IMG/VR virus record: IMGVR_UViG_3300021256_000073
Coordinates: 39,607 to 103,606 of that record
DNA length: 64,000 nt
Reading direction: 5' to 3' (one strand)
Origin: a virus
Taxonomy: Duplodnaviria > Caudoviricetes
The translations under genes were made by a program, and so were the position numbers. The notes below the pieces were generated by a model that ran no database searches, was not told the DNA's origin, and saw nothing but the letters and a program-made list of their open reading frames with translations. Numbering within the stretch: position 1 is the first letter of the stretch; the number at the start of each line of letters is the position of its first letter. Positions 1 to 64,000 of the stretch are shown here, piece after piece.

Positions 1-2169
1 GATAAACAACCTTATGGTTATGGTTTATATGGTTAGAATGTATTCCTAGTTGGAGAATTCTATTTAAATAATGGCCGTTCATTAGCTGATATAGGAAATG
101 ATGCTATTACTTTTGCTATAGCTGCAAGAGATGCATCGGAGCAAGGTATATATCAATTGTAGCAAGATTTAAAATCTGCCAAAACTGTACTTCAAAATAA
201 TATACAAAATGCAATTAATGAGTCTAAGTTATATACAGATGCTGGAATGCATAGAGTAGAAGATAGCTACTATAGTAAAACTTACTTAAAGACTGCAGGA
301 CTTAGTATATTTGATGCAGATGTAACAGAACAAGGTGTTACTACAAGAAGACCTGTAATGGCAATATGGGCAAACTGGATAATGATTGCCACAACATAGG
401 AAGAATTAGACGGAGTTGAAGGACATGAACCTACAGCTTTATTCCATGATGGAATAATAGATGCTAATTTTATTAGACTTTATGGAATGCATAGTAAGGA
501 ACATACCAAAGATTTCACTTATTACTTAGGAGAAGAAGTTGTAACATATGATTCTTCTGCAGACAAGTTCTATAAATAGGATAATACAGAACTAACAGTA
601 GATGAAACTACACAAGTTAAAAGAGTATATAAATATTATAAATGGGCAATAAATCCTAAGGGTGATGGTTACTTTGCATCAAATAATTTTAATTGGGATG
701 AGGAAGGTAACATTGAAATCAGAGGTATGATTACTCTTGGAGGAAGTGATGATTCAGGCAGTGTTAGGAAAAACATTCTTAGAGTTCTAAATCTAAATGG
801 TGAGGAAGTAGTTAATGTAGGAAACTATACTGCAAATAAAATACAAGATTGGCTTGAATCAAGTCCAGCACAATTCTGGAATTATGATAAAGTATTCAAT
901 ACCTCCTATGTTACTATACTGGATAAAAGTGGACTAAGTATTTCAAATCAAGTCTGTGAGTTAACATTAAAGGTAGCTAAAATATAGTATTCTTCAGTAA
1001 TATAGGCATAGTTTTATATACAGCTATTTAATGGAGATACAGCTTTTACTTCTGAAACTGTTACATTATCATAGGAATAGAGTGTTACTTTATCTAGAGA
1101 TTTAACTAACAGTGGCTAGTATGCATCTCAGACAGTTACAAGAATATTAATCCAGGTTAGGAAATATACAACCACTCCTCTTAGAACAAGAGGTATATAG
1201 GATAATGTTCCTACACCATATCCTTATGAAGATATTGTAGATGAAGACTATGAAAGTGGTAGTTCTGGAGGAGGCTCTAGTAGTGGAGGAGGTTCCGCTA
1301 TGCAATCTATTATATCAGGATATGTACAAGCTAGAGTTGCCACCACACAAAAGACTTAGATAGGTGCAGATTTCTTAGGTGTTAGTCCAGATCCTAATAC
1401 TTTCCTATGGGCAGGACAAGACTGCTTAATGCAAATTAAAGGAGGATCTCTTAGTGACCCAGGTACTGTTAAATTCTCTGGATTTTAGGTAACAAAGGAT
1501 GAAATATACTTTGCAATTGGTCAACAAATCGTAGGAGTAAGTGACTTGAGAAGTTATATAAAAACTGATACATTACATACAAGTTTGACTCTTGCATCAA
1601 TTGCTGATAGAAGAGCACAAAATATAAGTATGTCATTCAACTAGCAAACAGAAGCTGGAAGTGATGATTATAGTTTAGCAAAAGTAGAATAGGATGTTTA
1701 TTCTATTAGAAACTTAAATATGCTTATAGAGGGAAGAGTATCTAAAACATATATAGTATGGATTCGCCCATCTTCTAATATTGAACCTGGATATACAATA
1801 AGTATAAGTAATACTATAATGTAGAACCACGAAGGAACTTTCTTATTATGTTGTACAAGTGATGTCAAGACAATAACTGGCTAGCTCAGAACAATAGAAG
1901 TTCCTAGATGGTGGAATACTGATATGAGTACTAAATCAGATACTAACCCTGGAGATGAATGTAATATAAGAGTAGATTTCCCATATAGATAGGTTATTGA
2001 GTATGGTAGTGATGATTTTGGATCAGCCTATACTGAAGAAATATTTAAATATAATGTTACTTGGACAAAATTTGTACTACTTTATAAAGAAGACGACTAC
2101 CTTACTAGAACCCCTTAGGGATTTAAATTAATGTATTTAGGAAGCAATCGATGGAAACTTTTAAGATGA
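1..2169 (+). CDS. C-terminal part of a large tail fibre/spike-like virion protein (5' truncated; TAG=Gln)
   Basis: Frame 1 is open from base 1 to TGA 2167-2169 when TAG is read through, and includes track ORF 727..987. It has a GSSGGGSSSGGGS linker near 1258-1296 and beta-rich composition. Function is inferred from position and composition only. Confidence 0.6.
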
Positions 2170-2471
2170 ATATAAAGGAAAGACTATCTCTTTTACAGTT
2201 ACTTCCAACTTAGGGAAGCATTACTGAGATGGTTGATGTGTATGATTTAGCTAGGGAGCTAAAATTAAGTGATGATGAGAAGGGATTGATTAACTATTCT
2301 GAAGATGATAACAATATTAGATGGGATTCTACTAAAGACCCAAATAAAGAGATTAATATTAATTCTAGTCAATATAAGATACTTATGGAATCTATAGATA
2401 AATTAGATTCTCAAAAATAGATTCCATTATCTATGATACCACTAATTTTAAAACTAAAACACAATGGCTGA
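2166..2471 (+). CDS. Hypothetical protein, 101 aa (TAG=Gln)
   Basis: ATG 2166 overlaps the upstream TGA (ATGA). MNIKERLSLLQLLPTQGSITEMVDVY... has two in-frame TAG and ends TGA 2469-2471, overlapping the endolysin start. Confidence 0.75.
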
Positions 2472-2985
2472 TTTTAAGAAATTAATTCCACATGTACTTA
2501 AATGGGAAGGTGGATGGTCAAATGATCCAAATGATAAGGGAGGTCCTACAATGAAAGGCATTACCTTAGCCACTTACACTGCTTATCGTGCTAAGAAAGG
2601 ATTAAAAGCACCTTCACTTGCTCAATTAAAAGCTATTAGTAAAGAAGAATGGGAAGACATATTTAAGAGTATGTATTGGGATAGATGGAAGGCTGACGAG
2701 ATAAAAAGTCAATCTATTGCTAATCTAGTTGTAGATTGGTTATGGACAAGTGGTGTTTATGGCATTAAATACCCTTAGAAAGTACTTGGACTACTAGATG
2801 ATGGAGTAGTTGGACCTAAAACACTTGCAGCTATAAATGGCTATTAGAACCAAGTAGAGCTCTTTAAACTTTTATGGAAGAGACGCGAACAACACTTTAC
2901 TGCTATTGCCAACTCCCGCCCAGAGAATAAAAAGTTCTTAAAAGGATGGTTGAATCGTCTAAATGATATGAAGTATACAGATTAA
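2464..2985 (+). CDS. Endolysin, glycoside hydrolase family 108 with C-terminal peptidoglycan-binding domain, 173 aa (TAG=Gln)
   Basis: GH108 motif WEGGWSNDPNDKGGPTMKGIT. After TAG 2776 the frame continues QKVLGLLDDGVVGPKTLAAIN...KFLKGWLNRLND, the typical PG_binding_3-type tail, to TAA 2983-2985. Confidence 0.92.
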
Positions 2986-2993
2986 TAAGGAAT

Positions 2994-3061
2994 ACTCTAT
3001 GTTCAGATATGTATTATCTTAATTTTCACATATAAGATGCTGCATATTTTGAATATAGAGT
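2994..3061 (+). other. Long imperfect RNA hairpin (about 28 bp stem) between endolysin and scaffold genes
   Basis: ACTCTATGTTCAGATATGTATTATCTTA (2994-3021) pairs with 3033-3061 with four G-U pairs, one mismatch and one bulge. Confidence 0.6.
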
Positions 3062-3077
3062 TTTCTATATATATTTG
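3048..3077 (+). promoter_or_regulatory. Candidate Bacteroidota sigma-A-type promoter (-33 TTTG / -7 TAnnTTTG)
   Basis: TTTG 3048-3051 and TATATTTG 3070-3077 with an 18-nt spacer, upstream of ATG 3104. The context is AT-rich, so a chance match is possible. Confidence 0.45.
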
Positions 3078-3103
3078 TGATGTACTATAAATTAATATGA
3101 ATT

Positions 3104-4192
3104 ATGCCAATAGGAATTGATGATTTAGACTTTTATGAGGAAGAGCAGTTGCAGGAACCACCTGTAAGTGAATAGACTCCTCCTGAAACTCCTCCAGCTA
3201 GTGAGGAAAAACCATTAGATAACCAAAATAATAATACACCTCAACCTGGTGGAGCTACACCTCCTCCAGCAGCAGAGGAAGAAGATATAATTACAACATT
3301 ATTAAAAGAAAAAGGTATAAATGACCCTACAAAGATTAAATTTGAGGGAGATAATAATGAAACAGTCGACAGAGATTGGAATGACCTTTCTAGAGAAGAG
3401 CAGCTTAATATTTTAAGATAGTCAACAACTCAGACAGAGCCTCCAACAGAGGAAAACGATTTGTCAGATGAGGAGATTGAGTTCTTGAATATGTTACGTA
3501 CTAACAATTTAAGTCCAGCCCAATATTTAGAGCAGGTTAGAAATTCTGTTCAACCAGAATCTACACCAAGCTATACTGTAGATGACTTGTCAGATGATGA
3601 TTTATACGTTTTAGATTTGCAAGCTAGAGTAGAAGGTATTACTGAGGAACAGCTCGCTAAGTCACTTGAAAATGCTAAGCAAGATGAAGCTTTATTTGCT
3701 AAGCAGATGCAAGGTATCCGTAAGGAATACAAGGATTTGGAAGACCAGAATCGTCAGCAGGAAGAACTCCGTCTACAGCAACAGCAAGAAGAACAATATC
3801 AGCAATTCTCTAATACTATTCTAGGTGAGATTGACAAACTAAACTCAATCGCTGGACTAGATATAGAATTAGAACAAGACGATAAAGAACAGCTCGCCCA
3901 GTTTATCCTTGGAAGAGATGAAGCAGGCGTAAGTAATTTAGGAAAGGTACTAAACGACCCAGAATCACTAGTACTAATGGCTTGGTATGCTTTAAATGGT
4001 GACCAAGTAGTAGATGATATTACAACAATGTATCAGAATGCTCTTAAGAAAGCTAAACAAGATGCTTATAATAAGGGACTTGAAGATGGTAAGAAGGGTA
4101 TTCAACCTGGACACGTTGTTGTAACCCCACCTCAAAAGAAAGAAGAGGCTCCTAAGAAGGAGATATCTTCAATCGATGATTTGGATTTTTAA
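3104..4192 (+). CDS. Acidic scaffold-like protein upstream of MCP, 362 aa (TAG=Gln)
   Basis: ATG 3104 is in frame with track ORF 3461..4192 through two TAG. The N-terminus is Pro/Glu-rich and disordered, the middle is coiled-coil, and the gene lies immediately before MCP as in crAss-like phages. Confidence 0.75.
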
Positions 4193-4219
4193 TTTTTAAC
4201 TTAAAATAAGATTTTAATT

Positions 4220-5641
4220 ATGATTGTAGCTAATTTTGTAACAAACAGATCTACTATGTCTGAAACAAGAACCTACGAGGACTTCTATAAGTTCCTAGGT
4301 ACTCAGCCTTATAAGTTAGGCGTAGTTTCAAGACTTTACCCTGAGTTAACTGCTTCTTATCTCACAGAATCACTTAGAAACATTTTCTATCAGGATAGAA
4401 AACAAGGTAATAAGTATCAGTCAATTGACGCTATGTACTTTGAGTGGGAAGTAGAAACTAACTATATTAAGAGAGTTGAATTCGCTGCAGTTCCTGAGCA
4501 AGATGGAGCTGATGGAAGCGAAATCGTAATGGCTTTCAAAGAAAGATATTATGAGAAGTATGACATCTTCAAGATTGATGAAACAGGTCAGCAATGTTTC
4601 GTTGTAGCACGTCCAGTTCGTAAGGCTGATGATTACTGGGAAGTAACAGTTCGTCTTATTGACAATGACTATAAGTCAGTACTTGACCTTAGTGGTTGTC
4701 AGATTGGTATGACTACAAGATTCCAGTCTAACGCTATGCCTGAAATGCACGAGGAAGGTTACGTTAAGTATCAGTCTAACATTGAGAAGCATAGAAACTA
4801 CATCACAACTCACCGTGTTGATGATAGCTATTCTGCTCAGTATGGTGCTTTCGAGGACAAGTTCATTTCTATCGGTGAAGGTAAAGGTCAAGGTAATCTA
4901 ACTGAGACTATTTATAGAATGGATAAGTTAGAGAAGAACCTTCTTGACAACTTCCTATATGTAAGAAATAATGGTTTGCTTTTCAATAAGACTAACGTTG
5001 ATGTAAATGGCAAGCCAACTATTTCTGATCCAGATACAGGTCGTCCTATCTACATTGGTGATGGTATCATTCCACAGGTTGAAAGATTCGCTAGCAAGTA
5101 TGCATTCGTTAAGCTAACTATTGATGTATTCAATGTAGTTATCGCTACTTTGAATGAGAAAGCTAAGAAACCTACAGGTAACAAGTACATGTTCATCTGT
5201 AATGAAAGAATGTGGAACCTAATCCAAACTGTTCTTGGTGATTTCCTCGCTAAGTATAAGACAGAAGGAACATATATTTACAGTAAGCAAGCTAATGACT
5301 ACATTAAAGTTGGTGCTACATTTGATTCTTATGAGTATGGTGGTAACCAAATCAGCTTTAAGGTAGATAGAACATTCTCAAGAGAGTATGGATTCCAGAA
5401 AGCTTATTGCTTATGCTTAGATTTAACTGCTGATGCTACTGAGGCTGAGCCACCAATCCAGATGTTTACATTAAAGGGTGGTGACTTTATCACTAACAAA
5501 TACCTTGGTGTAGGTGGACGTAATGGACTAAGCTCTGGTGAGGTTTCAAGTCCAGTTGCTGCTTCTAAGGTTATCAACTGGGGTTACTCAGGTGTTGGTG
5601 TATTCAATCCTTACAGAAGCTTCATTCTAAGAGAAGTGTGA
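4220..5641 (+). CDS. Major capsid protein (crAss-like), 473 aa
   Basis: Size, sequence character (FEWEVETN, RNYITTHR, GDGIIPQVE), strongly biased codons, no TAG, followed by a strong hairpin, syntenic with the crAss head module. Confidence 0.88.
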   Translation: MIVANFVTNRSTMSETRTYEDFYKFLGTQPYKLGVVSRLYPELTASYLTESLRNIFYQDRKQGNKYQSIDAMYFEWEVETNYIKRVEFAAVPEQDGADGSEIVMAFKERYYEKYDIFKIDETGQQCFVVARPVRKADDYWEVTVRLIDNDYKSVLDLSGCQIGMTTRFQSNAMPEMHEEGYVKYQSNIEKHRNYITTHRVDDSYSAQYGAFEDKFISIGEGKGQGNLTETIYRMDKLEKNLLDNFLYVRNNGLLFNKTNVDVNGKPTISDPDTGRPIYIGDGIIPQVERFASKYAFVKLTIDVFNVVIATLNEKAKKPTGNKYMFICNERMWNLIQTVLGDFLAKYKTEGTYIYSKQANDYIKVGATFDSYEYGGNQISFKVDRTFSREYGFQKAYCLCLDLTADATEAEPPIQMFTLKGGDFITNKYLGVGGRNGLSSGEVSSPVAASKVINWGYSGVGVFNPYRSFILREV

Positions 5642-5662
5642 TAAATAATAGTTCGAGATAAG

Positions 5663-5700
5663 GGAAGTGGGGCTTATAATCCCCCACTTCCATATTTATA
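5663..5700 (+). terminator. Rho-independent terminator/stabilising hairpin after MCP
   Basis: Perfect 10-bp stem GGAAGTGGGG (5663-5672) / CCCCACTTCC (5682-5691) followed by an AT-rich tail. Confidence 0.75.
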
Positions 5701-5718
5701 ATTTATTCAAATGTTAAT

Positions 5719-6570
5719 ATGAGTATGCAAAAAGAAAACTACATAGTTTTACGTAGTGTTTATGGTAAAGTAGGAATAAAATATTATATACAGCCATGTA
5801 AAGATCCAAAAACAGGCAGATATCCTGATTGTGTAAAGGCTACTAATTCTTTAGGAGATTTACTTCTTACTGATGCCGAAAGAAATAGTGGAAGATACTT
5901 CGTTAAAGAGGGAGAGCAGATTATCGTTGAAGATGGAACAGTATTTAATCTTGACGATGAGATTTAGGCTGCTCAGTGGGAGGCTATCAAGCACTGTCCT
6001 CTTATTGCTCCAGAAAGATGGGCTAAAGATTCAAATGGTAACTATCTAATTGATGGTACAATGGATTGGAAAGCTAAGAAACCACGTTATGGTGTTGCTG
6101 AGCTTTATGTAGACCGTCCAGGAGAAGAAGTTAAACTACGTGTTTCTAAGAAGAAGAAGATTTTGCAGGCTTCCGACTTCATTATTAATGATGATAATGG
6201 TGTAGACGGAAGACTTACAATGGCTAAGATTTTAGGTAAAAAGATGTCAGGTCAGTCTGATGCTGATGTTGAAGATTATCTATTGCAAATAGCCGAGAAA
6301 GACCCAGATAAGATTATTAAGCTATACACAGGAGGCGATCTTACTTTACGTATTCTTCTTGTTGATGCTCGTGAGGCTGGAATCATCTTTGTACGCGACA
6401 AGATGTATTGGTACAGTGATAAAATTCTAGGTGGAACAGATGATGCAGCTATTACTTGGATGAAAAATCCAAAGAATAAAAAAATCTTAGAACTTATTAA
6501 GAAAGATACTTATCCACATTTGTACCCTGATACAGTAGATGAACCTCAGGGAAAAGATAAGGCAAAATAA
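5719..6570 (+). CDS. Conserved crAss-like protein downstream of MCP, 283 aa (TAG=Gln)
   Basis: Track ORFs 5719..5967 and 6061..6570 share a frame and join through TAG 5965. Confidence 0.8.
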
Positions 6571-6590
6571 ACTAATAAAGTTTATAAACA

Positions 6591-7676
6591 ATGACCGCAA
6601 GACAGGTTTATGAAGGAGTTTTAATTGAATTAAATAAAGTTAATGCTCCTAGCTTACTACTAGAAGATTTTAATTACTTCTTTAACAAGGCCGTTGACTA
6701 GTATGTAAATAAGCGTTACAATGCTTATGATATTAATCAGCAAACTACTGATGATGTTAGAGTTTTAAAATCTACAATAGCTCTTGAAGTTCAGAATAAC
6801 AATAATTCTAACAATGTAGATGTAACTCTGAAGGGTGCTCTTTACAATTCTATTTATGAATTTGACTTACCTTCAGATTACCTACACCTACTAAACTGCA
6901 TTTGTGAGTATAAGGTTACTAAACCATTTAAATGCTACGATGCAAATACCTATGTACAATTCCCAGCAGAGAGACTTACTGCTGATAGCTGGTCTACTGT
7001 AATTAACAACGTTTATACACGTCCTACTTATAAGAGACCATACTACTACTTGCATAACGTAAATAGAGACCTTATTTCTACTACTGCTGGAGATCCTCCT
7101 GCAACTACATATAGTGATAGTTCTGCCCATATTTACAATGGAACTAGTGGAAATTCTGTTCCACAGGGCAATATTAATATTCCTACTGACCCTTATGGTT
7201 CAGATATTACCGAAATAGGAGTATCTAATATCACTGATAAGAAAGGTAATAAGTATGTAGATCCAACCTCTGTAGATGGAGGTATTAGCAGAATAATTGA
7301 TATCAAGAATCCTAAGGGAGGTACATCAGTTCAAGCTAATGCTGTAGAAAGAGTTGGACAATTACGTTATGGTAACCCAGGTAATGTACGTATTGAAATT
7401 AGATACGGAAAAGATAACTCTCTTTTCCAGCTTGAAAGAGTTTATGTAGATTATATTAAGGCTCCTCAATATATAAGACTAACTCAAGAACAGTTAGACT
7501 TAACAGAAGATACTTCTCAAATGATGGAGTTCCCAGATTACGTATGTCAAGAGATTATTAATGAGTTGGTGCACATTGTAATGGAGAATGGTAAGGATGA
7601 CAGATTACCAGCCCATGCTCAAGTTTCTCAATCTATTGCCAATCCAACTCAGCAATAGGAACAGCCTAAGCGCTAA
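6591..7676 (+). CDS. Putative tail ring/neck protein, 361 aa (TAG=Gln)
   Basis: MTARQVYEGVLIELNKV...EFPDYVCQEIINELV; open from ATG 6591 to TAA 7674-7676 and includes ORF 7050..7658. Function is inferred from synteny. Confidence 0.65.
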
Positions 7677-7697
7677 TTTTAATTTAATTTAAAAGTT

Positions 7698-8615
7698 ATG
7701 TTTCAATTTACAACAACAACTATCTTAAATAGTCTTCAGGACTATAATGATTCTAGTAAAAACCTTATTGGTGAGGTTAAAGACGGTGCTACCGTAATTG
7801 GAATTCACATCAAGAGAGATTTTAAGTTCTTGGCCGCTAATGTTGAGGCTATTTACAAGAGAGCTGCTTATGATCCAGAAATGGCAGAAGCTACTATCGA
7901 TCTAACAGAAGTTACTGCTCCTGTAGAAGATACTACTTTCAGAATTGCAGTTTATATAAGACTTTCAGGTTCACAGAATTCATATTATGCAAATGACTTC
8001 GTTTTCAAAGGCAAGCCATTCTATATTGAGTTCCTCTGGAGAGTAGGTGAGACAGCTGCTAATGTAGCTAAGAAAGTAATCAAGGTAGCTAAGAAATATC
8101 AGCAAATGGTTTATGAATATCAGTTACTTGATATTACAGAATCAGCTGGTGTAGTAACAATCAAAGGTACAGATGAATATCAGACTCTTACTAAGGTTGA
8201 CTTAGAGAAGTTTGATGTAAATGCAGGTCCTTGGCAGGAAGGTGGACACGTTGGTGAGTTTATCCCAGTTGACACTCTTGATGAGGAAAGTGTTTATCAT
8301 ACTGGAGACGTTGTTACTCTAGTTAAGCAGGCTAAACAAGGTTTCGGTACATACCGCAACATGATTAAAGATTACAGACTTCCTACTGCTGCAAATACTC
8401 GCTGGACAAAGATTATTCAGGACGAGACTCCAGTTGTAGGTGCAAAATACAATCAGTACACTATTGTACAGTGTGTCAATAGAGGTATTATGGGTGGAGA
8501 TGCTGTTGGTGAAGTTGCTAAATCTAAGACTACTCACGTATTCTTCGTTAAGCAAGACCTAGCTACAGCTTTCGAAGCTGAACTCGCAAAGATTGGTACA
8601 GTTGAAACTGTTTGA
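7698..8615 (+). CDS. Abundant structural protein, probably auxiliary capsid protein, 305 aa
   Basis: TAG-free, MCP-like codon bias and own terminator. Position matches the auxiliary capsid gene of crAss-like phages (inference). Confidence 0.6.
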   Translation: MFQFTTTTILNSLQDYNDSSKNLIGEVKDGATVIGIHIKRDFKFLAANVEAIYKRAAYDPEMAEATIDLTEVTAPVEDTTFRIAVYIRLSGSQNSYYANDFVFKGKPFYIEFLWRVGETAANVAKKVIKVAKKYQQMVYEYQLLDITESAGVVTIKGTDEYQTLTKVDLEKFDVNAGPWQEGGHVGEFIPVDTLDEESVYHTGDVVTLVKQAKQGFGTYRNMIKDYRLPTAANTRWTKIIQDETPVVGAKYNQYTIVQCVNRGIMGGDAVGEVAKSKTTHVFFVKQDLATAFEAELAKIGTVETV

Positions 8616-8622
8616 TTTATAT

Positions 8623-8659
8623 GGGCAGGGGCTCGATTGCCCTTGCCCTTTTTTATTTT
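8623..8659 (+). terminator. Rho-independent terminator
   Basis: Stem GGGCAGGGGC (8623-8632) / GCCCTTGCCC (8639-8648) followed by TTTTTTATTTT. Confidence 0.85.
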
Positions 8660-9331
8660 ATGTATATAAAGAAATTAGCAGACGCAATATACAACGATGT
8701 TGTATCAGGTCTTTAGGGATACCATCATAACCCATCCATGTCAATGGAATAGCTGGAAGATGATGTAGTTGATGAGCGTCTTCAAATAATAAGTGAATAT
8801 ATCCATAAAGGAACACTTCCTTTTAAAGACTTATTAATAGCTATCAATTGTATTCCAGTTGATTGTAAAGACCTTGAAAAGTGTAGATGTAGAGAAACTA
8901 CAGGTACTCCTATGGCACACTTTGAAATGCCTCAAACTATAAATGGAACTCGCTCTATAGATTATATAGGCTCTATAGATAAGCAGCTTCCATTTATGTT
9001 CTATACTTCAATATATTAGAAAGACTTCTATCATAAATATAGAAAGAGAGGTAAGGATAAGCCATATGTATGGATTGATACAACTCCAAATGAAAATGGA
9101 ATGTATGATGGATACATATTTAATGCTCCTATGATTAAATAGATATCTGTAGTTGCTATATTTAAGGACCCAAGACAATTAGAAGATTATAGCTGCTGTA
9201 GTGATTTAGATGATGATAACTACTCTGCCCTTAATAATGAGATTAAGAGAAGACTTACCGAGAAGAAACTACGTTATTATCGTCAATTAGCTATGTAGCC
9301 TCAACCTAATGATCAAACTTATCAGCCATAA
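8660..9331 (+). CDS. Putative tail ring protein, 223 aa (TAG=Gln; absent from ORF track)
   Basis: MYIKKLADAIYNDVVSGLQGYHHNPSMSMEQLEDDVVDERLQII... is open to TAA 9329-9331, which overlaps the next ATG (TAATG). Confidence 0.7.
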
Positions 9332-10023
9332 TGGAAAAGTTCGGATACGCAATGTTCTTAGCTAATGAGCTTTATGATTTAGAGCTCCTTCCCGATGACT
9401 TTGAGGAAATTGGCCTGGTGGCTTTTAATAGGATTGGGAATAAAAGATAGAGATTATATAGATATTGTACTGAAGTAGATTGCAAAACTAATACTATAAA
9501 GTTACCTTGTAATTGTGATGAAATTGAAGCAATTACATATGGATTTGAAGATTGGAACTTTGTTTCTAATATGTATCCAAATGGAGATTCTTACTCTTCT
9601 TGGGTTGAAGACTATATAGAATCAAGGAAAGCATTTGAAAATCCATTATACATAAGTGGACGTTTTGTAAGATACGAAAGAGTAGGAGATACACTATATT
9701 TAGATGGAAGTTATAAAGGCAAGATATTCATTCTTTATAGAGGAGATATTCTCGATGATGATGGTCTTCCAGAAATAACAGAAGAAGAAGCCGATGCTAT
9801 AGCAGCATTTTGTGCATATACTATTAAGTTTAAGGATGCAATTAAAAATAATAATCCTAATACCATGAAGATGGCTGAATATCTTAAGAGAGAATGGCTA
9901 ACTAAATGCTCTCAAGCTAGATTACCATAGTATATATCACAGAATGAGTGGAATGAAATCCTAGATGCTAAAGTCAATTGGAATAGAAAAATTTATAATA
10001 AATCTTATAAACCTTTAAAATAA
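9331..10023 (+). CDS. Putative tail tubular/ring protein, 230 aa (TAG=Gln)
   Basis: Includes track ORF 9571..9930 (ILDDDGLPEITEEEADAIAAF). TAATG overlaps at both ends. Confidence 0.7.
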
Positions 10024-10406
10024 TGTATCAGAAAGCAATGCCTGCAGGAAGTGCAGGAATAATGGCAGCTTCCTATGGAATGGAAGCAATTTTAAGACCA
10101 GCAGAAGTAACTCCTGTAACTCCAGAAGAGCCTGTATTTACTCCTGTGGTTTATAATTTTGAATCATTTGATTCTACAGGTGCTATAAAATATGGAGAAG
10201 GTACAGTACAAACTACAGGAAATACATCAGACGGTAGAACTGAAGTTGAGGTACTAACTAATACTTCTACAGATCCAAATGCTATAGATTTTGTAGGTCT
10301 TAAATTTTGGATAAATAGTAATGCTTTAGTAAATAGCGATACTCTTTATGTTTTATATGACTCTGAAGGAAACAATACAGGAATTAAAGTAAAAGTTACA
10401 CAATGA
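10023..10406 (+). CDS. Hypothetical virion protein, 127 aa
   Basis: Intact TAG-free ORF coupled to both neighbours, with a short N-terminal segment, a Pro/Thr linker and a beta-rich domain. Confidence 0.7.
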   Translation: MYQKAMPAGSAGIMAASYGMEAILRPAEVTPVTPEEPVFTPVVYNFESFDSTGAIKYGEGTVQTTGNTSDGRTEVEVLTNTSTDPNAIDFVGLKFWINSNALVNSDTLYVLYDSEGNNTGIKVKVTQ

Positions 10407-10846
10407 ACTACGCAACAGGTTATGCATTTAATACGGATGAAATATTCGAAAACTTTCCTTATGACAAATTGCTTGTAACCTGTGATGACTGTAATATAGT
10501 AAATGGTGATTACCATAAAGATAAGTTAGTTAAGCGCGTTTTTAAGGACGCGCTTAAACTAATTTTATAGGACATTATAGAAAATAATGTTACTTTTTAG
10601 TTGCCTACAGGAAGTCGCAAAGCAGAAATACATGTGGATAATGTTCAAGGAAAGAAATTTGAAGAAGCGAGAAGACATGGTAAATGGTTAGATGTGGATT
10701 TCTTAACTTCCAACTTTACAGGTAATTTACTTGTACTAGATATGTACAGTAAAGAAGGAATGAGAAGACGTAAGCCTATCTATGTAGATAAAATTTTACG
10801 AGATAGATTAGTAGAGCTTACTAATGAAGGTAAAATGTACTGTTAA
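10403..10846 (+). CDS. IHF/HU-like protein, 147 aa (TAG=Gln)
   Basis: ATGA overlap at start. The pattern KRVFKDALKLILQDIIENNVTFQLP is HU/IHF-like (helix then strand). crAss-like phages carry paired IHF-like genes at this position. Confidence 0.6.
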
Positions 10847-11439
10847 TGGAAATAAAGACTATAAATGATTATTATGAGGATGTAAGAAAGCTCTGGCCTA
10901 GGCTTCCTGAGAAAGATATAAAGAGAATTTTAAATTTTGGATTTAAATCTTTATATTTACATAATAGTTATGGTGGCGATACACTTATTAAAGATAAGGA
11001 CTTTCTATGCTATATAGGGTATTTACGTAATAATTCTATATCTCACTATAGCTACTATATAAAGAAATTATGTATAAAACTTCGAGTTCTATACAAAAGA
11101 CGTAAAATTGAATGGGATGGTTACTATTATTTTGCTCTTACTGATACTTAGTATGAAAACTATATAAAGTAGAAGAAAAGTAGAGGCCGTCCAAGAAAAT
11201 GGTTTGATTATGGCCAAATTATGCTATACAGAATTAAAGATGAATGCTCTTTAAGTTAGCATAATTGTCGATATATATTTAAGGTTCCTTATCCAAGTGA
11301 AATAGGATATAAATCTTTACAAAGAAATTATACTAGTGATAAGGCTGAATTAATAGAAATTAGGGAACCTTTAAAGCTTGAAGATATTTTAATAACAAAT
11401 TATAATTATTCTATTTTAAATGAAAAAAGAAACATTTAA
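10846..11439 (+). CDS. Second IHF-like/basic DNA-binding protein with AT-hook-like motif, 197 aa (TAG=Gln)
   Basis: Extends track ORF 10846..11151 through three TAG to TAA 11437-11439. Contains KKSRGRPRKW. Confidence 0.6.
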
Positions 11440-14400
11440 TACATTTGATGGTGGAATGGTTAGGGATTTAAACCCTATTACTACTCCAAATAATGTATTA
11501 ACTGATGCTCTAAATGCTACTTTAGTTACATTCAATGGTAATGAAAATATACTATAGAATGATATGGGAAATACTGAAGTAGGCACTGCTTTTCTTCCAG
11601 CTGGTTATGTCCCTGTAGGAATGAAAGAACATGGTGGTATTATATATGTTGCTGCTTGGAATCCTGAAAGTAAAAAAGGATAGATAGGCTCATTTCCTTC
11701 TCCAAAAAGAATATGGGAAAGTGGAGATTGGAATGTTAATGCATCTGGTGCTACTATAGTTGGAGTGCAGTTTAATACTACTGATTTCTATGAAGAAAAT
11801 TCAGATTTTATTCACACAGAGATAGTAAAGAAGGAACTATTTACATATTCAGATAGTACATCTAAGGATCTGCATCCTGGAGATAGATTTTGTATTACTT
11901 TAGAGAAATCTATGAACACACTACTTCATAATTATGTAGTAGAAGATAAAATTGATATACAATTAGCAGTAGTTAAAGAAGACGGAACCATAGAAATAAT
12001 TGATAATGCTAAAGATAATTGGTTCTTTACCGAAGTCGAAGTAACTGATGAGGATATAGAAGCTACTTCTGAAATGACTGAAGAGTAGAAACAGGAACTT
12101 AAAGAAAGTTACTTACCTACTAAATAGACATAGATAGCCTCATCAAGTATTTCTACTAAGAATTGTCAAGTATTTAAAGGTTCATCTTCAGGAAGACTAC
12201 TATTAATAATATCCATTAAAACTCTTGATTCATTTGACCTTACAAGAACTTATTCACTAGAAGGAGATAGCATAGTAGTTAAGTTTAAGGGAATAGGCAC
12301 AATTGACAATAATGTTATTACTTCTGAGGCTGGGCAACTTGGACTTTATAAGGATTCTGAAAATGCTAATAATTCTGAAATAACAATAACATAGCCATAG
12401 GAAGGAAGTTCAGTTGAATATTCTATTTATCCAAGAATTGATTCTGGAATAATTAAAAGATTTAAACGTTCTGGAGTTATTAATTTTGATAAAATAAAAA
12501 AGAGTCAAGATGACTTCCATGAATGGAGATATTTTGTAGCTGATGACTACTTAAAGATTGGATGGGCATATGAGTTCTATAATCTAGATGCATCTAAGCA
12601 AATTGAGTATATTGAATTAGCTTTCTATGATTATGAAAAACCTAGTTCTTATCCTAACAGTCCTAGCCAAATAATTCAACTAGTCAAGGATTCTTACAGT
12701 GGTAATTTTGAAGAAATATTCAGAAATGAAAGTCTAACTATTTAGAAAGGAAGAATTTATATAGTAGAATTTAGACGTAGAACTACCGATGGGGTTACTA
12801 CAGTTATTGCAGACAAGATGCTATATTATAGTAAATTATATAACTCTTATTATAATAACTTGTACGCAGATAGTTCTAACATAGATTCTGTAGAGTTTTA
12901 GCCTATTAATACTTTATCTGCTCAACTAGATTTTACATCTAATCTAGAATATAGTAAAGATGGAGTTACAAAAGTACATGTTAAAAATCCTGCAAGTACT
13001 GAATATCAAGATGTAGGAGGAATCAATGGACTAACCTAGGGCTACTATGTTACAGATGTAGATAACATTAATGATGGCGAAACTGACACATCAGAAAATG
13101 CACATGAATATGTGACCAAGTTAACTAATAATTATAGTGCTTCTATAAATCTTACTCCTAAACTCAACTTTGGTGTTGAAGGTATTATAGGACAACCTAA
13201 AGATTTAAATACTATTGTAAACAACTTTGGACTTAAAAATGTATCTTCTACTTCTGACAATAGTTGGGTTTCTACTTCAAGTAATGCTGTATTCTCTAAT
13301 ATTTCAGATACAAACATTACTACAGATACTACTAGTATGACTAAAACTATGTCTGGAGGTAATCTAAATATTAATGGAATTAAGTTTAGTTAGAATAGAT
13401 ATGTACAAGGTAAGTCTACTGATGTGCAGCAAAATACCTATTCTATACAGGAACTAGCTCCTTTATATAGTCCACAGCTTTCTACAGAGAAGAAAAGAAT
13501 GGTATTCTCAGCATTTAATAGAGAGTCACCTATAGTTGTAGCAATGCAAAGAGAGGACTCTTATTATAATTGCACTATACATGGTAATGATGTTATCTTA
13601 GGTCCAAATACAGGAGCAGGAGACGATGATGACGCTCTTGATACTGCAGTACGTAGACTCAATGAGTCATTTATACCTACAGTATCAATAATGACTGGAA
13701 TTGGAGGAGATTATGGATCTCTTTGGATGAAAGGCGGTACTAGAAGAGCTGGTAGTTATATGGGTGGATGGTCATGTGGTAAGAATGAAGTAGATGGAGG
13801 AGATAACTTCATGATTGCTGTATGGAAATTTGACAACGGTTACTCTAGAATAGTAAACTTATTCAGTCCAAGAACATGGAAAGCTTAGTCTGGTATTGCA
13901 TGGCCAAGACTTGATGTAATGCTTAAATGTTTACTTAGTTAGATATTTATCTTACAACAAGTTACTAAGAATGGTAAGTATATTACTACTAACAATAAGT
14001 ACTATAGATACCAAGAAGGAGAATCACTAATAAACTTTAGTGTAGGAATTCCTGATGGAACTGATGTTTCAGGCCTTACATCTAATATAATGTATCCTTA
14101 CTCTCCAGATTCTGAATACATCAATACAAGTTTATATGATTTGTGTGCTGTATGGAAAGCAAAAGGAAGTGCAAATAACAAGCTTGCTAATCTTGTTAAT
14201 CTTGTACCTAAAGTAAATCTTAATTATACAAATAGTATAGATTTACAATAGACTATTAATGAGGACTTTGGTGTAAATGATGTACTAAGATACTATCTTG
14301 GAGGTAAATTAGAATTGTCTGCAAGTGATAATGGTAATACTCCTGGAGATATCTATATTGTGGACAAATCATAGAGTACTTATAATAAAACTGTATGTGC

Positions 14401-14749
14401 TAATAGTAATAGTACTTAGCCTCTTCCAAATAATGATGGCACATTTGAGTGGACAGGAATGCCTATACTTAAAAAGTGCTTATCTAGTGCTTCTACTGGA
14501 GAAAGTCTTTATGACTGGAATGGAGGTAGCTGGACAATGAAATATCCATTTAAAAAGATGTTCATTACAAAAGGAGAGTTTGAGGGTTGGACAAGTATTC
14601 CTGAAAATGAAAATAATGAATTGCTTGGAAGAAGTTCATTTGCTGAAGGAAAGAGCTATATAGGTCAATGGGTTAAACATACAGACCAACAAGCTCCTGA
14701 TCTATTCTATAGTGTACTCAGTTCTAACAAATCACTTTATAGTGTTTAA
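11420..14749 (+). CDS. Large tail protein with tail-stabilisation/muzzle-like N-terminus, 1109 aa (TAG=Gln)
   Basis: Joins track ORFs 11765, 13112, 13424 and 14459 (same frame). N-terminus MKKETFNTFDGGMVRDLNPITTPNNVLTDALNAT resembles the start of tail-stabilisation proteins. Confidence 0.7.
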
Positions 14750-14751
14750 TA

Positions 14752-17700
14752 ATGGCTTTAAATCTATAGTTTTCAATTGGGCAGGCAGCTAAGTGCCTAG
14801 CTTAGAAAGGAGACCTTGTATATGAGTATAATCCTTTCAAAACTTTTAGAATAAATGGTCCAGATACAGAGCTTGGGGATGAACCTCCAGGCTCTATACT
14901 GGATTTAGATACAGAAAAACTACAATTTGATCTTAACCATCCAGTAGATATTATTACATAGCCCTCTTATGATGGTTCTGTTAATCTTATCTTAAATGAT
15001 GGTATACACTCTCCAAAACTTATAAATAGCAGATTCTCAGTTATAGGAGATGGATAGTATTAGATTGTAGATAGACAAGGAGATAATGATACAAACATAT
15101 ATGATAAAGAATCATTTGATACTGATGTATCTCTATATAAAAAGGCTACTACAATAGCTAAAATTAAATTCATAGGTCTTACCTCTGGAGGAAACTTAAA
15201 AGTAGGAAATTACCATTTCTATTTTAAATTAGCCGACTCTGACGGAAATGAAACAGACTTTATAGGAGAATCTGGAATGGTAACTTGTTATATAGGAAAC
15301 CTTAATGAGCCATACTCTATTTAGGGAGGAATTCGTGACCAAAGTAGTTTTAAAGCAGCCCACTTTGAGCTATCTAATTTGGATTCATCTTATGACCATG
15401 TTGTTATTTACTATACACGTAGTTCATCAGATAATCTAAGTAATAGAGAAACTACTGCATTTAAGATATTAAAGGATTATCCTATATATAATTCAAGATG
15501 TATAGTGAGAGTTAATGGTTATGAGGATATTTTAGGTGTAAGTATCAATGATATTAATGTCCAATATAATATTATAGATTCTGCTTTTACATAGGAAGCA
15601 TCACAAAACATGCTTTTCCTAGGAAATGTAAATAAACCTAGAATTCCTTATAAAGAACTTGCTGACCTATCATTAAGAATCTTCCCTACAATCACCTAGG
15701 AAGAAGATATTGGATTTGTGGATTAGAATTATAGAGACAGTTCTGGTAAGTATGAGTACTATAATGTAAATAATATATACTATAAATTAGGATATTGGAA
15801 TGATGAAATCTATCGTTTCGGAGTTGTTTATATTATGAATGACTTTACACTTTCTCCTGTTTTTAATGTAAGAGGTAGAAGTATCCTTGATAGTACAGCT
15901 TGTGTTGTTGAGAGTGTATATGATGGCTCTGGAAATAGAGTGTATATTCCAATTGATAAAGAATATAACAGAATAAATTCTACTGATAATAGTAAAGGAG
16001 TTTCAAGAATAGTTACCACTATTCCATAGATAAATAGTACTTAGAGAAAAGTACATCCAATAGGTATTAAGTTCAATATAAATAGTGATGTTAAACAAGA
16101 GCTTAGTAAATATACAATAGGATTCTTTTTTGTAAGATAGCAACGTATAGCTACTACTCTATGTGAAGCAGCTACTATTGGAGTAGAACAAGTTAGTCAC
16201 CTTCCTACTCTTCCAGTTAGTGGTAATAAGTATATAATGGAAAGCTTCCTTACTAAGAATAGATTATTATCTCATACATTCCAGGATAGAAAAAATACTA
16301 TTACTGATGCCTATGTAAATAGTAGTAGTGCAGCAATATGTCCTGAATATGAACTAAACTATGCTTTCTTTAATTAGTTCTTTACAGGTTCTAAATTTCT
16401 AGTAAAAACTTCTGTAAATAACTACAGTCAAACATACTGTAATGCTTCTAATTTCCACTTCTATAATATGACATAGGGAAATTCTAGTAATAGTGTACAA
16501 GAAGAATTTCAAATTGTTGCCATAAAAGATGGATAGGCACTAGCAAAGAATACTAATTCGCTGTATTCGGCATTAGCAGGTACTGCTGAAGAGGTATTTA
16601 GAGTTTCATATTTTCAATTTAAAAGTCCTTCTGAGAAAGCTACAAACTTACTAAGAGGTGTGTATGGACCTTATATAGGACTTGAAGGAAGTATAGGACT
16701 GCCAGGTAATATGTAGTTGATTGATATAAAGATTCCTAACTATAATGAGGCTAATATGGATGAGTACTTCCAAATTAGATATTAGGACTCTTCTCCTTTC
16801 TTCCCAATTTCTGATAGAATAGCTTGGAAAGATGCTAGTTCAGATACTATATATTATAGAGGTGACTGTTTTATAGGTAACTTTACACATAGAATGGTTA
16901 GAAACTTTGCAGACCCATCTGCCCCATATAATGATGATATTATTGATATTAATGTATGGGCGGATAAGATGGATTTGTCGGATAAAGACTCATTTGAAAA
17001 AGTAAATAGAGGTGATGTAAATGCAGTTAAAATGGGGCACTGGTTTACAACTAAAGTTTGTAGTAATTTAAATATATCTTTAAGAAGTGTAGATCATTCT
17101 TGGGCTTCAGAAGAAGGTATTACAAATAAACCTAGAGCTTTCTATCCTCTTTATGCAATGAGTACATCTGGAGAAAATAAAGTTCCAGAATCTAATGTAT
17201 ATAATAAGGGTTACCATAACACTCTTTCTTCAAGATATAATTATGAGACTCCTAATGTTCCAGCTATAAAAGATGTATTTACTACGAGAATAATGTACTC
17301 TGACATAGCAATAAACGATGCTTTTAGAAATGGCTATAGAGTATTTGATTTAATGCACTATCGTGATTATACCTTAACATATGGTTCTTTAAAACGCCTG
17401 GTTGAATGGTAGAGTAATCTTATTGCTGTTTTTGAACATGGAGTTTGTTTAATACCAGTTAATGAAAGAGTAGTTTCAGGACGAGGTGCAGGCGGAAATG
17501 TTTTCATAAACACCTCTAACGTACTCCCTGAGACTCCATTAGTTCTTAGTGATATGTTTGGTAGTCAGTGGGCAGAAAGTGTCTTGAAGACTCCAAATTA
17601 TGTATATGGTGTAGATACAGTTGGTAAGAAGATTTGGAGAACAAATGGAAAATCTTTTGAAATTATATCTAATTTAAAAGTTTAGAAGTTCCTTATTGAT

Positions 17701-19383
17701 AATATATCTCTTACAGAAACAGAGTCTACCCCAATTATAGGTATTAGAAATGTAAAAACTCATTACAATGCCTATAAAGAAGATGTAATGTTCACTTTCT
17801 ATGATGATATTAATAATATAGAAGAGAAAGTTTGGAATTTATGTTGGAATGAACTTACAAATAAATTTACAACATTCTATTCTTGGGTTCCTTCTTACTC
17901 AGCTAATATTGATAATATAATGTTTACTTTTGACAGGGATACCTCTAAGATAATTACTAAACTTACAGAGTATTATCCTAAAATTAAACTATCTCCTACA
18001 ACAGAATCATATAGAAATGCATAGTATACAGGAGGGGATACATGGATTGAACTAGGAACACTGAGTATTAATGGTTCAGATTCAAACTACACATTTGAAA
18101 TCTACAATGATAACTCTAATAATAAGGATTATTTCTATATTACTAATAACAAATTATATGTTTCAAGGGCTGCTTACATAACCTTGAATTTCTGGTCAGC
18201 AACAGTAAAAGCTATTATTGTTACTTCTAATAGTGATATTGAAAGAGAAAATAGATATGTTTCAGGAGCTATATATGGAGTGGTTACAGCTTGTAAAGAT
18301 GCTTATAAGAACACTCTTACTACTTCATTCTGGAAGCATGGTTAGGCTGGACTTATGAAACACAGGGATATCAAACCTTGTTTCTGGTATGGTAAATAGC
18401 ATCCATTTGAGTTTGAATTTGTAGTTTTAGATAACCCTTAGACTCATAAAGTATTCGATAATTTAGAGATTATAAGTAATAAAGCACAACCAGAATCATT
18501 CCACTTTGAAATAGTTGGAGAAGTTTATGATTTTGCAGATGACAAATTAAATATGTATTATAGACAAGAAGCCACTAAATAGGTATTTTAGAGATTAGGT
18601 TCTAACATTAAGTTTAATAGGAATTTTACATCTCTACTACCTAAATAGGAAAAGATAATAGGCTCTACCTATAATAAAAAGTCTACATACTTACCTCTAT
18701 ATTATCAACGTATTGAAAACCTAGATAAGATATATAATTCTTATACTTAGATGCAGTACAATAATGGAAAGAATTGGAATAATCTAGTTCCTAGAGATTA
18801 TTGTCATTTATCTGGTTCTGAAATAGTATATGATCCATAGTTATCTGAGTTTAGAATAGCTACACATATAAAATGTTGTCCTTTAGATGGATATTATGAT
18901 AAAGAGATTACTAAAGATGAGTACAACTACATAGTATCTCATTTTAATCCAGCATTTAAAAAGGCTTTTGCTTGGACTACAGATAATGGAACTAAATTCT
19001 ATGAAAGAGTATTCTATGGAAGAATAAAAGGTAATTCTGATTATAAAGAGGATAAATGGTATGTATAGATTCCTTCTATTACATTTATGTAGAAAAATGA
19101 AGCTACATGGAGTAAACCACCACTTGTTATAAGTCCTCTCGAATTACCTAGTGATATAACAAGTACCCAACTTAATTAGGCTTTGCTACCAGAGGGTTAT
19201 ACACTTGAAGATATAGATGTACTACCTAATACTTATGAACAAGGAAATAGATTAAGTGGGTGGACTAATAGAAAGGAAACTAAACTAAGAGATAAGTATA
19301 TGAAAGTACGCATTAGATATACAGGTAATGATCTGGCAGTTATATCTGCTATTAAAACTATTTATACAGAGAGTTATGCGTAA
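14752..19383 (+). CDS. Tail stabilisation/muzzle protein, 1543 aa (TAG=Gln)
   Basis: Joins track ORFs 15379, 15835, 16894, 17788 and 19183 (same frame). Beta-propeller-like segments (YGVDTVGKKIWR, FTTFYSWVP) and C-terminus KLRDKYMKVRIRY. Confidence 0.72.
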
Positions 19384-21058
19384 ACAATTAATAAAAAGAA
19401 AGTAGCTGGGAGGGGTTTTAGGACCCCTCACAGATGCTGCTAAAAACGCTATTGCAGATACTGAAGAAGATACTATTGCCAGTAACCTTTTCGGAAGTTC
19501 TGCAGCAGCAAAAAATGTAGATAACTTCTCAGCTAGTAATTGGACTGAGAATTTTAAGCCTACTTCTAAGGTAAGTTTATTGGATAAAATAAAAGGATTT
19601 GGACAAGGAGCTTTAAATTCTTTAGGAGGTGTATCAGGTGCCACCAATTTAGCAAGTAATATGTTGGGGTCTATTATAGGCAAGCCTGATATAAATTCTG
19701 GAGGGTTCAAGACTGTAGATAATATACTTGGAATAGCACAAAATTTTCCTATTGTTGACCAATATGCATCTCTTTTAAAATTTGGAATGAATACTCTTAA
19801 TTCGTTAGGAGCTAAGAAACTAAAAGAGGTTAAAGATGACTAGGCTACTGCTGATACTCTTGCAAATACTGGAGGAGGTTACGGTGGGTTTATGAAAGAC
19901 TGGGATGAGGCTAGTAACCTATCAGGAAAAAGTGTTGGATTTTTTACAGGTTCATCTAAGTACAATAGAATGATTGAAAAAGCTAATGCAGACTTAGCAA
20001 AAGTAGAGAAAATTACTAATGCTAATACTACTAATAACCTACTTACTGCTTAGATGGGAGATGTTTGGAATCAAAGAACAATGAATGAAATGAATGGAGG
20101 TTTTGGAAACATTTCATTTGGACGTCTTGGATTAAAGGTAGATATCCTTCCAAAAGTACATGCTATTTTAAATACTCCTAAAGTAGTAGCAACTCTTACA
20201 GAGTATGAGGAAGAAACTCCTCTATTTAAAGAGGGTGGTAAAATGAATGTAATTCCAGAAGGTTCTCTTCATGCTAGACTTCACCATATGGAAAATGCAG
20301 ATGGACTCACCAAGAAAGGTATTCCAGTTGTATCTATTTAGGAAGGAGAGCAGCAAGCAGAAATTGAGCTTAATGAGATAATCTTTAGACTTGAAGTTAC
20401 CAAAAAGATTGAAAAACTTATGGAAGATGGTTCAGAAAGTGCAGCTATTGAAGCAGGTAAACTACTTGTAAAAGAGATATTTGAAAATACTGATGATAGA
20501 ACTGGACTTATCGACACTCTTAAGCCAGAAGAAAAGAAACAAACTACTGAAGATATAGTAAAGAATCATCAAGTATTTTAGAAAGGTGGAGAACTTCCAA
20601 ATCTAAAATCCATAGAAGAACTTGTAGATTTAGCTATTAAATAGAGTCCAGCTTTTGTAAAGAGAATTGGAGATGATATGGGATATGCTGAATTTACAGA
20701 TGAAGAAGGTAAAATTCAGAGAGGAACCCATTTATTAAGCTATGCAGAAGATGATGGCGAATATGTAGTGTATCCAGAAATCTAGATGGAAAATGGAAGA
20801 CTGCAATATGAAAAAGATTGGAGAAAAGCATTTGACAAAGCTAAGAGAACTGGAAATGTTATAAGATTTAAAGATCGGGCTGATGCAGAAAAGTTTACTA
20901 AAGAGTATAAGAATTCTAAATAGTGGAAGAACTACTTCGATAAGTGGAATCAACGCTATGGTTCTTATAAGTATGGAGGTATAATTGAAAAATTAGATAC
21001 CCTTTCTGATGAAGAACTTCAAGAATTAAGAAAATATTTAAAAATTGAGGAAGCATGA
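19376..21058 (+). CDS. Putative capsid cargo/internal protein, 560 aa (TAG=Gln)
   Basis: Joins ORFs 19580 and 20054. Gly/Ala-rich amphipathic N-half, VIPEGSLHAR...AEIELNEIIF domain and four xxGG motifs. Ends TGA 21056-21058. Confidence 0.7.
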
Positions 21059-21627
21059 TTAATATTACTTTAGGAGACAAATAGTTTAGGGTAGAAGAAG
21101 CTGCCTCATATAAAGAAAGAAGAGATGGATTACAGGGGGTTACAGATCTTCCACCTAATTAGGGAATGATTTTCTATTTTGACGAACCAGACTTAGTTGA
21201 AATGTGGATGAAAGATACTCCAATACCATTAGATATAATCTTTATAAATAGTGACCAAGAAGTTACAGCTGTTGAAAAAGGCAAGCCAAATGATGAGACT
21301 CTTCTTGGACACGATGATACTCTATATGTAGTAGAACTTAATTAGAATTCTGGAGTAAAAGTTGGAGATGAATTGGAATTTGATGATGACCAAGCTCCTC
21401 AAATGAAAGTACTTGCACCCGATGGTTCTACTTAGATGGAACTTTGGGGAGGAGAAAGAATAGTATCCCGTAGAGAAACTAAAGTTCTTATATCTAAAGC
21501 ATTTAGAGCAAGAGAAAGTCATAACGATAAGGACTATAAAGCATTAGGTAAATATATATTTAAGGTATTTAAAAAATAGGATTCACGAGAACCAGAATAT
21601 GTTCAAAGTCCTGAATCTAAATCTTAA
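21055..21627 (+). CDS. DUF192 (UPF0127) family protein with C-terminal extension, 190 aa (TAG=Gln; absent from ORF track)
   Basis: FRVEEAASYKERRDGLQGVTDLPPNQGMIFYF...MWMKDTPIPLDIIFIN...YVVELNQNSGVKVGD matches the DUF192 signature. Five in-frame TAG. Confidence 0.85.
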
Positions 21628-21715
21628 ATATATAAAAGTTGCTAACGAAGTTGTAAATAGATGTATAAATTAATATATTCACTGTACTTAAGAGTTTAAT
21701 TAAACTATTTGATTT

Positions 21716-22039
21716 ATGAAATTTAAGACATTAAAATTTTAGGAAGGTGGAGCAATGCCTCCACAAGAAGCACCAGCAGGCGCACCTGAAGCAGGTGGAG
21801 CACCAGCAGGCGCACCAGCAGAGGAAGGTCCTGAAGCTGGAGGTCAAGATCCACTACAGCAATTAGTTCAGATGAGTATGCAGGCTCTTTAGAGTCAAGA
21901 TTGCCAAGCAGCAATGGCTGTATGTCAGGCCTTTGTTCAGTTAGCACAGCAGCAAGGTGGTGCTGAACAGCAACCAGAACCACAAGGCGAGCCTGTTTAT
22001 AAGAAAGGCGGTAAATTCGCTAGACTCATAAAGAAATGA
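21716..22039 (+). CDS. Small Ala/Pro/Gln-rich protein with xxGG motifs at both ends, 107 aa (TAG=Gln; absent from ORF track)
   Basis: MKFKTLKFQEGGAMPPQEAPAGAPEAGGAPAGAP...VYKKGGKFARLIKK, ends TGA TAA, followed by a terminator. Confidence 0.8.
21769..21816 (+). repeat. Intragenic direct repeat AGCACCAGCAGGCGCACC x2 (period 30 nt)
   Basis: Copies at 21769-21786 and 21799-21816, encoding APAGAP. Confidence 0.8.
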
Positions 22040-22048
22040 TAACTGAAT

Positions 22049-22081
22049 TGGGGTGTACGTTAGCTCGTATACCCCATTTTT
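22049..22081 (+). terminator. Rho-independent terminator
   Basis: Stem TGGGGTGTACG (22049-22059) / CGTATACCCCA (22066-22076), then TTTTT. Confidence 0.85.
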
Positions 22082-22093
22082 AATATATAACAT

Positions 22094-25000
22094 ATGGCAG
22101 ATCCAAAAAATCCTTTTGATTTCGGTACAGGAAGTATCGATAAAGACCAATGGCTAAAGGATATAGACAATGAATAGGAAGGCTTTGTATCACAATATGC
22201 AAATGCAGCTAATAAGCATAGAACTACATTGCTTAGATAGGCTTTCCAGGATTTGAGAAATCGAATAGCTAGTGGTGACATGCTGAGCCGTACTGCGGAT
22301 GGATAGTATCAATTCGGTTCAGCATTAATAAGTGGAGATAAACACATGCAAGAAGCTTATCAAAGAGCTCTTGGATTTATGGGAAATCTAGCAAGGAGAC
22401 AAATCAATACTCCTGCTCCAGAACCCGAAAAGAAAAGTATAGGAAACATAGAAGAAAGATGGATAAAGTCGCTTAACCCATCTGGAAATTATAATAAAAC
22501 TGCTTACTGGAAGAATCAAACTGATGAGGAAAGAAGAAACAACCTAAAAACTTTCTTAAACAATGAACTTACTAAGGTAAATAATCATGAGTATAATGAT
22601 TATGGAGGTTTTAATGATGAGGCTACCCTTACTAATAGACTTAAGTCAGTACTAACTGCTTTAGAAAGTCAGAAAGCTAATGATTGGACTCTTCAACAGC
22701 TTGGTTTTACAAAGAATTGGTTACAGCAACCAGAAGAAGAAAAAGAAGAGGAGGCACCAAAAACTAGATTAGAGCAAGCACAAGAAAACTATCAAGCAGC
22801 AATAGCTGATTAGCAAGCCGCTTAGATAGAACAATAGACAGCTGCTTTAAATACCCCATCTCCAGTAACAAAGTCTGTATTTTAGGACGATCCTAACAAA
22901 TTCTGGAACTATATGTCATATAAAAGATAGGAACAGAATAGAATAAACAATCTTAAATATATAGATGAAAATGGAAATGTATTTTTAAAAGCAGGAGTAG
23001 GATTTAACTACGCCCCAATGGGTAATGGAGTAACATCCTATACTAAAACCACAAGAAATACTGCTTGGAATGGACAAGTGGCTAATGCTGCAAGAACTCA
23101 AGCAGCTAACTAGTATAACTCTGAGTACAATAAAGAACTTGACTCTTATTTTAAAAACTTAGGAATAAGTTATGAATCTTTAAAAGACAAAAAGTTTACT
23201 AATCCATTGATGACTAATTTAGCTAAGTTATTCACATATAAAGCCTCTAAAGATGGTAACCAGTATGTGGCAGCTAATACTATAAGAAAATATTTTACTC
23301 AGCTGGAAAATGGAACATATGGATTGAAAGGAACTAATTTCTCTTATGATCCTACTCAAGGTATCATATATCAAACTTCTAACATTGATAATTATAAAGA
23401 AGGAGGGGTAATTAAGGCTTAGCAAGGTTATGTTTTTGATGATTCAGAGTATGTAAGTACTCCTAAACCTAAGCAAGTTCAACCAGGTGAATCTATTAAA
23501 GGAAAGCCTGTTAAAAGTCCTTTTGATGGATGGTCTGCAGGTGATTATGCTTTACTAGGTAGTGCTGCTGCAGATGTAGCTTCAATGGCTGCTTCATTTG
23601 TTCCTGGAGGACAATTAGCTTCTGGACTTATAGGAGCTGGAAGTACTTTAACTTCTAGTATGGTAGACTTCTCTAGAGGTAATCTTAAATCTGGAGGTCT
23701 CAACTTAATTCTTGGTTTAGGTGCAGATGCAGCTGGTATGCTGCCTGTTATTGGTACAGCAACAAAGACTGCAAAGATAGCAAAGACTATAGGTAAACTA
23801 TCAAAGGTATTAGTTCCAGCATTTGCTATGAGTGGTGCTACTGCTGCAGCTTAGGCAACTTCTAAGCTTATTAAAGGTGAGGCATTGACTCCACAGGAAT
23901 GGCAGGATTTGGCTCAAGGTTTCCAACTAATTGTAAGTGGAGGTGCCAAGGGTATTGCAGGACACAAGAATGCTGCATTTAAACGTACTCAAGCAGAAGG
24001 AGTAACTCACTATGATGTAAATCTAAAAGATGGAGCTACCACTAGAATAACTAGAGAAGAATTTGAGGGTGCTAAAAGAAATGATTATAAGGGAACTGCT
24101 GAATAGAATATATTTGGAAAAATAAAAGGTAAACCAGTAGTTACTAAAGAAGGTCTAAATAATGCTCATAAAAAGATAGTATCTGAAAGTCTTAATCCTT
24201 TAAACTCAGCTTCTACTAGTCAGTACAATTATATGTTAGGCAAAGCTGGAGATAATGGATATTAGATTAAATCATGGGATACTCCAGAATGGGCACCATT
24301 AAAGAGCTTATAGGAAAAGCGTTTAGCTTCTATATAGGAAGTTAAGTCTTAGACACCAAAAAGAAAAAGAAAAGGAAAATCTAAGGCTTCTAAAAAGGAA
24401 ATAGGAGGAATTCTTAAGGCTCTTAGAAAAGGAGGTATTATTAAAGCAGAAAATGGGTGGAACACAACTACTTAGTTTAAATGGGGAGATGGAGACTTTT
24501 ATAAACAACAAGAGGAACCAGCTAAAACTCCTGTTACAGGGCCAACTATAACTCCTCCAATGAATGATTAGCCTTTTATTCCAGACTGGTATATGCAAAG
24601 ATTTAATAATAGCTAGGCTATTAAGAACTTGCCTGATCTCACTAAGCATACTACTAATCTTAAAGAAAGATAGTCAGGAACTAATCTTGATTATGCTTAT
24701 TTTATGAATGATGCTTATGCTAATTCTGGACAAGCTAATAAATAGACAGATATTTAGAACTATTTTAATCAGTCTCCTAATTTAAAGGCTAATAATTTAC
24801 AAGAGCTAATTAATTTCTACAATAATGATATAGATACTCTATATAGTCCATTTAATAATGGAGGATTTGACTATACTAAGGATGATGCTACTAGTCATAA
24901 TAACCTATTTAAAAAGGTATATGGCTCTCGTTCAGATAAAACTGAAGGCGGTCAAAGATGGGATATAGGTTGGGATGCAAACGCAGGAACTTTAAAGACT

Positions 25001-26188
25001 GCAGGTTCTGCCACTCATGCTAGACGCCCTGTCAATTATGAGAAGAGCTTTGAAGATGAACTAATAGAAAATCCAGAGAAAGCTAAACAAAGAGTGGCAG
25101 AAGTTAATTATAACAATATAAAAGGTAAGGTTTTTGTAGATGAAAGTGGTAAACTTCATGTTTTAACTCCTGAACAAGAAAAAGCATTGGAAGGAAAACC
25201 TGAAGATCAAAATCTAGATGGAAAAGGTAAAGGAAACGTAGTAGCTGAAGAGACTGAACTAGGCACTGCTTTCCCAACTAAAATTAAGAATCCATTTGAC
25301 CCAACCCTATTGTTAAATAGTACTAAATTGGGGGTTTCTTTATTTGGAAATGCTGATATTTATAAAAATCTTGAAGCTGAATATCCAGAAGCTCCCCAAA
25401 ATGAGTATATTGATAGAAAGTTGGCTATTGTAGGAGATTAGAGAAGTATCGATGAAGCACGTAATAAGATTGCAGATTTACGTCATATACAAAGACAATA
25501 GCAAGGTTCTGACCAACAAGTTAATTTTGCATCTGCATTAGAAACTGAAAGAGTTGGTAGAGATATAATGGATAGTGGCTTTAAGAATGATGCATTAAGA
25601 CAGTTTGATACAGCACAGAAGTCTTGGAATATAGACAATGAAGATGTACTATATAATGCCAAAATGAAAGGTTTGAATGATGCAGAAAGAAAGAAAAGAC
25701 TGCTTTCACTAGCGCAAATTAGAGCAGCTCATCGTAGTAGTAATTGGAATGCAATTAAAAATTTTGTAGACGATGATTCATTCTGGGCACTCAAGAAATA
25801 TCAGACAGAAGTTGATTTAGCTAATAAGGCTAAAGAAGTTCAACTTGGTACTTTGGAACAAAAAGTTGATGATACATTAACTGCTGATTCTAAGTACAAA
25901 TCTATTCTTGATAAGTACAATGCTGGACAGGCTATTTCTGATGAAGAAAGAGCTTACATTAGAACAAAGAAAGCAGAAGTACTTAAATAGATTAGAGGTT
26001 CTTATGCATCTGATTATTATAATTTATATCACGATCCAATTTTTGGAGGCGGATTCAAAACTATGATAGCAAAGAATGGAGGTTCTCTTGAAAAAGAGAA
26101 ACTTAAAGCAAGAAGTAAAGACAATGATAGATATGTAAGTATGATTAAAGATTTACGTAAAACATCTTATAGACGTAGAAGAAGATGA
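22094..26188 (+). CDS. Large cargo/ejection protein with hydrophobic helical hairpin, 1364 aa (TAG=Gln)
   Basis: Joins ORFs 22346, 23207, 23585, 23885, 25094 and 25568. Membrane-like segment ASFVPGGQLASGLIGAGSTL...LILGLGADAAGMLPVIG and several xxGG motifs. ATGA overlap at the 3' end. Confidence 0.75.
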
Positions 26189-28068
26189 AATTAAATATAA
26201 AGAAATTTCAATTTGGAGGTGAGTTTGCCTCTTTAGCTATTGGATATACTCCAACTAGCCCTCAGACAACAGCGGGAGCCTATGCTCCTGCTATTGCTGA
26301 GAGTAGCTAGACAAGTTCTAAAAGTTCTTCATCTTCAAAAGATGATATATCTATAAAAGATGTACTTAAAGTTTTTGAAGGGGTTAAAGGACTTCCAATA
26401 GATGTAGACTATGTAATTAAGGATTTTAAATAGATGTTCCAAGATGACGTACTATTTGGAACTACTGGTAAACCAAGTTATTCCAACTTAGTAAGTTACT
26501 ATCTTAATAATGTTAGTAAGTTTAATGCTTTACGTCGTGGAGAGGAGATGTATGATAAAGCACGTGAACAACTTGTAGCAAATAATAGCTTAGACGAAAT
26601 AGCTATTGATAGGCATGGAAGAGTACTTGTAACTAATGAAAAAGGAGATTTAGATGCAGTTACTCTTGAAGAATTTAAAAAGGGAGATTATACAGCGCTA
26701 TCTAATAGAGATTTACTTGACCTTAGATAGACTAAACTTCCATTTGGAGATAATATCTACAGTAATATGACTGGAGTTGGAATGGAAGATGTTATTAAAA
26801 AGATTAATAGTGTAGCACATAGCTTCGGAACTTCAGAAAAGAAACTTGAAGGATATACTGTTAAATAGTCTGATGCCATTAAATCTGGATTAGCTGCTAT
26901 ATAGGAAGCTCAAGGACTTGAAGCCTCAGCTATGACAGTTGATGGACTTTATAAGAATTCTGTTATTACTAAGGACTAGAAGTAGCAAGCCTAGTATGCT
27001 ATGTAGGCTATATATAATAGTCTTACCCCACAAGAAAAAACACTTCTAAGCATACATTCTTAGGGAGGAGATCCAACCGAAACTATATCTAATATAGTAT
27101 TATCAAGAACTTCTAATACATTTAATTTTGATACTGAATATCAAGCTAGTCTTAATGCTGATGGTTCTAAGAAAGAATCTTCTAGTACTAAGGAGGATAA
27201 AGAAGGAAATGATAATCCACTTACATAGATGTTAGAGCAAAAAGGAGGCCTTCCATCAGTTCTTAAGTTTATTACTAAAGAAGGAGAGTTTTCTATGAAT
27301 ATACCTGGAACTCAGTATCCAATGCTTAATAAAGTAAACGGAGATATGAGTATCAATCAAATGCTTCAAGTTAGTGGTATTGCTGGTATTACATAGGGAT
27401 TTGGTGGAATTACAATGGGAGACCAAAGGGTTCCATTTGAAAACTTAAAAGATATTATGTATGAAAATCAAGGTGGACAAGTTGCTGTTCTTCCAGCTAC
27501 TACAGACCAACTTGGTAATAAAGTAGTTGATTTATCTATAATGGATGACTACAATGAAATTGTACGTAGTATATAGGCTCCACAAGGTTCAGAAGCATGG
27601 AATAGAGAATTAGCAAAAGGACTTAAAGCTAAAGGTCTTGACCAATACTTACAGGGTTCTGATACTTTAGATAGTAGACGTTTTGGATTATTCTTAATGG
27701 TCAATGGTTATACCACAGACAGATGGAAGTTTAATAAGGATTCTAAATATGTAGAGTAGATTACTCCTACTAAAGAACTAGAGCAAAGAATGTCTGCTGC
27801 TTTAAGTACTGATAAAGATAATAAGAATTATAAAGTTGATATAGATGACTGGGGACTTGGATGGATTGCCGAAGGTTCATATGATGATATTTATAGAGGT
27901 ACTGTTTATATACCACTTAATCCAAACAGAAATGCCGCTGTTAGTGCATATGGAAGTACAGTTTCTCATCAAGTAGGCCAGTTATATGAAAGAAATTATC
28001 AAGATATTCTTTCTGGTAAGGTAGATTAGCAGAAAGATACAAGTAGTGATATACTGAACGAACAATGA
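26185..28068 (+). CDS. Putative cargo protein, 627 aa (TAG=Gln)
   Basis: MKLNIKKFQFGG...; joins ORFs 26434 and 27790. ATGA overlaps at both ends. Confidence 0.75.
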
Positions 28069-31000
28069 AGAAAAATGATTTTATAGTTGCTAGTATAAAC
28101 AATCCTGATTTCACAGTTGCAGATTTTAAAGATATATCTGAAATGAATTTAGGAAATACCTAGATGTTATCAGAGGAGGAGTACTTAAAAAGTAAATTTA
28201 TTAAGGAAAATCCTCTGTTCTAGGATAGTAATGGAAATTTTGTAAAACAAAAATTCTCTGATTTTTATAGATAGAAACTTAGAGACTTTAGCGAATTTAG
28301 TACTGAAAGTTCTTTAGATAATTATCAATATGGACTTTTCGATACTTTTCGTAAAGCAAAAGATAATGTAAGACCTTTTGGTGTTAGTTTTGAAAGAGTA
28401 GCTAATTCAGAGAGAAGAAGTACTGGTATTGTAGGTCCAAATATGTTAGGAGAACGTACCTTATCTGATAGAGAGCTTGCTCAACGAGAAAAGGTCTTTG
28501 ACTTTGAGAAAGGTGAATTTAGAGATTATACTCCTAATGATTTAGCTTTTACTAAAAATCCATTGTCTTGGATAGGTTCATTATTTGATGACCCATTGGT
28601 ATTAGCAACATATGATGAAAATGGAACTCACTACGATCCTATTTTAGGTAGACAGGTAGAACATGTTAAAGGTCAAAAGAAATTAAATGACCATGGAGTT
28701 CCATATTATGAAACACTTGCAGGACGTTCTGCAGCTAATAAGGATATCCTTAGTGTTACTGATACACTAACTGTAGATGGCTCTTGGATTAATAAGTATG
28801 ACTTCTTTGATTCTGATGGAATGGATAAGAGTATTGCTGGTACAGTAATGAAAAACTTGGCAGTGATAGCTCCTATATTTATTCCTGGAGCTGGACAATA
28901 TTATGCAGGAGCTTTAGTAGTAAGAGAGATGGCCAAGACTATGCCAATGTTATATGGTATGGCTGGACTATTTAATAATGATTTAGCTGACTCTAAACTT
29001 ATAAATACTGTAAGTGCTTTTGGTAATAAATTCACTGGTAATACATCAGATTATGCTAAAGAAAATATGTTTTCTTTTGAAAACTTTGGAAGTCTTGTAT
29101 CTGATGTAGCCCTACAATGGTCACAATAGCAATGGATTATTAATAACCTATCTAAAATAAATAAGGCTACAAAAGCCACAGAAGAGGCAGCTAAAGCCAA
29201 AGCACTTGGGGAATATACTAAACAAGCAAAAGCTTTAATGACTCAAGGAGAAAAAGGAGAGATAGCAATGTCAAGAGTTGCACAGCTTACAGGTGCTAAA
29301 GATAGAGCTGCTCTCAATGAATTATTAAAGAGTGACAAATGGATGGCTACTACTTATGGTGGTGCTGCTCTTGAGAAATATCTTACTCCAGCTAGAAATA
29401 TAATTGCTAATAAAACTAAATTAGCACAAGACCTATCTCTTGGTTATATGGCCATTATTTCTAATGGAGATGTATATCAAGATGCACTTGACCACGGTGC
29501 ATCTAAGAGAGAAGCAGCTATGTTAGCCTTAGGTAGTACTGTAGGAATGTTTTCTGTTGATAAGTATTTGGGACTTGGAGAAATGTTCTATGATCCAGCT
29601 TAGAAAGCAGAAAGAGCTGCTTACAGAAATGCAGTATTAGGAGAAACAAAGAAAATTACAGAATAGCTCAAGCAACTTACTCCTGAAGTAACTGTCGGCA
29701 TGGGTAACAAGGCCGTTTCAGATACAAAGAAAGGTCTTGGTAAATACTTTATGAAAGGTATACAAGCAGGTAGAAAAGCAGTAGAAGACTATCATAGTGC
29801 TATTAAAGAAGGAACTCTTGGATTCTTTGGTAAAGCTCTTGGTGAAGGTTTGGAGGAAGTATCTGAAGAACTTGTAACCGATATTACTAAGCAACTTGGA
29901 GAGATAGCTGGACAGTATGGTATTTCTGGAACTACTGATTTAGGTGCTTGGGAAAATATGAAAGATAGATATCTTATGTCATTTTTAGGAGGTGCTATTG
30001 GTGGAGGTATATTCTCTCTAAAGGATGGAAACTTTAAAGCCCGTCAAGCATCTGGAGAGTTACTTACTCTTCTTAGATAGGGTAAGGGATAGGAAATTCG
30101 TGATGAGCTTAAAAGAATGCATGATAAAGGATAGCTTGGAAGTACTGAACTTTCTTATAAGACAGAGCAAACTTATGATGAAAAGAATAATCCTCAGGCT
30201 GTATTCCTAACTGCTGATGATAAGAACCAATCACAAAATGACTATGCTTATAATGTACTTACATAGTCAATAGAACAAATAGAATCTATATTACAAAAGA
30301 ACCATCTTGTAAAGTCTGAAGACGAACTTTTTGAAAATCTAGTCCTTCAGGATGAAAACTATACTGCTCTTAAAGACTATTTACAAGATGCTTCATATAT
30401 AACTGGTTATCAAAGAAGATACCAGCAACTTGTTAAAAACATAGTAGCATAGGAATAGAAGATTAGGGAAATGGAAAGCTCAGATAGTGGTGCTAATAAA
30501 AATAGAACTGAACTAGATGAAGCTAAGAGAGATCTTAATAATATGCTACTTGAAAGAGATAAATTCTTTAATGGAGATTACTCTCTTGAATACTTACAGA
30601 AGATGCTATTTGCTACTAATCTATAGTTAGCAGGAGCATTTATGGACCTAACAAAAAAATAGTTTACAAGATCTATGCTTAATGTAGATTATGATATGTT
30701 AGATGGAGGTATGAAAGAGTTTATTGATAAGGCTTATGAACAATAGGTAAAAGATCCATCTAAAATAGAAGAATAGCTTGATAAATCATTTGATTTATTC
30801 AAGAAACTACAACCATAGATGGAACCTATACTTTCTAAGCATGCAGGTGGAAGTAAACAATGGGAAAATATTCGTAAGATGCTTGATGAGAAGGGCATTT
30901 TAAAGAATGAAGATATGTATACAGTTGATTCAATGCTTCCCGGTGAGGATGAAGAATCTGAATCATATGTAAATAGAGCTACTCTAAAAGAAGGTGAGTC

Positions 31001-34000
31001 TCAAGCAGACTTTGCTAAAAGACTTAGAGATAGAGCTATGACTGTTGCAGAACATAATGCTCGTCTTAAGATTCAAAAACTTCAACAAGTTCTTGATGAA
31101 GCTAAAGTTGATTCTTATGACCCAGCTACAGGTATAACTAAGCCTGCTTCATTTATTGATCCAAGCACACGTCGTTATTTGATGGCTTATCTTGGAGAGA
31201 CACAACAACACATTAAAAATAGACTTATTGCTCGCACAATAGGAACTGCAGTTAGTAAAGAACTATTAAATGATGCAGATAACTATGACGAAATGATTAA
31301 GAAAGTAAGAGATTCTTTAAAAGAACGTTATGAAAGATAGTTAGGACAAGCTTATATGACTTATCTTGGTACACAAGATTATAAAGGACTTACTTCTTTC
31401 TATAGTCAGTTAACATCAAAACAGAAGTTCACTCTTGAAGAGGTACTGAAAAATCTTAATAGAGAAGGTTGGGAGGATTTTACTGTTGCAGAATAGTTAG
31501 CAGAAATGTTTACTGAAGCCACTGGTGCAGAAGGTGATTTTGATTTTATATAGGCTGCTCAACAGTATGATGACTTATATAATTAGTATATGTCTGAATC
31601 TGATCCAGATAAATAGGCTGACCTTAAAGATTAGCTTGATGCACTAGGACAAAAGGAATTTGAAGCCTGGAATCAATCTAAACTTGATACTGATGTTTAG
31701 AGTATGGTAGATACTGAGATGAAGAATATTGAATCTAAATTATCTAAACTTAGTAATCTATTTAAAACTGATGCTGACTTAAAAGCTGCTAAAGACCTTG
31801 AAGAAAGACTTTCTGTTGAGGATAATCCAGCAGTAGAGCTTGTAAAGCAAATAGCTCCTAAGATTGGAAGTTCTGCAGTAGAAGTTGAAAAGGCACTTGA
31901 GTCTATACATAAGCAATTTATGGATAATGAAAAGCCTTATGACTTTGTGTTATCTGGAGACCAAGAAAAATATCTACAAGATGCTTAGAAGCTTATTAAA
32001 ATAGTTACTGCTATGGTAGCTGCAGCTTCTCGTCCTTCTAATCTTAATGATGGAATGACATATAATAAAGCTGTTAATAAGTTCCATGCAGACCACCAAG
32101 GAAAACAAAAAGACTCTGAGTTCTTTAAGAATTTTGAACCTTTGTTTGAAATGGATGAGAAAATAGGTGGACAACTTATTGCTGCATTAAATGGATATTC
32201 TAAGGAAATTGATTAGTGGATTGAATTATCAAGAACAAACAAAGCTAATAGTGCTGCTAGTTTACAAAGAGCTTCTGAAGCTTTACATGATGCAAGACTC
32301 GATTTTTTAGGCGGAAGTATGACGTCTAATAAGTATCTAGAGAACAGTATTATTGATACAAGTTCTAATTATGCTTTATTTGACTTTGAAAGACAGTTCC
32401 ATGAAAATGTCAATGAAGCTATAAAGAATGGAACTTCACTAAAAGAAGTATTTGAAGACTTGCTTGCACACCTTAATTAGGATGATGCTATACTAAGTGG
32501 AGTTACCTCTAATATTGATGAAGAACTTAAAGAACTTACAGCATATGATAAGTTCATGTATCTTACTTCATTAATTGCTTTAGATCCTGCAGAACAGCTT
32601 AAGAAAGAACTTCAATTTACAAAAGACAATCCTAAAGTTGCATCACTTGCTACACAATAGCCAGGTATGTTACTTGGTCAAGCACTAGATGCTAATCCAG
32701 ATGTTATTAATACTGCTCTGGAAGTATTATAGGACTTAGCACATAAGAAAGGTATTGATGTTCCTGTATTATGGAATGCTACTGTCGTTACAGGTATAGG
32801 TGGAGGTGGTAAAACTACTGTAGAAGCTAATTATCTATCTAATGATGATGAACTTACTTGGGTATCAGGTCCAACTGATTCATAGGCAGACGGACTAAAA
32901 ACTATTCTACCTAAAGCAAAAGTGCTTAGTATTGAAGCCCTTAAAAAGGCTATATATACAGGAGAAATTAAGTCAAAACCTGGAAAAGGGCTTGATAAGG
33001 GTTGGAAGCCTAAAATACTTGTTGTTGATGATTCAAAATTTGTAACTAAGGACGCTCCTAAACACTTAGTAATTGATGAAGCAACACACATAGATAACCT
33101 TGACTTATAGCTTATATCTAGATGGGCTAAGCTAGCTGGAGTCAAGATAACTTTACTTGGTGATGAAAATCAGAGAGGTAAAGAATATAATTTAAATAGA
33201 GAAGCTGTTATAGCTTATAGAACCCCAAGACTTAATTTCTCATTGAGAAATGAAAGTATTTGGAAAGTGCAGAACTAGAACCAACTGGTTCGTATGCTAG
33301 ATAAAATGAGGAATTCTTCAGGAGAAACAACTGAAGCAGTATTCAAACAAGTACTAGAAGAGCTTCATAATAAATTAAATATGAGTTACTTCGAGAACGA
33401 AACTACATTAGAAGGAGATAAGATTACTTCTAAGGTTACTGCTGAAGACCTTTCTAAATTAAGTGGAAGTATTGCCTATATAGGTGATAATAAAACTCTT
33501 GAAGAATTTATAAAGACTCATCTAAATCCTGGCACCACTTTTACGGCTATGGATAAAGATTCTGTCCAGGGTAAGGAATTTGACTATGTAATAGTTGATT
33601 CTGACTGGGGAGGAAGAATGGCTAAAGGAGCAGATAGTAAATTTAAATATGAAGAGCATATCTTTGAAACTACTGAACTTCTTAGAGATTTATATACAAT
33701 GATTTCTAGAAGTAGAAAGGGTAGTATTGTAATTGATAATCAAATAAGTAATGTGGTTAATGCTGTAAAAGAGGATTATACTACAAAATATGAGAGACTT
33801 GGTGAAGATGTTGTTCAAGCATTTAGAGAGGCTCGTATTGCTTATATAGAGGATATGCTTAATCATATTAAGGAGGAAGAACCTGCTGCAGTAGAAGTGA
33901 CTGAGGAGCCTGAAACTCCTAAAAAGGAAGGAGAAGAACCTTTAGAGGAACCTGGTACAGAAAATATTCCAGAAAAGAAGAAGGAAGAAATTCAAAAAGT

Positions 34001-36941
34001 TGAGAAAATGGATTTTGAAAAGAAACCTATAGGTTATAGAGCTTATGGTAATGTTGCTTTTATAGGTAATGTTGTTATAAACGGAAAAGATTGGATACCT
34101 CAATCTGGACCTATAAGAGATATTGGTCTATTCTCTCCTAAAGCTGATGGAACTCTTGCTTCTACTTATGAGGAAAAGAGATAGCTAGTAAGAGATCTTA
34201 ATTTTGTTAAAAGTTTATTCTTATATGACTTGGATATTGATTTATATGATTTACCAATGTCATTAAGAGGAAAAATTACTAAAGAATCTCTAAAGAACGC
34301 TTAGTTCTATCTTGTAGCTGAGAATAGGGGATATGTACATAATCTAACTGGACGTACTACTTTAAAATAGGACGAATTAGATTTCATTCCTGGAAAAGTA
34401 ATAAGCATACAAGCAAGGATTGACACTCCTGCTGGTCCAGCTATTATTACTCTTGGAGCTGTAGCTAATCCTAAAACTTGGATAGATGGAATAAATAAAA
34501 ATCCTGAACTTTCTGAAGAGTAGAAATAGGAATAGATAGCACAAGCACAACACTATGAAAGTTAGTTAAAAAATCTTATAAATAGTGATTCCTAGGAAAT
34601 TCATATAAATAAACCTAAATTTAATGGTCGAACAGAATTAGTACCACTTAGATGGAAGGACGTTCTAACAGAAGAACAACTTAAAAATCTTCCAGATCCT
34701 AATGCTAGAAGAAGCATTAGAATTGAAGATTTATATGATGATACCTCTGAATTTGATGCTAGAACAGGTAATTCAGTTGTAAGTCCAATACATATAATAA
34801 CTGCTCCTATACCAGGAATTGATGTAAGTTTAGTTGGACATTCTGTTTTATTTGTTTCTAACAACAACACATTAAATCCAGAACAATTAGGTAGACTATT
34901 TATATAGTAGCAAAATGATAGACATGCTGGAAGAGAATCTAAAGCTTAGGTAAGAATGATAGTTCTTGACAATGAGGGTGTATCATTCCATTCTCTTTAC
35001 AGAGGAAGTTTTAAAGATATATATAGTACAACTCTATAGGATAAGGAGTTTGAATTCCCAATGAATCTACAAGCTACAAGTATTCGTATGCTTGCTTCTT
35101 TATGGAACTTTAGAGCAGATCTTAACAGATTTATAAATGCTATGAACAATTCTGGTTATACCAGAGAATAGCTTATAGATATGGCTAAGACTGATTCTGA
35201 ACTTTATCAGGAACTTCAAAATAAAAAGATTGAAGAATATAAAGCAATGTATGGAAAAGAACCAGAGCAAATACCTGTTATTTCTAATACAGAGTATAAG
35301 CAATGGCTCAAAAATTACTCTGATAAAGAAAAAGTAGATAAAGTTCTTAAACTTATTGAATTTAATGAGAGTTCTGACCTTCCTAGATTTAGAGTTGGAT
35401 GGAGTAATATTACAGGTTCGTATATAAGAAGAATATATGGACTTAAAGAAGGAAATCCTTATTACAAGGATGTAAAGAACTGGAAACCAGAAGAAACAAA
35501 TGGTATTTATATCAATCCTGATTTGGCTTACCAATATCAAGAGATGCTTAATTACTTATTTGATAATGTAGTTAATAAAATCTATGATACCACTCCTTTA
35601 GATGTAAATGAAAGAATCAATTACAAGGAAGGAGAAAAATGGTTGCTTGAATCTAAGGGTATGAAACTTACCATTAATGATGAAGGTAAAACTATAAATA
35701 TTCCAACTCAGGATAAAGTTAAAGCTTTACCTCTTATTCTATCTAAGATAGCTAATTTCTTATATTATAAAGCTCACTTTGGCTAGGATGTATTTAATGA
35801 TAAGAAAATCAATAAGAATCTATTTCATATCTATCTTGATTATGAAAATAAGAAAGGAGAAATAGAATATGATTTAGACCAGTTCTTATCAGCAGAAGTA
35901 AATGGAGAAACTGTTAAAGGACTTCTTAAGGAAGCTTCATCTAGAAGAGATGTTATAGGACAGAATGAATATAAGTATAAAGATGACTCAATAGGCTATC
36001 AAGATGCACGTATTGATAACTTCTTTAACTTAATATTCCACGGAGTTCCATTTGAAAAGCATTATAATGATTTTAATCATAATGTATAGTCAGATACATT
36101 AGCTTTATTTAAATATGGATTCCTATCTGATCCTGTACTTATAGCAAGTGGAGGTAGAGCAAGTGATATGATTGCACCTTGTGCTACTAACAGAAAATTA
36201 TTTAAGTTAGATGTAGTTCCAGGAAATCCTATTCTTGAATTTACATTTGACTAGGTTTCTGAAGCAGGTCCTGAAGTAGAAGAAACTACAGAGCATCCTT
36301 TGCTAGCAGAAGCTAGAAGTCATGGACTCGATACTTCAAGATTTAATTTAGATGGTTATACAGATGATGAGATAGTAACTTTCATAGAAAGAAAATTTGA
36401 TCAACGTGATAGTAAGATATTTGCTAAAGGTGAAGGAGACCTTTCTAAATTAGTAATGAAAGTAGAAGCTGATAAGATTTACACATTAGCAGATACTAAT
36501 CCTGAAATAGGAAATATTGTTAAATAGGAACCTACTGGAGATGGTAAAGGCTTTACAGTTACTAATGATAAGGGGGTTAAATTCGAAATACATTATGCTG
36601 ATCATGAAATTACTGTAAGTGAACCTAAGGCTGCCCCTGGGGCAAGAGTTGAAGGAGAAGGTCCAAAAGTTGAAGTGAAAACTGAATTTACAGGAGGTGA
36701 GATATTCGATGCTGTTAATGCCTATATAAAGGATAAACCATAGTATGCAGATAGTGATTCACTTACTGAATGGTTAAATGGTGATACTGAGGTTTCTTAT
36801 GCTTTATAGGACTTGAAAGCATATAAGGAAGATTTAAGAGCTACTTTAATGGATGAAGGAGTTCTTGAAAAAGATGATATAGATAACATAATGAATGAAT
36901 TAGATGTACTTATCAATAAAATAAATACAAGCGATTGTTGA
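28065..36941 (+). CDS. Giant virion/ejection protein with superfamily-1 helicase domain, about 2958 aa (TAG=Gln)
   Basis: Ten track ORFs in one frame, separated only by TAG. Ejection-protein-like segments (LGEGLEEVSEE, FLGGAIGGGIF). SF1 motifs GIGGGGKT (32793), VIDEAT, LLGDENQ, SVQGKEFDYVIVD and YTMISRSRKG. Ends ...SDC TGA. Confidence 0.85.
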
Positions 36942-36942
36942 T

Positions 36943-39900
36943 ATGCAATGTAAATTACCAAATTTTGGGAAATTTGACGAAGTAGGAGTTCCAGCAGATA
37001 TACTGGAACTCCAAAACGTCGATGATATAGTTAAGGGTGTAATTAGTACTTTTAGTACCAATCCAAACTTTAGTACTTCAGAAGAGCAATCATTATCTCC
37101 TGAAAAATTTAAGGATTCAGTTGAGATTGCTTTAAATAAGTTAGCTAATGTTTTAGATGCTGCAGATAAAAATAATCCTACCCTTGACCTGAAGAAGGGT
37201 GGAAAGCACTCTGAAATGATTCTAGAAAATCTCAGAATGGAGTACTATCCTAAAGGAAACATTACTAGAGACGCAGAAATAGATTTATCTGCCATCATAG
37301 ATGGACAACTACAAGGTAGAGAAGAAATAGCTACACAACGTCTTAATAAGATGTTGGATAAGTTCTTTGCTAATAATCTACCTGCAAAAGAATATTTTAA
37401 AACACACTTTAGTAGGGAGTTAGGACTCTCTACTGTTATTCGTATAGGACAGACCTTAAAGGATAGTTCTATCGTTGATAGCGAGAAAGCACTTAATGAA
37501 AACATAGAGAAGTTCTTAGCTAATCAATATCTTATTATTTACAGATATCTTAACTCTTTAGGACTTGCTAAAGGGTTACCTAACTCTATGTTTAGACAAA
37601 ATACTCCTATAGGAACTCATACTAATACCTTAGATAGGTTCTATAATCTTGTAGTACACAAGAGTAAAATAGGAACCCTTGAAGATGAAATTGAATCTGA
37701 ATGGTAGAATAGTATTAGTAAGGAAACTGATACAGAAGATGGCTTATTTAAAGCTGTAAATGCTTATTTATCAATAGTTTATTTTGATAAACTTGCTAAA
37801 GAATCTATTGGTAAATATATAAGCAGTAATAAGAATCAAGAATATCCAATTGAAAAAGATTCTGAGGGAGTTGTACATTATAAATATAGCTTTGGTAAGG
37901 ACACAGAAAATAGAGTACATGGTTGGTAGATTGATGTACGTGATGCTCTAAAAGAAATGGGTAATTTTTCTAAATTTCTTATATCTAGTATACCTATTGA
38001 TGATACTTTCCTAACTCCTGTGAACTACCTTGGAGCATTTACTAATTTATTTGGCAAAGTTGGAGAATTAATTGGAGGTAATGAACAAACAATAAAGTTG
38101 TATAATGCTATTGTTTCATTTAATCAAGATCCAGTTAATAAGTTTAGAGAGATTCTTACAATTATTAATAAATATGATTCTATAAGAGAATTCTTAGTAA
38201 AAAATAAGATTGTAAATCCATATGAAATGAAAGTATTTGATGCTGTTTATGAACATGTATTTAATGGAAGTAACTCTCTATTTAATATTGAGGCATCATA
38301 TAACAAAACACATGGACTTACTAATAGATACCCTCTTGTGGAAAGCCTTGCTGCTTAGATAGGTTCTAGTACAGAAATGTCTTATCTATAGACTGTATAT
38401 AACTATAATACTAATAAGTATGAGACTGTAATTAAGAAGAAATTCCAAGTAAATAAGCAAAAATTTGACATGATTAGTGGTATGAACAAAGATAATTAGC
38501 CACTTGAATAGGTAGACTTTGCTTATAAGTTTGTTACTAGAAGTCCAAGTTTTTATTCTATAGACTTTGGAGATTATACACTAGATGTATCTCTGGATTT
38601 AGTACAGAATCCTTATGGAATGTTAACTAAGTTTGGAAATAAAGGTGTAAAAGTAACTCTTAAGGATAAGAAAAGTGGTGCTGAATTAGATGTAAAGTCT
38701 CTACTTAAAAACAAGGATATTAGCACTAAAGCTAAGAGACAAGCTTTACTTGATAGTACAGCTAGTGACCCATTTATTCAAATACTTGAGTTTATAGATG
38801 CATTTACAGGAACAAGTTTCACTTCTAGTTAGGATGGATTGTTAGAATTTGATTTATTCAAAAATAACTATAAGGATTCTCCTATAAATGCTTTAATTAC
38901 CGCTGTAAGAGGTATGTTGATTAAGGAAATCCACAATCAATTTAACTAGGCAAAAGCTAATGGAATTTATAATTCAGGACAAATTGATAAATTTATAAAA
39001 GATTCCAAAATAATTCCCGATTCTGTACTTGGTATTGATCCTACTGATAGGGAATGGAATACTATATGGGAACCATCTGTGTTTGGTCCAGACTTAATTA
39101 CTATTAGTAAGAGTGAAGAATGGGTCGATAATTATGTCACCATTAAATAGATGATGTCTGGAGAAATATCTAAAGCTAATACTAAAAACTTAGCTGGAGA
39201 TAGTGTTCCAAACTATGGACTTGCATTTATGGGCTCTGATTTACATACTGTTATAAAGGACAGACAGCACTAGAGAGATACTGCATATGGGGATCTACCA
39301 TTAGATAGCAATATATTTATGATTGATCCTTCTATTGTTAAAGGTACTGTTATTGATACTGATGTACGTTTAGCTGATGGTACTTCTAAACAAGTTAAAA
39401 ATATGACTGAGGGAGAGCTCTTCTATCATGCTATAGTTGATAAATTCTTGATACCTTTAGTGCAGAATGAAAATGACAAGTATATGATTATTTAGCCTAC
39501 TACTTATTCTGATAAGACTAAGTTTGTAAACTATATGATTAGTACTATGTTCAATGGAAAAGACATATCTAAAATGTCCACTTCTGAACTTGAGAACCTA
39601 TATATAAATACAATAGGTAAGAGTTACCAATCTATTTTACATAGTGTATTAAATGACTATGCTAGAATATTTGACTTAGGAGATATGTATTCTTAGGCGT
39701 ATACATTTGACGAGTCTGGATTTATTACATCTACTAACATTGATGCAGTTAGAAAGATGGTAACTACTATAGATAGAAAACTTAATGACTATACTGAATA
39801 GGAATTAGTAGCTTTAGCTAAAACTAAAGGTGTAAAAGAAATATTAGCTGATACACACTTTAGATATAATGGCAATAGAAAAGCTAATGGTAAATAGCAC

Positions 39901-42900
39901 TTATCATTCAATGAATCACTTTATCATTATGTAGCTAAGGTATATACAAAACAAGGTATAAAGCCAAGACTACAGGATGAAAAAAGAAAGTTCCTAAATC
40001 AATTATTAAAGAATAAAGTAAATATTTCTGGAATAAGAATGACTAAAGGAGGTCCAGATCCAGAAAATATATGGGCACAAGCACTTAAGTACTTTGATGA
40101 ATCCAATTCATGGATTACAAGAGATGGAACATTAGTACTTGCTAAAGTAAATGGAGAGAATATTACTGTTCATGATACTTTCCCAGAAGACACTCAAGTA
40201 GAACTTAATCCAGTTCTTGAGAAGTATTTTATGTTAAGTAGTATTCTTGGTAATAACTTACGCATGGTACTTACTGGTTCAGAAATTAACCATAAAAATA
40301 AGCATTTAAGCAAGATTAACCCTGCATTAGTAATAAGTAAATTATTTAATGAAAAAGATAAGGTTGCTGACTTAGCAAAGTAGAATGTCAATGTCAAATA
40401 GGCTGTATAGGTTACTGCTACTTAGAAAGGCTTAGATCCAGAAACATTCTGGAAATCAATGAGTCTTATTGAAGTCTATGATTTAATTGATAATATTACT
40501 GATGCAACAACCAAAAAGATGGTTAAGAAAGCTATTGATGCTAAGATGTATGAAGTTGAATCTACTGGACAAGGAGCCCAATTAAAACGTAATGTTATTA
40601 TACCTGCTACTATGAGATATTATACTCAAAATAGTTTAAGAGGTATTGGTAAAACAATGCGCCTTGCTATTATGAATGATATTCAAGCAGATGTATTTAA
40701 CTTTACAGGAGATGATGGTACTGTAGATTCGCATGATGGTGCTGCATATATTAATCCTATTACATCTATTTTAGAAAACTGGTCACTCCAAGAGAATGAA
40801 GTAGGAACAGTTAAAAAGCCTATATGGCATTATTATGATAAAGAACATATGACTTCTTCTCTTGTTAAGTTTGCTGCTCATACTATAACAAATAATATGA
40901 TGCAACAGTCTATGGGGTCAAGAGTTAATATGCTCAATATGTTTAAGAAGATGTCTAACACACCTTGGGCTTTACAAGGTAATATTCTTTTATATGCTGC
41001 ACATAAAACAGAACAAGAAATTACATTCTCTGATCTAACAGGAGGCAATGATCTATATTATAAAGGAGTTGATGGAGCTAATTATAAGATTGTAGATTTT
41101 GGATACGACGAAGGAGTTTATTGGACTGATGAAATTAGAGTAAATGATAAAGGTATTGGTAGTAAGGTAGAACGTAAATATCATTACTTCGATGCTGATA
41201 GTAATCACATAATTGCTACTAAGAAACTTGAAGGTTATCACACAATGTCTTCTATTTATGAAGCACATCAAGTATTTGGTGGTATAAATAGTGAATCTCT
41301 TATTGGAGAAGGTAGAGATGCTACACTTCAATATTCTGAAGCTTCTAACTATGTTGTAGCTAATCTTATAAATAATGTTACCATTCTTACAGAGGAAGGA
41401 AAACAAGCTAAAACCAGATAGCTTGACCAAACTCATTATGAACAACCCCTTAAGTCATTAATGATAGATTATCTATGTAATAATAGTGCTATCAAGAATG
41501 GAGCTGGTAATAGAAACGATGCTTCAAGGTTTTATAATAATGAAGCCCTTGATACTATAACTCTCGGAACTGAATATTATGGTATTCAGATGGATGCTGA
41601 CCACGAAGCTGATGAAGCTGAAATGACTGAGTTCTCTCAAGTTATATCTGCTCTAGATGCTGGAGGTAGACTTCATAACTATGTAAAGGGTATTTATAAA
41701 GCTCTTGGTCAGATTGCTCTTGAAGAAGCTTCTCTTGAAATGGATGCTATCAAAGCTTATTAGCAATCTACTTAGCTTAATGATAAATAGTCTTTTGTTA
41801 AGAAATTTAAAGAAAATCTTGGAATAAATGCAGATGTAAAAATAGCTCCATTACTTGAAAAAGTTATAAACCGGAGTAATGAAGCTATTATTTAGGAATT
41901 TAAGGTACAATTCCCAAATATCGATACTACAAATCTAGTATCTGAAATAAATACAGTTAAATAGAGTTTTGCAGAGGCTCAGGCACAAGCACGTGATGGT
42001 CTTTATGATATTATAGGTAGAACTATTATCAACAATATGAGTACTGCACGTGGACAAGCTGGACTAGCAGAATCTATTATAAACTAGATTAAGAGAAGAT
42101 TTAATCTTACTGATAATCACGTGTTAGATGACTTAAAGATTCCATTCAGTGATGCTAATATATATAGTAATATTCTTTCTACTTTTGCTTCTATAATTAC
42201 TAATAAATCAATTCGTAAGAAGTATCCTGGTACTGGTGCAGTTCTTTCTCCTGGATTCAATATTATGATGATTTATGATATAGATGGTAGACAGTATCAA
42301 TATAAAGATTTAGTAAAAGAAGCTACTATTCATTATACATAGTACAAGAAGAGAGTAAAGGACGGATAGGAAGATCCAGAGGATGCTTACTTTAAACCTG
42401 TATTTGAGCAAGATAAGGCAGCATTAGCAAACGGTTATTAGTTATCTTCAGAACAATGGAATAAGTAGGTTGTGGAAGCCTATTTAATGAAGAAAACTGA
42501 TGATTATAATGCTCTTAAATGGAAATACAATGTAGTAGAAATTCCAGGACAAAATCCTGATTGGGACTTACATACTGAAGAATTCATGCCTACAGATAAT
42601 GTAGGAGTACTTGTAGAAGTAAATGGAGAGTAGCACTGGGAAGATATTTCTCTTGATGCTATATCTGATTATTATCTATTTAAGGCAGATCCTAGAGCAT
42701 TTATGCAGGATAAACTTACCAAAGAAAATAATGGAGTACCTGTTACAGTAAAAATTCTTAAGTTTAGAAAGAACTTACATAAAGCTCGTAACTTAGCTCC
42801 AACTAAGATTTGGTGGGAGTATGTAGGAAAATACAATGGATAGAATACTAATAGAGTAAATAATATATTTAATAGTATACATTTACTTAGAAACTTTGCA

Positions 42901-45900
42901 GAATCTAAGAAACTTTCTAATGATTAGAGATCCAGAATAAATAATTATATAGAAAGATTAAAGGCATAGGGTATTAAAGAATATGCTAATACATAGGAAC
43001 TGCTTGATGAACTTGATAAAAATACTTGGAGTAATACTCAAGTTATTGTACATAATACTCCAGCTGAACTTATAATGTCTAATATCTATCAAACTAGATT
43101 TAATGTAGGTGTAGATCAATCTATGTTAGATATGGTAAAGGACGGGCCTAAGCCTGCTAAAAATATAAGACAAGTTCATTAGAGTGTAACTCCTGACTTC
43201 TACGACCTAGTTATGACTAAAGCCAATGGACATAACACTTACATCTCTTTAGATAGACATTTTGAAACTACTGTAGCTGATGAAGATGGTGAACTCCCAG
43301 ATGTTCAATATAGATGGACATATTGGAAAGATAGAAGTAGAAAGTCTATAGTAGACCCATTAGTAGTTAATGATGTTTATGCTACAAATAAGGACTAGAA
43401 AGCTTTATTTAGAATAGGTAGGGATATAAGACGCCCTGATTTAGCATATAATCAAGAAGGAAAATTCTATTATTATGTTCCAACTTCTACTAATCCAGAA
43501 ATTATAAGAGTAGAAGATGATAAGAAACTTAACTATGTAAATGGTGAAGTTAGAGAATATGTAGAATTTGTAACTAAGCATGAAGTTAAACAAAAGGGTA
43601 AGAGTCATACAGTACTTAATATAGATGTTGAAAAGCTAAGAAGAACTACACAAACTCATTCCAATGAAGAAGTAAATAAGATAATAGAAGAACTTCTCAA
43701 GGAAATTTATGAGGCAGACTCTTATGAGACCTTTACTGTTAATAATCAACAAGTTAGACGTACTAATCTAGTTAGAGTTCAAGATGTTCTAAAAGGAATA
43801 GTTAGTGATGGATTATTTAGATATGATAATGTTTTACAAAACTATTTGGAAACTATATCTGAACACTTTGGTAAGCTACCTAAAGATAAGGAGTTTAGTA
43901 GACCTGATATTAAGTATAATCCAGAAACTGATGCTATTGAATTTAGTGATACTAAAAGTAATGGTGCTATAGCCAAGATTATCAATGATAGAACTAAAGT
44001 TCTCAAGGAAAGACTTAATAATAAGAAGTATTATTCATTCCTAAGATCTTAGTATTATACAGCTTCTCGTATTCCTGCACAAACTCTTCAATCATTTATG
44101 AATATGAGACAAGTTGGTTATACTGCAGAAGGCTCTAATTTAGCTTATGTATCACACTGGCAGACTTGGTTACAAGGTTCTGACTATGATATTGATAAGG
44201 CTTATATAATGGGACTTGCATTTGATGATAATGGTCAGTATATAGGTTGGTCTAGTTTATTTGATTATAATAGTTTAGATACTATAAGAGCTTCTGAATA
44301 TCTTCCTCTTCCTAAAAATGGTGTTACCATTACTGAAGATGCTAATGGAGTAGATATAACAGAAGAAGCTGCTATACTTAATGAAGTAGAACCAGCTCTA
44401 GAAGCGGGAATTGCAGATCCTAAAGTACTTAATGAATATAAGGTTAGAAGACTTTTAGCTTATGTTTCTATCTTTAATAAACTAGGAGAAGGAACTACAG
44501 TAAAAGGTGCTAATGAAAAAATACTAGAAACATTAAATTAGCATAATGCAACTAGACTTCCAGCAGATATTAAGGCTCAGGCTCTTAGAAACTTTATTTC
44601 TGTACATATTCAGAATACTATTTAGCATATTAGAAATGCTGCAGATTCTTATGTACCTGTAGAAATGGAAGACCTAAGAAAGGCTGCCGATAACTCTCCT
44701 AAGGGAGCTGAAGCACTTGAAATTACTCTTATGAACCCTCTTTCTACTTACACTATGTAGTATTAGAATATGACAGGTAAGAATGTAATTGCTATATCTG
44801 CTACAGGTCAAAAAGCTGCTTTTATGTGGATGGAGTATCTAAACGATACCATAAAAGACGCTAAACTAGGAGTTGATTATATAGTCAACGAAGTTGGAGA
44901 AGTGCTACCTACAGAAAACTCTGACTTAGCTTATGCTAAATTCTAGTTCAAAACTAGTCGTATAGCAGGTAGAAGTAAGTTAGATAAGGACAAAGTTCCT
45001 CAAATCAGAGAGGTAACTTCCACTACTCTTCCAGATGTAAATGTAGAAGGTCTAGAACCAGCACTGGCTAATTATATATAGGGAGGTAAGTTAAAAGCTC
45101 CTATTCCTATTGATATTTTGATAAGTCAGATGATTTCTGCTGCTACTGATAATGCTAAAGAGCTTATTCTAGCTAAGATTAATGCAGGTAGTAAACTTGC
45201 TAAATGTTATTTGTTCCTAATGACCTTAGGATATGACATTAATGATATAGTTAAGTTTATGACAAGCCCTGTAGTATCTTGGATTGATTCATTATCAGAT
45301 CCTAACATATTCTTAGACTAGGAAATGCGTATCGATGAGGCCATAACTGAAGTAGAAAAGTATCTAAAAAATTATGATACTAATAAAGATACTGAGTATC
45401 TTGAGGATGAAGCTGGATATGAAATAAAGGGTTCTCGTGCTAAGTTAGCTTTATTAAGAAGTATAGTTCCTTCTAATTTAACTCCTGCTCAGATTAGAGA
45501 AGCTCAGCTTGATCTTGAAGAGTTTAAAAATATAATGGATGGTGCTGATGAATTTAGTACTTTTGGTAGACTCCTTAGTATTAACCAAGGATTACCAGGA
45601 AAGGCTGAAGATTTGGAAGGCACCCTCTCTAAGATAAAGAAAATTATTACTAAGAGAGAAAAAGACTTAGGACTTGTTAATAAAGATGGAGTCTTAACAT
45701 CTACTCCTGACGAAAGATACGCAGATATTGCTGGAGGAATGTTTGACCCTATTAAGTGGCTACAAGACGAAGAATATCAGGAAAGAGTTGCTGAATACTA
45801 TGATAAGTTAAAAGCAACCCTCAATATATTTGGAATTGTAAGAAAACTTCCTCATTTTAAGAGCATGTTCTAGCTACTTGGAGCTGAGTGTACTGTTAAT

Positions 45901-46941
45901 CAGTTCTCTGTGAAGAGTAGAATTTTAAGTTCATGCCTTGCTAAGATTAGTAGAGAATGTCCTAATTTATTTATAGATGATAAATATTACTCTAGAATAT
46001 TAGGATTCGCTTCTTCTCTTATGATGCAACAATTCGTATTAGATGGAGACTTTAAAATACCTGTTAGTGGTGCTATTTTAAATAGCGATAGAACTATCAC
46101 TAATGTAAAGAAAGGAATATTATCATTAGATTCAGAAGAAGGAATTGCTTCATTTAAATACTATTTTGAAAATGTAGTCATTCCTGGATTGAAAGCAGGA
46201 ACATTTGAAGGCTTTGACGACTAGGAAAGAGAAGCTATTCGCAGAAATGCATTTATATAGGCTCTTACTAGAGGTAATGATCGCGATGTACCTGTATGGA
46301 AGACCAATATAAACATTTCTTCAGAATCTTCTTATACAAGAGTTCAGTTATCTAGATTTAGTAAGGGACTTGCTCAATTGCAGAACTATAAAATTGGAAA
46401 TCAGTCACTTGCAGATTGGTTTGCACTTTATAACTTAATTGTTAACAAGAACCAATACGGTTCTGATCGTCTTACTAAGATATTTGAAACTTTTGTAAAA
46501 GAATTTGATATGAAAGGTGATAATGTAATTAATAGATATTTAAAATATGTAGGAGACCATGATTACTCAGAAGCAGATATAAGTTCAGTAATGAACTTTA
46601 CTGCTATGGACTTGTTCATTTCACAAGCAAGGGTTGTTTCTAACTTAAAAGGTCAGAAAGATCCAGTTGTAATTATGTATGAGGATAAAGTTCCTGTATA
46701 TTATAAGAATGTTGGTTATGGAAGATATGAAAAGATGGACGATATACTTCCTGCTTTACCAAATGAAAGTTTGGAGCAGCATCTGCACAGATTCTTCTTA
46801 AATAGATCTTATTTTGTACTTGGTAAACCTTACACTAATATACTTGCTAGACTAGAATAGTCATTAAAGGCATCTCCTATTACAGCAATAGTAGATTTAA
46901 TGAGACAAGCTAAGTTATTCTTAGATATTAATTGTGTATGA
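36943..46941 (+). CDS. Virion-packaged DNA-dependent RNA polymerase (crAss-like, two-barrel), about 3332 aa (TAG=Gln)
   Basis: Catalytic DxDxD loop QGSDYDIDKAY at about 44173-44205, preceded by SRIPAQ. Second-barrel-like motif DSHDGAAYINP followed by conserved Lys residues (KKP, LVKFA). Continuous frame to TGA 46939-46941. Confidence 0.9.
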
Positions 46942-49457
46942 AGAACTGTACTATAACTTTTAAAATTGGAGAAACTACAAGAAATATAGTAGTTCCCGAA
47001 GAAGAATTCTATGGGGCAGAGGGTGAACGCTCTCTGCCTACATGGGATTTTCAAGCTAGATTAGGACAACTTCTAGCAAGAAGAAAAGATGAGTGGAACA
47101 GCTTAAAATAGGTTATTATCCAAACTTTAAAGGATAATAGTGCAATTTCTAGAGCTGTAACTTACAGTCAACTTAAAGATAAATAGGGATTAGTTCCTAA
47201 TGTTAACTTTAAGTATATATAGGATACCTATCCTGAGATAGAGTTTCCTGACATAGATGTACCTATATTACTTATTGATAATCTAGATGCTCAATCTAAA
47301 TTCCCTGTATCAGGAAGAGTTATAGATAAAAAAGGTAAAGAAATATTTGTTGTTAGAGGAGATAAGGATTCTCTTGTACAACTTAAGGGTTATTTGGAAA
47401 TCAGAAAGAAAGTTCTTAGTGGTGAATATAAAGAAACACTAGACCAGGAACTTAGTGATGCTCTTAGCTAGATTGCAGCTAAAAAGGGTATATCTCCAGA
47501 GGAAACTATACTTCAGTATTTAAATAATACAAAAGCAGAAAGAAAGGCTGGAAAAGAACTTATTAATGGAGTATCAATGTATACATGGATGACTTATATA
47601 GGCAATGCCATAAAAGGAACGCCAATAAAAGTAAAATATAAACACCCATTAATTAATGAATTTAATAGAAGACTTACTACAAATAAATATGATTAGAGAG
47701 TTATAGCTGTAAGTGAGCTTTTTGGGATTCTAAAGTAGTTATATCCGCATCTGTTTACAACCCAAAAAGAATTTACTAGACTATTTGGTGGAAGAGCTGA
47801 CATAATGATGAAAGCATTACTAGAAGCTAAGAACTTAACTGATGATGAAGTTGAATTCCTATAGTTACTAGATGATGAACGTAATGCTTATAGGGAAAGA
47901 CACGATGACGATGAAACTGAGCAATGGGGAATGTCTACACTATTTAATGTTATTAATTAGCTAACAGAACCTGAGGAAAACCCTATATCTCTTAGACCTT
48001 TAGCTCTTAAAGATGGAAAGTTTATACTTGAAGACAAATTCCCTACTTTAAAATCCTTATATGGGTATGGTTATGAAACTGTTTCTGCTTTTACAGAAGA
48101 AGAAGAAAGAAATGGATATCATATATACAGTCAAACAAAAGAAGTGGGTGACTCTACAATAACTTATTATTATGTTACTCCTTATTTTATAAATGAAAAC
48201 TTACAAGCTAGAAGATTTGCAAGTCTTAGTGATGCACAAGATTGGATTGATGAACACTTTGCTAATCAAAAACTTAAAGAAAACTCATTCTGGAATCTAA
48301 AAGGAGAATATAATGATTTTGGATTAAAAGAGAAAAGCACAAGAACTTTTGAGACTGAAAAATTCATACCAGAAGGTACAGTATTTAGCATGCTAGATAT
48401 ACCAATGGACTTAAGATCCCAAAGTATGCTTGATACTGAATTTCTACTTTTAAATAAATCACTTTAGGAGTTCTATGACTATATAAATACTTTAGACTTT
48501 AGTTAGTCTACTAAGGACAGTATTATTAGTAAAATAAATACAGCTGAAAAGGCTACTATTTTTCTTAGTGAACTTAATAAAAGGCTTAATTCTAAAGATG
48601 AACAAGGAGTTAAAACTTATCCTAGAAACGATAATGATAAAGTAAAAGCTATTCTTAATGAAATAGAAACAAAATAGCCAACTTATTATTATGTAAGTAA
48701 ATCTTTTAAAGTAGATGATGGAAAGTATCGTATTCACTATATAGTAACTGATGAAAAAGCTGTTAATGAAAACCGTTATAATAAGAAGACTCCAGTAATA
48801 CAGTTTTTAAATAGTATTGCTAAAGTTATGAAAGAAAAATTTGGAGTTCCTGTTAATATTGTAGATAGCTAGGAACTTACAGATATGGGAATGGAAGATA
48901 TTAACCTTATTAAGGCGTTTATTAAGGACGGAGAGATTTATATTAATTCTGACTTAGCAAGAATTGAGGATGCTTTTCATGAATATGCGCACTTATTCTT
49001 AGGTGCTTTAAAAGCTAATCCAGACTTTAGGGATAATTACTTAGCTTTTATAGATAAGGTATTATCAACTAAAAAAGGACAAGAGGCTTTTAATAGAAAG
49101 AAAAAGAAGTTTTCTAACCTTAGTGACTTTGATATAGCAGAAGAAACTGTTGCAGATTTATATGGTGACTTTATGGAAGGAAATTTACCATTAGATCTAA
49201 GTATGTTATTTAGTGCTAACGATGATATAAAGAAGATATAGGATACTATATTTGATAAAAAAGATAAAAGTAAAGCAATTTAGGATTTTGATGGTTCATT
49301 AGAGTCTATATGGAAGCGCTTTAATTCTGATGTAACTAAAACTCTAGGTGATAATATTAACTTTATAAAAGACGGGGCTATACAAGTGCAACGTTAGAAA
49401 GATAATTGGATTAAAGACCAAATCCGAGAAGGTAATATAAAAGAAAACTGTGAATGA
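46938..49457 (+). CDS. Large virion protein with zincin-like metallopeptidase domain, 839 aa (TAG=Gln)
   Basis: AFIKDGEIYINSDLARIEDAFHEYAHLFLG (HExxH at 48978-48992) with downstream EETVAD. ATGA overlaps at both ends. Confidence 0.82.
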
Positions 49458-52400
49458 AAAATTGTACATATGATATATTAAGTACAGGAGATGAAGGATT
49501 ATCTCTATTAGAACTACTGAGATTCGTAGATAAACAGTTTGCAGAAGTTCTAGATACGGAACAAATAGCTTCTATTAGTGATGTAGTATTCTCTAAAAAT
49601 CCACTTAAGGACTCTATTATTACTAAGCTAGGAGAAATAAAGCATGATTACATTGTAACAGCTGCACGTACTGTTTCTACTTATGATGATGAACTTGGAG
49701 GAGATGGTAATACATTATCTTATCAGGAGTTTATTGAAGATCCACAGTGTCTTATAGATGGAGTTCCTCTAGTAAGACCTTATGACAGAGATACATTTAG
49801 AAAGGCAGAAATACAGAACCTTGTTGATAATCATGGCTATAAAGAAGCTGCAGCTGCTGCTGAAGTAGATAAAGACTTAGCTAATATGGACCAGTTTAAG
49901 CAAGATTCTGTAGTCTTGCACAAAATTATAGATGGACACGGAGCTATATCTACTAAAGTTAAGACTTCTGACTATTTAGAAGGTATCAAAGATATAGTAA
50001 GCGGTACAGTTTTTGATGGTCGTAAAGCTTTACTTGAGGACCTTAAGGGTTAGATGGAAAACTTTGTAAATCAATATATATATCGTACTTAGGTAAATCC
50101 TAGTATTATAGGTAACGTTGGACTTAAAGCAAAAGTTGAGGCTCTTGGCAAAGAACTAGTAGGACACATTGACTATCTTTCTATTGATGACTCTGGAACA
50201 TTACATATTTATAATTTTAAGGCCTCTCAGAGACCTATGAATATGTGGTCAAAAGATAAATGGAAAAAGTACAATTACGGTATGGCTTTCCTTAAATAGA
50301 TGCTAGCTTATAATGGTATCCCAGTTAAGAATATTGAGCTTAATATAGTTCCAGTTAAAATGGAATATAGTGATGGTTTATCTAAAGTTGTTATAGGTGC
50401 TCCTCAAAATATATCAGTAAGTAAAACTGGTAATTATTTACTTGAGCAGTATGACAAGCATGCTAGGCATTTTGTGCGTAGTAATGTTGATATACCAAAA
50501 GTAACAATTGAAACTTTTGATAAAGCTGACGAAATATTCCAACATATTTTCCCAGTTCTAAATATGCGTAGTGAAGGTACACATCGCTCTGCTGTGGAAA
50601 TGATTAAGAATGCACCTGAAGCCGGAGAAGCAGAGCCACTTATCATTAGAGAGGTGAATGATGAGAAGGGGCGCTGGGAGGTTATTATAGATGGTAAATC
50701 TTATAGACCTAAATCTAATAGAAATAAGAACCTAAATTAGGATATTCTTGATATAGTAGTTCAGCATCTTGACGAAATTTAGGATGAAACTCTTTAGACA
50801 GTACACACTCTTAAAGAGGCTATAAATAAAATGAACTAGATTGGAGAACATGGAGTATTTGTACCTGAATCTGATGTAATTGATAAATTAAAAGGTCTAT
50901 CTTCATCTAGAGGATTTATCAAGATGATGCTTGATACTTACTTTAATGATATTTCTGAATGGGAAGGTAGTGGAGAAAAGAAAAGACCTATATATAGATG
51001 GAAGTTACGTGATGAACTTCTTGACTATAACATAATTCTTATGCAAAATAATGATACAGGGCAACTTGATGTAATTTCATTATCTGCATTTGATTGTAAT
51101 GCTGAAATACCATTTGGTAAAGGAAGACATAATTTACTTGGTGCCTATAAAACTGATGTATAGACAAATACTTTAAAAGGTGATTATGGAAATGCTGAAG
51201 TTATTCGTGCTATTGTACTTCTCAATTAGATTCTTCCTACTATGAAGGACATGGATAATGTTCAATTAGGAAGAGTAAAGGTGCTAAGTCATACAGGTAC
51301 ATCAAGAAATTATGCTATAAGTACTATTACATAGAAATACCTTCCAGAAATAATTACAACATTAAAGGATAAAGGTAAACTTGAAGTGCCTAATAACTTT
51401 AGAAATCTTAAAAAAGAGTAGTTTGTAGATCCTCTTAACTCTGTAATGTATGAATATTCATTATTAACTAATGCTAAAGGCGAGGGGGAGATAATGAGAT
51501 ATTCTCCTGATAAATTTACAGAGCTTGCAAGTATTATAGAAAGTGATGAGAATCATAAAAAGACCAAACTGCTTAAAGAACTTCTTGATACATTTTATTG
51601 GGAACTTCCAACTAGAAAATTTGATGAAATAGCTCGCTATGCTAAAGGTCAACTTGGACATGCAAGAGATTAGTAGATGTGTAAAGTCTACAGAGCTCTT
51701 TCAGATGCATATCATCATTATGCAAAAGAAACTTTTAATTATGAAAGAGAGCTAACTGACATTCATAGCTTTATGTCTACTACTAATCACGTTCCTAACT
51801 AGAATATACGTATAGTTACTGATAACTTGGCTCAAACTTATAATGCTATTGCAGGAGAAATTGAGAGTAACTATACAAAGAATATTCGTGGCTTTATAAT
51901 GGACTTTTTAAAAGCTAAGGGATATGGACTTGCTCAAAATGCCACTCTTGGTAATATGAATTCTCTATTTAAGAATATGTATGAACAAGATGAAAATGGT
52001 AATAGAACAATGAAGTTTAAAAATCCTTGGACAGATGGGAGTCTTGATGAAGCTGAAGCAACATTTTTGAAGAAGGCCTTATACCAGTTCTATTTAATTA
52101 GAAATAAAGGTAATGCTCTTGGCTTTAAAGGTTATGATGATCCTGAAATTCCTAAGTTTATTAAGGAAAAAGCTGGAGGGCATAAGTATTTATGGTGTCC
52201 ACTTATGAGAGCATCTTCTTCTACTAAAGTAATGCAAAATCTTGATGTTAGTACTTGGAAAGGAAGAGCAAAACGTGCTTGGAAGGTGATTCAAAATCCT
52301 GGATAGTATTATGATGAACAAATAGAAAAACTTACTGAAGAAGAAAGAAAGTTAATAAACGAAGGTTTAAAGGCTGATACAGAAAAACTTGGATAGGTAA

Positions 52401-54100
52401 TAAATATGTTTAACATAGGTGATGAGACCAATGAAGCAGGTTCTCGCTAGAAGTTTATTGATGAGCAAGGAGTAGAATTCTTTGAGACTAATGTAGAAAA
52501 TATACTTCTTGAATATTTATCTAAGTCTATAGAATGTGAAAAGCTAAAAGACTTTATGATTGGTACTCGTTCTCTTCTTTTCCAACTCACTATGATGGGA
52601 GAGGAATCTGGTAATTCAGAAATAATGAAGAGAGAGATTAAATATATTAGAGACTTCCTAAAGGTTAATGTATTTAACACTACCATTAAATCCGAAACAG
52701 GTAGAGTTCTGACAGGAGCTTTAGCTGGATTAAGAAGTCAAGTAACTCTTATAAACCTTGGGGGTAACATGATATCATTTTTCCGTGATGTATTCCAGGG
52801 ATTTGAAGAAAATTTCATGAGAACAGTTACTAAATTGAATACTGACCTAGATGCTAAAACTCTTAGTTAGGCTTATGCTTATGTAGTTAGTCATGGAATT
52901 ACTGATACTATGCATATAAGTATGCTTAGTGCCCTATAGGCTAGATATCGTCTATCTAATATAGACCTTGCCAGTATGGAATCTTTACGTATTGGTAGAG
53001 GTGGTGCAGCTAACTACAAGAACTGGGCTTATGCTACTCTTCGTAGACCTGACTTCCTAAATAGAATGACCTTATTTGTTGCTCGTTGTATGAAAGATGG
53101 TTGCTGGGAAGGATGGGAACTTAAAGATAATATTCTAACATATAATTGGAAGAAAGATAAGAGATTTAAAGCCCTTGTAGATGGAACTTCTAAAGATTCC
53201 AAAGAATATAAGCAAGCTAAAGCTCTTTATATGTCTAAAGTTCGTGAATGGAATTCAGAGCATCCTGATAATCCAATCGATTTAAATCCAGAAACTGCTG
53301 AAACTTTCTTACCTGCACCTTATTCTGATAGAGAAGTCCTTGCTATTAAGGAAGTATCTGATAATATCTATGGTGCATACGATAAGTCTCTTAAATCTAT
53401 GGGAGAACATACTACTCTTATGTGGTTCTTTGGTATGTATACTACTTGGATGAATGGTATTTGGAATAACTATTTTATGAAGCCAGGTAAGTATATTGCC
53501 AATCGTTCTAATATGGAACAAAAGATAGGAGAGAATGGAAAGCCATTATTCCTAGATGAAAATGGAGGAATCACGGAGGAAGATACTGGAATGCCTTTAT
53601 ACGAGAATGTTCCAACTATAGTACAAGGTATAGCATATACACTTAGAGATTTATACTATGTTAGTAAGGATGGTGGTATACAAGCAATGAAAGACTATAT
53701 AAGTGCTAACCCAACAGTTAGAGCTAGTCTAGCTAAATTACTTAGTGATATGCTTGTAACACTATTGTTATTCTCAGTATTTAAATTTGTTTTAGACCCA
53801 GCTTATACAGACTATAAAAAGGAAATGAAAGATAATCCTGTTATAGCTAATCTAGCTACAGAGATATTCTATAAAGCAGGAGGACGCTCATATGACTCTT
53901 TTAGAGGTCCACTTAATCTTAAAGACTGGCTTGGAGATAATGTAGGTTCTCCAATGTATGAAGTAAATCTAAAAGTAATGTAGGATGCTATTAAATTTGC
54001 TACAGGTAGAAAGAGTGCTACTGATGTAATAGTTGGAAACTTTGCAGTTGCACGTACAGGTAAAGATACATATAATGCTTGGAAGAAAGCCCAAGAGTAA
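49454..54100 (+). CDS. Giant virion protein with degenerate PD-(D/E)XK-like domain, 1548 aa (TAG=Gln)
   Basis: Joins ORFs 49454, 50300, 50924, 51446, 51827, 52556 and 52976. Motif LVGHIDYLSIDDSGTLHIYNFK at 50156-50221. Ends TAA 54098-54100 before the convergent terminator. Confidence 0.8.
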
Positions 54101-54150
54101 AAAAAAAATAAGGGGAACCCGGTATTTCTACCGAGCTCCCCTATTTTTAT
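54101..54150. terminator. Bidirectional terminator between the convergent late (+) and early/middle (-) blocks
   Basis: A-tract, imperfect stem AGGGGAACCCGGTA / TACCGAGCTCCCCT, then T-tract, exactly at the strand switch. Confidence 0.85.
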
Positions 54151-54716
54151 TTGAAATCCTTTCTGATTTCCTTAACCTTATTAAAAAGGTCTTCAAGTGT
54201 ACCATTATTCTCTATTACATAGTCCCATCCTTCGTAGTCATCAAGAGCAGTTTCACTAATGTGATTACCTGCACCTGCACCTGGACGATTAATACGTATA
54301 AGAATACCTCCACGTTCTTTTACTGCTTCAGCTTCATTTGGGAATCGCACATCTGCTACAATAACTAAATCGTTATAAGTATTAAATAGTGCTTTTACCC
54401 AGAAGTCTGGATCTATTTCTTTTCTTACTGCTGTTCCTAGTTTCTGTAAGAACTCTCTCACTGTCATATTAATCCAATCAAGATGTCTCTGCTTAACCTC
54501 TTGACTATTAAAATCATCAAAAGGCATATTAAGCAAATCCTGAGATACTTGTTTTAGTAAGTCTGCATAATGAACGACAAAATGGTCATACACGAAACAT
54601 ATGTCAGAATTGTCATAAACAGACCAACTTATTCCAGGATTTGAAAGTAAGATTTGCAGCATTCTGGCTGTTGTATCTTTACCAGCTTGTGCCTTACCTG
54701 CTATTCCTATAATCAT
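54147..54716 (-). CDS. Deoxynucleoside monophosphate kinase (T4 gp1-like)
   Basis: MIIGIAGKAQAGKDT P-loop, REFLQKLGT, VIVADVRFPNE, HISETALD. Confidence 0.88.
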   Translation of the reverse strand: MIIGIAGKAQAGKDTTARMLQILLSNPGISWSVYDNSDICFVYDHFVVHYADLLKQVSQDLLNMPFDDFNSQEVKQRHLDWINMTVREFLQKLGTAVRKEIDPDFWVKALFNTYNDLVIVADVRFPNEAEAVKERGGILIRINRPGAGAGNHISETALDDYEGWDYVIENNGTLEDLFNKVKEIRKDFK

Positions 54717-55150
54717 ACGAAAATACGACTTTTAACAACATTAGCCAGAACAGCTCCATCTGCATTAGAATAGCTCTCCTTGAACATCTTAATAATCTTA
54801 CCCATGTCTTTCTTAGTTGGTCCACCATCGAAATTCTTAGCAATGATATAATCAACATGGGTTTCAATTTCTTGTACAGACATCATCTTAGGAAGAAGTT
54901 TCTTTAGCTCATTAGCATATGCTTTATACTCATTAGCTATTTCCTCTCTTCCATTGATTTGGTACATCTGTGATTGATCTGAATAATGCCCAACAAGTTT
55001 CTTTAGTACAGCAACTTCCGTATTAGAATTAATATCTTCCCCCTTAGTTTTTCTAAGGACAAGTTCCTGCTTAACCTGCTTATATGCTTCTAATTTAATT
55101 GGATTCTGCTCCTTACGAGCTTCAGTGATGAGTTCATCGATATTAATCAT
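54713..55150 (-). CDS. GatB/YqeY domain protein
   Basis: All-helical 145 aa with YQINGREEIA, LLPKMMSVQEIE, KKDMGKIIK and ADGAVLANVVK, typical of YqeY. Confidence 0.8.
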   Translation of the reverse strand: MINIDELITEARKEQNPIKLEAYKQVKQELVLRKTKGEDINSNTEVAVLKKLVGHYSDQSQMYQINGREEIANEYKAYANELKKLLPKMMSVQEIETHVDYIIAKNFDGGPTKKDMGKIIKMFKESYSNADGAVLANVVKSRIFV

Positions 55151-55787
55151 AAATATTAAACAACCATGTTACTTTCTTTTTAAGAATCTCTTTAACTTTT
55201 GGATTATAATCTATCCATTCCTGATTTGATAGCATAAAGTGGTCTGCATTTGTAATATCACTACCAAATACAAGGTCAAATACAAAGTTATCAAATAACT
55301 CTGGAATCACTACATCATGATTAAATGCCCATTTATAACTATCAATATCACATACTGGTATCCATCTTACATCGTCTACCTCACCTTCTTCTCCACCTTC
55401 AGGTTTCTTTCTATCAAGTACTTCGTCTTCAAAGATGATAGCAATATGACGTAGAGTTACATTACCATTATTTGAAGTCTCAGGATCGGTCTGAGTGTAA
55501 ACTTGTAGGAATTTTTCTGGATTTATATCATATCCAGTTTCCTCAAAAATTTCTCGTGAACAACATTGCTGAGCAGTCTCATTGGCCTCTAGGAAGCCGC
55601 ACACGGCGTTCCAACAACCTTGGTAGTCTGGTGTACCAGAACCACGAAGATTGGCTAGAACTGACCATTCTCCATTCACAACTCTAAATACAAATGCTGC
55701 TACAGCACAATAACGTCCACTCCATAGTACCTTACCTGCGTGTGGACCATCAGGAATTTTGTAACTCCAATTCTTCTCCATGTTCAT
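55143..55787 (-). CDS. Nudix hydrolase (probable ADP-ribose pyrophosphatase)
   Basis: Nudix box GFLEANETAQQCCSREIFEETG, plus downstream DP and WAFNH motifs of ADPRase/NrtR-type Nudix domains. Start may be 55781. Confidence 0.85.
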   Translation of the reverse strand: MNMEKNWSYKIPDGPHAGKVLWSGRYCAVAAFVFRVVNGEWSVLANLRGSGTPDYQGCWNAVCGFLEANETAQQCCSREIFEETGYDINPEKFLQVYTQTDPETSNNGNVTLRHIAIIFEDEVLDRKKPEGGEEGEVDDVRWIPVCDIDSYKWAFNHDVVIPELFDNFVFDLVFGSDITNADHFMLSNQEWIDYNPKVKEILKKKVTWLFNIYD

Positions 55788-56283
55788 TAAAATAATAAAA
55801 TACTTCGTCTCTTACAATCTCAGGAATAAATGCATTAAATAAAGGTGGACATTGTCTATATAAACTAGAAGATAGACTACCATTTGGTCTATCAACAACT
55901 AGTAACTCCCAATCTTTTAGAATCTGTCCACCATGCATCCAATCATTTATCTGTGGCACCAAATCTTCTCCTACAAGAAGATAGGTTTCATCATTACAAT
56001 ACTTAGTCCTAAGAGCATGTAATGTTGCATAAGAATAGAATGGAGGAAGCATTGCCTCCTCTATTCTATCCACTTCTGCTTTTCCATTAAATTGAGTACA
56101 TATTCTATCCATCCAGCTACATCTAACATCGAATGGTACTGGCTTGCTCTTTTTAGTTGGATTATGCATAGCAGGAACTACTACTACTTTATCCATACCA
56201 AATTCTACAATTCCCTCATTAATAACAGTAAGATGTCCATAATGAGGTGGATTAAATGACCCTAAATAAAAAGCTACTTTCAT
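55750..56283 (-). CDS. nadD: Nicotinate-nucleotide adenylyltransferase
   Basis: GSFNPPHYGH (HxGH), YSYATLHAL, LLVGED, W and LSSSLYR motifs. Confidence 0.88.
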   Translation of the reverse strand: MKVAFYLGSFNPPHYGHLTVINEGIVEFGMDKVVVVPAMHNPTKKSKPVPFDVRCSWMDRICTQFNGKAEVDRIEEAMLPPFYSYATLHALRTKYCNDETYLLVGEDLVPQINDWMHGGQILKDWELLVVDRPNGSLSSSLYRQCPPLFNAFIPEIVRDEVFYYFNEHGEELELQNS

Positions 56284-56417
56284 TTAATACGATAATTTAT
56301 AAAATCCTTAGATATTTATTCACCTTCTAGTGTTAGAGAGGCTACTATCTTGTTATCTCCTTCGTAATGAAGTTTAATTTTAAGATTATCTTTTAAATAC
56401 TGTTTTACTTCTTCCAT
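56280..56417 (-). pseudogene. Small ORF with apparent premature TAA (33 aa; 45 aa if read through)
   Basis: MEEVKQYLKDNLKIKLHYEGDNKIVASLTLEGE*ISKDFINYRIK*; the second stop (TGA 56280-56282) overlaps the nadD ATG. Confidence 0.4.
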
Positions 56418-56423
56418 ACTATT

Positions 56424-57251
56424 TTATTTATTAAACCAAGTTTTCATTCCATATGGAGTAATAGGTAGCTCTTCTTTATAAGAATTAACTATAACTCTAT
56501 CCTCAATACGTGTCACTAGTTCAAGACCACACTTATCAATCGCCTCTCTATATTTAAAACGATTGTCAAGGGAGTTCAAAATGAAGTCCACATCACCATA
56601 TGTAGCACCAGGAGCTATCTGGTCTAGGTCAGTACCTGATGTATTATCATCAGTTGGCTGCTGATTTATAGATTCCTGGATAGCATTGGCAGCTGCAGGT
56701 ACATAATGCTTAAGTACTTCTGCAACTTCCCATATTTCATGCTTCCACAAGTAGCTGATTCCTACATTGTAGTCACCAACATCACCATGTATAGTATAGA
56801 AACCAAGCATATGTTCAGTCATATTATCAGTATCTATAACCATACCTTTATAATTAGAAGCCAGCTGATATAGGTACATCATACGAAGGCGTGCCATGAT
56901 ATTACCATCACTGATGGTAGTAGCCTTAGATTCTTCCTCATTATCATAGAAGAATTCTCTAAAGCCCTTGTACATTCCACCTAGAAGAACTTCCGCGAAA
57001 TCATCACACAGGATTTCCCCAAGCTCATTTGCAATTACTACACGTGGAGCAGCCTGAGGTTTAATTGGAAGGCTTCTTCCAATAAATGTAACATCAGGTA
57101 TATCCTTAGTCGCAAGGTGACATATTACTGCAGATACAGTACTATCTATACCACCACTAAGCCCAAGGACTACACTCTTTAACTTGTTATGCTGTACATA
57201 ATGCTTAAGCTGTTCTACAGCATCAGTTATCCACTTGTCCCAATTTTTCAT
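56424..57251 (-). CDS. nadE: NH3-dependent NAD+ synthetase (single domain)
   Basis: LGLSGGIDS, GNIMARLRMMYLY, TDNMTEHMLGFYTIHGD, LWKHEI and PTDD motifs. Confidence 0.92.
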   Translation of the reverse strand: MKNWDKWITDAVEQLKHYVQHNKLKSVVLGLSGGIDSTVSAVICHLATKDIPDVTFIGRSLPIKPQAAPRVVIANELGEILCDDFAEVLLGGMYKGFREFFYDNEEESKATTISDGNIMARLRMMYLYQLASNYKGMVIDTDNMTEHMLGFYTIHGDVGDYNVGISYLWKHEIWEVAEVLKHYVPAAANAIQESINQQPTDDNTSGTDLDQIAPGATYGDVDFILNSLDNRFKYREAIDKCGLELVTRIEDRVIVNSYKEELPITPYGMKTWFNK

Positions 57252-57504
57252 ATTCTTCTTTTGTTAAAACGGTATTATGTAAATGTTCTAAATTAACTAA
57301 CCATCTCTTATCATTTTCATCTTTAGTAACTACCCAGCCTTCTTCTTTTCCTTCCTTAACATATATACGTTTTAGATAGGAATTAGTTGGAGGATAGTAA
57401 CAATAGATTTCCTGACCAATAGTCAGTTTTTCACGAGGTTTAGGAGGATAGAGTGTTATTGCACTCTTCTCCTCCTTAGCCTTTTTAGTTGTTTTGCGAG
57501 GCAT
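57223..57504 (-). CDS. Hypothetical protein, 93 aa (basic N-tail, small beta domain)
   Basis: Intact ORF overlapping both neighbours within the NAD cluster. Confidence 0.65.
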   Translation of the reverse strand: MPRKTTKKAKEEKSAITLYPPKPREKLTIGQEIYCYYPPTNSYLKRIYVKEGKEEGWVVTKDENDKRWLVNLEHLHNTVLTKEEYEKLGQVDN

Positions 57505-58669
57505 TTTCTAAAACAATATCCAAGATATTCTGCTGAACAGGACTACCTAAACGCTTGCCTGCATCATCTGAACGCTTAATACAATGGAGTTTTGGACTAT
57601 TCCAATTCTCTTGTACTTCAATAAGCTTCATCACCTCATTAAGAGGTATAACTCCACAGTCATTAGTAATGTTAGTACCTATACCAGCAACAACATTAAT
57701 TCTACCAGCAAAGTAATCTCTAATATCCTTAAATTTAGGGAAAGTAAGAGCATTACTCATAACAAGAGTCTTGCTAAGAGGATTGATATTCAATGACTTA
57801 TAGTGCTCAATGAACATATCTCCTAGAATTTTCTCATCACCAGAATCAATACGTGGACCATCAAACAGCTTACTATACTTACGAGAGAACTGACTTAGGA
57901 AGAACTTGGTAGTATAGGTATCAACCAATACTGTTCCCAGATCTCCGTCATAACAACGTACCCAATCTCTCATAGAAAGTTCGTTAGCCTGTTGATAGCC
58001 CCAAATTGCTCCATGAAACATAACCCACTCGTGTGGGAATGTACCACAAGGCATCATATCATAATCCAGTGCAAACTTAACATTAGAAGTGCCTACACAA
58101 GTCTTTGAGTTATCCTTAATATACTCAATAACCTTCTCGTGAATGTCAGAAGAGAAACGTCTGCGAGTACCAAACTCAGAGAATATCAGATTCTCTTGGT
58201 TAGCAAACTCAATCTTCTCTTTCAGATTCTTATACATTAGTTCCTCATTAGGCTCAATATGGTTATAGTAATAATAAGTCTCTGATACAGTGTAAAGGAT
58301 TGGAACTTCATAAAGTGTTACTTTATAAAGGTAATCAGTTACACGAATATGCAGATGGCCATATTTGTCCAACCATAGAGTAATTTTTTTTGGGTTGAAT
58401 CGGAATTGGCTGAGCCACTCCCAATATGCCCAGGGAAGGAATCGAGTGAGCCACTTGTTCTTCTGAATTTGCATCAGCTCATGAGGAGTAAGAGATGCAT
58501 AGTCAAGAGCACTAAGCTCATCCTGAAGTAACTCTAAGAAGTCTTTGTCATAGACAGTGTTATTTCTGTCTACATACTCAAATGTTCCCACTGCATTGGG
58601 ATAAAGCTTCATATATGCATATGAAGTTGTGAACTTGTACAGGTCAGTGTCTAAAATGCTTAAAATCAT
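57485..58669 (-). CDS. pncB: Nicotinate phosphoribosyltransferase
   Basis: ILDTDLYKFT, EFGTRRRFS, GTSNV, GTFPHEW (phospho-His), RIDSGD, GIGTN and KRSDDAGK motifs. Start set to ATG 58669 (ATGA overlap) rather than the track start 58681. Confidence 0.93.
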   Translation of the reverse strand: MILSILDTDLYKFTTSYAYMKLYPNAVGTFEYVDRNNTVYDKDFLELLQDELSALDYASLTPHELMQIQKNKWLTRFLPWAYWEWLSQFRFNPKKITLWLDKYGHLHIRVTDYLYKVTLYEVPILYTVSETYYYYNHIEPNEELMYKNLKEKIEFANQENLIFSEFGTRRRFSSDIHEKVIEYIKDNSKTCVGTSNVKFALDYDMMPCGTFPHEWVMFHGAIWGYQQANELSMRDWVRCYDGDLGTVLVDTYTTKFFLSQFSRKYSKLFDGPRIDSGDEKILGDMFIEHYKSLNINPLSKTLVMSNALTFPKFKDIRDYFAGRINVVAGIGTNITNDCGVIPLNEVMKLIEVQENWNSPKLHCIKRSDDAGKRLGSPVQQNILDIVLENASQNN

Positions 58670-59487
58670 AATGGTAAACAATATTTAACGCTAAATTCTT
58701 CTAAGATGTTTAATAAATCAGCAGGAAGTCTATCCATAGCCTCAGCAACGATATCATCTGGAACTCCCCAAAAGGCTCCTGCTATAGCTCCAGCCATACA
58801 AGCTTGAGTATCAGTATCACCTCTTAAGAGTATTGCTTTACGAATAGTCTCTTCATAAGAATTACTATCTAAGAAGCAACAAATAGCTTCAGGTACAGAC
58901 TCTTGACAACTTACTTTAAAAGTATATCCAGAATCCATAATGAACTTGGCAGATCGGTCTATACTATAAGAAGGGATCCTCTCATGAATTAAAGAGTAAA
59001 TAGCATCTTGATTATAATTATTAAGAGCAGCTCTAACAGCTAATGCTATAGCTTTTGCTCCTTTATAACCTTCTTTACTGTTATGAGATACAGATGCTTG
59101 AAGTTCTGCATACTTAGATACATCCTCTTCTTTTGTAAAGGCAGCACCTATAGGGCTTACTCTCATAGCGGCACCATTTCCCCAAGAGCCATAAGGCTGT
59201 GGATCATCACTATCAAGCCATGCTCCAAAGTTACTTCCATAGCCACGATTTCTATACTTTCTACCAAGCTCTTGCATACATTTAATAAGGGTAGAAGTCT
59301 CATGTTTGTCATCCTCTACTAACCACTTAGCTACTGCTATAGTCATTACAGAGTCATCAGAAAATGTAGAGTCTTCCATCCATAAAGGGAAATTAGGGCC
59401 TATAGCCACCCCATGACGAAGGAACTCATAAGGGACACCTACCATGTCCCCTATGATTGCTCCTAATACTGGATTTTTTATTACCAT
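58666..59487 (-). CDS. ADP-ribosylglycohydrolase (ARH/DraG family)
   Basis: GAIIGDMVGVPYE, FSDDS, SWGNGAAMRVSP and GDTDTQACMAGAIAGA motifs. Confidence 0.93.
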   Translation of the reverse strand: MVIKNPVLGAIIGDMVGVPYEFLRHGVAIGPNFPLWMEDSTFSDDSVMTIAVAKWLVEDDKHETSTLIKCMQELGRKYRNRGYGSNFGAWLDSDDPQPYGSWGNGAAMRVSPIGAAFTKEEDVSKYAELQASVSHNSKEGYKGAKAIALAVRAALNNYNQDAIYSLIHERIPSYSIDRSAKFIMDSGYTFKVSCQESVPEAICCFLDSNSYEETIRKAILLRGDTDTQACMAGAIAGAFWGVPDDIVAEAMDRLPADLLNILEEFSVKYCLPL

Positions 59488-60065
59488 ACTGCTTCAATAA
59501 TTGGAATATCAAGTTCTGTTGCCAGAAATCTAAAGTTATTATCATCAAGTGATGCTGTCAAATTATCAAGAATAACAGGATGCATTTCCTTTAGAGCTGC
59601 AGCAGTATTCATGACACAAATGTCACCCGCAAGACCACAAATCTGGACCTCTTCACTCTTACTAAAGATACACTGATCCTCACCTGTCAAATCATTGATA
59701 TTGTAGGCAAGATGGTCAAGGTATCTAGAAGGATTACCATTAAAGGCAGTAAATGCCTCTTTTCTCTGACCCTTCTTGTAGTTAAGCCAGAAGATATTCA
59801 TGGTTGTAATAGCCTGAACAATAGGTGCATAAATCTCAGCACCATGAGTATCAGCTACACAATGCTCGGGGAACTCACCACCAAAATGTATGAAAGAGCA
59901 ATGGTCTGGGCAATGCCAATCCTGGGTAGTTATAACCATTCCAACTTCTCCAGAAAGAATGTACTCTACTACTTTGTCCAGTGCTGCAACACCACCTTCT
60001 ACTGCAAGTTTACCACCCTCAATGAAATCATACTGAGGATCAACAATAATTAAAGTTTTTTTCAT
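59481..60065 (-). CDS. pncA: Nicotinamidase (isochorismatase family)
   Basis: LIIVDPQYDFIEGGKLAV, TQDWH..DH.SF, FPEHCV, KG and CGLAGDICV motifs (catalytic D/K/C and metal ligands). Confidence 0.9.
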   Translation of the reverse strand: MKKTLIIVDPQYDFIEGGKLAVEGGVAALDKVVEYILSGEVGMVITTQDWHCPDHCSFIHFGGEFPEHCVADTHGAEIYAPIVQAITTMNIFWLNYKKGQRKEAFTAFNGNPSRYLDHLAYNINDLTGEDQCIFSKSEEVQICGLAGDICVMNTAAALKEMHPVILDNLTASLDDNNFRFLATELDIPIIEAVW

Positions 60066-60080
60066 AAATATAATTAAAAT

Positions 60081-60227
60081 TTAAAGAGTTATTGCTATCC
60101 ATATAGCTATTACAAACATAGCTCCAAGGACAAATTCTATAAAATATTCAGCATTATCCCTTTGAATAGAATAAGCTAGTCCACATATAAAGACTAATAC
60201 AGCCATACAAGCACATAGTACGCTCAT
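60081..60227 (-). CDS. Small two-helix membrane protein, 48 aa
   Basis: [48 protein letters not shown]; ATGA-coupled to the phosphoesterase stop. Confidence 0.6.
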   Translation of the reverse strand: MSVLCACMAVLVFICGLAYSIQRDNAEYFIEFVLGAMFVIAIWIAITL

Positions 60228-60829
60228 AGTCCAAACATGTTAACGTTGTTTTCTTTTTGATACTTAATCTTTTCGATTACCTCTCTCCAACTTATTGGTG
60301 TAAAATTGTTCCAGTCTACTCCGACGTCATATTGAGATGGTTGTAGGCTCTTTTTCGCAATAGCTGCGTCCAATCCATCAAACTTATTATGGCTACTGTG
60401 AATATGACCAAAAAGCTGGATTGTATAAGGCTTGTACCCTGGGTAACACATAAAAGGATAGTGATTGAGGTACACATTATAACCTTCAATAAAAAGCCTG
60501 GCCTGCGGAACAATACTTTCAAATAGCTTCTCATAACCTTGTCTTAAATTCTTTTCATCATGATTACCTACAATAAGATGGATACGTCCATTAAGCTGCC
60601 CTAGAAGTGAATGCCATGCCGCTGAACCAGCAAAGCAAAAGTCACCAAGATGATAAACAATATCGTTTGGACCTACAGTCTTATTCCAATTGTCTATCAA
60701 AGTTTCATTCATTTCATGGACATCATTAAATGGACGACCACATAGCTTGATTATGTTTGCATGGCAAAAATGAGTATCTGAGGTAAAGAAGATATTATCT
60801 CCGCTCTGGTATTTAGTGATTATCTCCAT
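60224..60829 (-). CDS. Calcineurin-like metallophosphoesterase
   Basis: SDTHF, HLGDF, GNHD, HYP and GHIH motifs. Confidence 0.9.
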
Positions 60830-61071
60830 CCCTTGGTATGTTTTTCGTCAAGAGTATACATCGCTGTAAATCTCTTAGCATAACATTCACAATTCTTAAA
60901 CTTCTTACCTGAACCACAAGGACAAGGCTCATTACGTCCTACCTTCTTAGTTCTACGTACCCAAGGAGTATGCATCTTCATCCACATTCTACCAAAATCC
61001 TCATTCTCAAGAATTCCCTTGAAGCCCTCAAGCTTCTCTGCATTTTTATTGTTCATTTTTTCCATATGCAA
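60820..61071 (-). CDS. SEC-C motif protein
   Basis: [19 protein letters not shown], the SecA C-terminal metal-binding motif. Start codon uncertain. Confidence 0.85.
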
Positions 61072-61372
61072 AATTATAAACGGAGTGTACCCACTCCCAA
61101 AAACCTAAAGCATCATCTTTAAATACTGGGAAATCATCTCTTTTAACACAGAAATATCTATCAAGCATCTCTGCATTTTTACCTTTAACTACCTCTCTAT
61201 ATTCATTGTATTTTTGAACAAAAGAGTTTAGTATATTTATCTCATCATTAGATAAGGCTCTTGCCATATCTTGTAGGTTGATAACTAGATACTTACAGTC
61301 AATAGACTTAAAGTATTCTACCCACTTCTCACCAAGATCCGTAATCGGTAATATCTTGTCCTGCTCCATCAC
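61046..61372 (-). CDS. Hypothetical protein
   Basis: Intact ORF tiling with neighbours; start uncertain. Confidence 0.6.
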
Positions 61373-61577
61373 CTCTAATTTCTATACCGACCCCTATATG
61401 TCCAGGTGTAAAACGGTACTGATATAATCTAGCTGGATGTTCTTTCTTGAATTTTTTGGCTTGCTCCATTTCATAATCGTTAAGCCAGAATGTAGTGTTT
61501 TTATGGGGTATAATATAATTATCTCTTATATCTACCCATCTATGATTTTTCCACCATCTTTTAATCGAAGTCCACAT
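61329..61577 (-). CDS. Hypothetical protein
   Basis: Intact ORF ending YRFTPGHIGVGIEI...DITDYGSW. Confidence 0.65.
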   Translation of the reverse strand: MWTSIKRWWKNHRWVDIRDNYIIPHKNTTFWLNDYEMEQAKKFKKEHPARLYQYRFTPGHIGVGIEIRGDGAGQDITDYGSW

Positions 61578-61683
61578 CAGCTATTCCCTCTACGATATCC
61601 CCTAAAATATCTCCTACAATTTCAAACAAAGCTCCAACTTTCGTCAAAGATTTTTTAGTCTTACTCTGTAATTTTCTGAACAT
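61561..61683 (-). CDS. Possible small protein, 40 aa
   Basis: MFRKLQSKTKKSLTKVGALFEIVGDILGDIVEGIADVDFD fills the gap between two genes. Confidence 0.35.
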   Translation of the reverse strand: MFRKLQSKTKKSLTKVGALFEIVGDILGDIVEGIADVDFD

Positions 61684-61897
61684 TTGAAATAAATCGCTCG
61701 TTACGAGAAATACTCTTCTCAATATCGTCAATCTGAGTATTCAGATTGCTGATTTGATGTTTCTTCTCACTAATCTCGGAGTGCATTTCTTCATTAAGTT
61801 TCTGACACTTCTCGACAATCTTAGTGAAAGCCGACATAGACTTAGCAATACGGCGATTATAATCGCCAAAAATCAGTTTAAGAATAAATTTTAGCAT
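61661..61897 (-). CDS. Small coiled-coil protein
   Basis: Heptad pattern ISEKKHQISNLNTQIDDIEKSI. Confidence 0.65.
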   Translation of the reverse strand: MLKFILKLIFGDYNRRIAKSMSAFTKIVEKCQKLNEEMHSEISEKKHQISNLNTQIDDIEKSISRNERFISNVQKITE

Positions 61898-61906
61898 AAA
61901 TTAAAT

Positions 61907-62860
61907 TTAATTATTAATATAACCCTCATTGAGGAACATTTCATGTAGTTTATTTGCAAGATAGCGAGCATCAGGATGAGCTGCTACATCACAACGAAGT
62001 TTGAAGAATCCTTCCCACTGTTCGATAGTACCTGTCATAACAAGCTCTGTCTTAAGTGCATTTGGAAGAATTTGTCTTGCTTGCTGAGGCACTAGTTTAG
62101 TACCATCATCAAGTGTAATCATATCAAGATAGCAATCCTCAATTTTCTGAAGTGTATCAACATATTGAGCAACTGTTCTATCTTCAACTGTTAGCATATT
62201 CATAAGAATATCATCTTTATAATTCAACCACTGCTTTCTAGTCTCTCCTGTTAGAGGGTCTATAGTAGCAGCTACATTCTTTTGAATATCGTGAATCCAC
62301 TGTGGTATTATATAGGTTATCTGACTACCAAACTTAGCCTTATTATAGTTACAATATCTGGTACTTTCCTGTATAAAGCTGAATACTCTATGGCGTACAA
62401 ATTCATGGCTTACTCCTCTGTCACATGTAAATTTTACAGTTATCCTGCGTTTAAATAGATTGTTCTTAAAGTCCTCTTCAGTAGGTTCTATAATACCATC
62501 AAGTAAAGCCTTATATCCATGTTCAATAAGAACTCTATAATTAGTTGTTAAATGTATATAGTCATCTGCCTTTCTAGAGTAACCAAACCATTGATATGGA
62601 CAATCTATAAAGTTAAGATCATGATAATCTATCAAATCTTCCCAAACTTCCTTAGGGATATCTAAATAACAAGTACCATGTTCAAGAGCTGCTCCATGCC
62701 CTCTATTGGTAAGCATATCTACAAACTTCTTCGCAGAATCGTCTGTAATGTGATCTTCTGATTTGTATGCGGTTCTACCACACTTTTCTATGTGTTTATA
62801 TAGTCCATCAAGTCCTGGTTCTTGCTTGATGATTTCAACAGAGGGTTCAATAAATTTCAT
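61907..62860 (-). CDS. thyX: Flavin-dependent thymidylate synthase
   Basis: GHGAALEH, RGVSHEFVRHRVFSFIQESTRY (RHRx7S signature), ARQILP and FFKLR. Confidence 0.93.
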   Translation of the reverse strand: MKFIEPSVEIIKQEPGLDGLYKHIEKCGRTAYKSEDHITDDSAKKFVDMLTNRGHGAALEHGTCYLDIPKEVWEDLIDYHDLNFIDCPYQWFGYSRKADDYIHLTTNYRVLIEHGYKALLDGIIEPTEEDFKNNLFKRRITVKFTCDRGVSHEFVRHRVFSFIQESTRYCNYNKAKFGSQITYIIPQWIHDIQKNVAATIDPLTGETRKQWLNYKDDILMNMLTVEDRTVAQYVDTLQKIEDCYLDMITLDDGTKLVPQQARQILPNALKTELVMTGTIEQWEGFFKLRCDVAAHPDARYLANKLHEMFLNEGYINN

Positions 62861-63204
62861 TCGTAAACAGTTATAGTTTTTTCTACTGGGTGTACTTCTT
62901 GAAGTTCTTTTCCTATTATATCTTCATCATCCCAATAATAAGAGTAATCATATTCAAAGGCATAATAGTGATTATCTAATTTAAATACTATTCTCTTAGT
63001 TACATATGATTTTTCTAAGTCATAACTTATAACCTCACTTTCTACTTCTTCAAGACCATGTTCTTTCTCCCAAGCTTCTGCTTTATCTTCAAGTTCTTGC
63101 CAAGTATCTTCTTCTTTTACTTCAAATGGGTATTCATCAGGATCCATATCCCAATCACAGTCCCATTTAACTAAGCGATCATATAAAAATTGAGTAAGCT
63201 TCAC
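62857..63204 (-). CDS. Acidic hypothetical protein
   Basis: GTG start; ends EVHPVEKTITVYE; coupled to thyX. Confidence 0.65.
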   Translation of the reverse strand: MKLTQFLYDRLVKWDCDWDMDPDEYPFEVKEEDTWQELEDKAEAWEKEHGLEEVESEVISYDLEKSYVTKRIVFKLDNHYYAFEYDYSYYWDDEDIIGKELQEVHPVEKTITVYE

Positions 63205-63205
63205 T

Positions 63206-63280
63206 TTACCATCGATTGTTTGAGAACAACATATCTCCTACGAGTCCCCATATAAATACAATTAGAAGAATCTCTTTCAT
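63206..63280 (-). CDS. Possible 24-aa membrane peptide
   Basis: MKEILLIVFIWGLVGDMLFSNNRW; TAATG-coupled to the upstream ORF. Confidence 0.35.
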   Translation of the reverse strand: MKEILLIVFIWGLVGDMLFSNNRW

Positions 63281-63399
63281 TAGAATGTCTCTATATTATC
63301 TATAGTCCATCCTTCATCTGTAAGTACTTGTAAAAGCTCTGGAGAGATACCTTTCTTTACTCCATCTTCATTACTTATCTGTAAACTAATTCCTTTCAT
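63280..63399 (-). CDS. Small hypothetical protein, 39 aa
   Basis: MKGISLQISNEDGVKKGISPELLQVLTDEGWTIDNIETF; ATGA and TAATG overlaps. Confidence 0.5.
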   Translation of the reverse strand: MKGISLQISNEDGVKKGISPELLQVLTDEGWTIDNIETF

Positions 63400-63614
63400 T
63401 TCTTTTTAATCTCAAATTTAATTTGAATTGGAGCATCTTTCCATTCTAACTCTTTTATAAAGTTAGGAAGATCTTCAAATGGAAAACCCTCCATCAAAAT
63501 GGACTGGGAAGGTTGATCCTTCCACAGCCACATTTTCTTAGTACCTCTAATAGGCTTATCTTTACCCATGTAAAGACTTCCATCATAATCACGTGCTACC
63601 CACATATTTACCAA
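63396..63614 (-). CDS. Hypothetical phage protein
   Basis: MWVARDYDGSLYM...LEWKDAP, a small phage-type protein. Confidence 0.65.
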   Translation of the reverse strand: MVNMWVARDYDGSLYMGKDKPIRGTKKMWLWKDQPSQSILMEGFPFEDLPNFIKELEWKDAPIQIKFEIKKK

Positions 63615-64000
63615 GGATTATTAATTCTTCTAAAGTCTTCACCTTCAGGAACTGGGCAGTCCTTCTTCCATTCCATTGGACGGATTTTAAAGAACTTTTC
63701 TATTTTCTCCCAAGTAATATTAGCTATTTCCATCTTCTTACAAAGTAGCTCCTTAGCTTCTGGAAATAGATTCAACCATAAAGACTTTCCTCTAAAGTCA
63801 AATAAGTCGGGATACATCATATCATACCCAAGTTCTGGTGCAGACAGGACTTTCATTAAAGTAATAAACTCTTGAGCATTAGCATCTGTATGTATTGTAT
63901 AGGTTATACCATCTAAATATGGCATAATTCTATTCCAATAATCAGGCTTACACTCAGAAGTATATAAGAAGATTTTTGGAGAAGTTCCCATGTATTTATG
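63608..64000 (-). CDS. C-terminal part of a protein (5' end outside window), possibly radical-SAM-like
   Basis: Frame is open to the window edge. IFLYTS...LDGITYTIH resembles radical-SAM barrel strands, but the CxxxCxxC motif is not in the window. Confidence 0.4.
   Translation of the reverse strand, partial: HKYMGTSPKIFLYTSECKPDYWNRIMPYLDGITYTIHTDANAQEFITLMKVLSAPELGYDMMYPDLFDFRGKSLWLNLFPEAKELLCKKMEIANITWEKIEKFFKIRPMEWKKDCPVPEGEDFRRINNPW

Follow-up and report, generated by a model that had tools for sequence, protein, structure and literature searches.

Ejected virion proteins in described systems

A structural precedent comes from cyanopodophage A4 (Anabaena phage A-4L), in which cryo-EM of the pre-ejectosome in the packed virion revealed an intermolecular disulfide between the ejection proteins gp27 and gp26 (PMC12002296; PNAS 2025; PDB codes 9K2V and 9K3A). 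We checked both sequences and found a single cysteine in each, Cys1715 in gp27 (1717 aa) and Cys5 in gp26 (1114 aa).

Crassviruses, the most abundant human gut phages, package nearly a megadalton of protein, an RNA polymerase (RNAP) among it, and inject it into the host. In the sole virion atlas, that of crAss001, the maps do not show this cargo, and inter-subunit disulfides occur in the tail and portal vertex (the gp57 dimer and the tail hub and ring proteins) (PMC10172136). Of the proteins described below, the phi14:2 and crAss001 counterparts have been detected in virions by mass spectrometry. The recombinant phi14:2 polymerase (PDB code 6VR4) is an active monomer with a few residues disordered at both termini; it was purified and crystallized in DTT and is therefore uninformative on the state of the protein in the virion. 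We found no mention of cysteines or disulfides in the searched papers on the phi14:2 and crAss001 cargo proteins and no paper describing for crassviruses the terminal Cys rule presented here.

Organization of the cargo block

The DNA analyzed here (the window) is a 64,000-nucleotide stretch of a Caudoviricetes genome record, in which the order of capsid, muzzle, and cargo genes is that of crAss001, the location expected of a cargo block in Crassvirales. The relevant features are as follows.

4220-5641: Crass_capsid Pfam match, upstream of the cargo block
14752-19383, plus strand: crassvirus muzzle protein gene (Pfam crAss_MUZ, E = 2e-26); the cargo block comes after it, as in crAss001
22094-26188, plus strand: cargo-like protein, 1364 aa, no Cys; outside the proposed chain
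26185-28068, plus strand: cargo-like protein, 627 aa, no Cys; outside the proposed chain
28065-36941, plus strand: g1, 2958 aa, proposed first link; Walker A/AAA_30-like ATPase region; terminal Cys at the C end only
36943-46941, plus strand: g2, 3332 aa, putative virion-type RNAP, proposed middle link; DYDID at residue 2414; Cys at both ends
46938-49457, plus strand: g3, 839 aa, zincin protein, proposed middle link; HEYAH at residues 681-685; only two Cys, both terminal
49454-54100, plus strand: g4, 1548 aa, proposed last link; terminal Cys at the N end only; PDDEXK_1 match on its homologue in locus L014

The four giant open reading frames (ORFs) were read with translation table 15 (TAG = Q), under which the region resolves into g1 to g4, with 51, 48, 15, and 20 in-frame TAG codons, respectively; translation with table 11 fragments it. 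No suppressor tRNA was found in the window, nor anywhere else in the 103.6-kb record (about 57% complete), and the reading of TAG as Gln is based on the continuity of the ORFs and on homologues encoded in the standard code. The same record, at that completeness, contains no thioredoxin gene.

By position only, the 1364-aa protein corresponds to crAss001 gp45 (C1), which occupies the same place after the muzzle gene, and the counterparts of the 627-aa protein in relatives likewise have no cysteine. Pfam searches with the four giant proteins recovered a sub-threshold AAA_30 match in g1 alone, a match that is recorded for g1 homologues; PHROGs searches recovered nothing for any of the four, and among PDB sequences there was no real match to g1, g2, or a profile of g4. 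For g2 we recovered 452 homologues of about 3,000 to 3,600 aa. Its sequence does not directly match PDB 6VR4, and its putative kinship with the phi14:2 and crAss001 polymerases rests on motif, protein size, and gene order. The AlphaFold2 model of g3 has a mean pLDDT of 83.7, and a Foldseek search of the PDB with it returned only zincin-like rows, none of them significant. Both ends of the model are fairly confident (pLDDT, 82 to 86), with a predicted helix followed by a short Cys-bearing tail; no beta pairing between the C-terminal tail and the N-terminal hairpin was called.

Cysteines at the ends of the giant proteins

The four giant proteins contain 19 cysteines in 8677 residues (0.22%), and at all three junctions one Cys lies 0 to 1 residues from the C end of the upstream protein and another at residue 3 or 4 of the downstream one. 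In g1 they are residues 2706 and 2958, the latter being the last residue (codon 36936-36938), with no N-terminal Cys. The polymerase g2 has Cys3 (codon 36949-36951), five internal cysteines, and Cys3331 of 3332 residues (codon 46933-46935). In g3 we find Cys4 (codon 46947-46949), Cys838 of 839 (codon 49449-49451), and no others, and in g4 Cys4 (codon 49463-49465) and seven internal ones, of which the last, Cys1217, is 331 residues before the C end. An earlier note on this DNA had placed a Cys on either side of each giant-gene junction, had seen that the two free ends lack one, and, from translation by hand, had counted two in the 839-aa protein and one internal plus the last residue in the 2958-aa protein. 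Our translations bear this out in full: the codon positions match its junction coordinates exactly and all of its hand counts are right. The internal cysteines of g2 and g4 mean that these two proteins are not Cys free, a point that we count against the tethering proposed below.

A chance origin of this pattern is excluded. At 0.22% Cys, the computed probability of finding one within 5 residues of a given end is about 1%, and that of finding it at six of six ends is about 1e-12; even at the 1 to 3% typical of the window's other proteins, the chance of six terminal cysteines is about 1e-7. Among the 33 other ORFs of the window, a Cys lies within 6 residues of the end at 2 of 66 ends. The cargo block as a whole has 0 to 0.5% Cys, while the other proteins of the window mostly have 0.7 to 3.8% (a few short ones have none).

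Conservation of the terminal cysteines

Counts across Crassvirales relatives upheld the expectation that terminal cysteines occur only at facing ends: every relative checked obeys the rule, and all seeming exceptions are wrong start calls or truncated genes. Both end cysteines of g3 are present in 115 of 115 full-length homologues (20 to 36% identity), at residues 3 to 8 and 0 to 3 residues from the C end, and the sole invariant columns of this 115-sequence alignment are the two cysteines, the HExxH motif, and three further residues. The end cysteines are thus as strongly conserved as the catalytic motif. RNAP homologues carry a Cys at both ends in 105 of 105 cases, and the g4 homologues have one at the N end in 19 of 19 and at the C end in none of the 19. 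N-terminal positions depend on predicted start codons.

Complete blocks that follow the rule are those of loci L007 and L015 to L018, crAss001, and phi14:2, and crAss002 and p-crAssphage (sequence BK010471) also follow it. The gp055/gp056 boundary of IAS virus is a run of N and was left out. The phi14:2 trio has 4 cysteines in 5398 residues, every one of them terminal and facing, and crAss001 gp47 has a single Cys, third from its end. The facing residues are gp078 Cys1797 and gp077 Cys3, and gp077 Cys2179 and gp076 Cys3, in phi14:2, and gp47 Cys2339 and gp50 Cys5, and gp50 Cys2404 and gp49 Cys5, in crAss001.

Facing cysteine pairs follow protein boundaries

Facing Cys pairs equal protein boundaries in number: there is one pair where genes are fused, and a split of the first gene brings the count to four. 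The split form of g1 occurs in locus L008, where the break has an additional Cys pair on its two sides; the corresponding stretch of unsplit g1 (about residues 1416 to 1437 in the window) has no Cys. The polymerase and the protein that follows it are fused in p-crAssphage and crAss002, where the zone of fusion is free of Cys and the sole remaining boundary carries the pair. Intron-type interruptions of the polymerase gene (L002, L003, and L007) likewise have exon ends without Cys. No fused form of g3 scored among longer proteins, although this is weak evidence.

These observations bear on a suggestion in the earlier note that the pattern marks fission points of an ancestral polyprotein. The pairs do sit at points of fission, but the fused forms lack Cys at the joint; therefore, the cysteines are not polyprotein relics and instead arise together with the split. 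In crAss001, the genes for gp50 and gp49 lie on one strand and that for gp47 on the other, not adjacent to the gp50 gene, and the pattern is nevertheless kept. Therefore, it is not an artifact of gene junctions at the DNA or translation level, and the order of partners is set by the proteins rather than by the gene map. Any statement that the cargo runs in gene order needs this caveat for the crAss001 first partner.

Disulfide-tethered cargo as the best reading

We consider end-to-end disulfide tethering of the cargo proteins the best reading, with a probability of roughly two in three. Because the rule is order-wide and the same pattern in A-4L is a disulfide, the proteins are probably joined in one chain. 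The proposal that facing cysteines link consecutive proteins, also made in the earlier note, thus gains from conservation, from the tracking of boundaries, and from the A-4L precedent, and the bond in this phage is one that we infer. Weighed against a disulfide are the assembly of virions in the reducing cytoplasm and the anoxic habitat.

Mechanistically, the four giant proteins, whose genes follow the muzzle gene and those of two Cys-free cargo proteins, would be virion cargo in which each C-terminal tail contacts the N-terminal tip of the protein after it, with a single Cys on each side. The predicted intermolecular disulfides are g1 Cys2958-g2 Cys3, g2 Cys3331-g3 Cys4, and g3 Cys838-g4 Cys4, and their product would be one unbranched heterotetramer, about 8,700 residues in all, in which the RNAP is an inner link. 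Such a tether might fix a 1:1:1:1 cargo set and keep the proteins together, probably in order, during a partly unfolded exit through the tail, with the short stubs past the cysteines (0 to 3 residues at C ends and 2 to 7 at N ends) keeping the junction thin. The host cytoplasm could then reduce the links and free the polymerase and its partners, and internal cysteines would be selected against by the wrong cross-links that they may form. Both the passage through the tail in a set order and the release by reduction are inferred in this way.

More tentatively, and with a probability of roughly one in three, the tether may be general to Crassvirales, such that the injected transcription machinery is one redox-releasable covalent train. 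Its disulfides would set the stoichiometry and the order of passage (helicase-like protein, RNAP, zincin, and nuclease-like protein), cytoplasmic reduction would uncouple it and help to activate the auto-inhibited polymerase, and fusion and disulfide could be traded at any joint.

Alternative explanations

An unlikely alternative is a metal-bridged or other nondisulfide thiol junction, in which the facing cysteines and nearby acidic residues share a metal and bring the same ends together noncovalently. It predicts the same comparative pattern and would be workable in the reducing cytoplasm, and a candidate ligand is E836, two residues before C838 of g3, which is at least 90% conserved. However, each end offers one Cys, neither a His nor another Cys is conserved close to it, and the sole solved case with such a signature, A-4L, is a disulfide.

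It is also rather improbable that the cysteines act only after ejection, with no chain in the virion, either through periplasmic thiol oxidases that build an envelope-spanning assembly or as a redox switch of the polymerase. The A-4L bond already exists in the packed virion, and a simple switch needs no strictly facing pattern, even though the phi14:2 polymerase is auto-inhibited and the avoidance of Cys in N4-like ejected proteins has been attributed to passage through the periplasm (PMC11445570).

The parity of the cysteines is also compatible, in every genome, with N-to-C closure inside single proteins, whereby g2 and g3 would join their own ends and the leftover g1 C end would pair with the g4 N end. 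In the g3 model, the confidence of the ends (see above) suggests that each may pack on the protein body, but the two are not called as paired with each other. Moreover, on this account two partners must have been rewired simultaneously when g1 was split in L008, whereas a junction link requires the new pair alone, and the A-4L link is between proteins. We regard closure as quite improbable.

A cause at the nucleic acid level (matched Cys codons for translational coupling or ribosome hopping, or leftovers of duplicated junctions) can be dismissed as very improbable: paired TGT codons do lie 13 to 14 nt apart around each stop/start overlap in the window, with TGT directly followed by the stop at the first junction, but the opposite-strand, nonadjacent gp47 and gp50 contradict it, the residue is always Cys where hopping could take any codon, flanking codons vary (AAT/AAC), L008 uses TGC rather than TGT, and the spacing varies, with Cys 4 residues before the C end at three L007/L008 junctions.

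Two specific devices were also considered and rejected. Programmed bypass of the T4 gene 60 type uses matched take-off and landing codons across a gap in one mRNA; matched TGT codons are present here, but the crAss001 pair on opposite strands does not fit. Split inteins have an N-part of about 100 aa starting with Cys and a C-part ending in Asn, followed by the Cys of the next protein. The cysteines 0 to 3 residues from the C end and at residues 3 to 8 of the N end have the wrong geometry for trans-splicing, g3 has no other Cys, and the Pfam searches turned up neither a Hint nor an intein domain.

Implications

If true, a conserved disulfide tether would offer a concrete model of cargo stoichiometry, exit order, and release, and a fused gene and a split one with disulfide-linked products would be interchangeable over evolutionary time. 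The pattern also supplies an annotation rule for these recoded and hard-to-annotate genomes, in which an M-x(1-3)-C start and a near-terminal Cys mark true gene ends; among the sequences examined, the terminal Cys rule exposed four kinds of wrong start call.

Comparison with known systems

The disulfides of the crAss001 virion differ from those proposed here in that they belong to fixed structural proteins rather than to ejected cargo and are not end to end. The N4-like phages (Schitoviridae gp50/gp71, gp51/gp72, and gp52/gp73) resemble the present case in ejecting a giant virion RNAP with partners and in suppressing Cys (PMC11445570), but their proteins are wholly Cys free and have no conserved terminal Cys, and so no such tether.

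The phi14:2 proteins gp078-gp077-gp076 (g067-g066-g065 in the polymerase paper; PDB code 6VR4) and crAss001 gp47-gp50-gp49 occupy the same genome place after the muzzle and cargo genes and share the polymerase DxDxD motif, a zincin domain in a neighbor, and the same terminal Cys rule. HExxH is found in phi14:2 gp076, crAss001 gp47, and also p-crAssphage gp45. The phi14:2 and crAss001 blocks differ in having three proteins rather than four, with the zincin inside a larger protein and not in a separate 839-aa one, and they are too diverged from the window's proteins for pairwise or profile matches (g3 and g4 gave no signal when compared by profile with phi14:2 gp076).

A-4L belongs to another family (Saffermanviridae), and its single link joins two proteins in a pentameric ring without an RNAP; the paper describing it states neither a general rule nor a multilink chain (PMC12002296). 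The PDB searches described above (g1, g2, and the g4 profile) matched no chain of 9K2V or 9K3A, and the precedent is therefore an analogy, a likeness of mechanism and not of family. In A-4L the disulfide adjoins a C-terminal helix, and the g3 model likewise predicts a helix before its Cys tail. The end-to-end signature, consecutive giant proteins with facing terminal cysteines that are otherwise Cys free in A-4L and Cys poor here, is found in this phage and in its relatives.

Gene block and recoding

Under the bacterial code, 28065-54100 of the window falls apart into short ORFs, but read with TAG as Gln it gives four long, close-packed genes on the + strand (g1 to g4). These and the neighboring genes referred to below are as follows.

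Features of the window
4220-5641, crassvirus major capsid gene, upstream of g1
14752-19383, muzzle gene, upstream of g1
28065-36941, + strand, g1, 2958 aa, ATPase-like (Walker A motif and a weak AAA_30 match)
36943-46941, + strand, g2, 3332 aa, predicted RNA polymerase (DYDID at residue 2414)
46938-49457, + strand, g3, 839 aa, zincin (HEYAH at 681-685)
49454-54100, + strand, g4, 1548 aa, PD-(D/E)XK-like (a homolog matches PD-(D/E)XK)
Within 54147-60065, - strand, dNMP kinase
57485-58681, - strand, NAPRTase
58666-59487, - strand, ADP-ribosylglycohydrolase

The four genes contain 134 in-frame TAG codons in total. We base the reading of TAG as Gln on the continuity of the ORFs and on relatives (loci L007 and L017) in which the standard code specifies these same proteins; no tRNA gene, including a suppressor tRNA, was found in the 103.6-kb record, a linear fragment that is ~57% complete. 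The structural and cargo genes of the + strand are rich in in-frame TAG (as many as 51 in one gene), whereas the main minus-strand ORFs (54147-63991) have hardly any; recoding is therefore limited to late genes.

The gene order is that of crAss001, i.e., muzzle, cargo proteins C1 and C2, and then polymerase-associated proteins. Several proteins upstream of g1 are free of Cys, including two of 1364 and 627 aa. Specifically, 19328-28068 has four such ORFs in succession (576, 190, 1364, and 627 aa), interspersed with a 107-aa ORF bearing two Cys; five consecutive Arg close the 1364-aa protein. Directly after the cargo block, the minus strand carries clustered genes for nucleotide and NAD salvage (54147-60065), to which the relative at locus L012 adds NUDIX, CTP_transf_like (NMNAT-like), NAD synthase, and isochorismatase genes; the cluster may constitute an NAD-restoring counter-defense set.

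Cysteines at the facing ends of the cargo proteins

Cys is found in g1 at 2706 and 2958 (the last residue), with none at the N-end; in g2 at 3, five internal positions, and 3331 of 3332; in g3 only at 4 and 838 of 839; and in g4 at 4 and seven internal positions, the last 331 residues having none. The earlier note proposed that terminal Cys pairs link the four proteins into a daisy chain threaded through the tail in gene order; a full recount in the translated genes confirmed all of its Cys counts, and the Cys codons lie where it had placed them. The cargo block has a Cys content of 0-0.5%. Elsewhere in the window the content is mostly 0.7-3.8% per protein, apart from a few short proteins that lack Cys, and only 2/66 ends of these other proteins carry a Cys within 6 residues. 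Given the Cys frequency of the block itself, the chance that all six facing ends have Cys is ~1e-12; given that of the rest of the window, it is ~1e-7. In a predicted model of g3 (pLDDT 83.7), the N-end forms a beta hairpin (residues 3-20), and a C-terminal helix (814-830) leads into a tail of 9 residues.

The facing TGT codons are 13-14 nt apart at each junction of the window, which raised the idea of ribosome hopping. This, along with stop/start overlap and translational coupling, is ruled out as the cause by crAss001, where gp47 (single Cys, 2339 of 2341) is on the strand opposite to gp50 (Cys5, Cys1334, and Cys2404 of 2412) and gp49 (single Cys, Cys5).

Conservation across crassviruses

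In phage phi14:2, gp078 (1797 aa) ends in its single Cys, gp077 (the polymerase; 2180 aa; PDB code 6VR4) has two, at 3 and 2179, and gp076 (1421 aa) has one, at residue 3, amounting to 4 Cys in 5398 residues, all facing and terminal. All junction Cys are kept in three IMG/VR relatives at 58-80% identity and, while internal Cys change, at every junction of the human-gut phages MT835470 and MT835492 (~30% identity); in MT835470, g3 has the two end Cys only and g4 the N-terminal Cys only. Four more complete blocks from diverse contigs (L015-L018) keep the rule, i.e., Cys at facing but not outer ends, at all eight ends.

A full HMM search with g3 recovered 364 relatives. The 115 full-length sequences used, which share 20-36% identity with g3, all carry Cys both near the start (residue 3-8) and 0-3 residues short of the end, and the only invariant columns of their alignment are C4, H681, E682, H685, Y701, E735, E736, and C838. 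Of the first three exceptions, one proved to be a gene truncated at a contig end and two were wrong start calls, the true start lying upstream and reading M-K-C or (GTG)-S-K-C. Both end Cys are present in 104/120 polymerase homologs as called; in 14 near-identical exceptions the start had been placed 16 codons too far downstream, and 2 stop at an intron site. The g4 homologs have an N-end Cys in 19/19 (at residue 10 in one and 3-5 in the others) and a C-end Cys in 0/19. The expectation that terminal Cys occur at internal junctions only was borne out in the g3, polymerase, and g4 families and in the reference crassviruses. Database and GenBank starts are often off by 7-140 codons (database proteins P0008, P0057, and P0206-P0219; L018:20151; crAss002 gp33); judging from sequence, the conserved M-x(1-3)-C right after the upstream stop is likely the true start, sometimes as GTG.

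Cysteine pairs follow protein boundaries

Across the genomes examined, facing Cys pairs equal protein boundaries in number: 1 in two Intestiviridae genomes, 2 in three Steigviridae, 3 in the window's clade, and 4 in MT835492. In the last, a split has turned g1 into two overlapping genes; the upstream product has a Cys four residues ahead of its C-end and the downstream product has one at residue 5, both encoded by TGC. Where g1 is unsplit, in the window (~1416-1437) and in MT835470, the homologous stretch lacks Cys. Where proteins are fused, p-crAssphage gp45 has Cys at 1956 of 1957, and gp44, the polymerase fused to the gp49/gp076 counterpart, begins with Cys3 and lacks Cys at its C-end and in 2220-3105, which spans the fusion zone as approximately mapped from BLAST offsets (~2350-2680). 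Similarly, crAss002 gp32 has a single Cys (2019 of 2020), and the fused gp33, whose true start is probably the internal M-S-C at residues 33-35, has none from 2140 to 3119; here too, BLAST offsets place the fusion zone only approximately. In IAS virus (NC_049978), gp055 ("molybdenum carrier") and gp056 ("RNA polymerase") are annotated as meeting in an N-rich stretch at ~10600-10670; they probably form a single polymerase gene broken up by poor sequence.

In three relatives, the polymerase gene has an intron-like interruption at the catalytic motif, and the exon ends there have no Cys. The inserts (L002:6914-7230, L003:5876-7230, and L007:20411-21448; 0.3-1.35 kb) lie within or just before DxDxD and look like an intron or other mobile insert in active-site codons. 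That of L003 includes an ORF of 353 aa, which has 9 Cys and gives several matches to helix-turn-helix domains (GerE, HTH_28); g2 is uninterrupted near residue 2414.

A probable tethered cargo chain

We favor end-to-end disulfide tethering of the cargo proteins by the terminal Cys pairs, with a probability of roughly 0.65. The chain would be threaded through the tail in order, and its links would be reduced in the cytoplasm, releasing the proteins. Such ordered threading and reductive release fit the short stubs beyond each Cys, selection against internal Cys, and the model in which crAss001 gp47, gp49, and gp50 are argued to need partial unfolding for tail passage (PMC10172136). The Cys could instead bridge a metal at each junction, which we consider unlikely, or have a role only after ejection, which appears slightly less probable still. 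Closure within single proteins, by joining of their own N- and C-ends, satisfies Cys parity but is very improbable, as the g1 split would need two partners rewired and it is not what cyanopodophage A4 shows (see below).

Thioredoxin genes occur a few kilobases from the cargo block in the L017 relative (28775-29026) and p-crAssphage (gp39 and gp37), with none found in the window's 103.6-kb record; linking them to the terminal Cys is pure speculation.

Comparison with known systems

In crAss001, inter-subunit disulfides are seen in the tail and at the portal vertex, while gp47, gp49, and gp50 are located in the capsid cargo zone and not resolved in the maps (PMC10172136). A 147-aa tail-region protein of the window (10403-10846), whose last residue is Cys, may by analogy be a structural counterpart of the disulfide-linked crAss001 tail ring/hub proteins. 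Ejected proteins of N4-like phages have Cys completely suppressed (PMC11445570). The phi14:2 paper reports that the three cargo proteins are fused in some phages; neither it, nor a comparative genomics paper, nor the other literature found mentions Cys in these proteins. We found no paper describing an order-wide crassvirus rule, a chain of several links in which the RNA polymerase holds an inner position, or the trade of a fusion for a Cys pair. The type of link is already known from one protein pair of one cyanophage: in A4, cryo-EM shows gp27 inserting its C-terminal helix into gp26, and a disulfide between gp27 Cys1715 and gp26 Cys5 fixes this helix in the packed pre-ejectosome (PMC12002296). 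In the A4 genome, the genes are consecutive, with Cys1715 the single Cys of gp27 (1717 aa) and Cys5 that of gp26 (1114 aa). Searches of PDB sequences with g1, g2, and a g4 profile found no homology to A4 gp26/gp27, and we treat the precedent as a likeness of mechanism: the sequence signature is the same as that of the window's junctions, and in A4 it is seen as an intermolecular bond.

Follow-up and report, generated by a model that had tools for sequence, protein, structure and literature searches.

A predicted deamidated NAD+ salvage cassette at a variable site of a TAG-recoded crAss-like phage, and its possible role against NAD-depleting defences

The window analysed here covers 64,000 nucleotides (positions 39,607 to 103,606) of the IMG/VR record IMGVR_UViG_3300021256_000073, a contig of 103.6 kb that CheckV rates as about 57% complete, with a full genome estimated at about 185 kb. 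The source is a large, distant crAss-like phage with a recoded TAG, whose putative host lies in the rumen Bacteroidales, and the contig encodes a Crassvirales-like major head protein. Its nearest relatives (77–82% identity in PncB) span 141–194 kb; neither contig nor relatives exceed the 200 kb that define "jumbo" phages, a convention of size and not of function. The cassette that concerns us occupies 55143–60065 on the minus strand, within the following features:

54111–54142, minus strand: intrinsic-terminator-like hairpin (14-bp stem with 8 GC pairs, then a T run) that ends the minus-strand block
54147–54716, minus strand: dNMP kinase (PF21448; phrog_139, E 1e-49), final gene of the block
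54713–55150, minus strand: YqeY-like protein (PF09424, E 4e-16), downstream border of the cassette site
55143–55787, minus strand: Nudix hydrolase, 214 aa (PF00293, E 5e-17; complete Nudix box)
55750–56283, minus strand: NadD nicotinate-mononucleotide adenylyltransferase, 177 aa (TIGR00482, 99 bits, slightly under the cut-off of 112)
56424–57251, minus strand: NadE NH3-dependent NAD+ synthetase, 275 aa, single domain (PF02540, E 2e-35; TIGR00552, 112 bits, cut-off 64)
57223–57504, minus strand: conserved hypothetical protein, 93 aa, with a basic N-terminal tail and a small beta-barrel
57485–58669, minus strand: PncB nicotinate phosphoribosyltransferase, 394 aa (TIGR01514, 337 bits, cut-off 270; PF04095, PF17767)
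58666–59487, minus strand: ARH3-like ADP-ribosylglycohydrolase, 273 aa (PF03747, ADP_ribosyl_GH, E 4e-41; phrog_6572)
59481–60065, minus strand: PncA-like nicotinamidase, 194 aa (PF00857, isochorismatase/nicotinamidase; NF008623, E 5e-13)
60081–60227, minus strand: small hydrophobic (two-helix) protein, a 48-codon ORF between phosphoesterase and pncA
60224–60829, minus strand: metallophosphoesterase (PF00149; phrog_547, E 2e-53), upstream border of the cassette site
61907–62860, minus strand: ThyX flavin-dependent thymidylate synthase (PF02511, E 6e-33), within the same TAG-free block

All seven cassette ORFs are present on this strand, in the order PncA, ARH3-like hydrolase, PncB, 93-aa protein, NH3-type NadE, NadD and Nudix. 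Adjacent genes overlap by 4–38 nt, as expected from the tightly overlapping cluster described in the initial annotation, with the sole exception of nadE and nadD, which are 140 nt apart and enclose a 33-codon ORF. PncB, NadE and NadD are encoded on the same strand in a span under 3 kb, with phage genes on either side, and thus form a phage Preiss-Handler cluster in the sense of pncB, nadD and nadE standing together in a phage genome. For PncB, the ATG at 58669 (394 aa) is more likely the start than the TTG at 58681 (398 aa), because this start overlaps the ARH stop in an ATGA and gives an N-terminus like those of relatives. The 48-codon ORF and the phosphoesterase stop likewise share an ATGA, and relatives carry ORFs of 43–46 aa at its position. 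In the relative L004, a DNA polymerase is found upstream in the replication and nucleotide-metabolism block.

The 19 minus-strand ORFs of 54147–63991, delimited with translation table 11, contain no TAG, sense or stop, in 3197 codons, which bears out the earlier observation that the cassette genes are TAG-free. The ends of the long minus-strand ORFs do not change when TAG is translated as Gln, and the enzyme lengths are those expected of their families. The giant genes of the plus strand, where TAG is read as Gln, carry 16.6 in-frame TAG per 1000 codons.

Family and motif matches uphold the proposed enzyme assignments and, with them, the four-step route from nicotinamide through nicotinate, NaMN and NaAD to NAD+; the catalytic motifs are intact, as had been noted, and are conserved in phage homologues. 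The best PDB matches of PncA are nicotinamidases (3r2j, 1ilw, 3pl1). Judged by eye against M. tuberculosis PncA, the catalytic triad presumably consists of D9, K98 and C150, and the metal is presumably bound by D49, H51, H55 and H68; at least 90% of 31 phage homologues retain each of these residues, as befits a nicotinamidase. PncB is assigned by the TIGR01514 NAPRTase equivalog to the PncB type of phosphoribosyltransferase and not to the Nampt type; it is the sole NAPRTase-family gene in the contig, and its nearest cellular homologues are Bacteroidales PncB proteins with 50–56% identity. NadD has the B. subtilis NaMN adenylyltransferase 1kam as its top PDB match and contains the HxGH and SxxxxR motifs (GxFxPxHxGH and S139..R143 are retained in 20 homologues), and NadR models score merely E 1e-5 on it. 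NadE matches the NH3-dependent enzymes 1xng, 3p52 and 2e18 and retains its SGGxDS loop across 24 phage homologues.

The Nudix hydrolase has a complete and conserved box (GX5EX7REUXEEXGU). Its AF2 model (pLDDT 89.7) finds as top Foldseek matches 3gz8, an NrtR Nudix domain with ADP-ribose, 2fml, and the NadM-Nudix ADP-ribose pyrophosphatases 2qjt and 2r5w, with NudC behind, although the margins over NudC-type enzymes are small. With an intact box and an ADP-ribose-binding nearest fold, the modelled protein is probably an ADP-ribose pyrophosphatase, and this model agrees with the ADP-ribose-type activity proposed at the outset. The ARH protein has ARH3 (2qty, 2foz) and MJ1187 as its top PDB matches. 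Among the relatives, only the nearest (L004 and L008–L011) carry it between PncA and PncB, and its position is taken by an unrelated 137-aa ORF in L005 and by nothing in L012; it is a clade-specific accessory gene outside the conserved core. The 93-aa protein is also confined to the nearest clade, with Atlas clusters that are virus-only; it has no match in Pfam, NCBIfam or PHROG, and its AF2 model (pLDDT 65) gives weak Tudor/SH3-like matches (E about 2e-3).

The remaining five genes, PncA-PncB-NadE-NadD-Nudix, keep their order in about 65 of the 80 related viral contigs collected with PncB as seed, and do so down to 45% PncB identity. The co-occurrence survey suggested in the initial annotation thus recovers a clustered core without ARH, and with this conserved order the homologues are not scattered, the outcome named there as speaking against the proposal. 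Among the 80 Bacteroidales loci closest by PncB, at most PncA stands beside PncB, and never NadE, NadD or Nudix, from which it follows that the cassette was assembled in phages and not copied from a host operon. Bacteroidales Preiss-Handler salvage uses the same four families (PncA, PncB, NadD, NadE), but its genes are scattered in the closest loci, whereas the phage packs them in coupled form and adds the Nudix. These data also make it very improbable that we are looking at functionless passenger genes from the host or at a misassembled bacterial fragment: while PncB is close to its Bacteroidales counterparts, and phage and bacterial sequences are intermixed on the PncB tree, many samples have yielded dozens of independent viral contigs with the same order and with phage genes on both sides, the catalytic residues of the core enzymes are retained at 25–55% identity, the closest bacterial loci lack such an operon, and the genes follow the TAG-free pattern of the phage's early block.

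The site of the cassette is fixed, between the metallophosphoesterase and YqeY. The phosphoesterase is found in 65 of 86 related loci, including relatives that lack the cassette, and in some of the latter YqeY follows it after merely 0.9–1.4 kb. In a set seeded with ThyX, 54 of 72 related loci have no cassette and 4 hold deletion remnants; partial variants, with truncated genes among them, consist of PncA and Nudix only or of NadD and Nudix only, and the ThyX tree demands at least 5–6 gains or losses. The cassette is therefore an accessory insert whose site is empty or eroded in many related phages.

From sequence we infer enzyme activities, expression timing and counter-defence benefit alike. 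PncA would convert nicotinamide to nicotinate and NH3, PncB would join nicotinate with PRPP to NaMN, NadD would adenylate NaMN to NaAD, and the NH3-dependent NadE would amidate NaAD to NAD+. The Nudix would most likely, judging by its model, split free ADP-ribose into AMP and ribose-5-phosphate, which a host PRPP synthetase could recycle to PncB, and in this clade the ARH3-like hydrolase may release ADP-ribose from O-linked conjugates. Since the genes appear translationally coupled within a standard-code block of replication and nucleotide metabolism, their products should be made jointly and ahead of the TAG-recoded late genes. The deamidated intermediates may, as the initial annotation supposes, be spared by NADases. 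Overall, the cassette would maintain the NAD+ pool of the infected cell while NAD+ is being degraded, with NAD-depleting defences (TIR, SIR2) as the most likely selective pressure. We give a probability of roughly 55% to this reading, in which an accessory cassette salvages and regenerates NAD+, most likely under pressure from such defences. By our own stoichiometric count, each NAD+ made in this way consumes several ATP, and the host PRPP synthetase is still required, so the route may be too slow or costly against a fast NADase. Many related phages manage without the cassette, which speaks against this reading. In the literature searched, we found no enzyme, expression or infection data on the deamidated route in any phage, nor any report that it rescues plating or NAD+ levels against an NADase defence.

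The cassette is surrounded by common genes of nucleotide metabolism (ThyX, dNMP kinase), a setting equally compatible with a purely metabolic role, and an auxiliary module that supplies NAD(P) for the replication burst, with immunity playing no particular part, is the less probable but still serious alternative. It could serve ThyX-dependent dTMP synthesis and other redox steps, or make up for the NAD that a rumen host short of nutrients turns over; a need of the ligase is not the reason, since the ligase of a relative is ATP-dependent. However, the host lineage already holds PncB and often PncA, and NadD and NadE are near-universal in bacteria, so that the phage would duplicate host functions and not complement them. 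A cassette that is present or missing at a single hotspot, and eroded in places, looks more like the conditionally useful gene set of an arms race, and the ADP-ribose-type Nudix, joined by ARH in this clade, points to NAD+ breakdown products over simple biosynthesis. In favour of the metabolic role, the passages of Li et al. (2024, Microbiome, PMC11662467) considered here, like a study of freshwater jumbophages, interpret the NAD genes of phages chiefly as a means to boost metabolism, and the cassette does lie inside a nucleotide-metabolism and replication block (with the L004 polymerase upstream).

We consider it unlikely that the main role is to remove breakdown products or signals, with NAD+ resynthesis secondary. 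PncA would then clear nicotinamide, which inhibits sirtuins and ADP-ribosyltransferases as their product, and Nudix and ARH would destroy ADP-ribose or immune signals derived from it, or undo the ADP-ribosylation that host toxins carry out. The presence of an ARH3-like enzyme and an ADP-ribose-type Nudix in the operon would fit, as would the partial variants that pair Nudix with PncA or NadD, and the abstract of a recent work (10.64898/2026.05.28.727677) reports phage enzymes that break down the ADPR-based signals of Thoeris and supply NAD+ synthesis. Yet the conserved catalytic residues of PncB, NadD and NadE make sense for synthesis only, most cassette-bearing relatives have no ARH, and the partial variants, with their truncated genes, look like deletion remnants.

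By analogy, NAD+ maintenance against defences is suggested by NARP1–3, in which phage NAD+ resynthesis experimentally defeats NADase defences. NARP1 and NARP2 had been given as the described countermeasures; there is also a third validated pathway, NARP3 (PnuC and NadR; Sci Adv 2026, PMC13464706), which defeats Sir2-HerA. Like NARP2 (Nampt and a bifunctional Nmnat/Nudix, NadV/NatV in Vibrio phage KVP40; Osterman et al., 2024; Lee et al., 2017), the cassette would lead from nicotinamide and PRPP to NAD+, and the adenylyltransferase and ADP-ribose-type Nudix that are fused there are overlapping neighbours here. However, NARP2 takes two amidated steps via NMN, whereas the cassette takes four via nicotinate, NaMN and NaAD and needs NadE; the contig, with PncB as its sole NAPRTase-family gene and an adenylyltransferase of NadD type, contains no pair of Nampt and NMN adenylyltransferase. 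With NARP1 (Adps and Namat, extended by the Macro-domain phosphatase Adpp) the cassette shares the proposed rebuilding of NAD+ from NADase products, including the ADP-ribose moiety, but NARP1 re-joins ADPR-PP directly with nicotinamide, whereas the cassette would break ADP-ribose down to ribose-5-phosphate and AMP. A search with Pribosyltran_N found neither a PRPS-like Adps nor a PRPP synthetase in the contig, a genome fragment, or in MT835470.1, in agreement with the absence of PRPP synthetase reported initially for the window, and a Namat-type enzyme is likewise absent, since the only NAPRTase-family gene is the PncB equivalog; the NARP1 pair is thus not encoded on this fragment. The phosphoesterase flanking the cassette is calcineurin-like, unlike the Macro domain of Adpp. 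NARP3, like the cassette as predicted, is a phage-encoded module that restores NAD+, but it imports nicotinamide riboside and uses NadR, and the contig has no PnuC match (PF04973).

Calling the system new was an overstatement, since Li et al. (2024), in the passages considered, already describe Preiss-Handler clusters of pncB, nadD and nadE in Bacteroidota jumbo phages from the gut (e.g., Kuafu_71, and also Kuafu_19), mention pncA among phage-encoded genes and explicitly propose counter-defence against NAD+ depletion. Those phages and ours are alike in that they are uncultured, come from gut or rumen, are predicted to infect Bacteroidota, and have a deamidated route and a hypothetical counter-defence role, but the former comprise only genomes above 200 kb, whereas ours is a distant crAss-like, TAG-recoded phage with an estimated 185 kb. 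Compared with the same passages, the cassette adds two conserved genes, PncA and the ADP-ribose-type Nudix, and neither the clade's ARH3-like gene nor the hotspot, vacant or eroded in relatives, appears in them. What is new here is the accessory insertion at a fixed site, together with a Nudix whose model lies nearest to the ADP-ribose-binding Nudix domains of NrtR and NadM.

The cassette occupies 55143-60065 on the − strand, where ORF calling, family searches and intact motifs confirm the seven genes listed in the initial annotation (PncA, ARH, PncB, a 93-aa protein, NadE, NadD and Nudix). Sequence searches against Pfam, NCBIfam and the PDB identify PncA as a nicotinamidase and ARH as an ARH3-like ADP-ribosylglycohydrolase; PncB scores above the cut-off of its NCBIfam equivalog model, NadE, which is of the NH3-type, single-domain form, also scores above the cut-off of its model, and NadD falls just below. 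The signature residues of PncA (D9/K98/C150, with the metal site D49/H51/H55/H68), the HxGH and SxxxxR motifs of NadD, the SGGxDS motif of NadE and a complete Nudix box are all present, and they are kept in 20-31 phage homologues despite overall identities of just 25-55%. Adjoining genes overlap by 4-38 nt, and the most likely start of PncB is the ATG at 58669, which shares an ATGA with the stop of ARH. Other features in and around the cassette are:

54111-54142: strong, terminator-like hairpin with a 14-bp stem and T runs, closing the − strand block within a 46-nt convergent junction
57223-57504, − strand: 93-aa protein of no known family
between nadE and nadD: small ORF of 33 codons, occupying an apparent gap
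60081-60227, − strand: small ORF of 48 codons encoding a hydrophobic two-helix protein, between the phosphoesterase and pncA
60224-60829, − strand: calcineurin-like metallophosphoesterase, just upstream of the cassette site

The ORF at 60081-60227 overlaps the phosphoesterase stop codon upstream of it in an ATGA, and relatives carry ORFs of 43-46 aa at the equivalent position. For the 93-aa protein, a low-confidence model gives a basic disordered N-terminus followed by a small barrel with weak Tudor/SH3-like matches. An RNA element such as a riboswitch within the gaps was considered and rejected, as an Rfam search of 53500-64000 gave nothing meaningful and the gaps contain small ORFs. A sigma-70 promoter scan, with a model that is uninformative for Bacteroidales, returned fewer hits than the shuffled expectation, and a nucleotide search of the cassette region against the phage collection gave two short matches only.

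The window is the final 64 kb of one linear IMG/VR viral contig of 103,606 bp, with a CheckV completeness of ∼57%. On the + strand, between 1 and 54100, long open frames appear only when TAG is read as Gln, among them frames for proteins as long as 2958 and 3332 aa; in-frame TAG occurs there at 16.6 per 1000 codons. A 473-aa protein (4220-5641) is ∼21% identical to Crassvirales major head proteins, and it is on this 21% identity that the crAss assignment depends; PHROG searches with the presumed structural proteins of the contig found no match. The nearest relatives, whose PncB is 77-82% identical, are contigs of 141-194 kb. From the recoded frames, the head-protein match and the sizes of these relatives, we infer that the contig is a fragment of a large, distant crAss-like, TAG-recoded phage of ∼185 kb. 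From 54147 to the end of the window every gene lies on the − strand, and the 19 table-11 ORFs of this strand between 54147 and 63991 (3197 codons) contain not a single TAG, sense or stop. The last TAG-recoded + strand gene ends at 54100, leaving 46 nt to the end of the − strand block at 54147, and the hairpin within this junction is probably a two-way terminator. Despite the heavy TAG-to-Gln use, no tRNA gene was found in the 103.6-kb fragment, which is therefore without a TAG suppressor; a suppressor tRNA may be encoded in the remainder of the genome. In one 82%-related phage, the family-A DNA polymerase that lies further upstream in this block is split by a LAGLIDADG homing-endonuclease gene (L004:1-2804).

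A scan of IMG/VR with a single PncB protein found no match and an alignment was required as query, which retrieved 80 viral loci (45-80% identity); six further loci of other origin bring the set to 86. PncA is found in 79/86, NadE in 77/86, Nudix in 72/86 and NadD in 68/86, all on the same strand as PncB and in identical order in most loci. The scattering of homologues that, by the initial annotation, would speak against its reading is thus not seen: the homologues co-cluster across related loci, usually within a backbone of ThyX, a SEC-C protein, a metallophosphoesterase, the cassette, YqeY and a dNMP kinase. Within the cassette, ARH and the 93-aa protein occur in the nearest clade only. What lies between pncA and pncB varies: ARH in the window clade, and in others unrelated proteins of 137-143 aa without a Pfam match (L005:1173-1586; L006:7567-7998), an ORF of 137 aa taking the place of ARH in some close relatives. 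Farther relatives carry added inserts, among them an AAA ATPase, radical-SAM proteins and a second, different metallophosphoesterase directly before pncA (L017:6519-7214; L001:6199-6903). The metallophosphoesterase may take part in breaking down ADP-ribose or nucleotides; we rejected an assignment of the neighbouring enzyme as an Adpp-like ADPR-1''-phosphate phosphatase, Adpp being a Macro-domain protein. In a human-gut relative, PncB and NadE form a single open frame of 588 aa (L069:8001-9764), reflecting either a misassembly or a genuine fusion of the enzymes for steps 2 and 4.

With the flanking ThyX as a second seed, we counted 72 related loci that extend 9 kb or more downstream; cassette genes are absent from 54 of them, whereas 14 have four or five. 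In several of the cassette-less loci the phosphoesterase and YqeY are just 0.9-1.4 kb apart, and the ThyX/phosphoesterase/YqeY backbone is kept around the empty site (e.g., L216, L195, L199, L204 and L191). Four loci (L177, L183, L181 and L173) hold remnants: PncA with the C-terminal 110 residues of PncB, the N-terminal part of PncA joined to Nudix, NadD with Nudix, and a 75-residue PncA fragment. On the ThyX tree, presence and absence of the cassette require at least 5-6 changes, a rough count from a single-gene FastTree with long branches. The cassette thus behaves as a gain-and-loss module, repeatedly gained or lost at one fixed hotspot, a pattern typical of conditionally useful genes, and the full, empty and eroded states offer natural controls for counter-defence tests.

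Going by the known chemistry of these enzyme families, PncA would deamidate nicotinamide, giving nicotinate and NH3; PncB would form NaMN with PRPP (and ATP), NadD would yield NaAD, and NadE would consume NH3 and ATP to produce NAD+. The predicted route leads from nicotinamide through nicotinate, NaMN and NaAD to NAD+. The AF2 model of the Nudix protein is confident (pLDDT 89.7) and closest to the ADP-ribose-bound NrtR Nudix domain and the NadM-Nudix ADP-ribose pyrophosphatase, with NudC enzymes behind by small margins, so that our best guess from the model is a splitting of ADP-ribose into AMP and ribose-5-phosphate. A role of the Nudix protein as an NrtR-like regulator is unlikely, given its intact Nudix box and a C-terminal helical extension that occurs in the nearest clade only. 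Neither PRPP synthetase nor Nampt, Adps or PnuC was found in the contig, itself a fragment, or in the 117-kb relative MT835470.1; as both are without a PRPP synthetase, PRPP would have to come from the host. A need to serve an NAD-dependent ligase was rejected as the reason for the cassette, since the contig is without a LigA domain and the ligase of MT835470.1 is ATP-dependent. The cassette would be expressed early and would presumably benefit the phage.

Bacterial immunity has NAD+ depletion as a central theme, and phages have three experimentally shown routes for rebuilding NAD+, namely NARP1, NARP2 and NARP3, all via amidated intermediates; none of them uses PncA, PncB or NadE, which the cassette does. 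A deamidated route would, if working, be the fourth, and it would matter for the abundant crAss-like phages that infect Bacteroidales of the gut and rumen, on whose counter-defence almost nothing is known to our knowledge. In its full form, this reading holds that the cassette is a chemically distinct, mobile five-enzyme module (PncA, PncB, NadD, NadE and an ADP-ribose Nudix) that recycles both products of TIR/SIR2 NADases via deamidated intermediates, sits in a standard-code early block of TAG-recoded crAss-like phages and comes and goes at a fixed hotspot, perhaps tracking the defence repertoire of the Bacteroidales host; we give it roughly one chance in three (about 0.35). The observation itself is real, well conserved and biologically coherent, and the anti-defence interpretation is plausible but not new. 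A 2022 survey of viral NAD+-ADPr systems lists NadV/NadM/NadR salvage only; Li et al., 2024 (PMC11662467) describe Preiss-Handler clusters (pncB-nadD-nadE) in Bacteroidota jumbo phages of the gut and mention a phage pncA. The initial annotation's view of a candidate new system accordingly gives way, both gene set and counter-defence hypothesis having been published already. What the window contributes is therefore a further lineage and additional detail, not a new concept: it extends the known clusters to a crAss-like lineage, places the genes in a TAG-free early block, reveals a hotspot that is empty or eroded in relatives, and brings in an ADP-ribose-type Nudix among the core members and an ARH3-like gene as a clade-specific addition. 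In our literature search, neither a 'NARP4' nor a paper tying pncB to crAss-like phages came up.

Among cellular PncB genes, the nearest 80 (50-56% identity) are all from Bacteroidales, and in their loci PncB is solitary or adjoins PncA, with NadE, NadD and Nudix never adjacent. The cassette was thus assembled in phages and is not a copy of a host operon. In the PncB tree, phage and bacterial labels require ∼5 changes, and the window clade clusters with rumen Bacteroidales MAGs (goat, yak, buffalo and roe deer), a grouping that points to a ruminant-gut Bacteroidales host. The 'bacterial' PncB loci nearest the phage clade lie on two contigs from Alloprevotella MAGs (L088, 223 kb, and L089, 118 kb), in which PncA and PncB are co-oriented; these contigs are of jumbo-phage size and may be phage contigs binned into MAGs.
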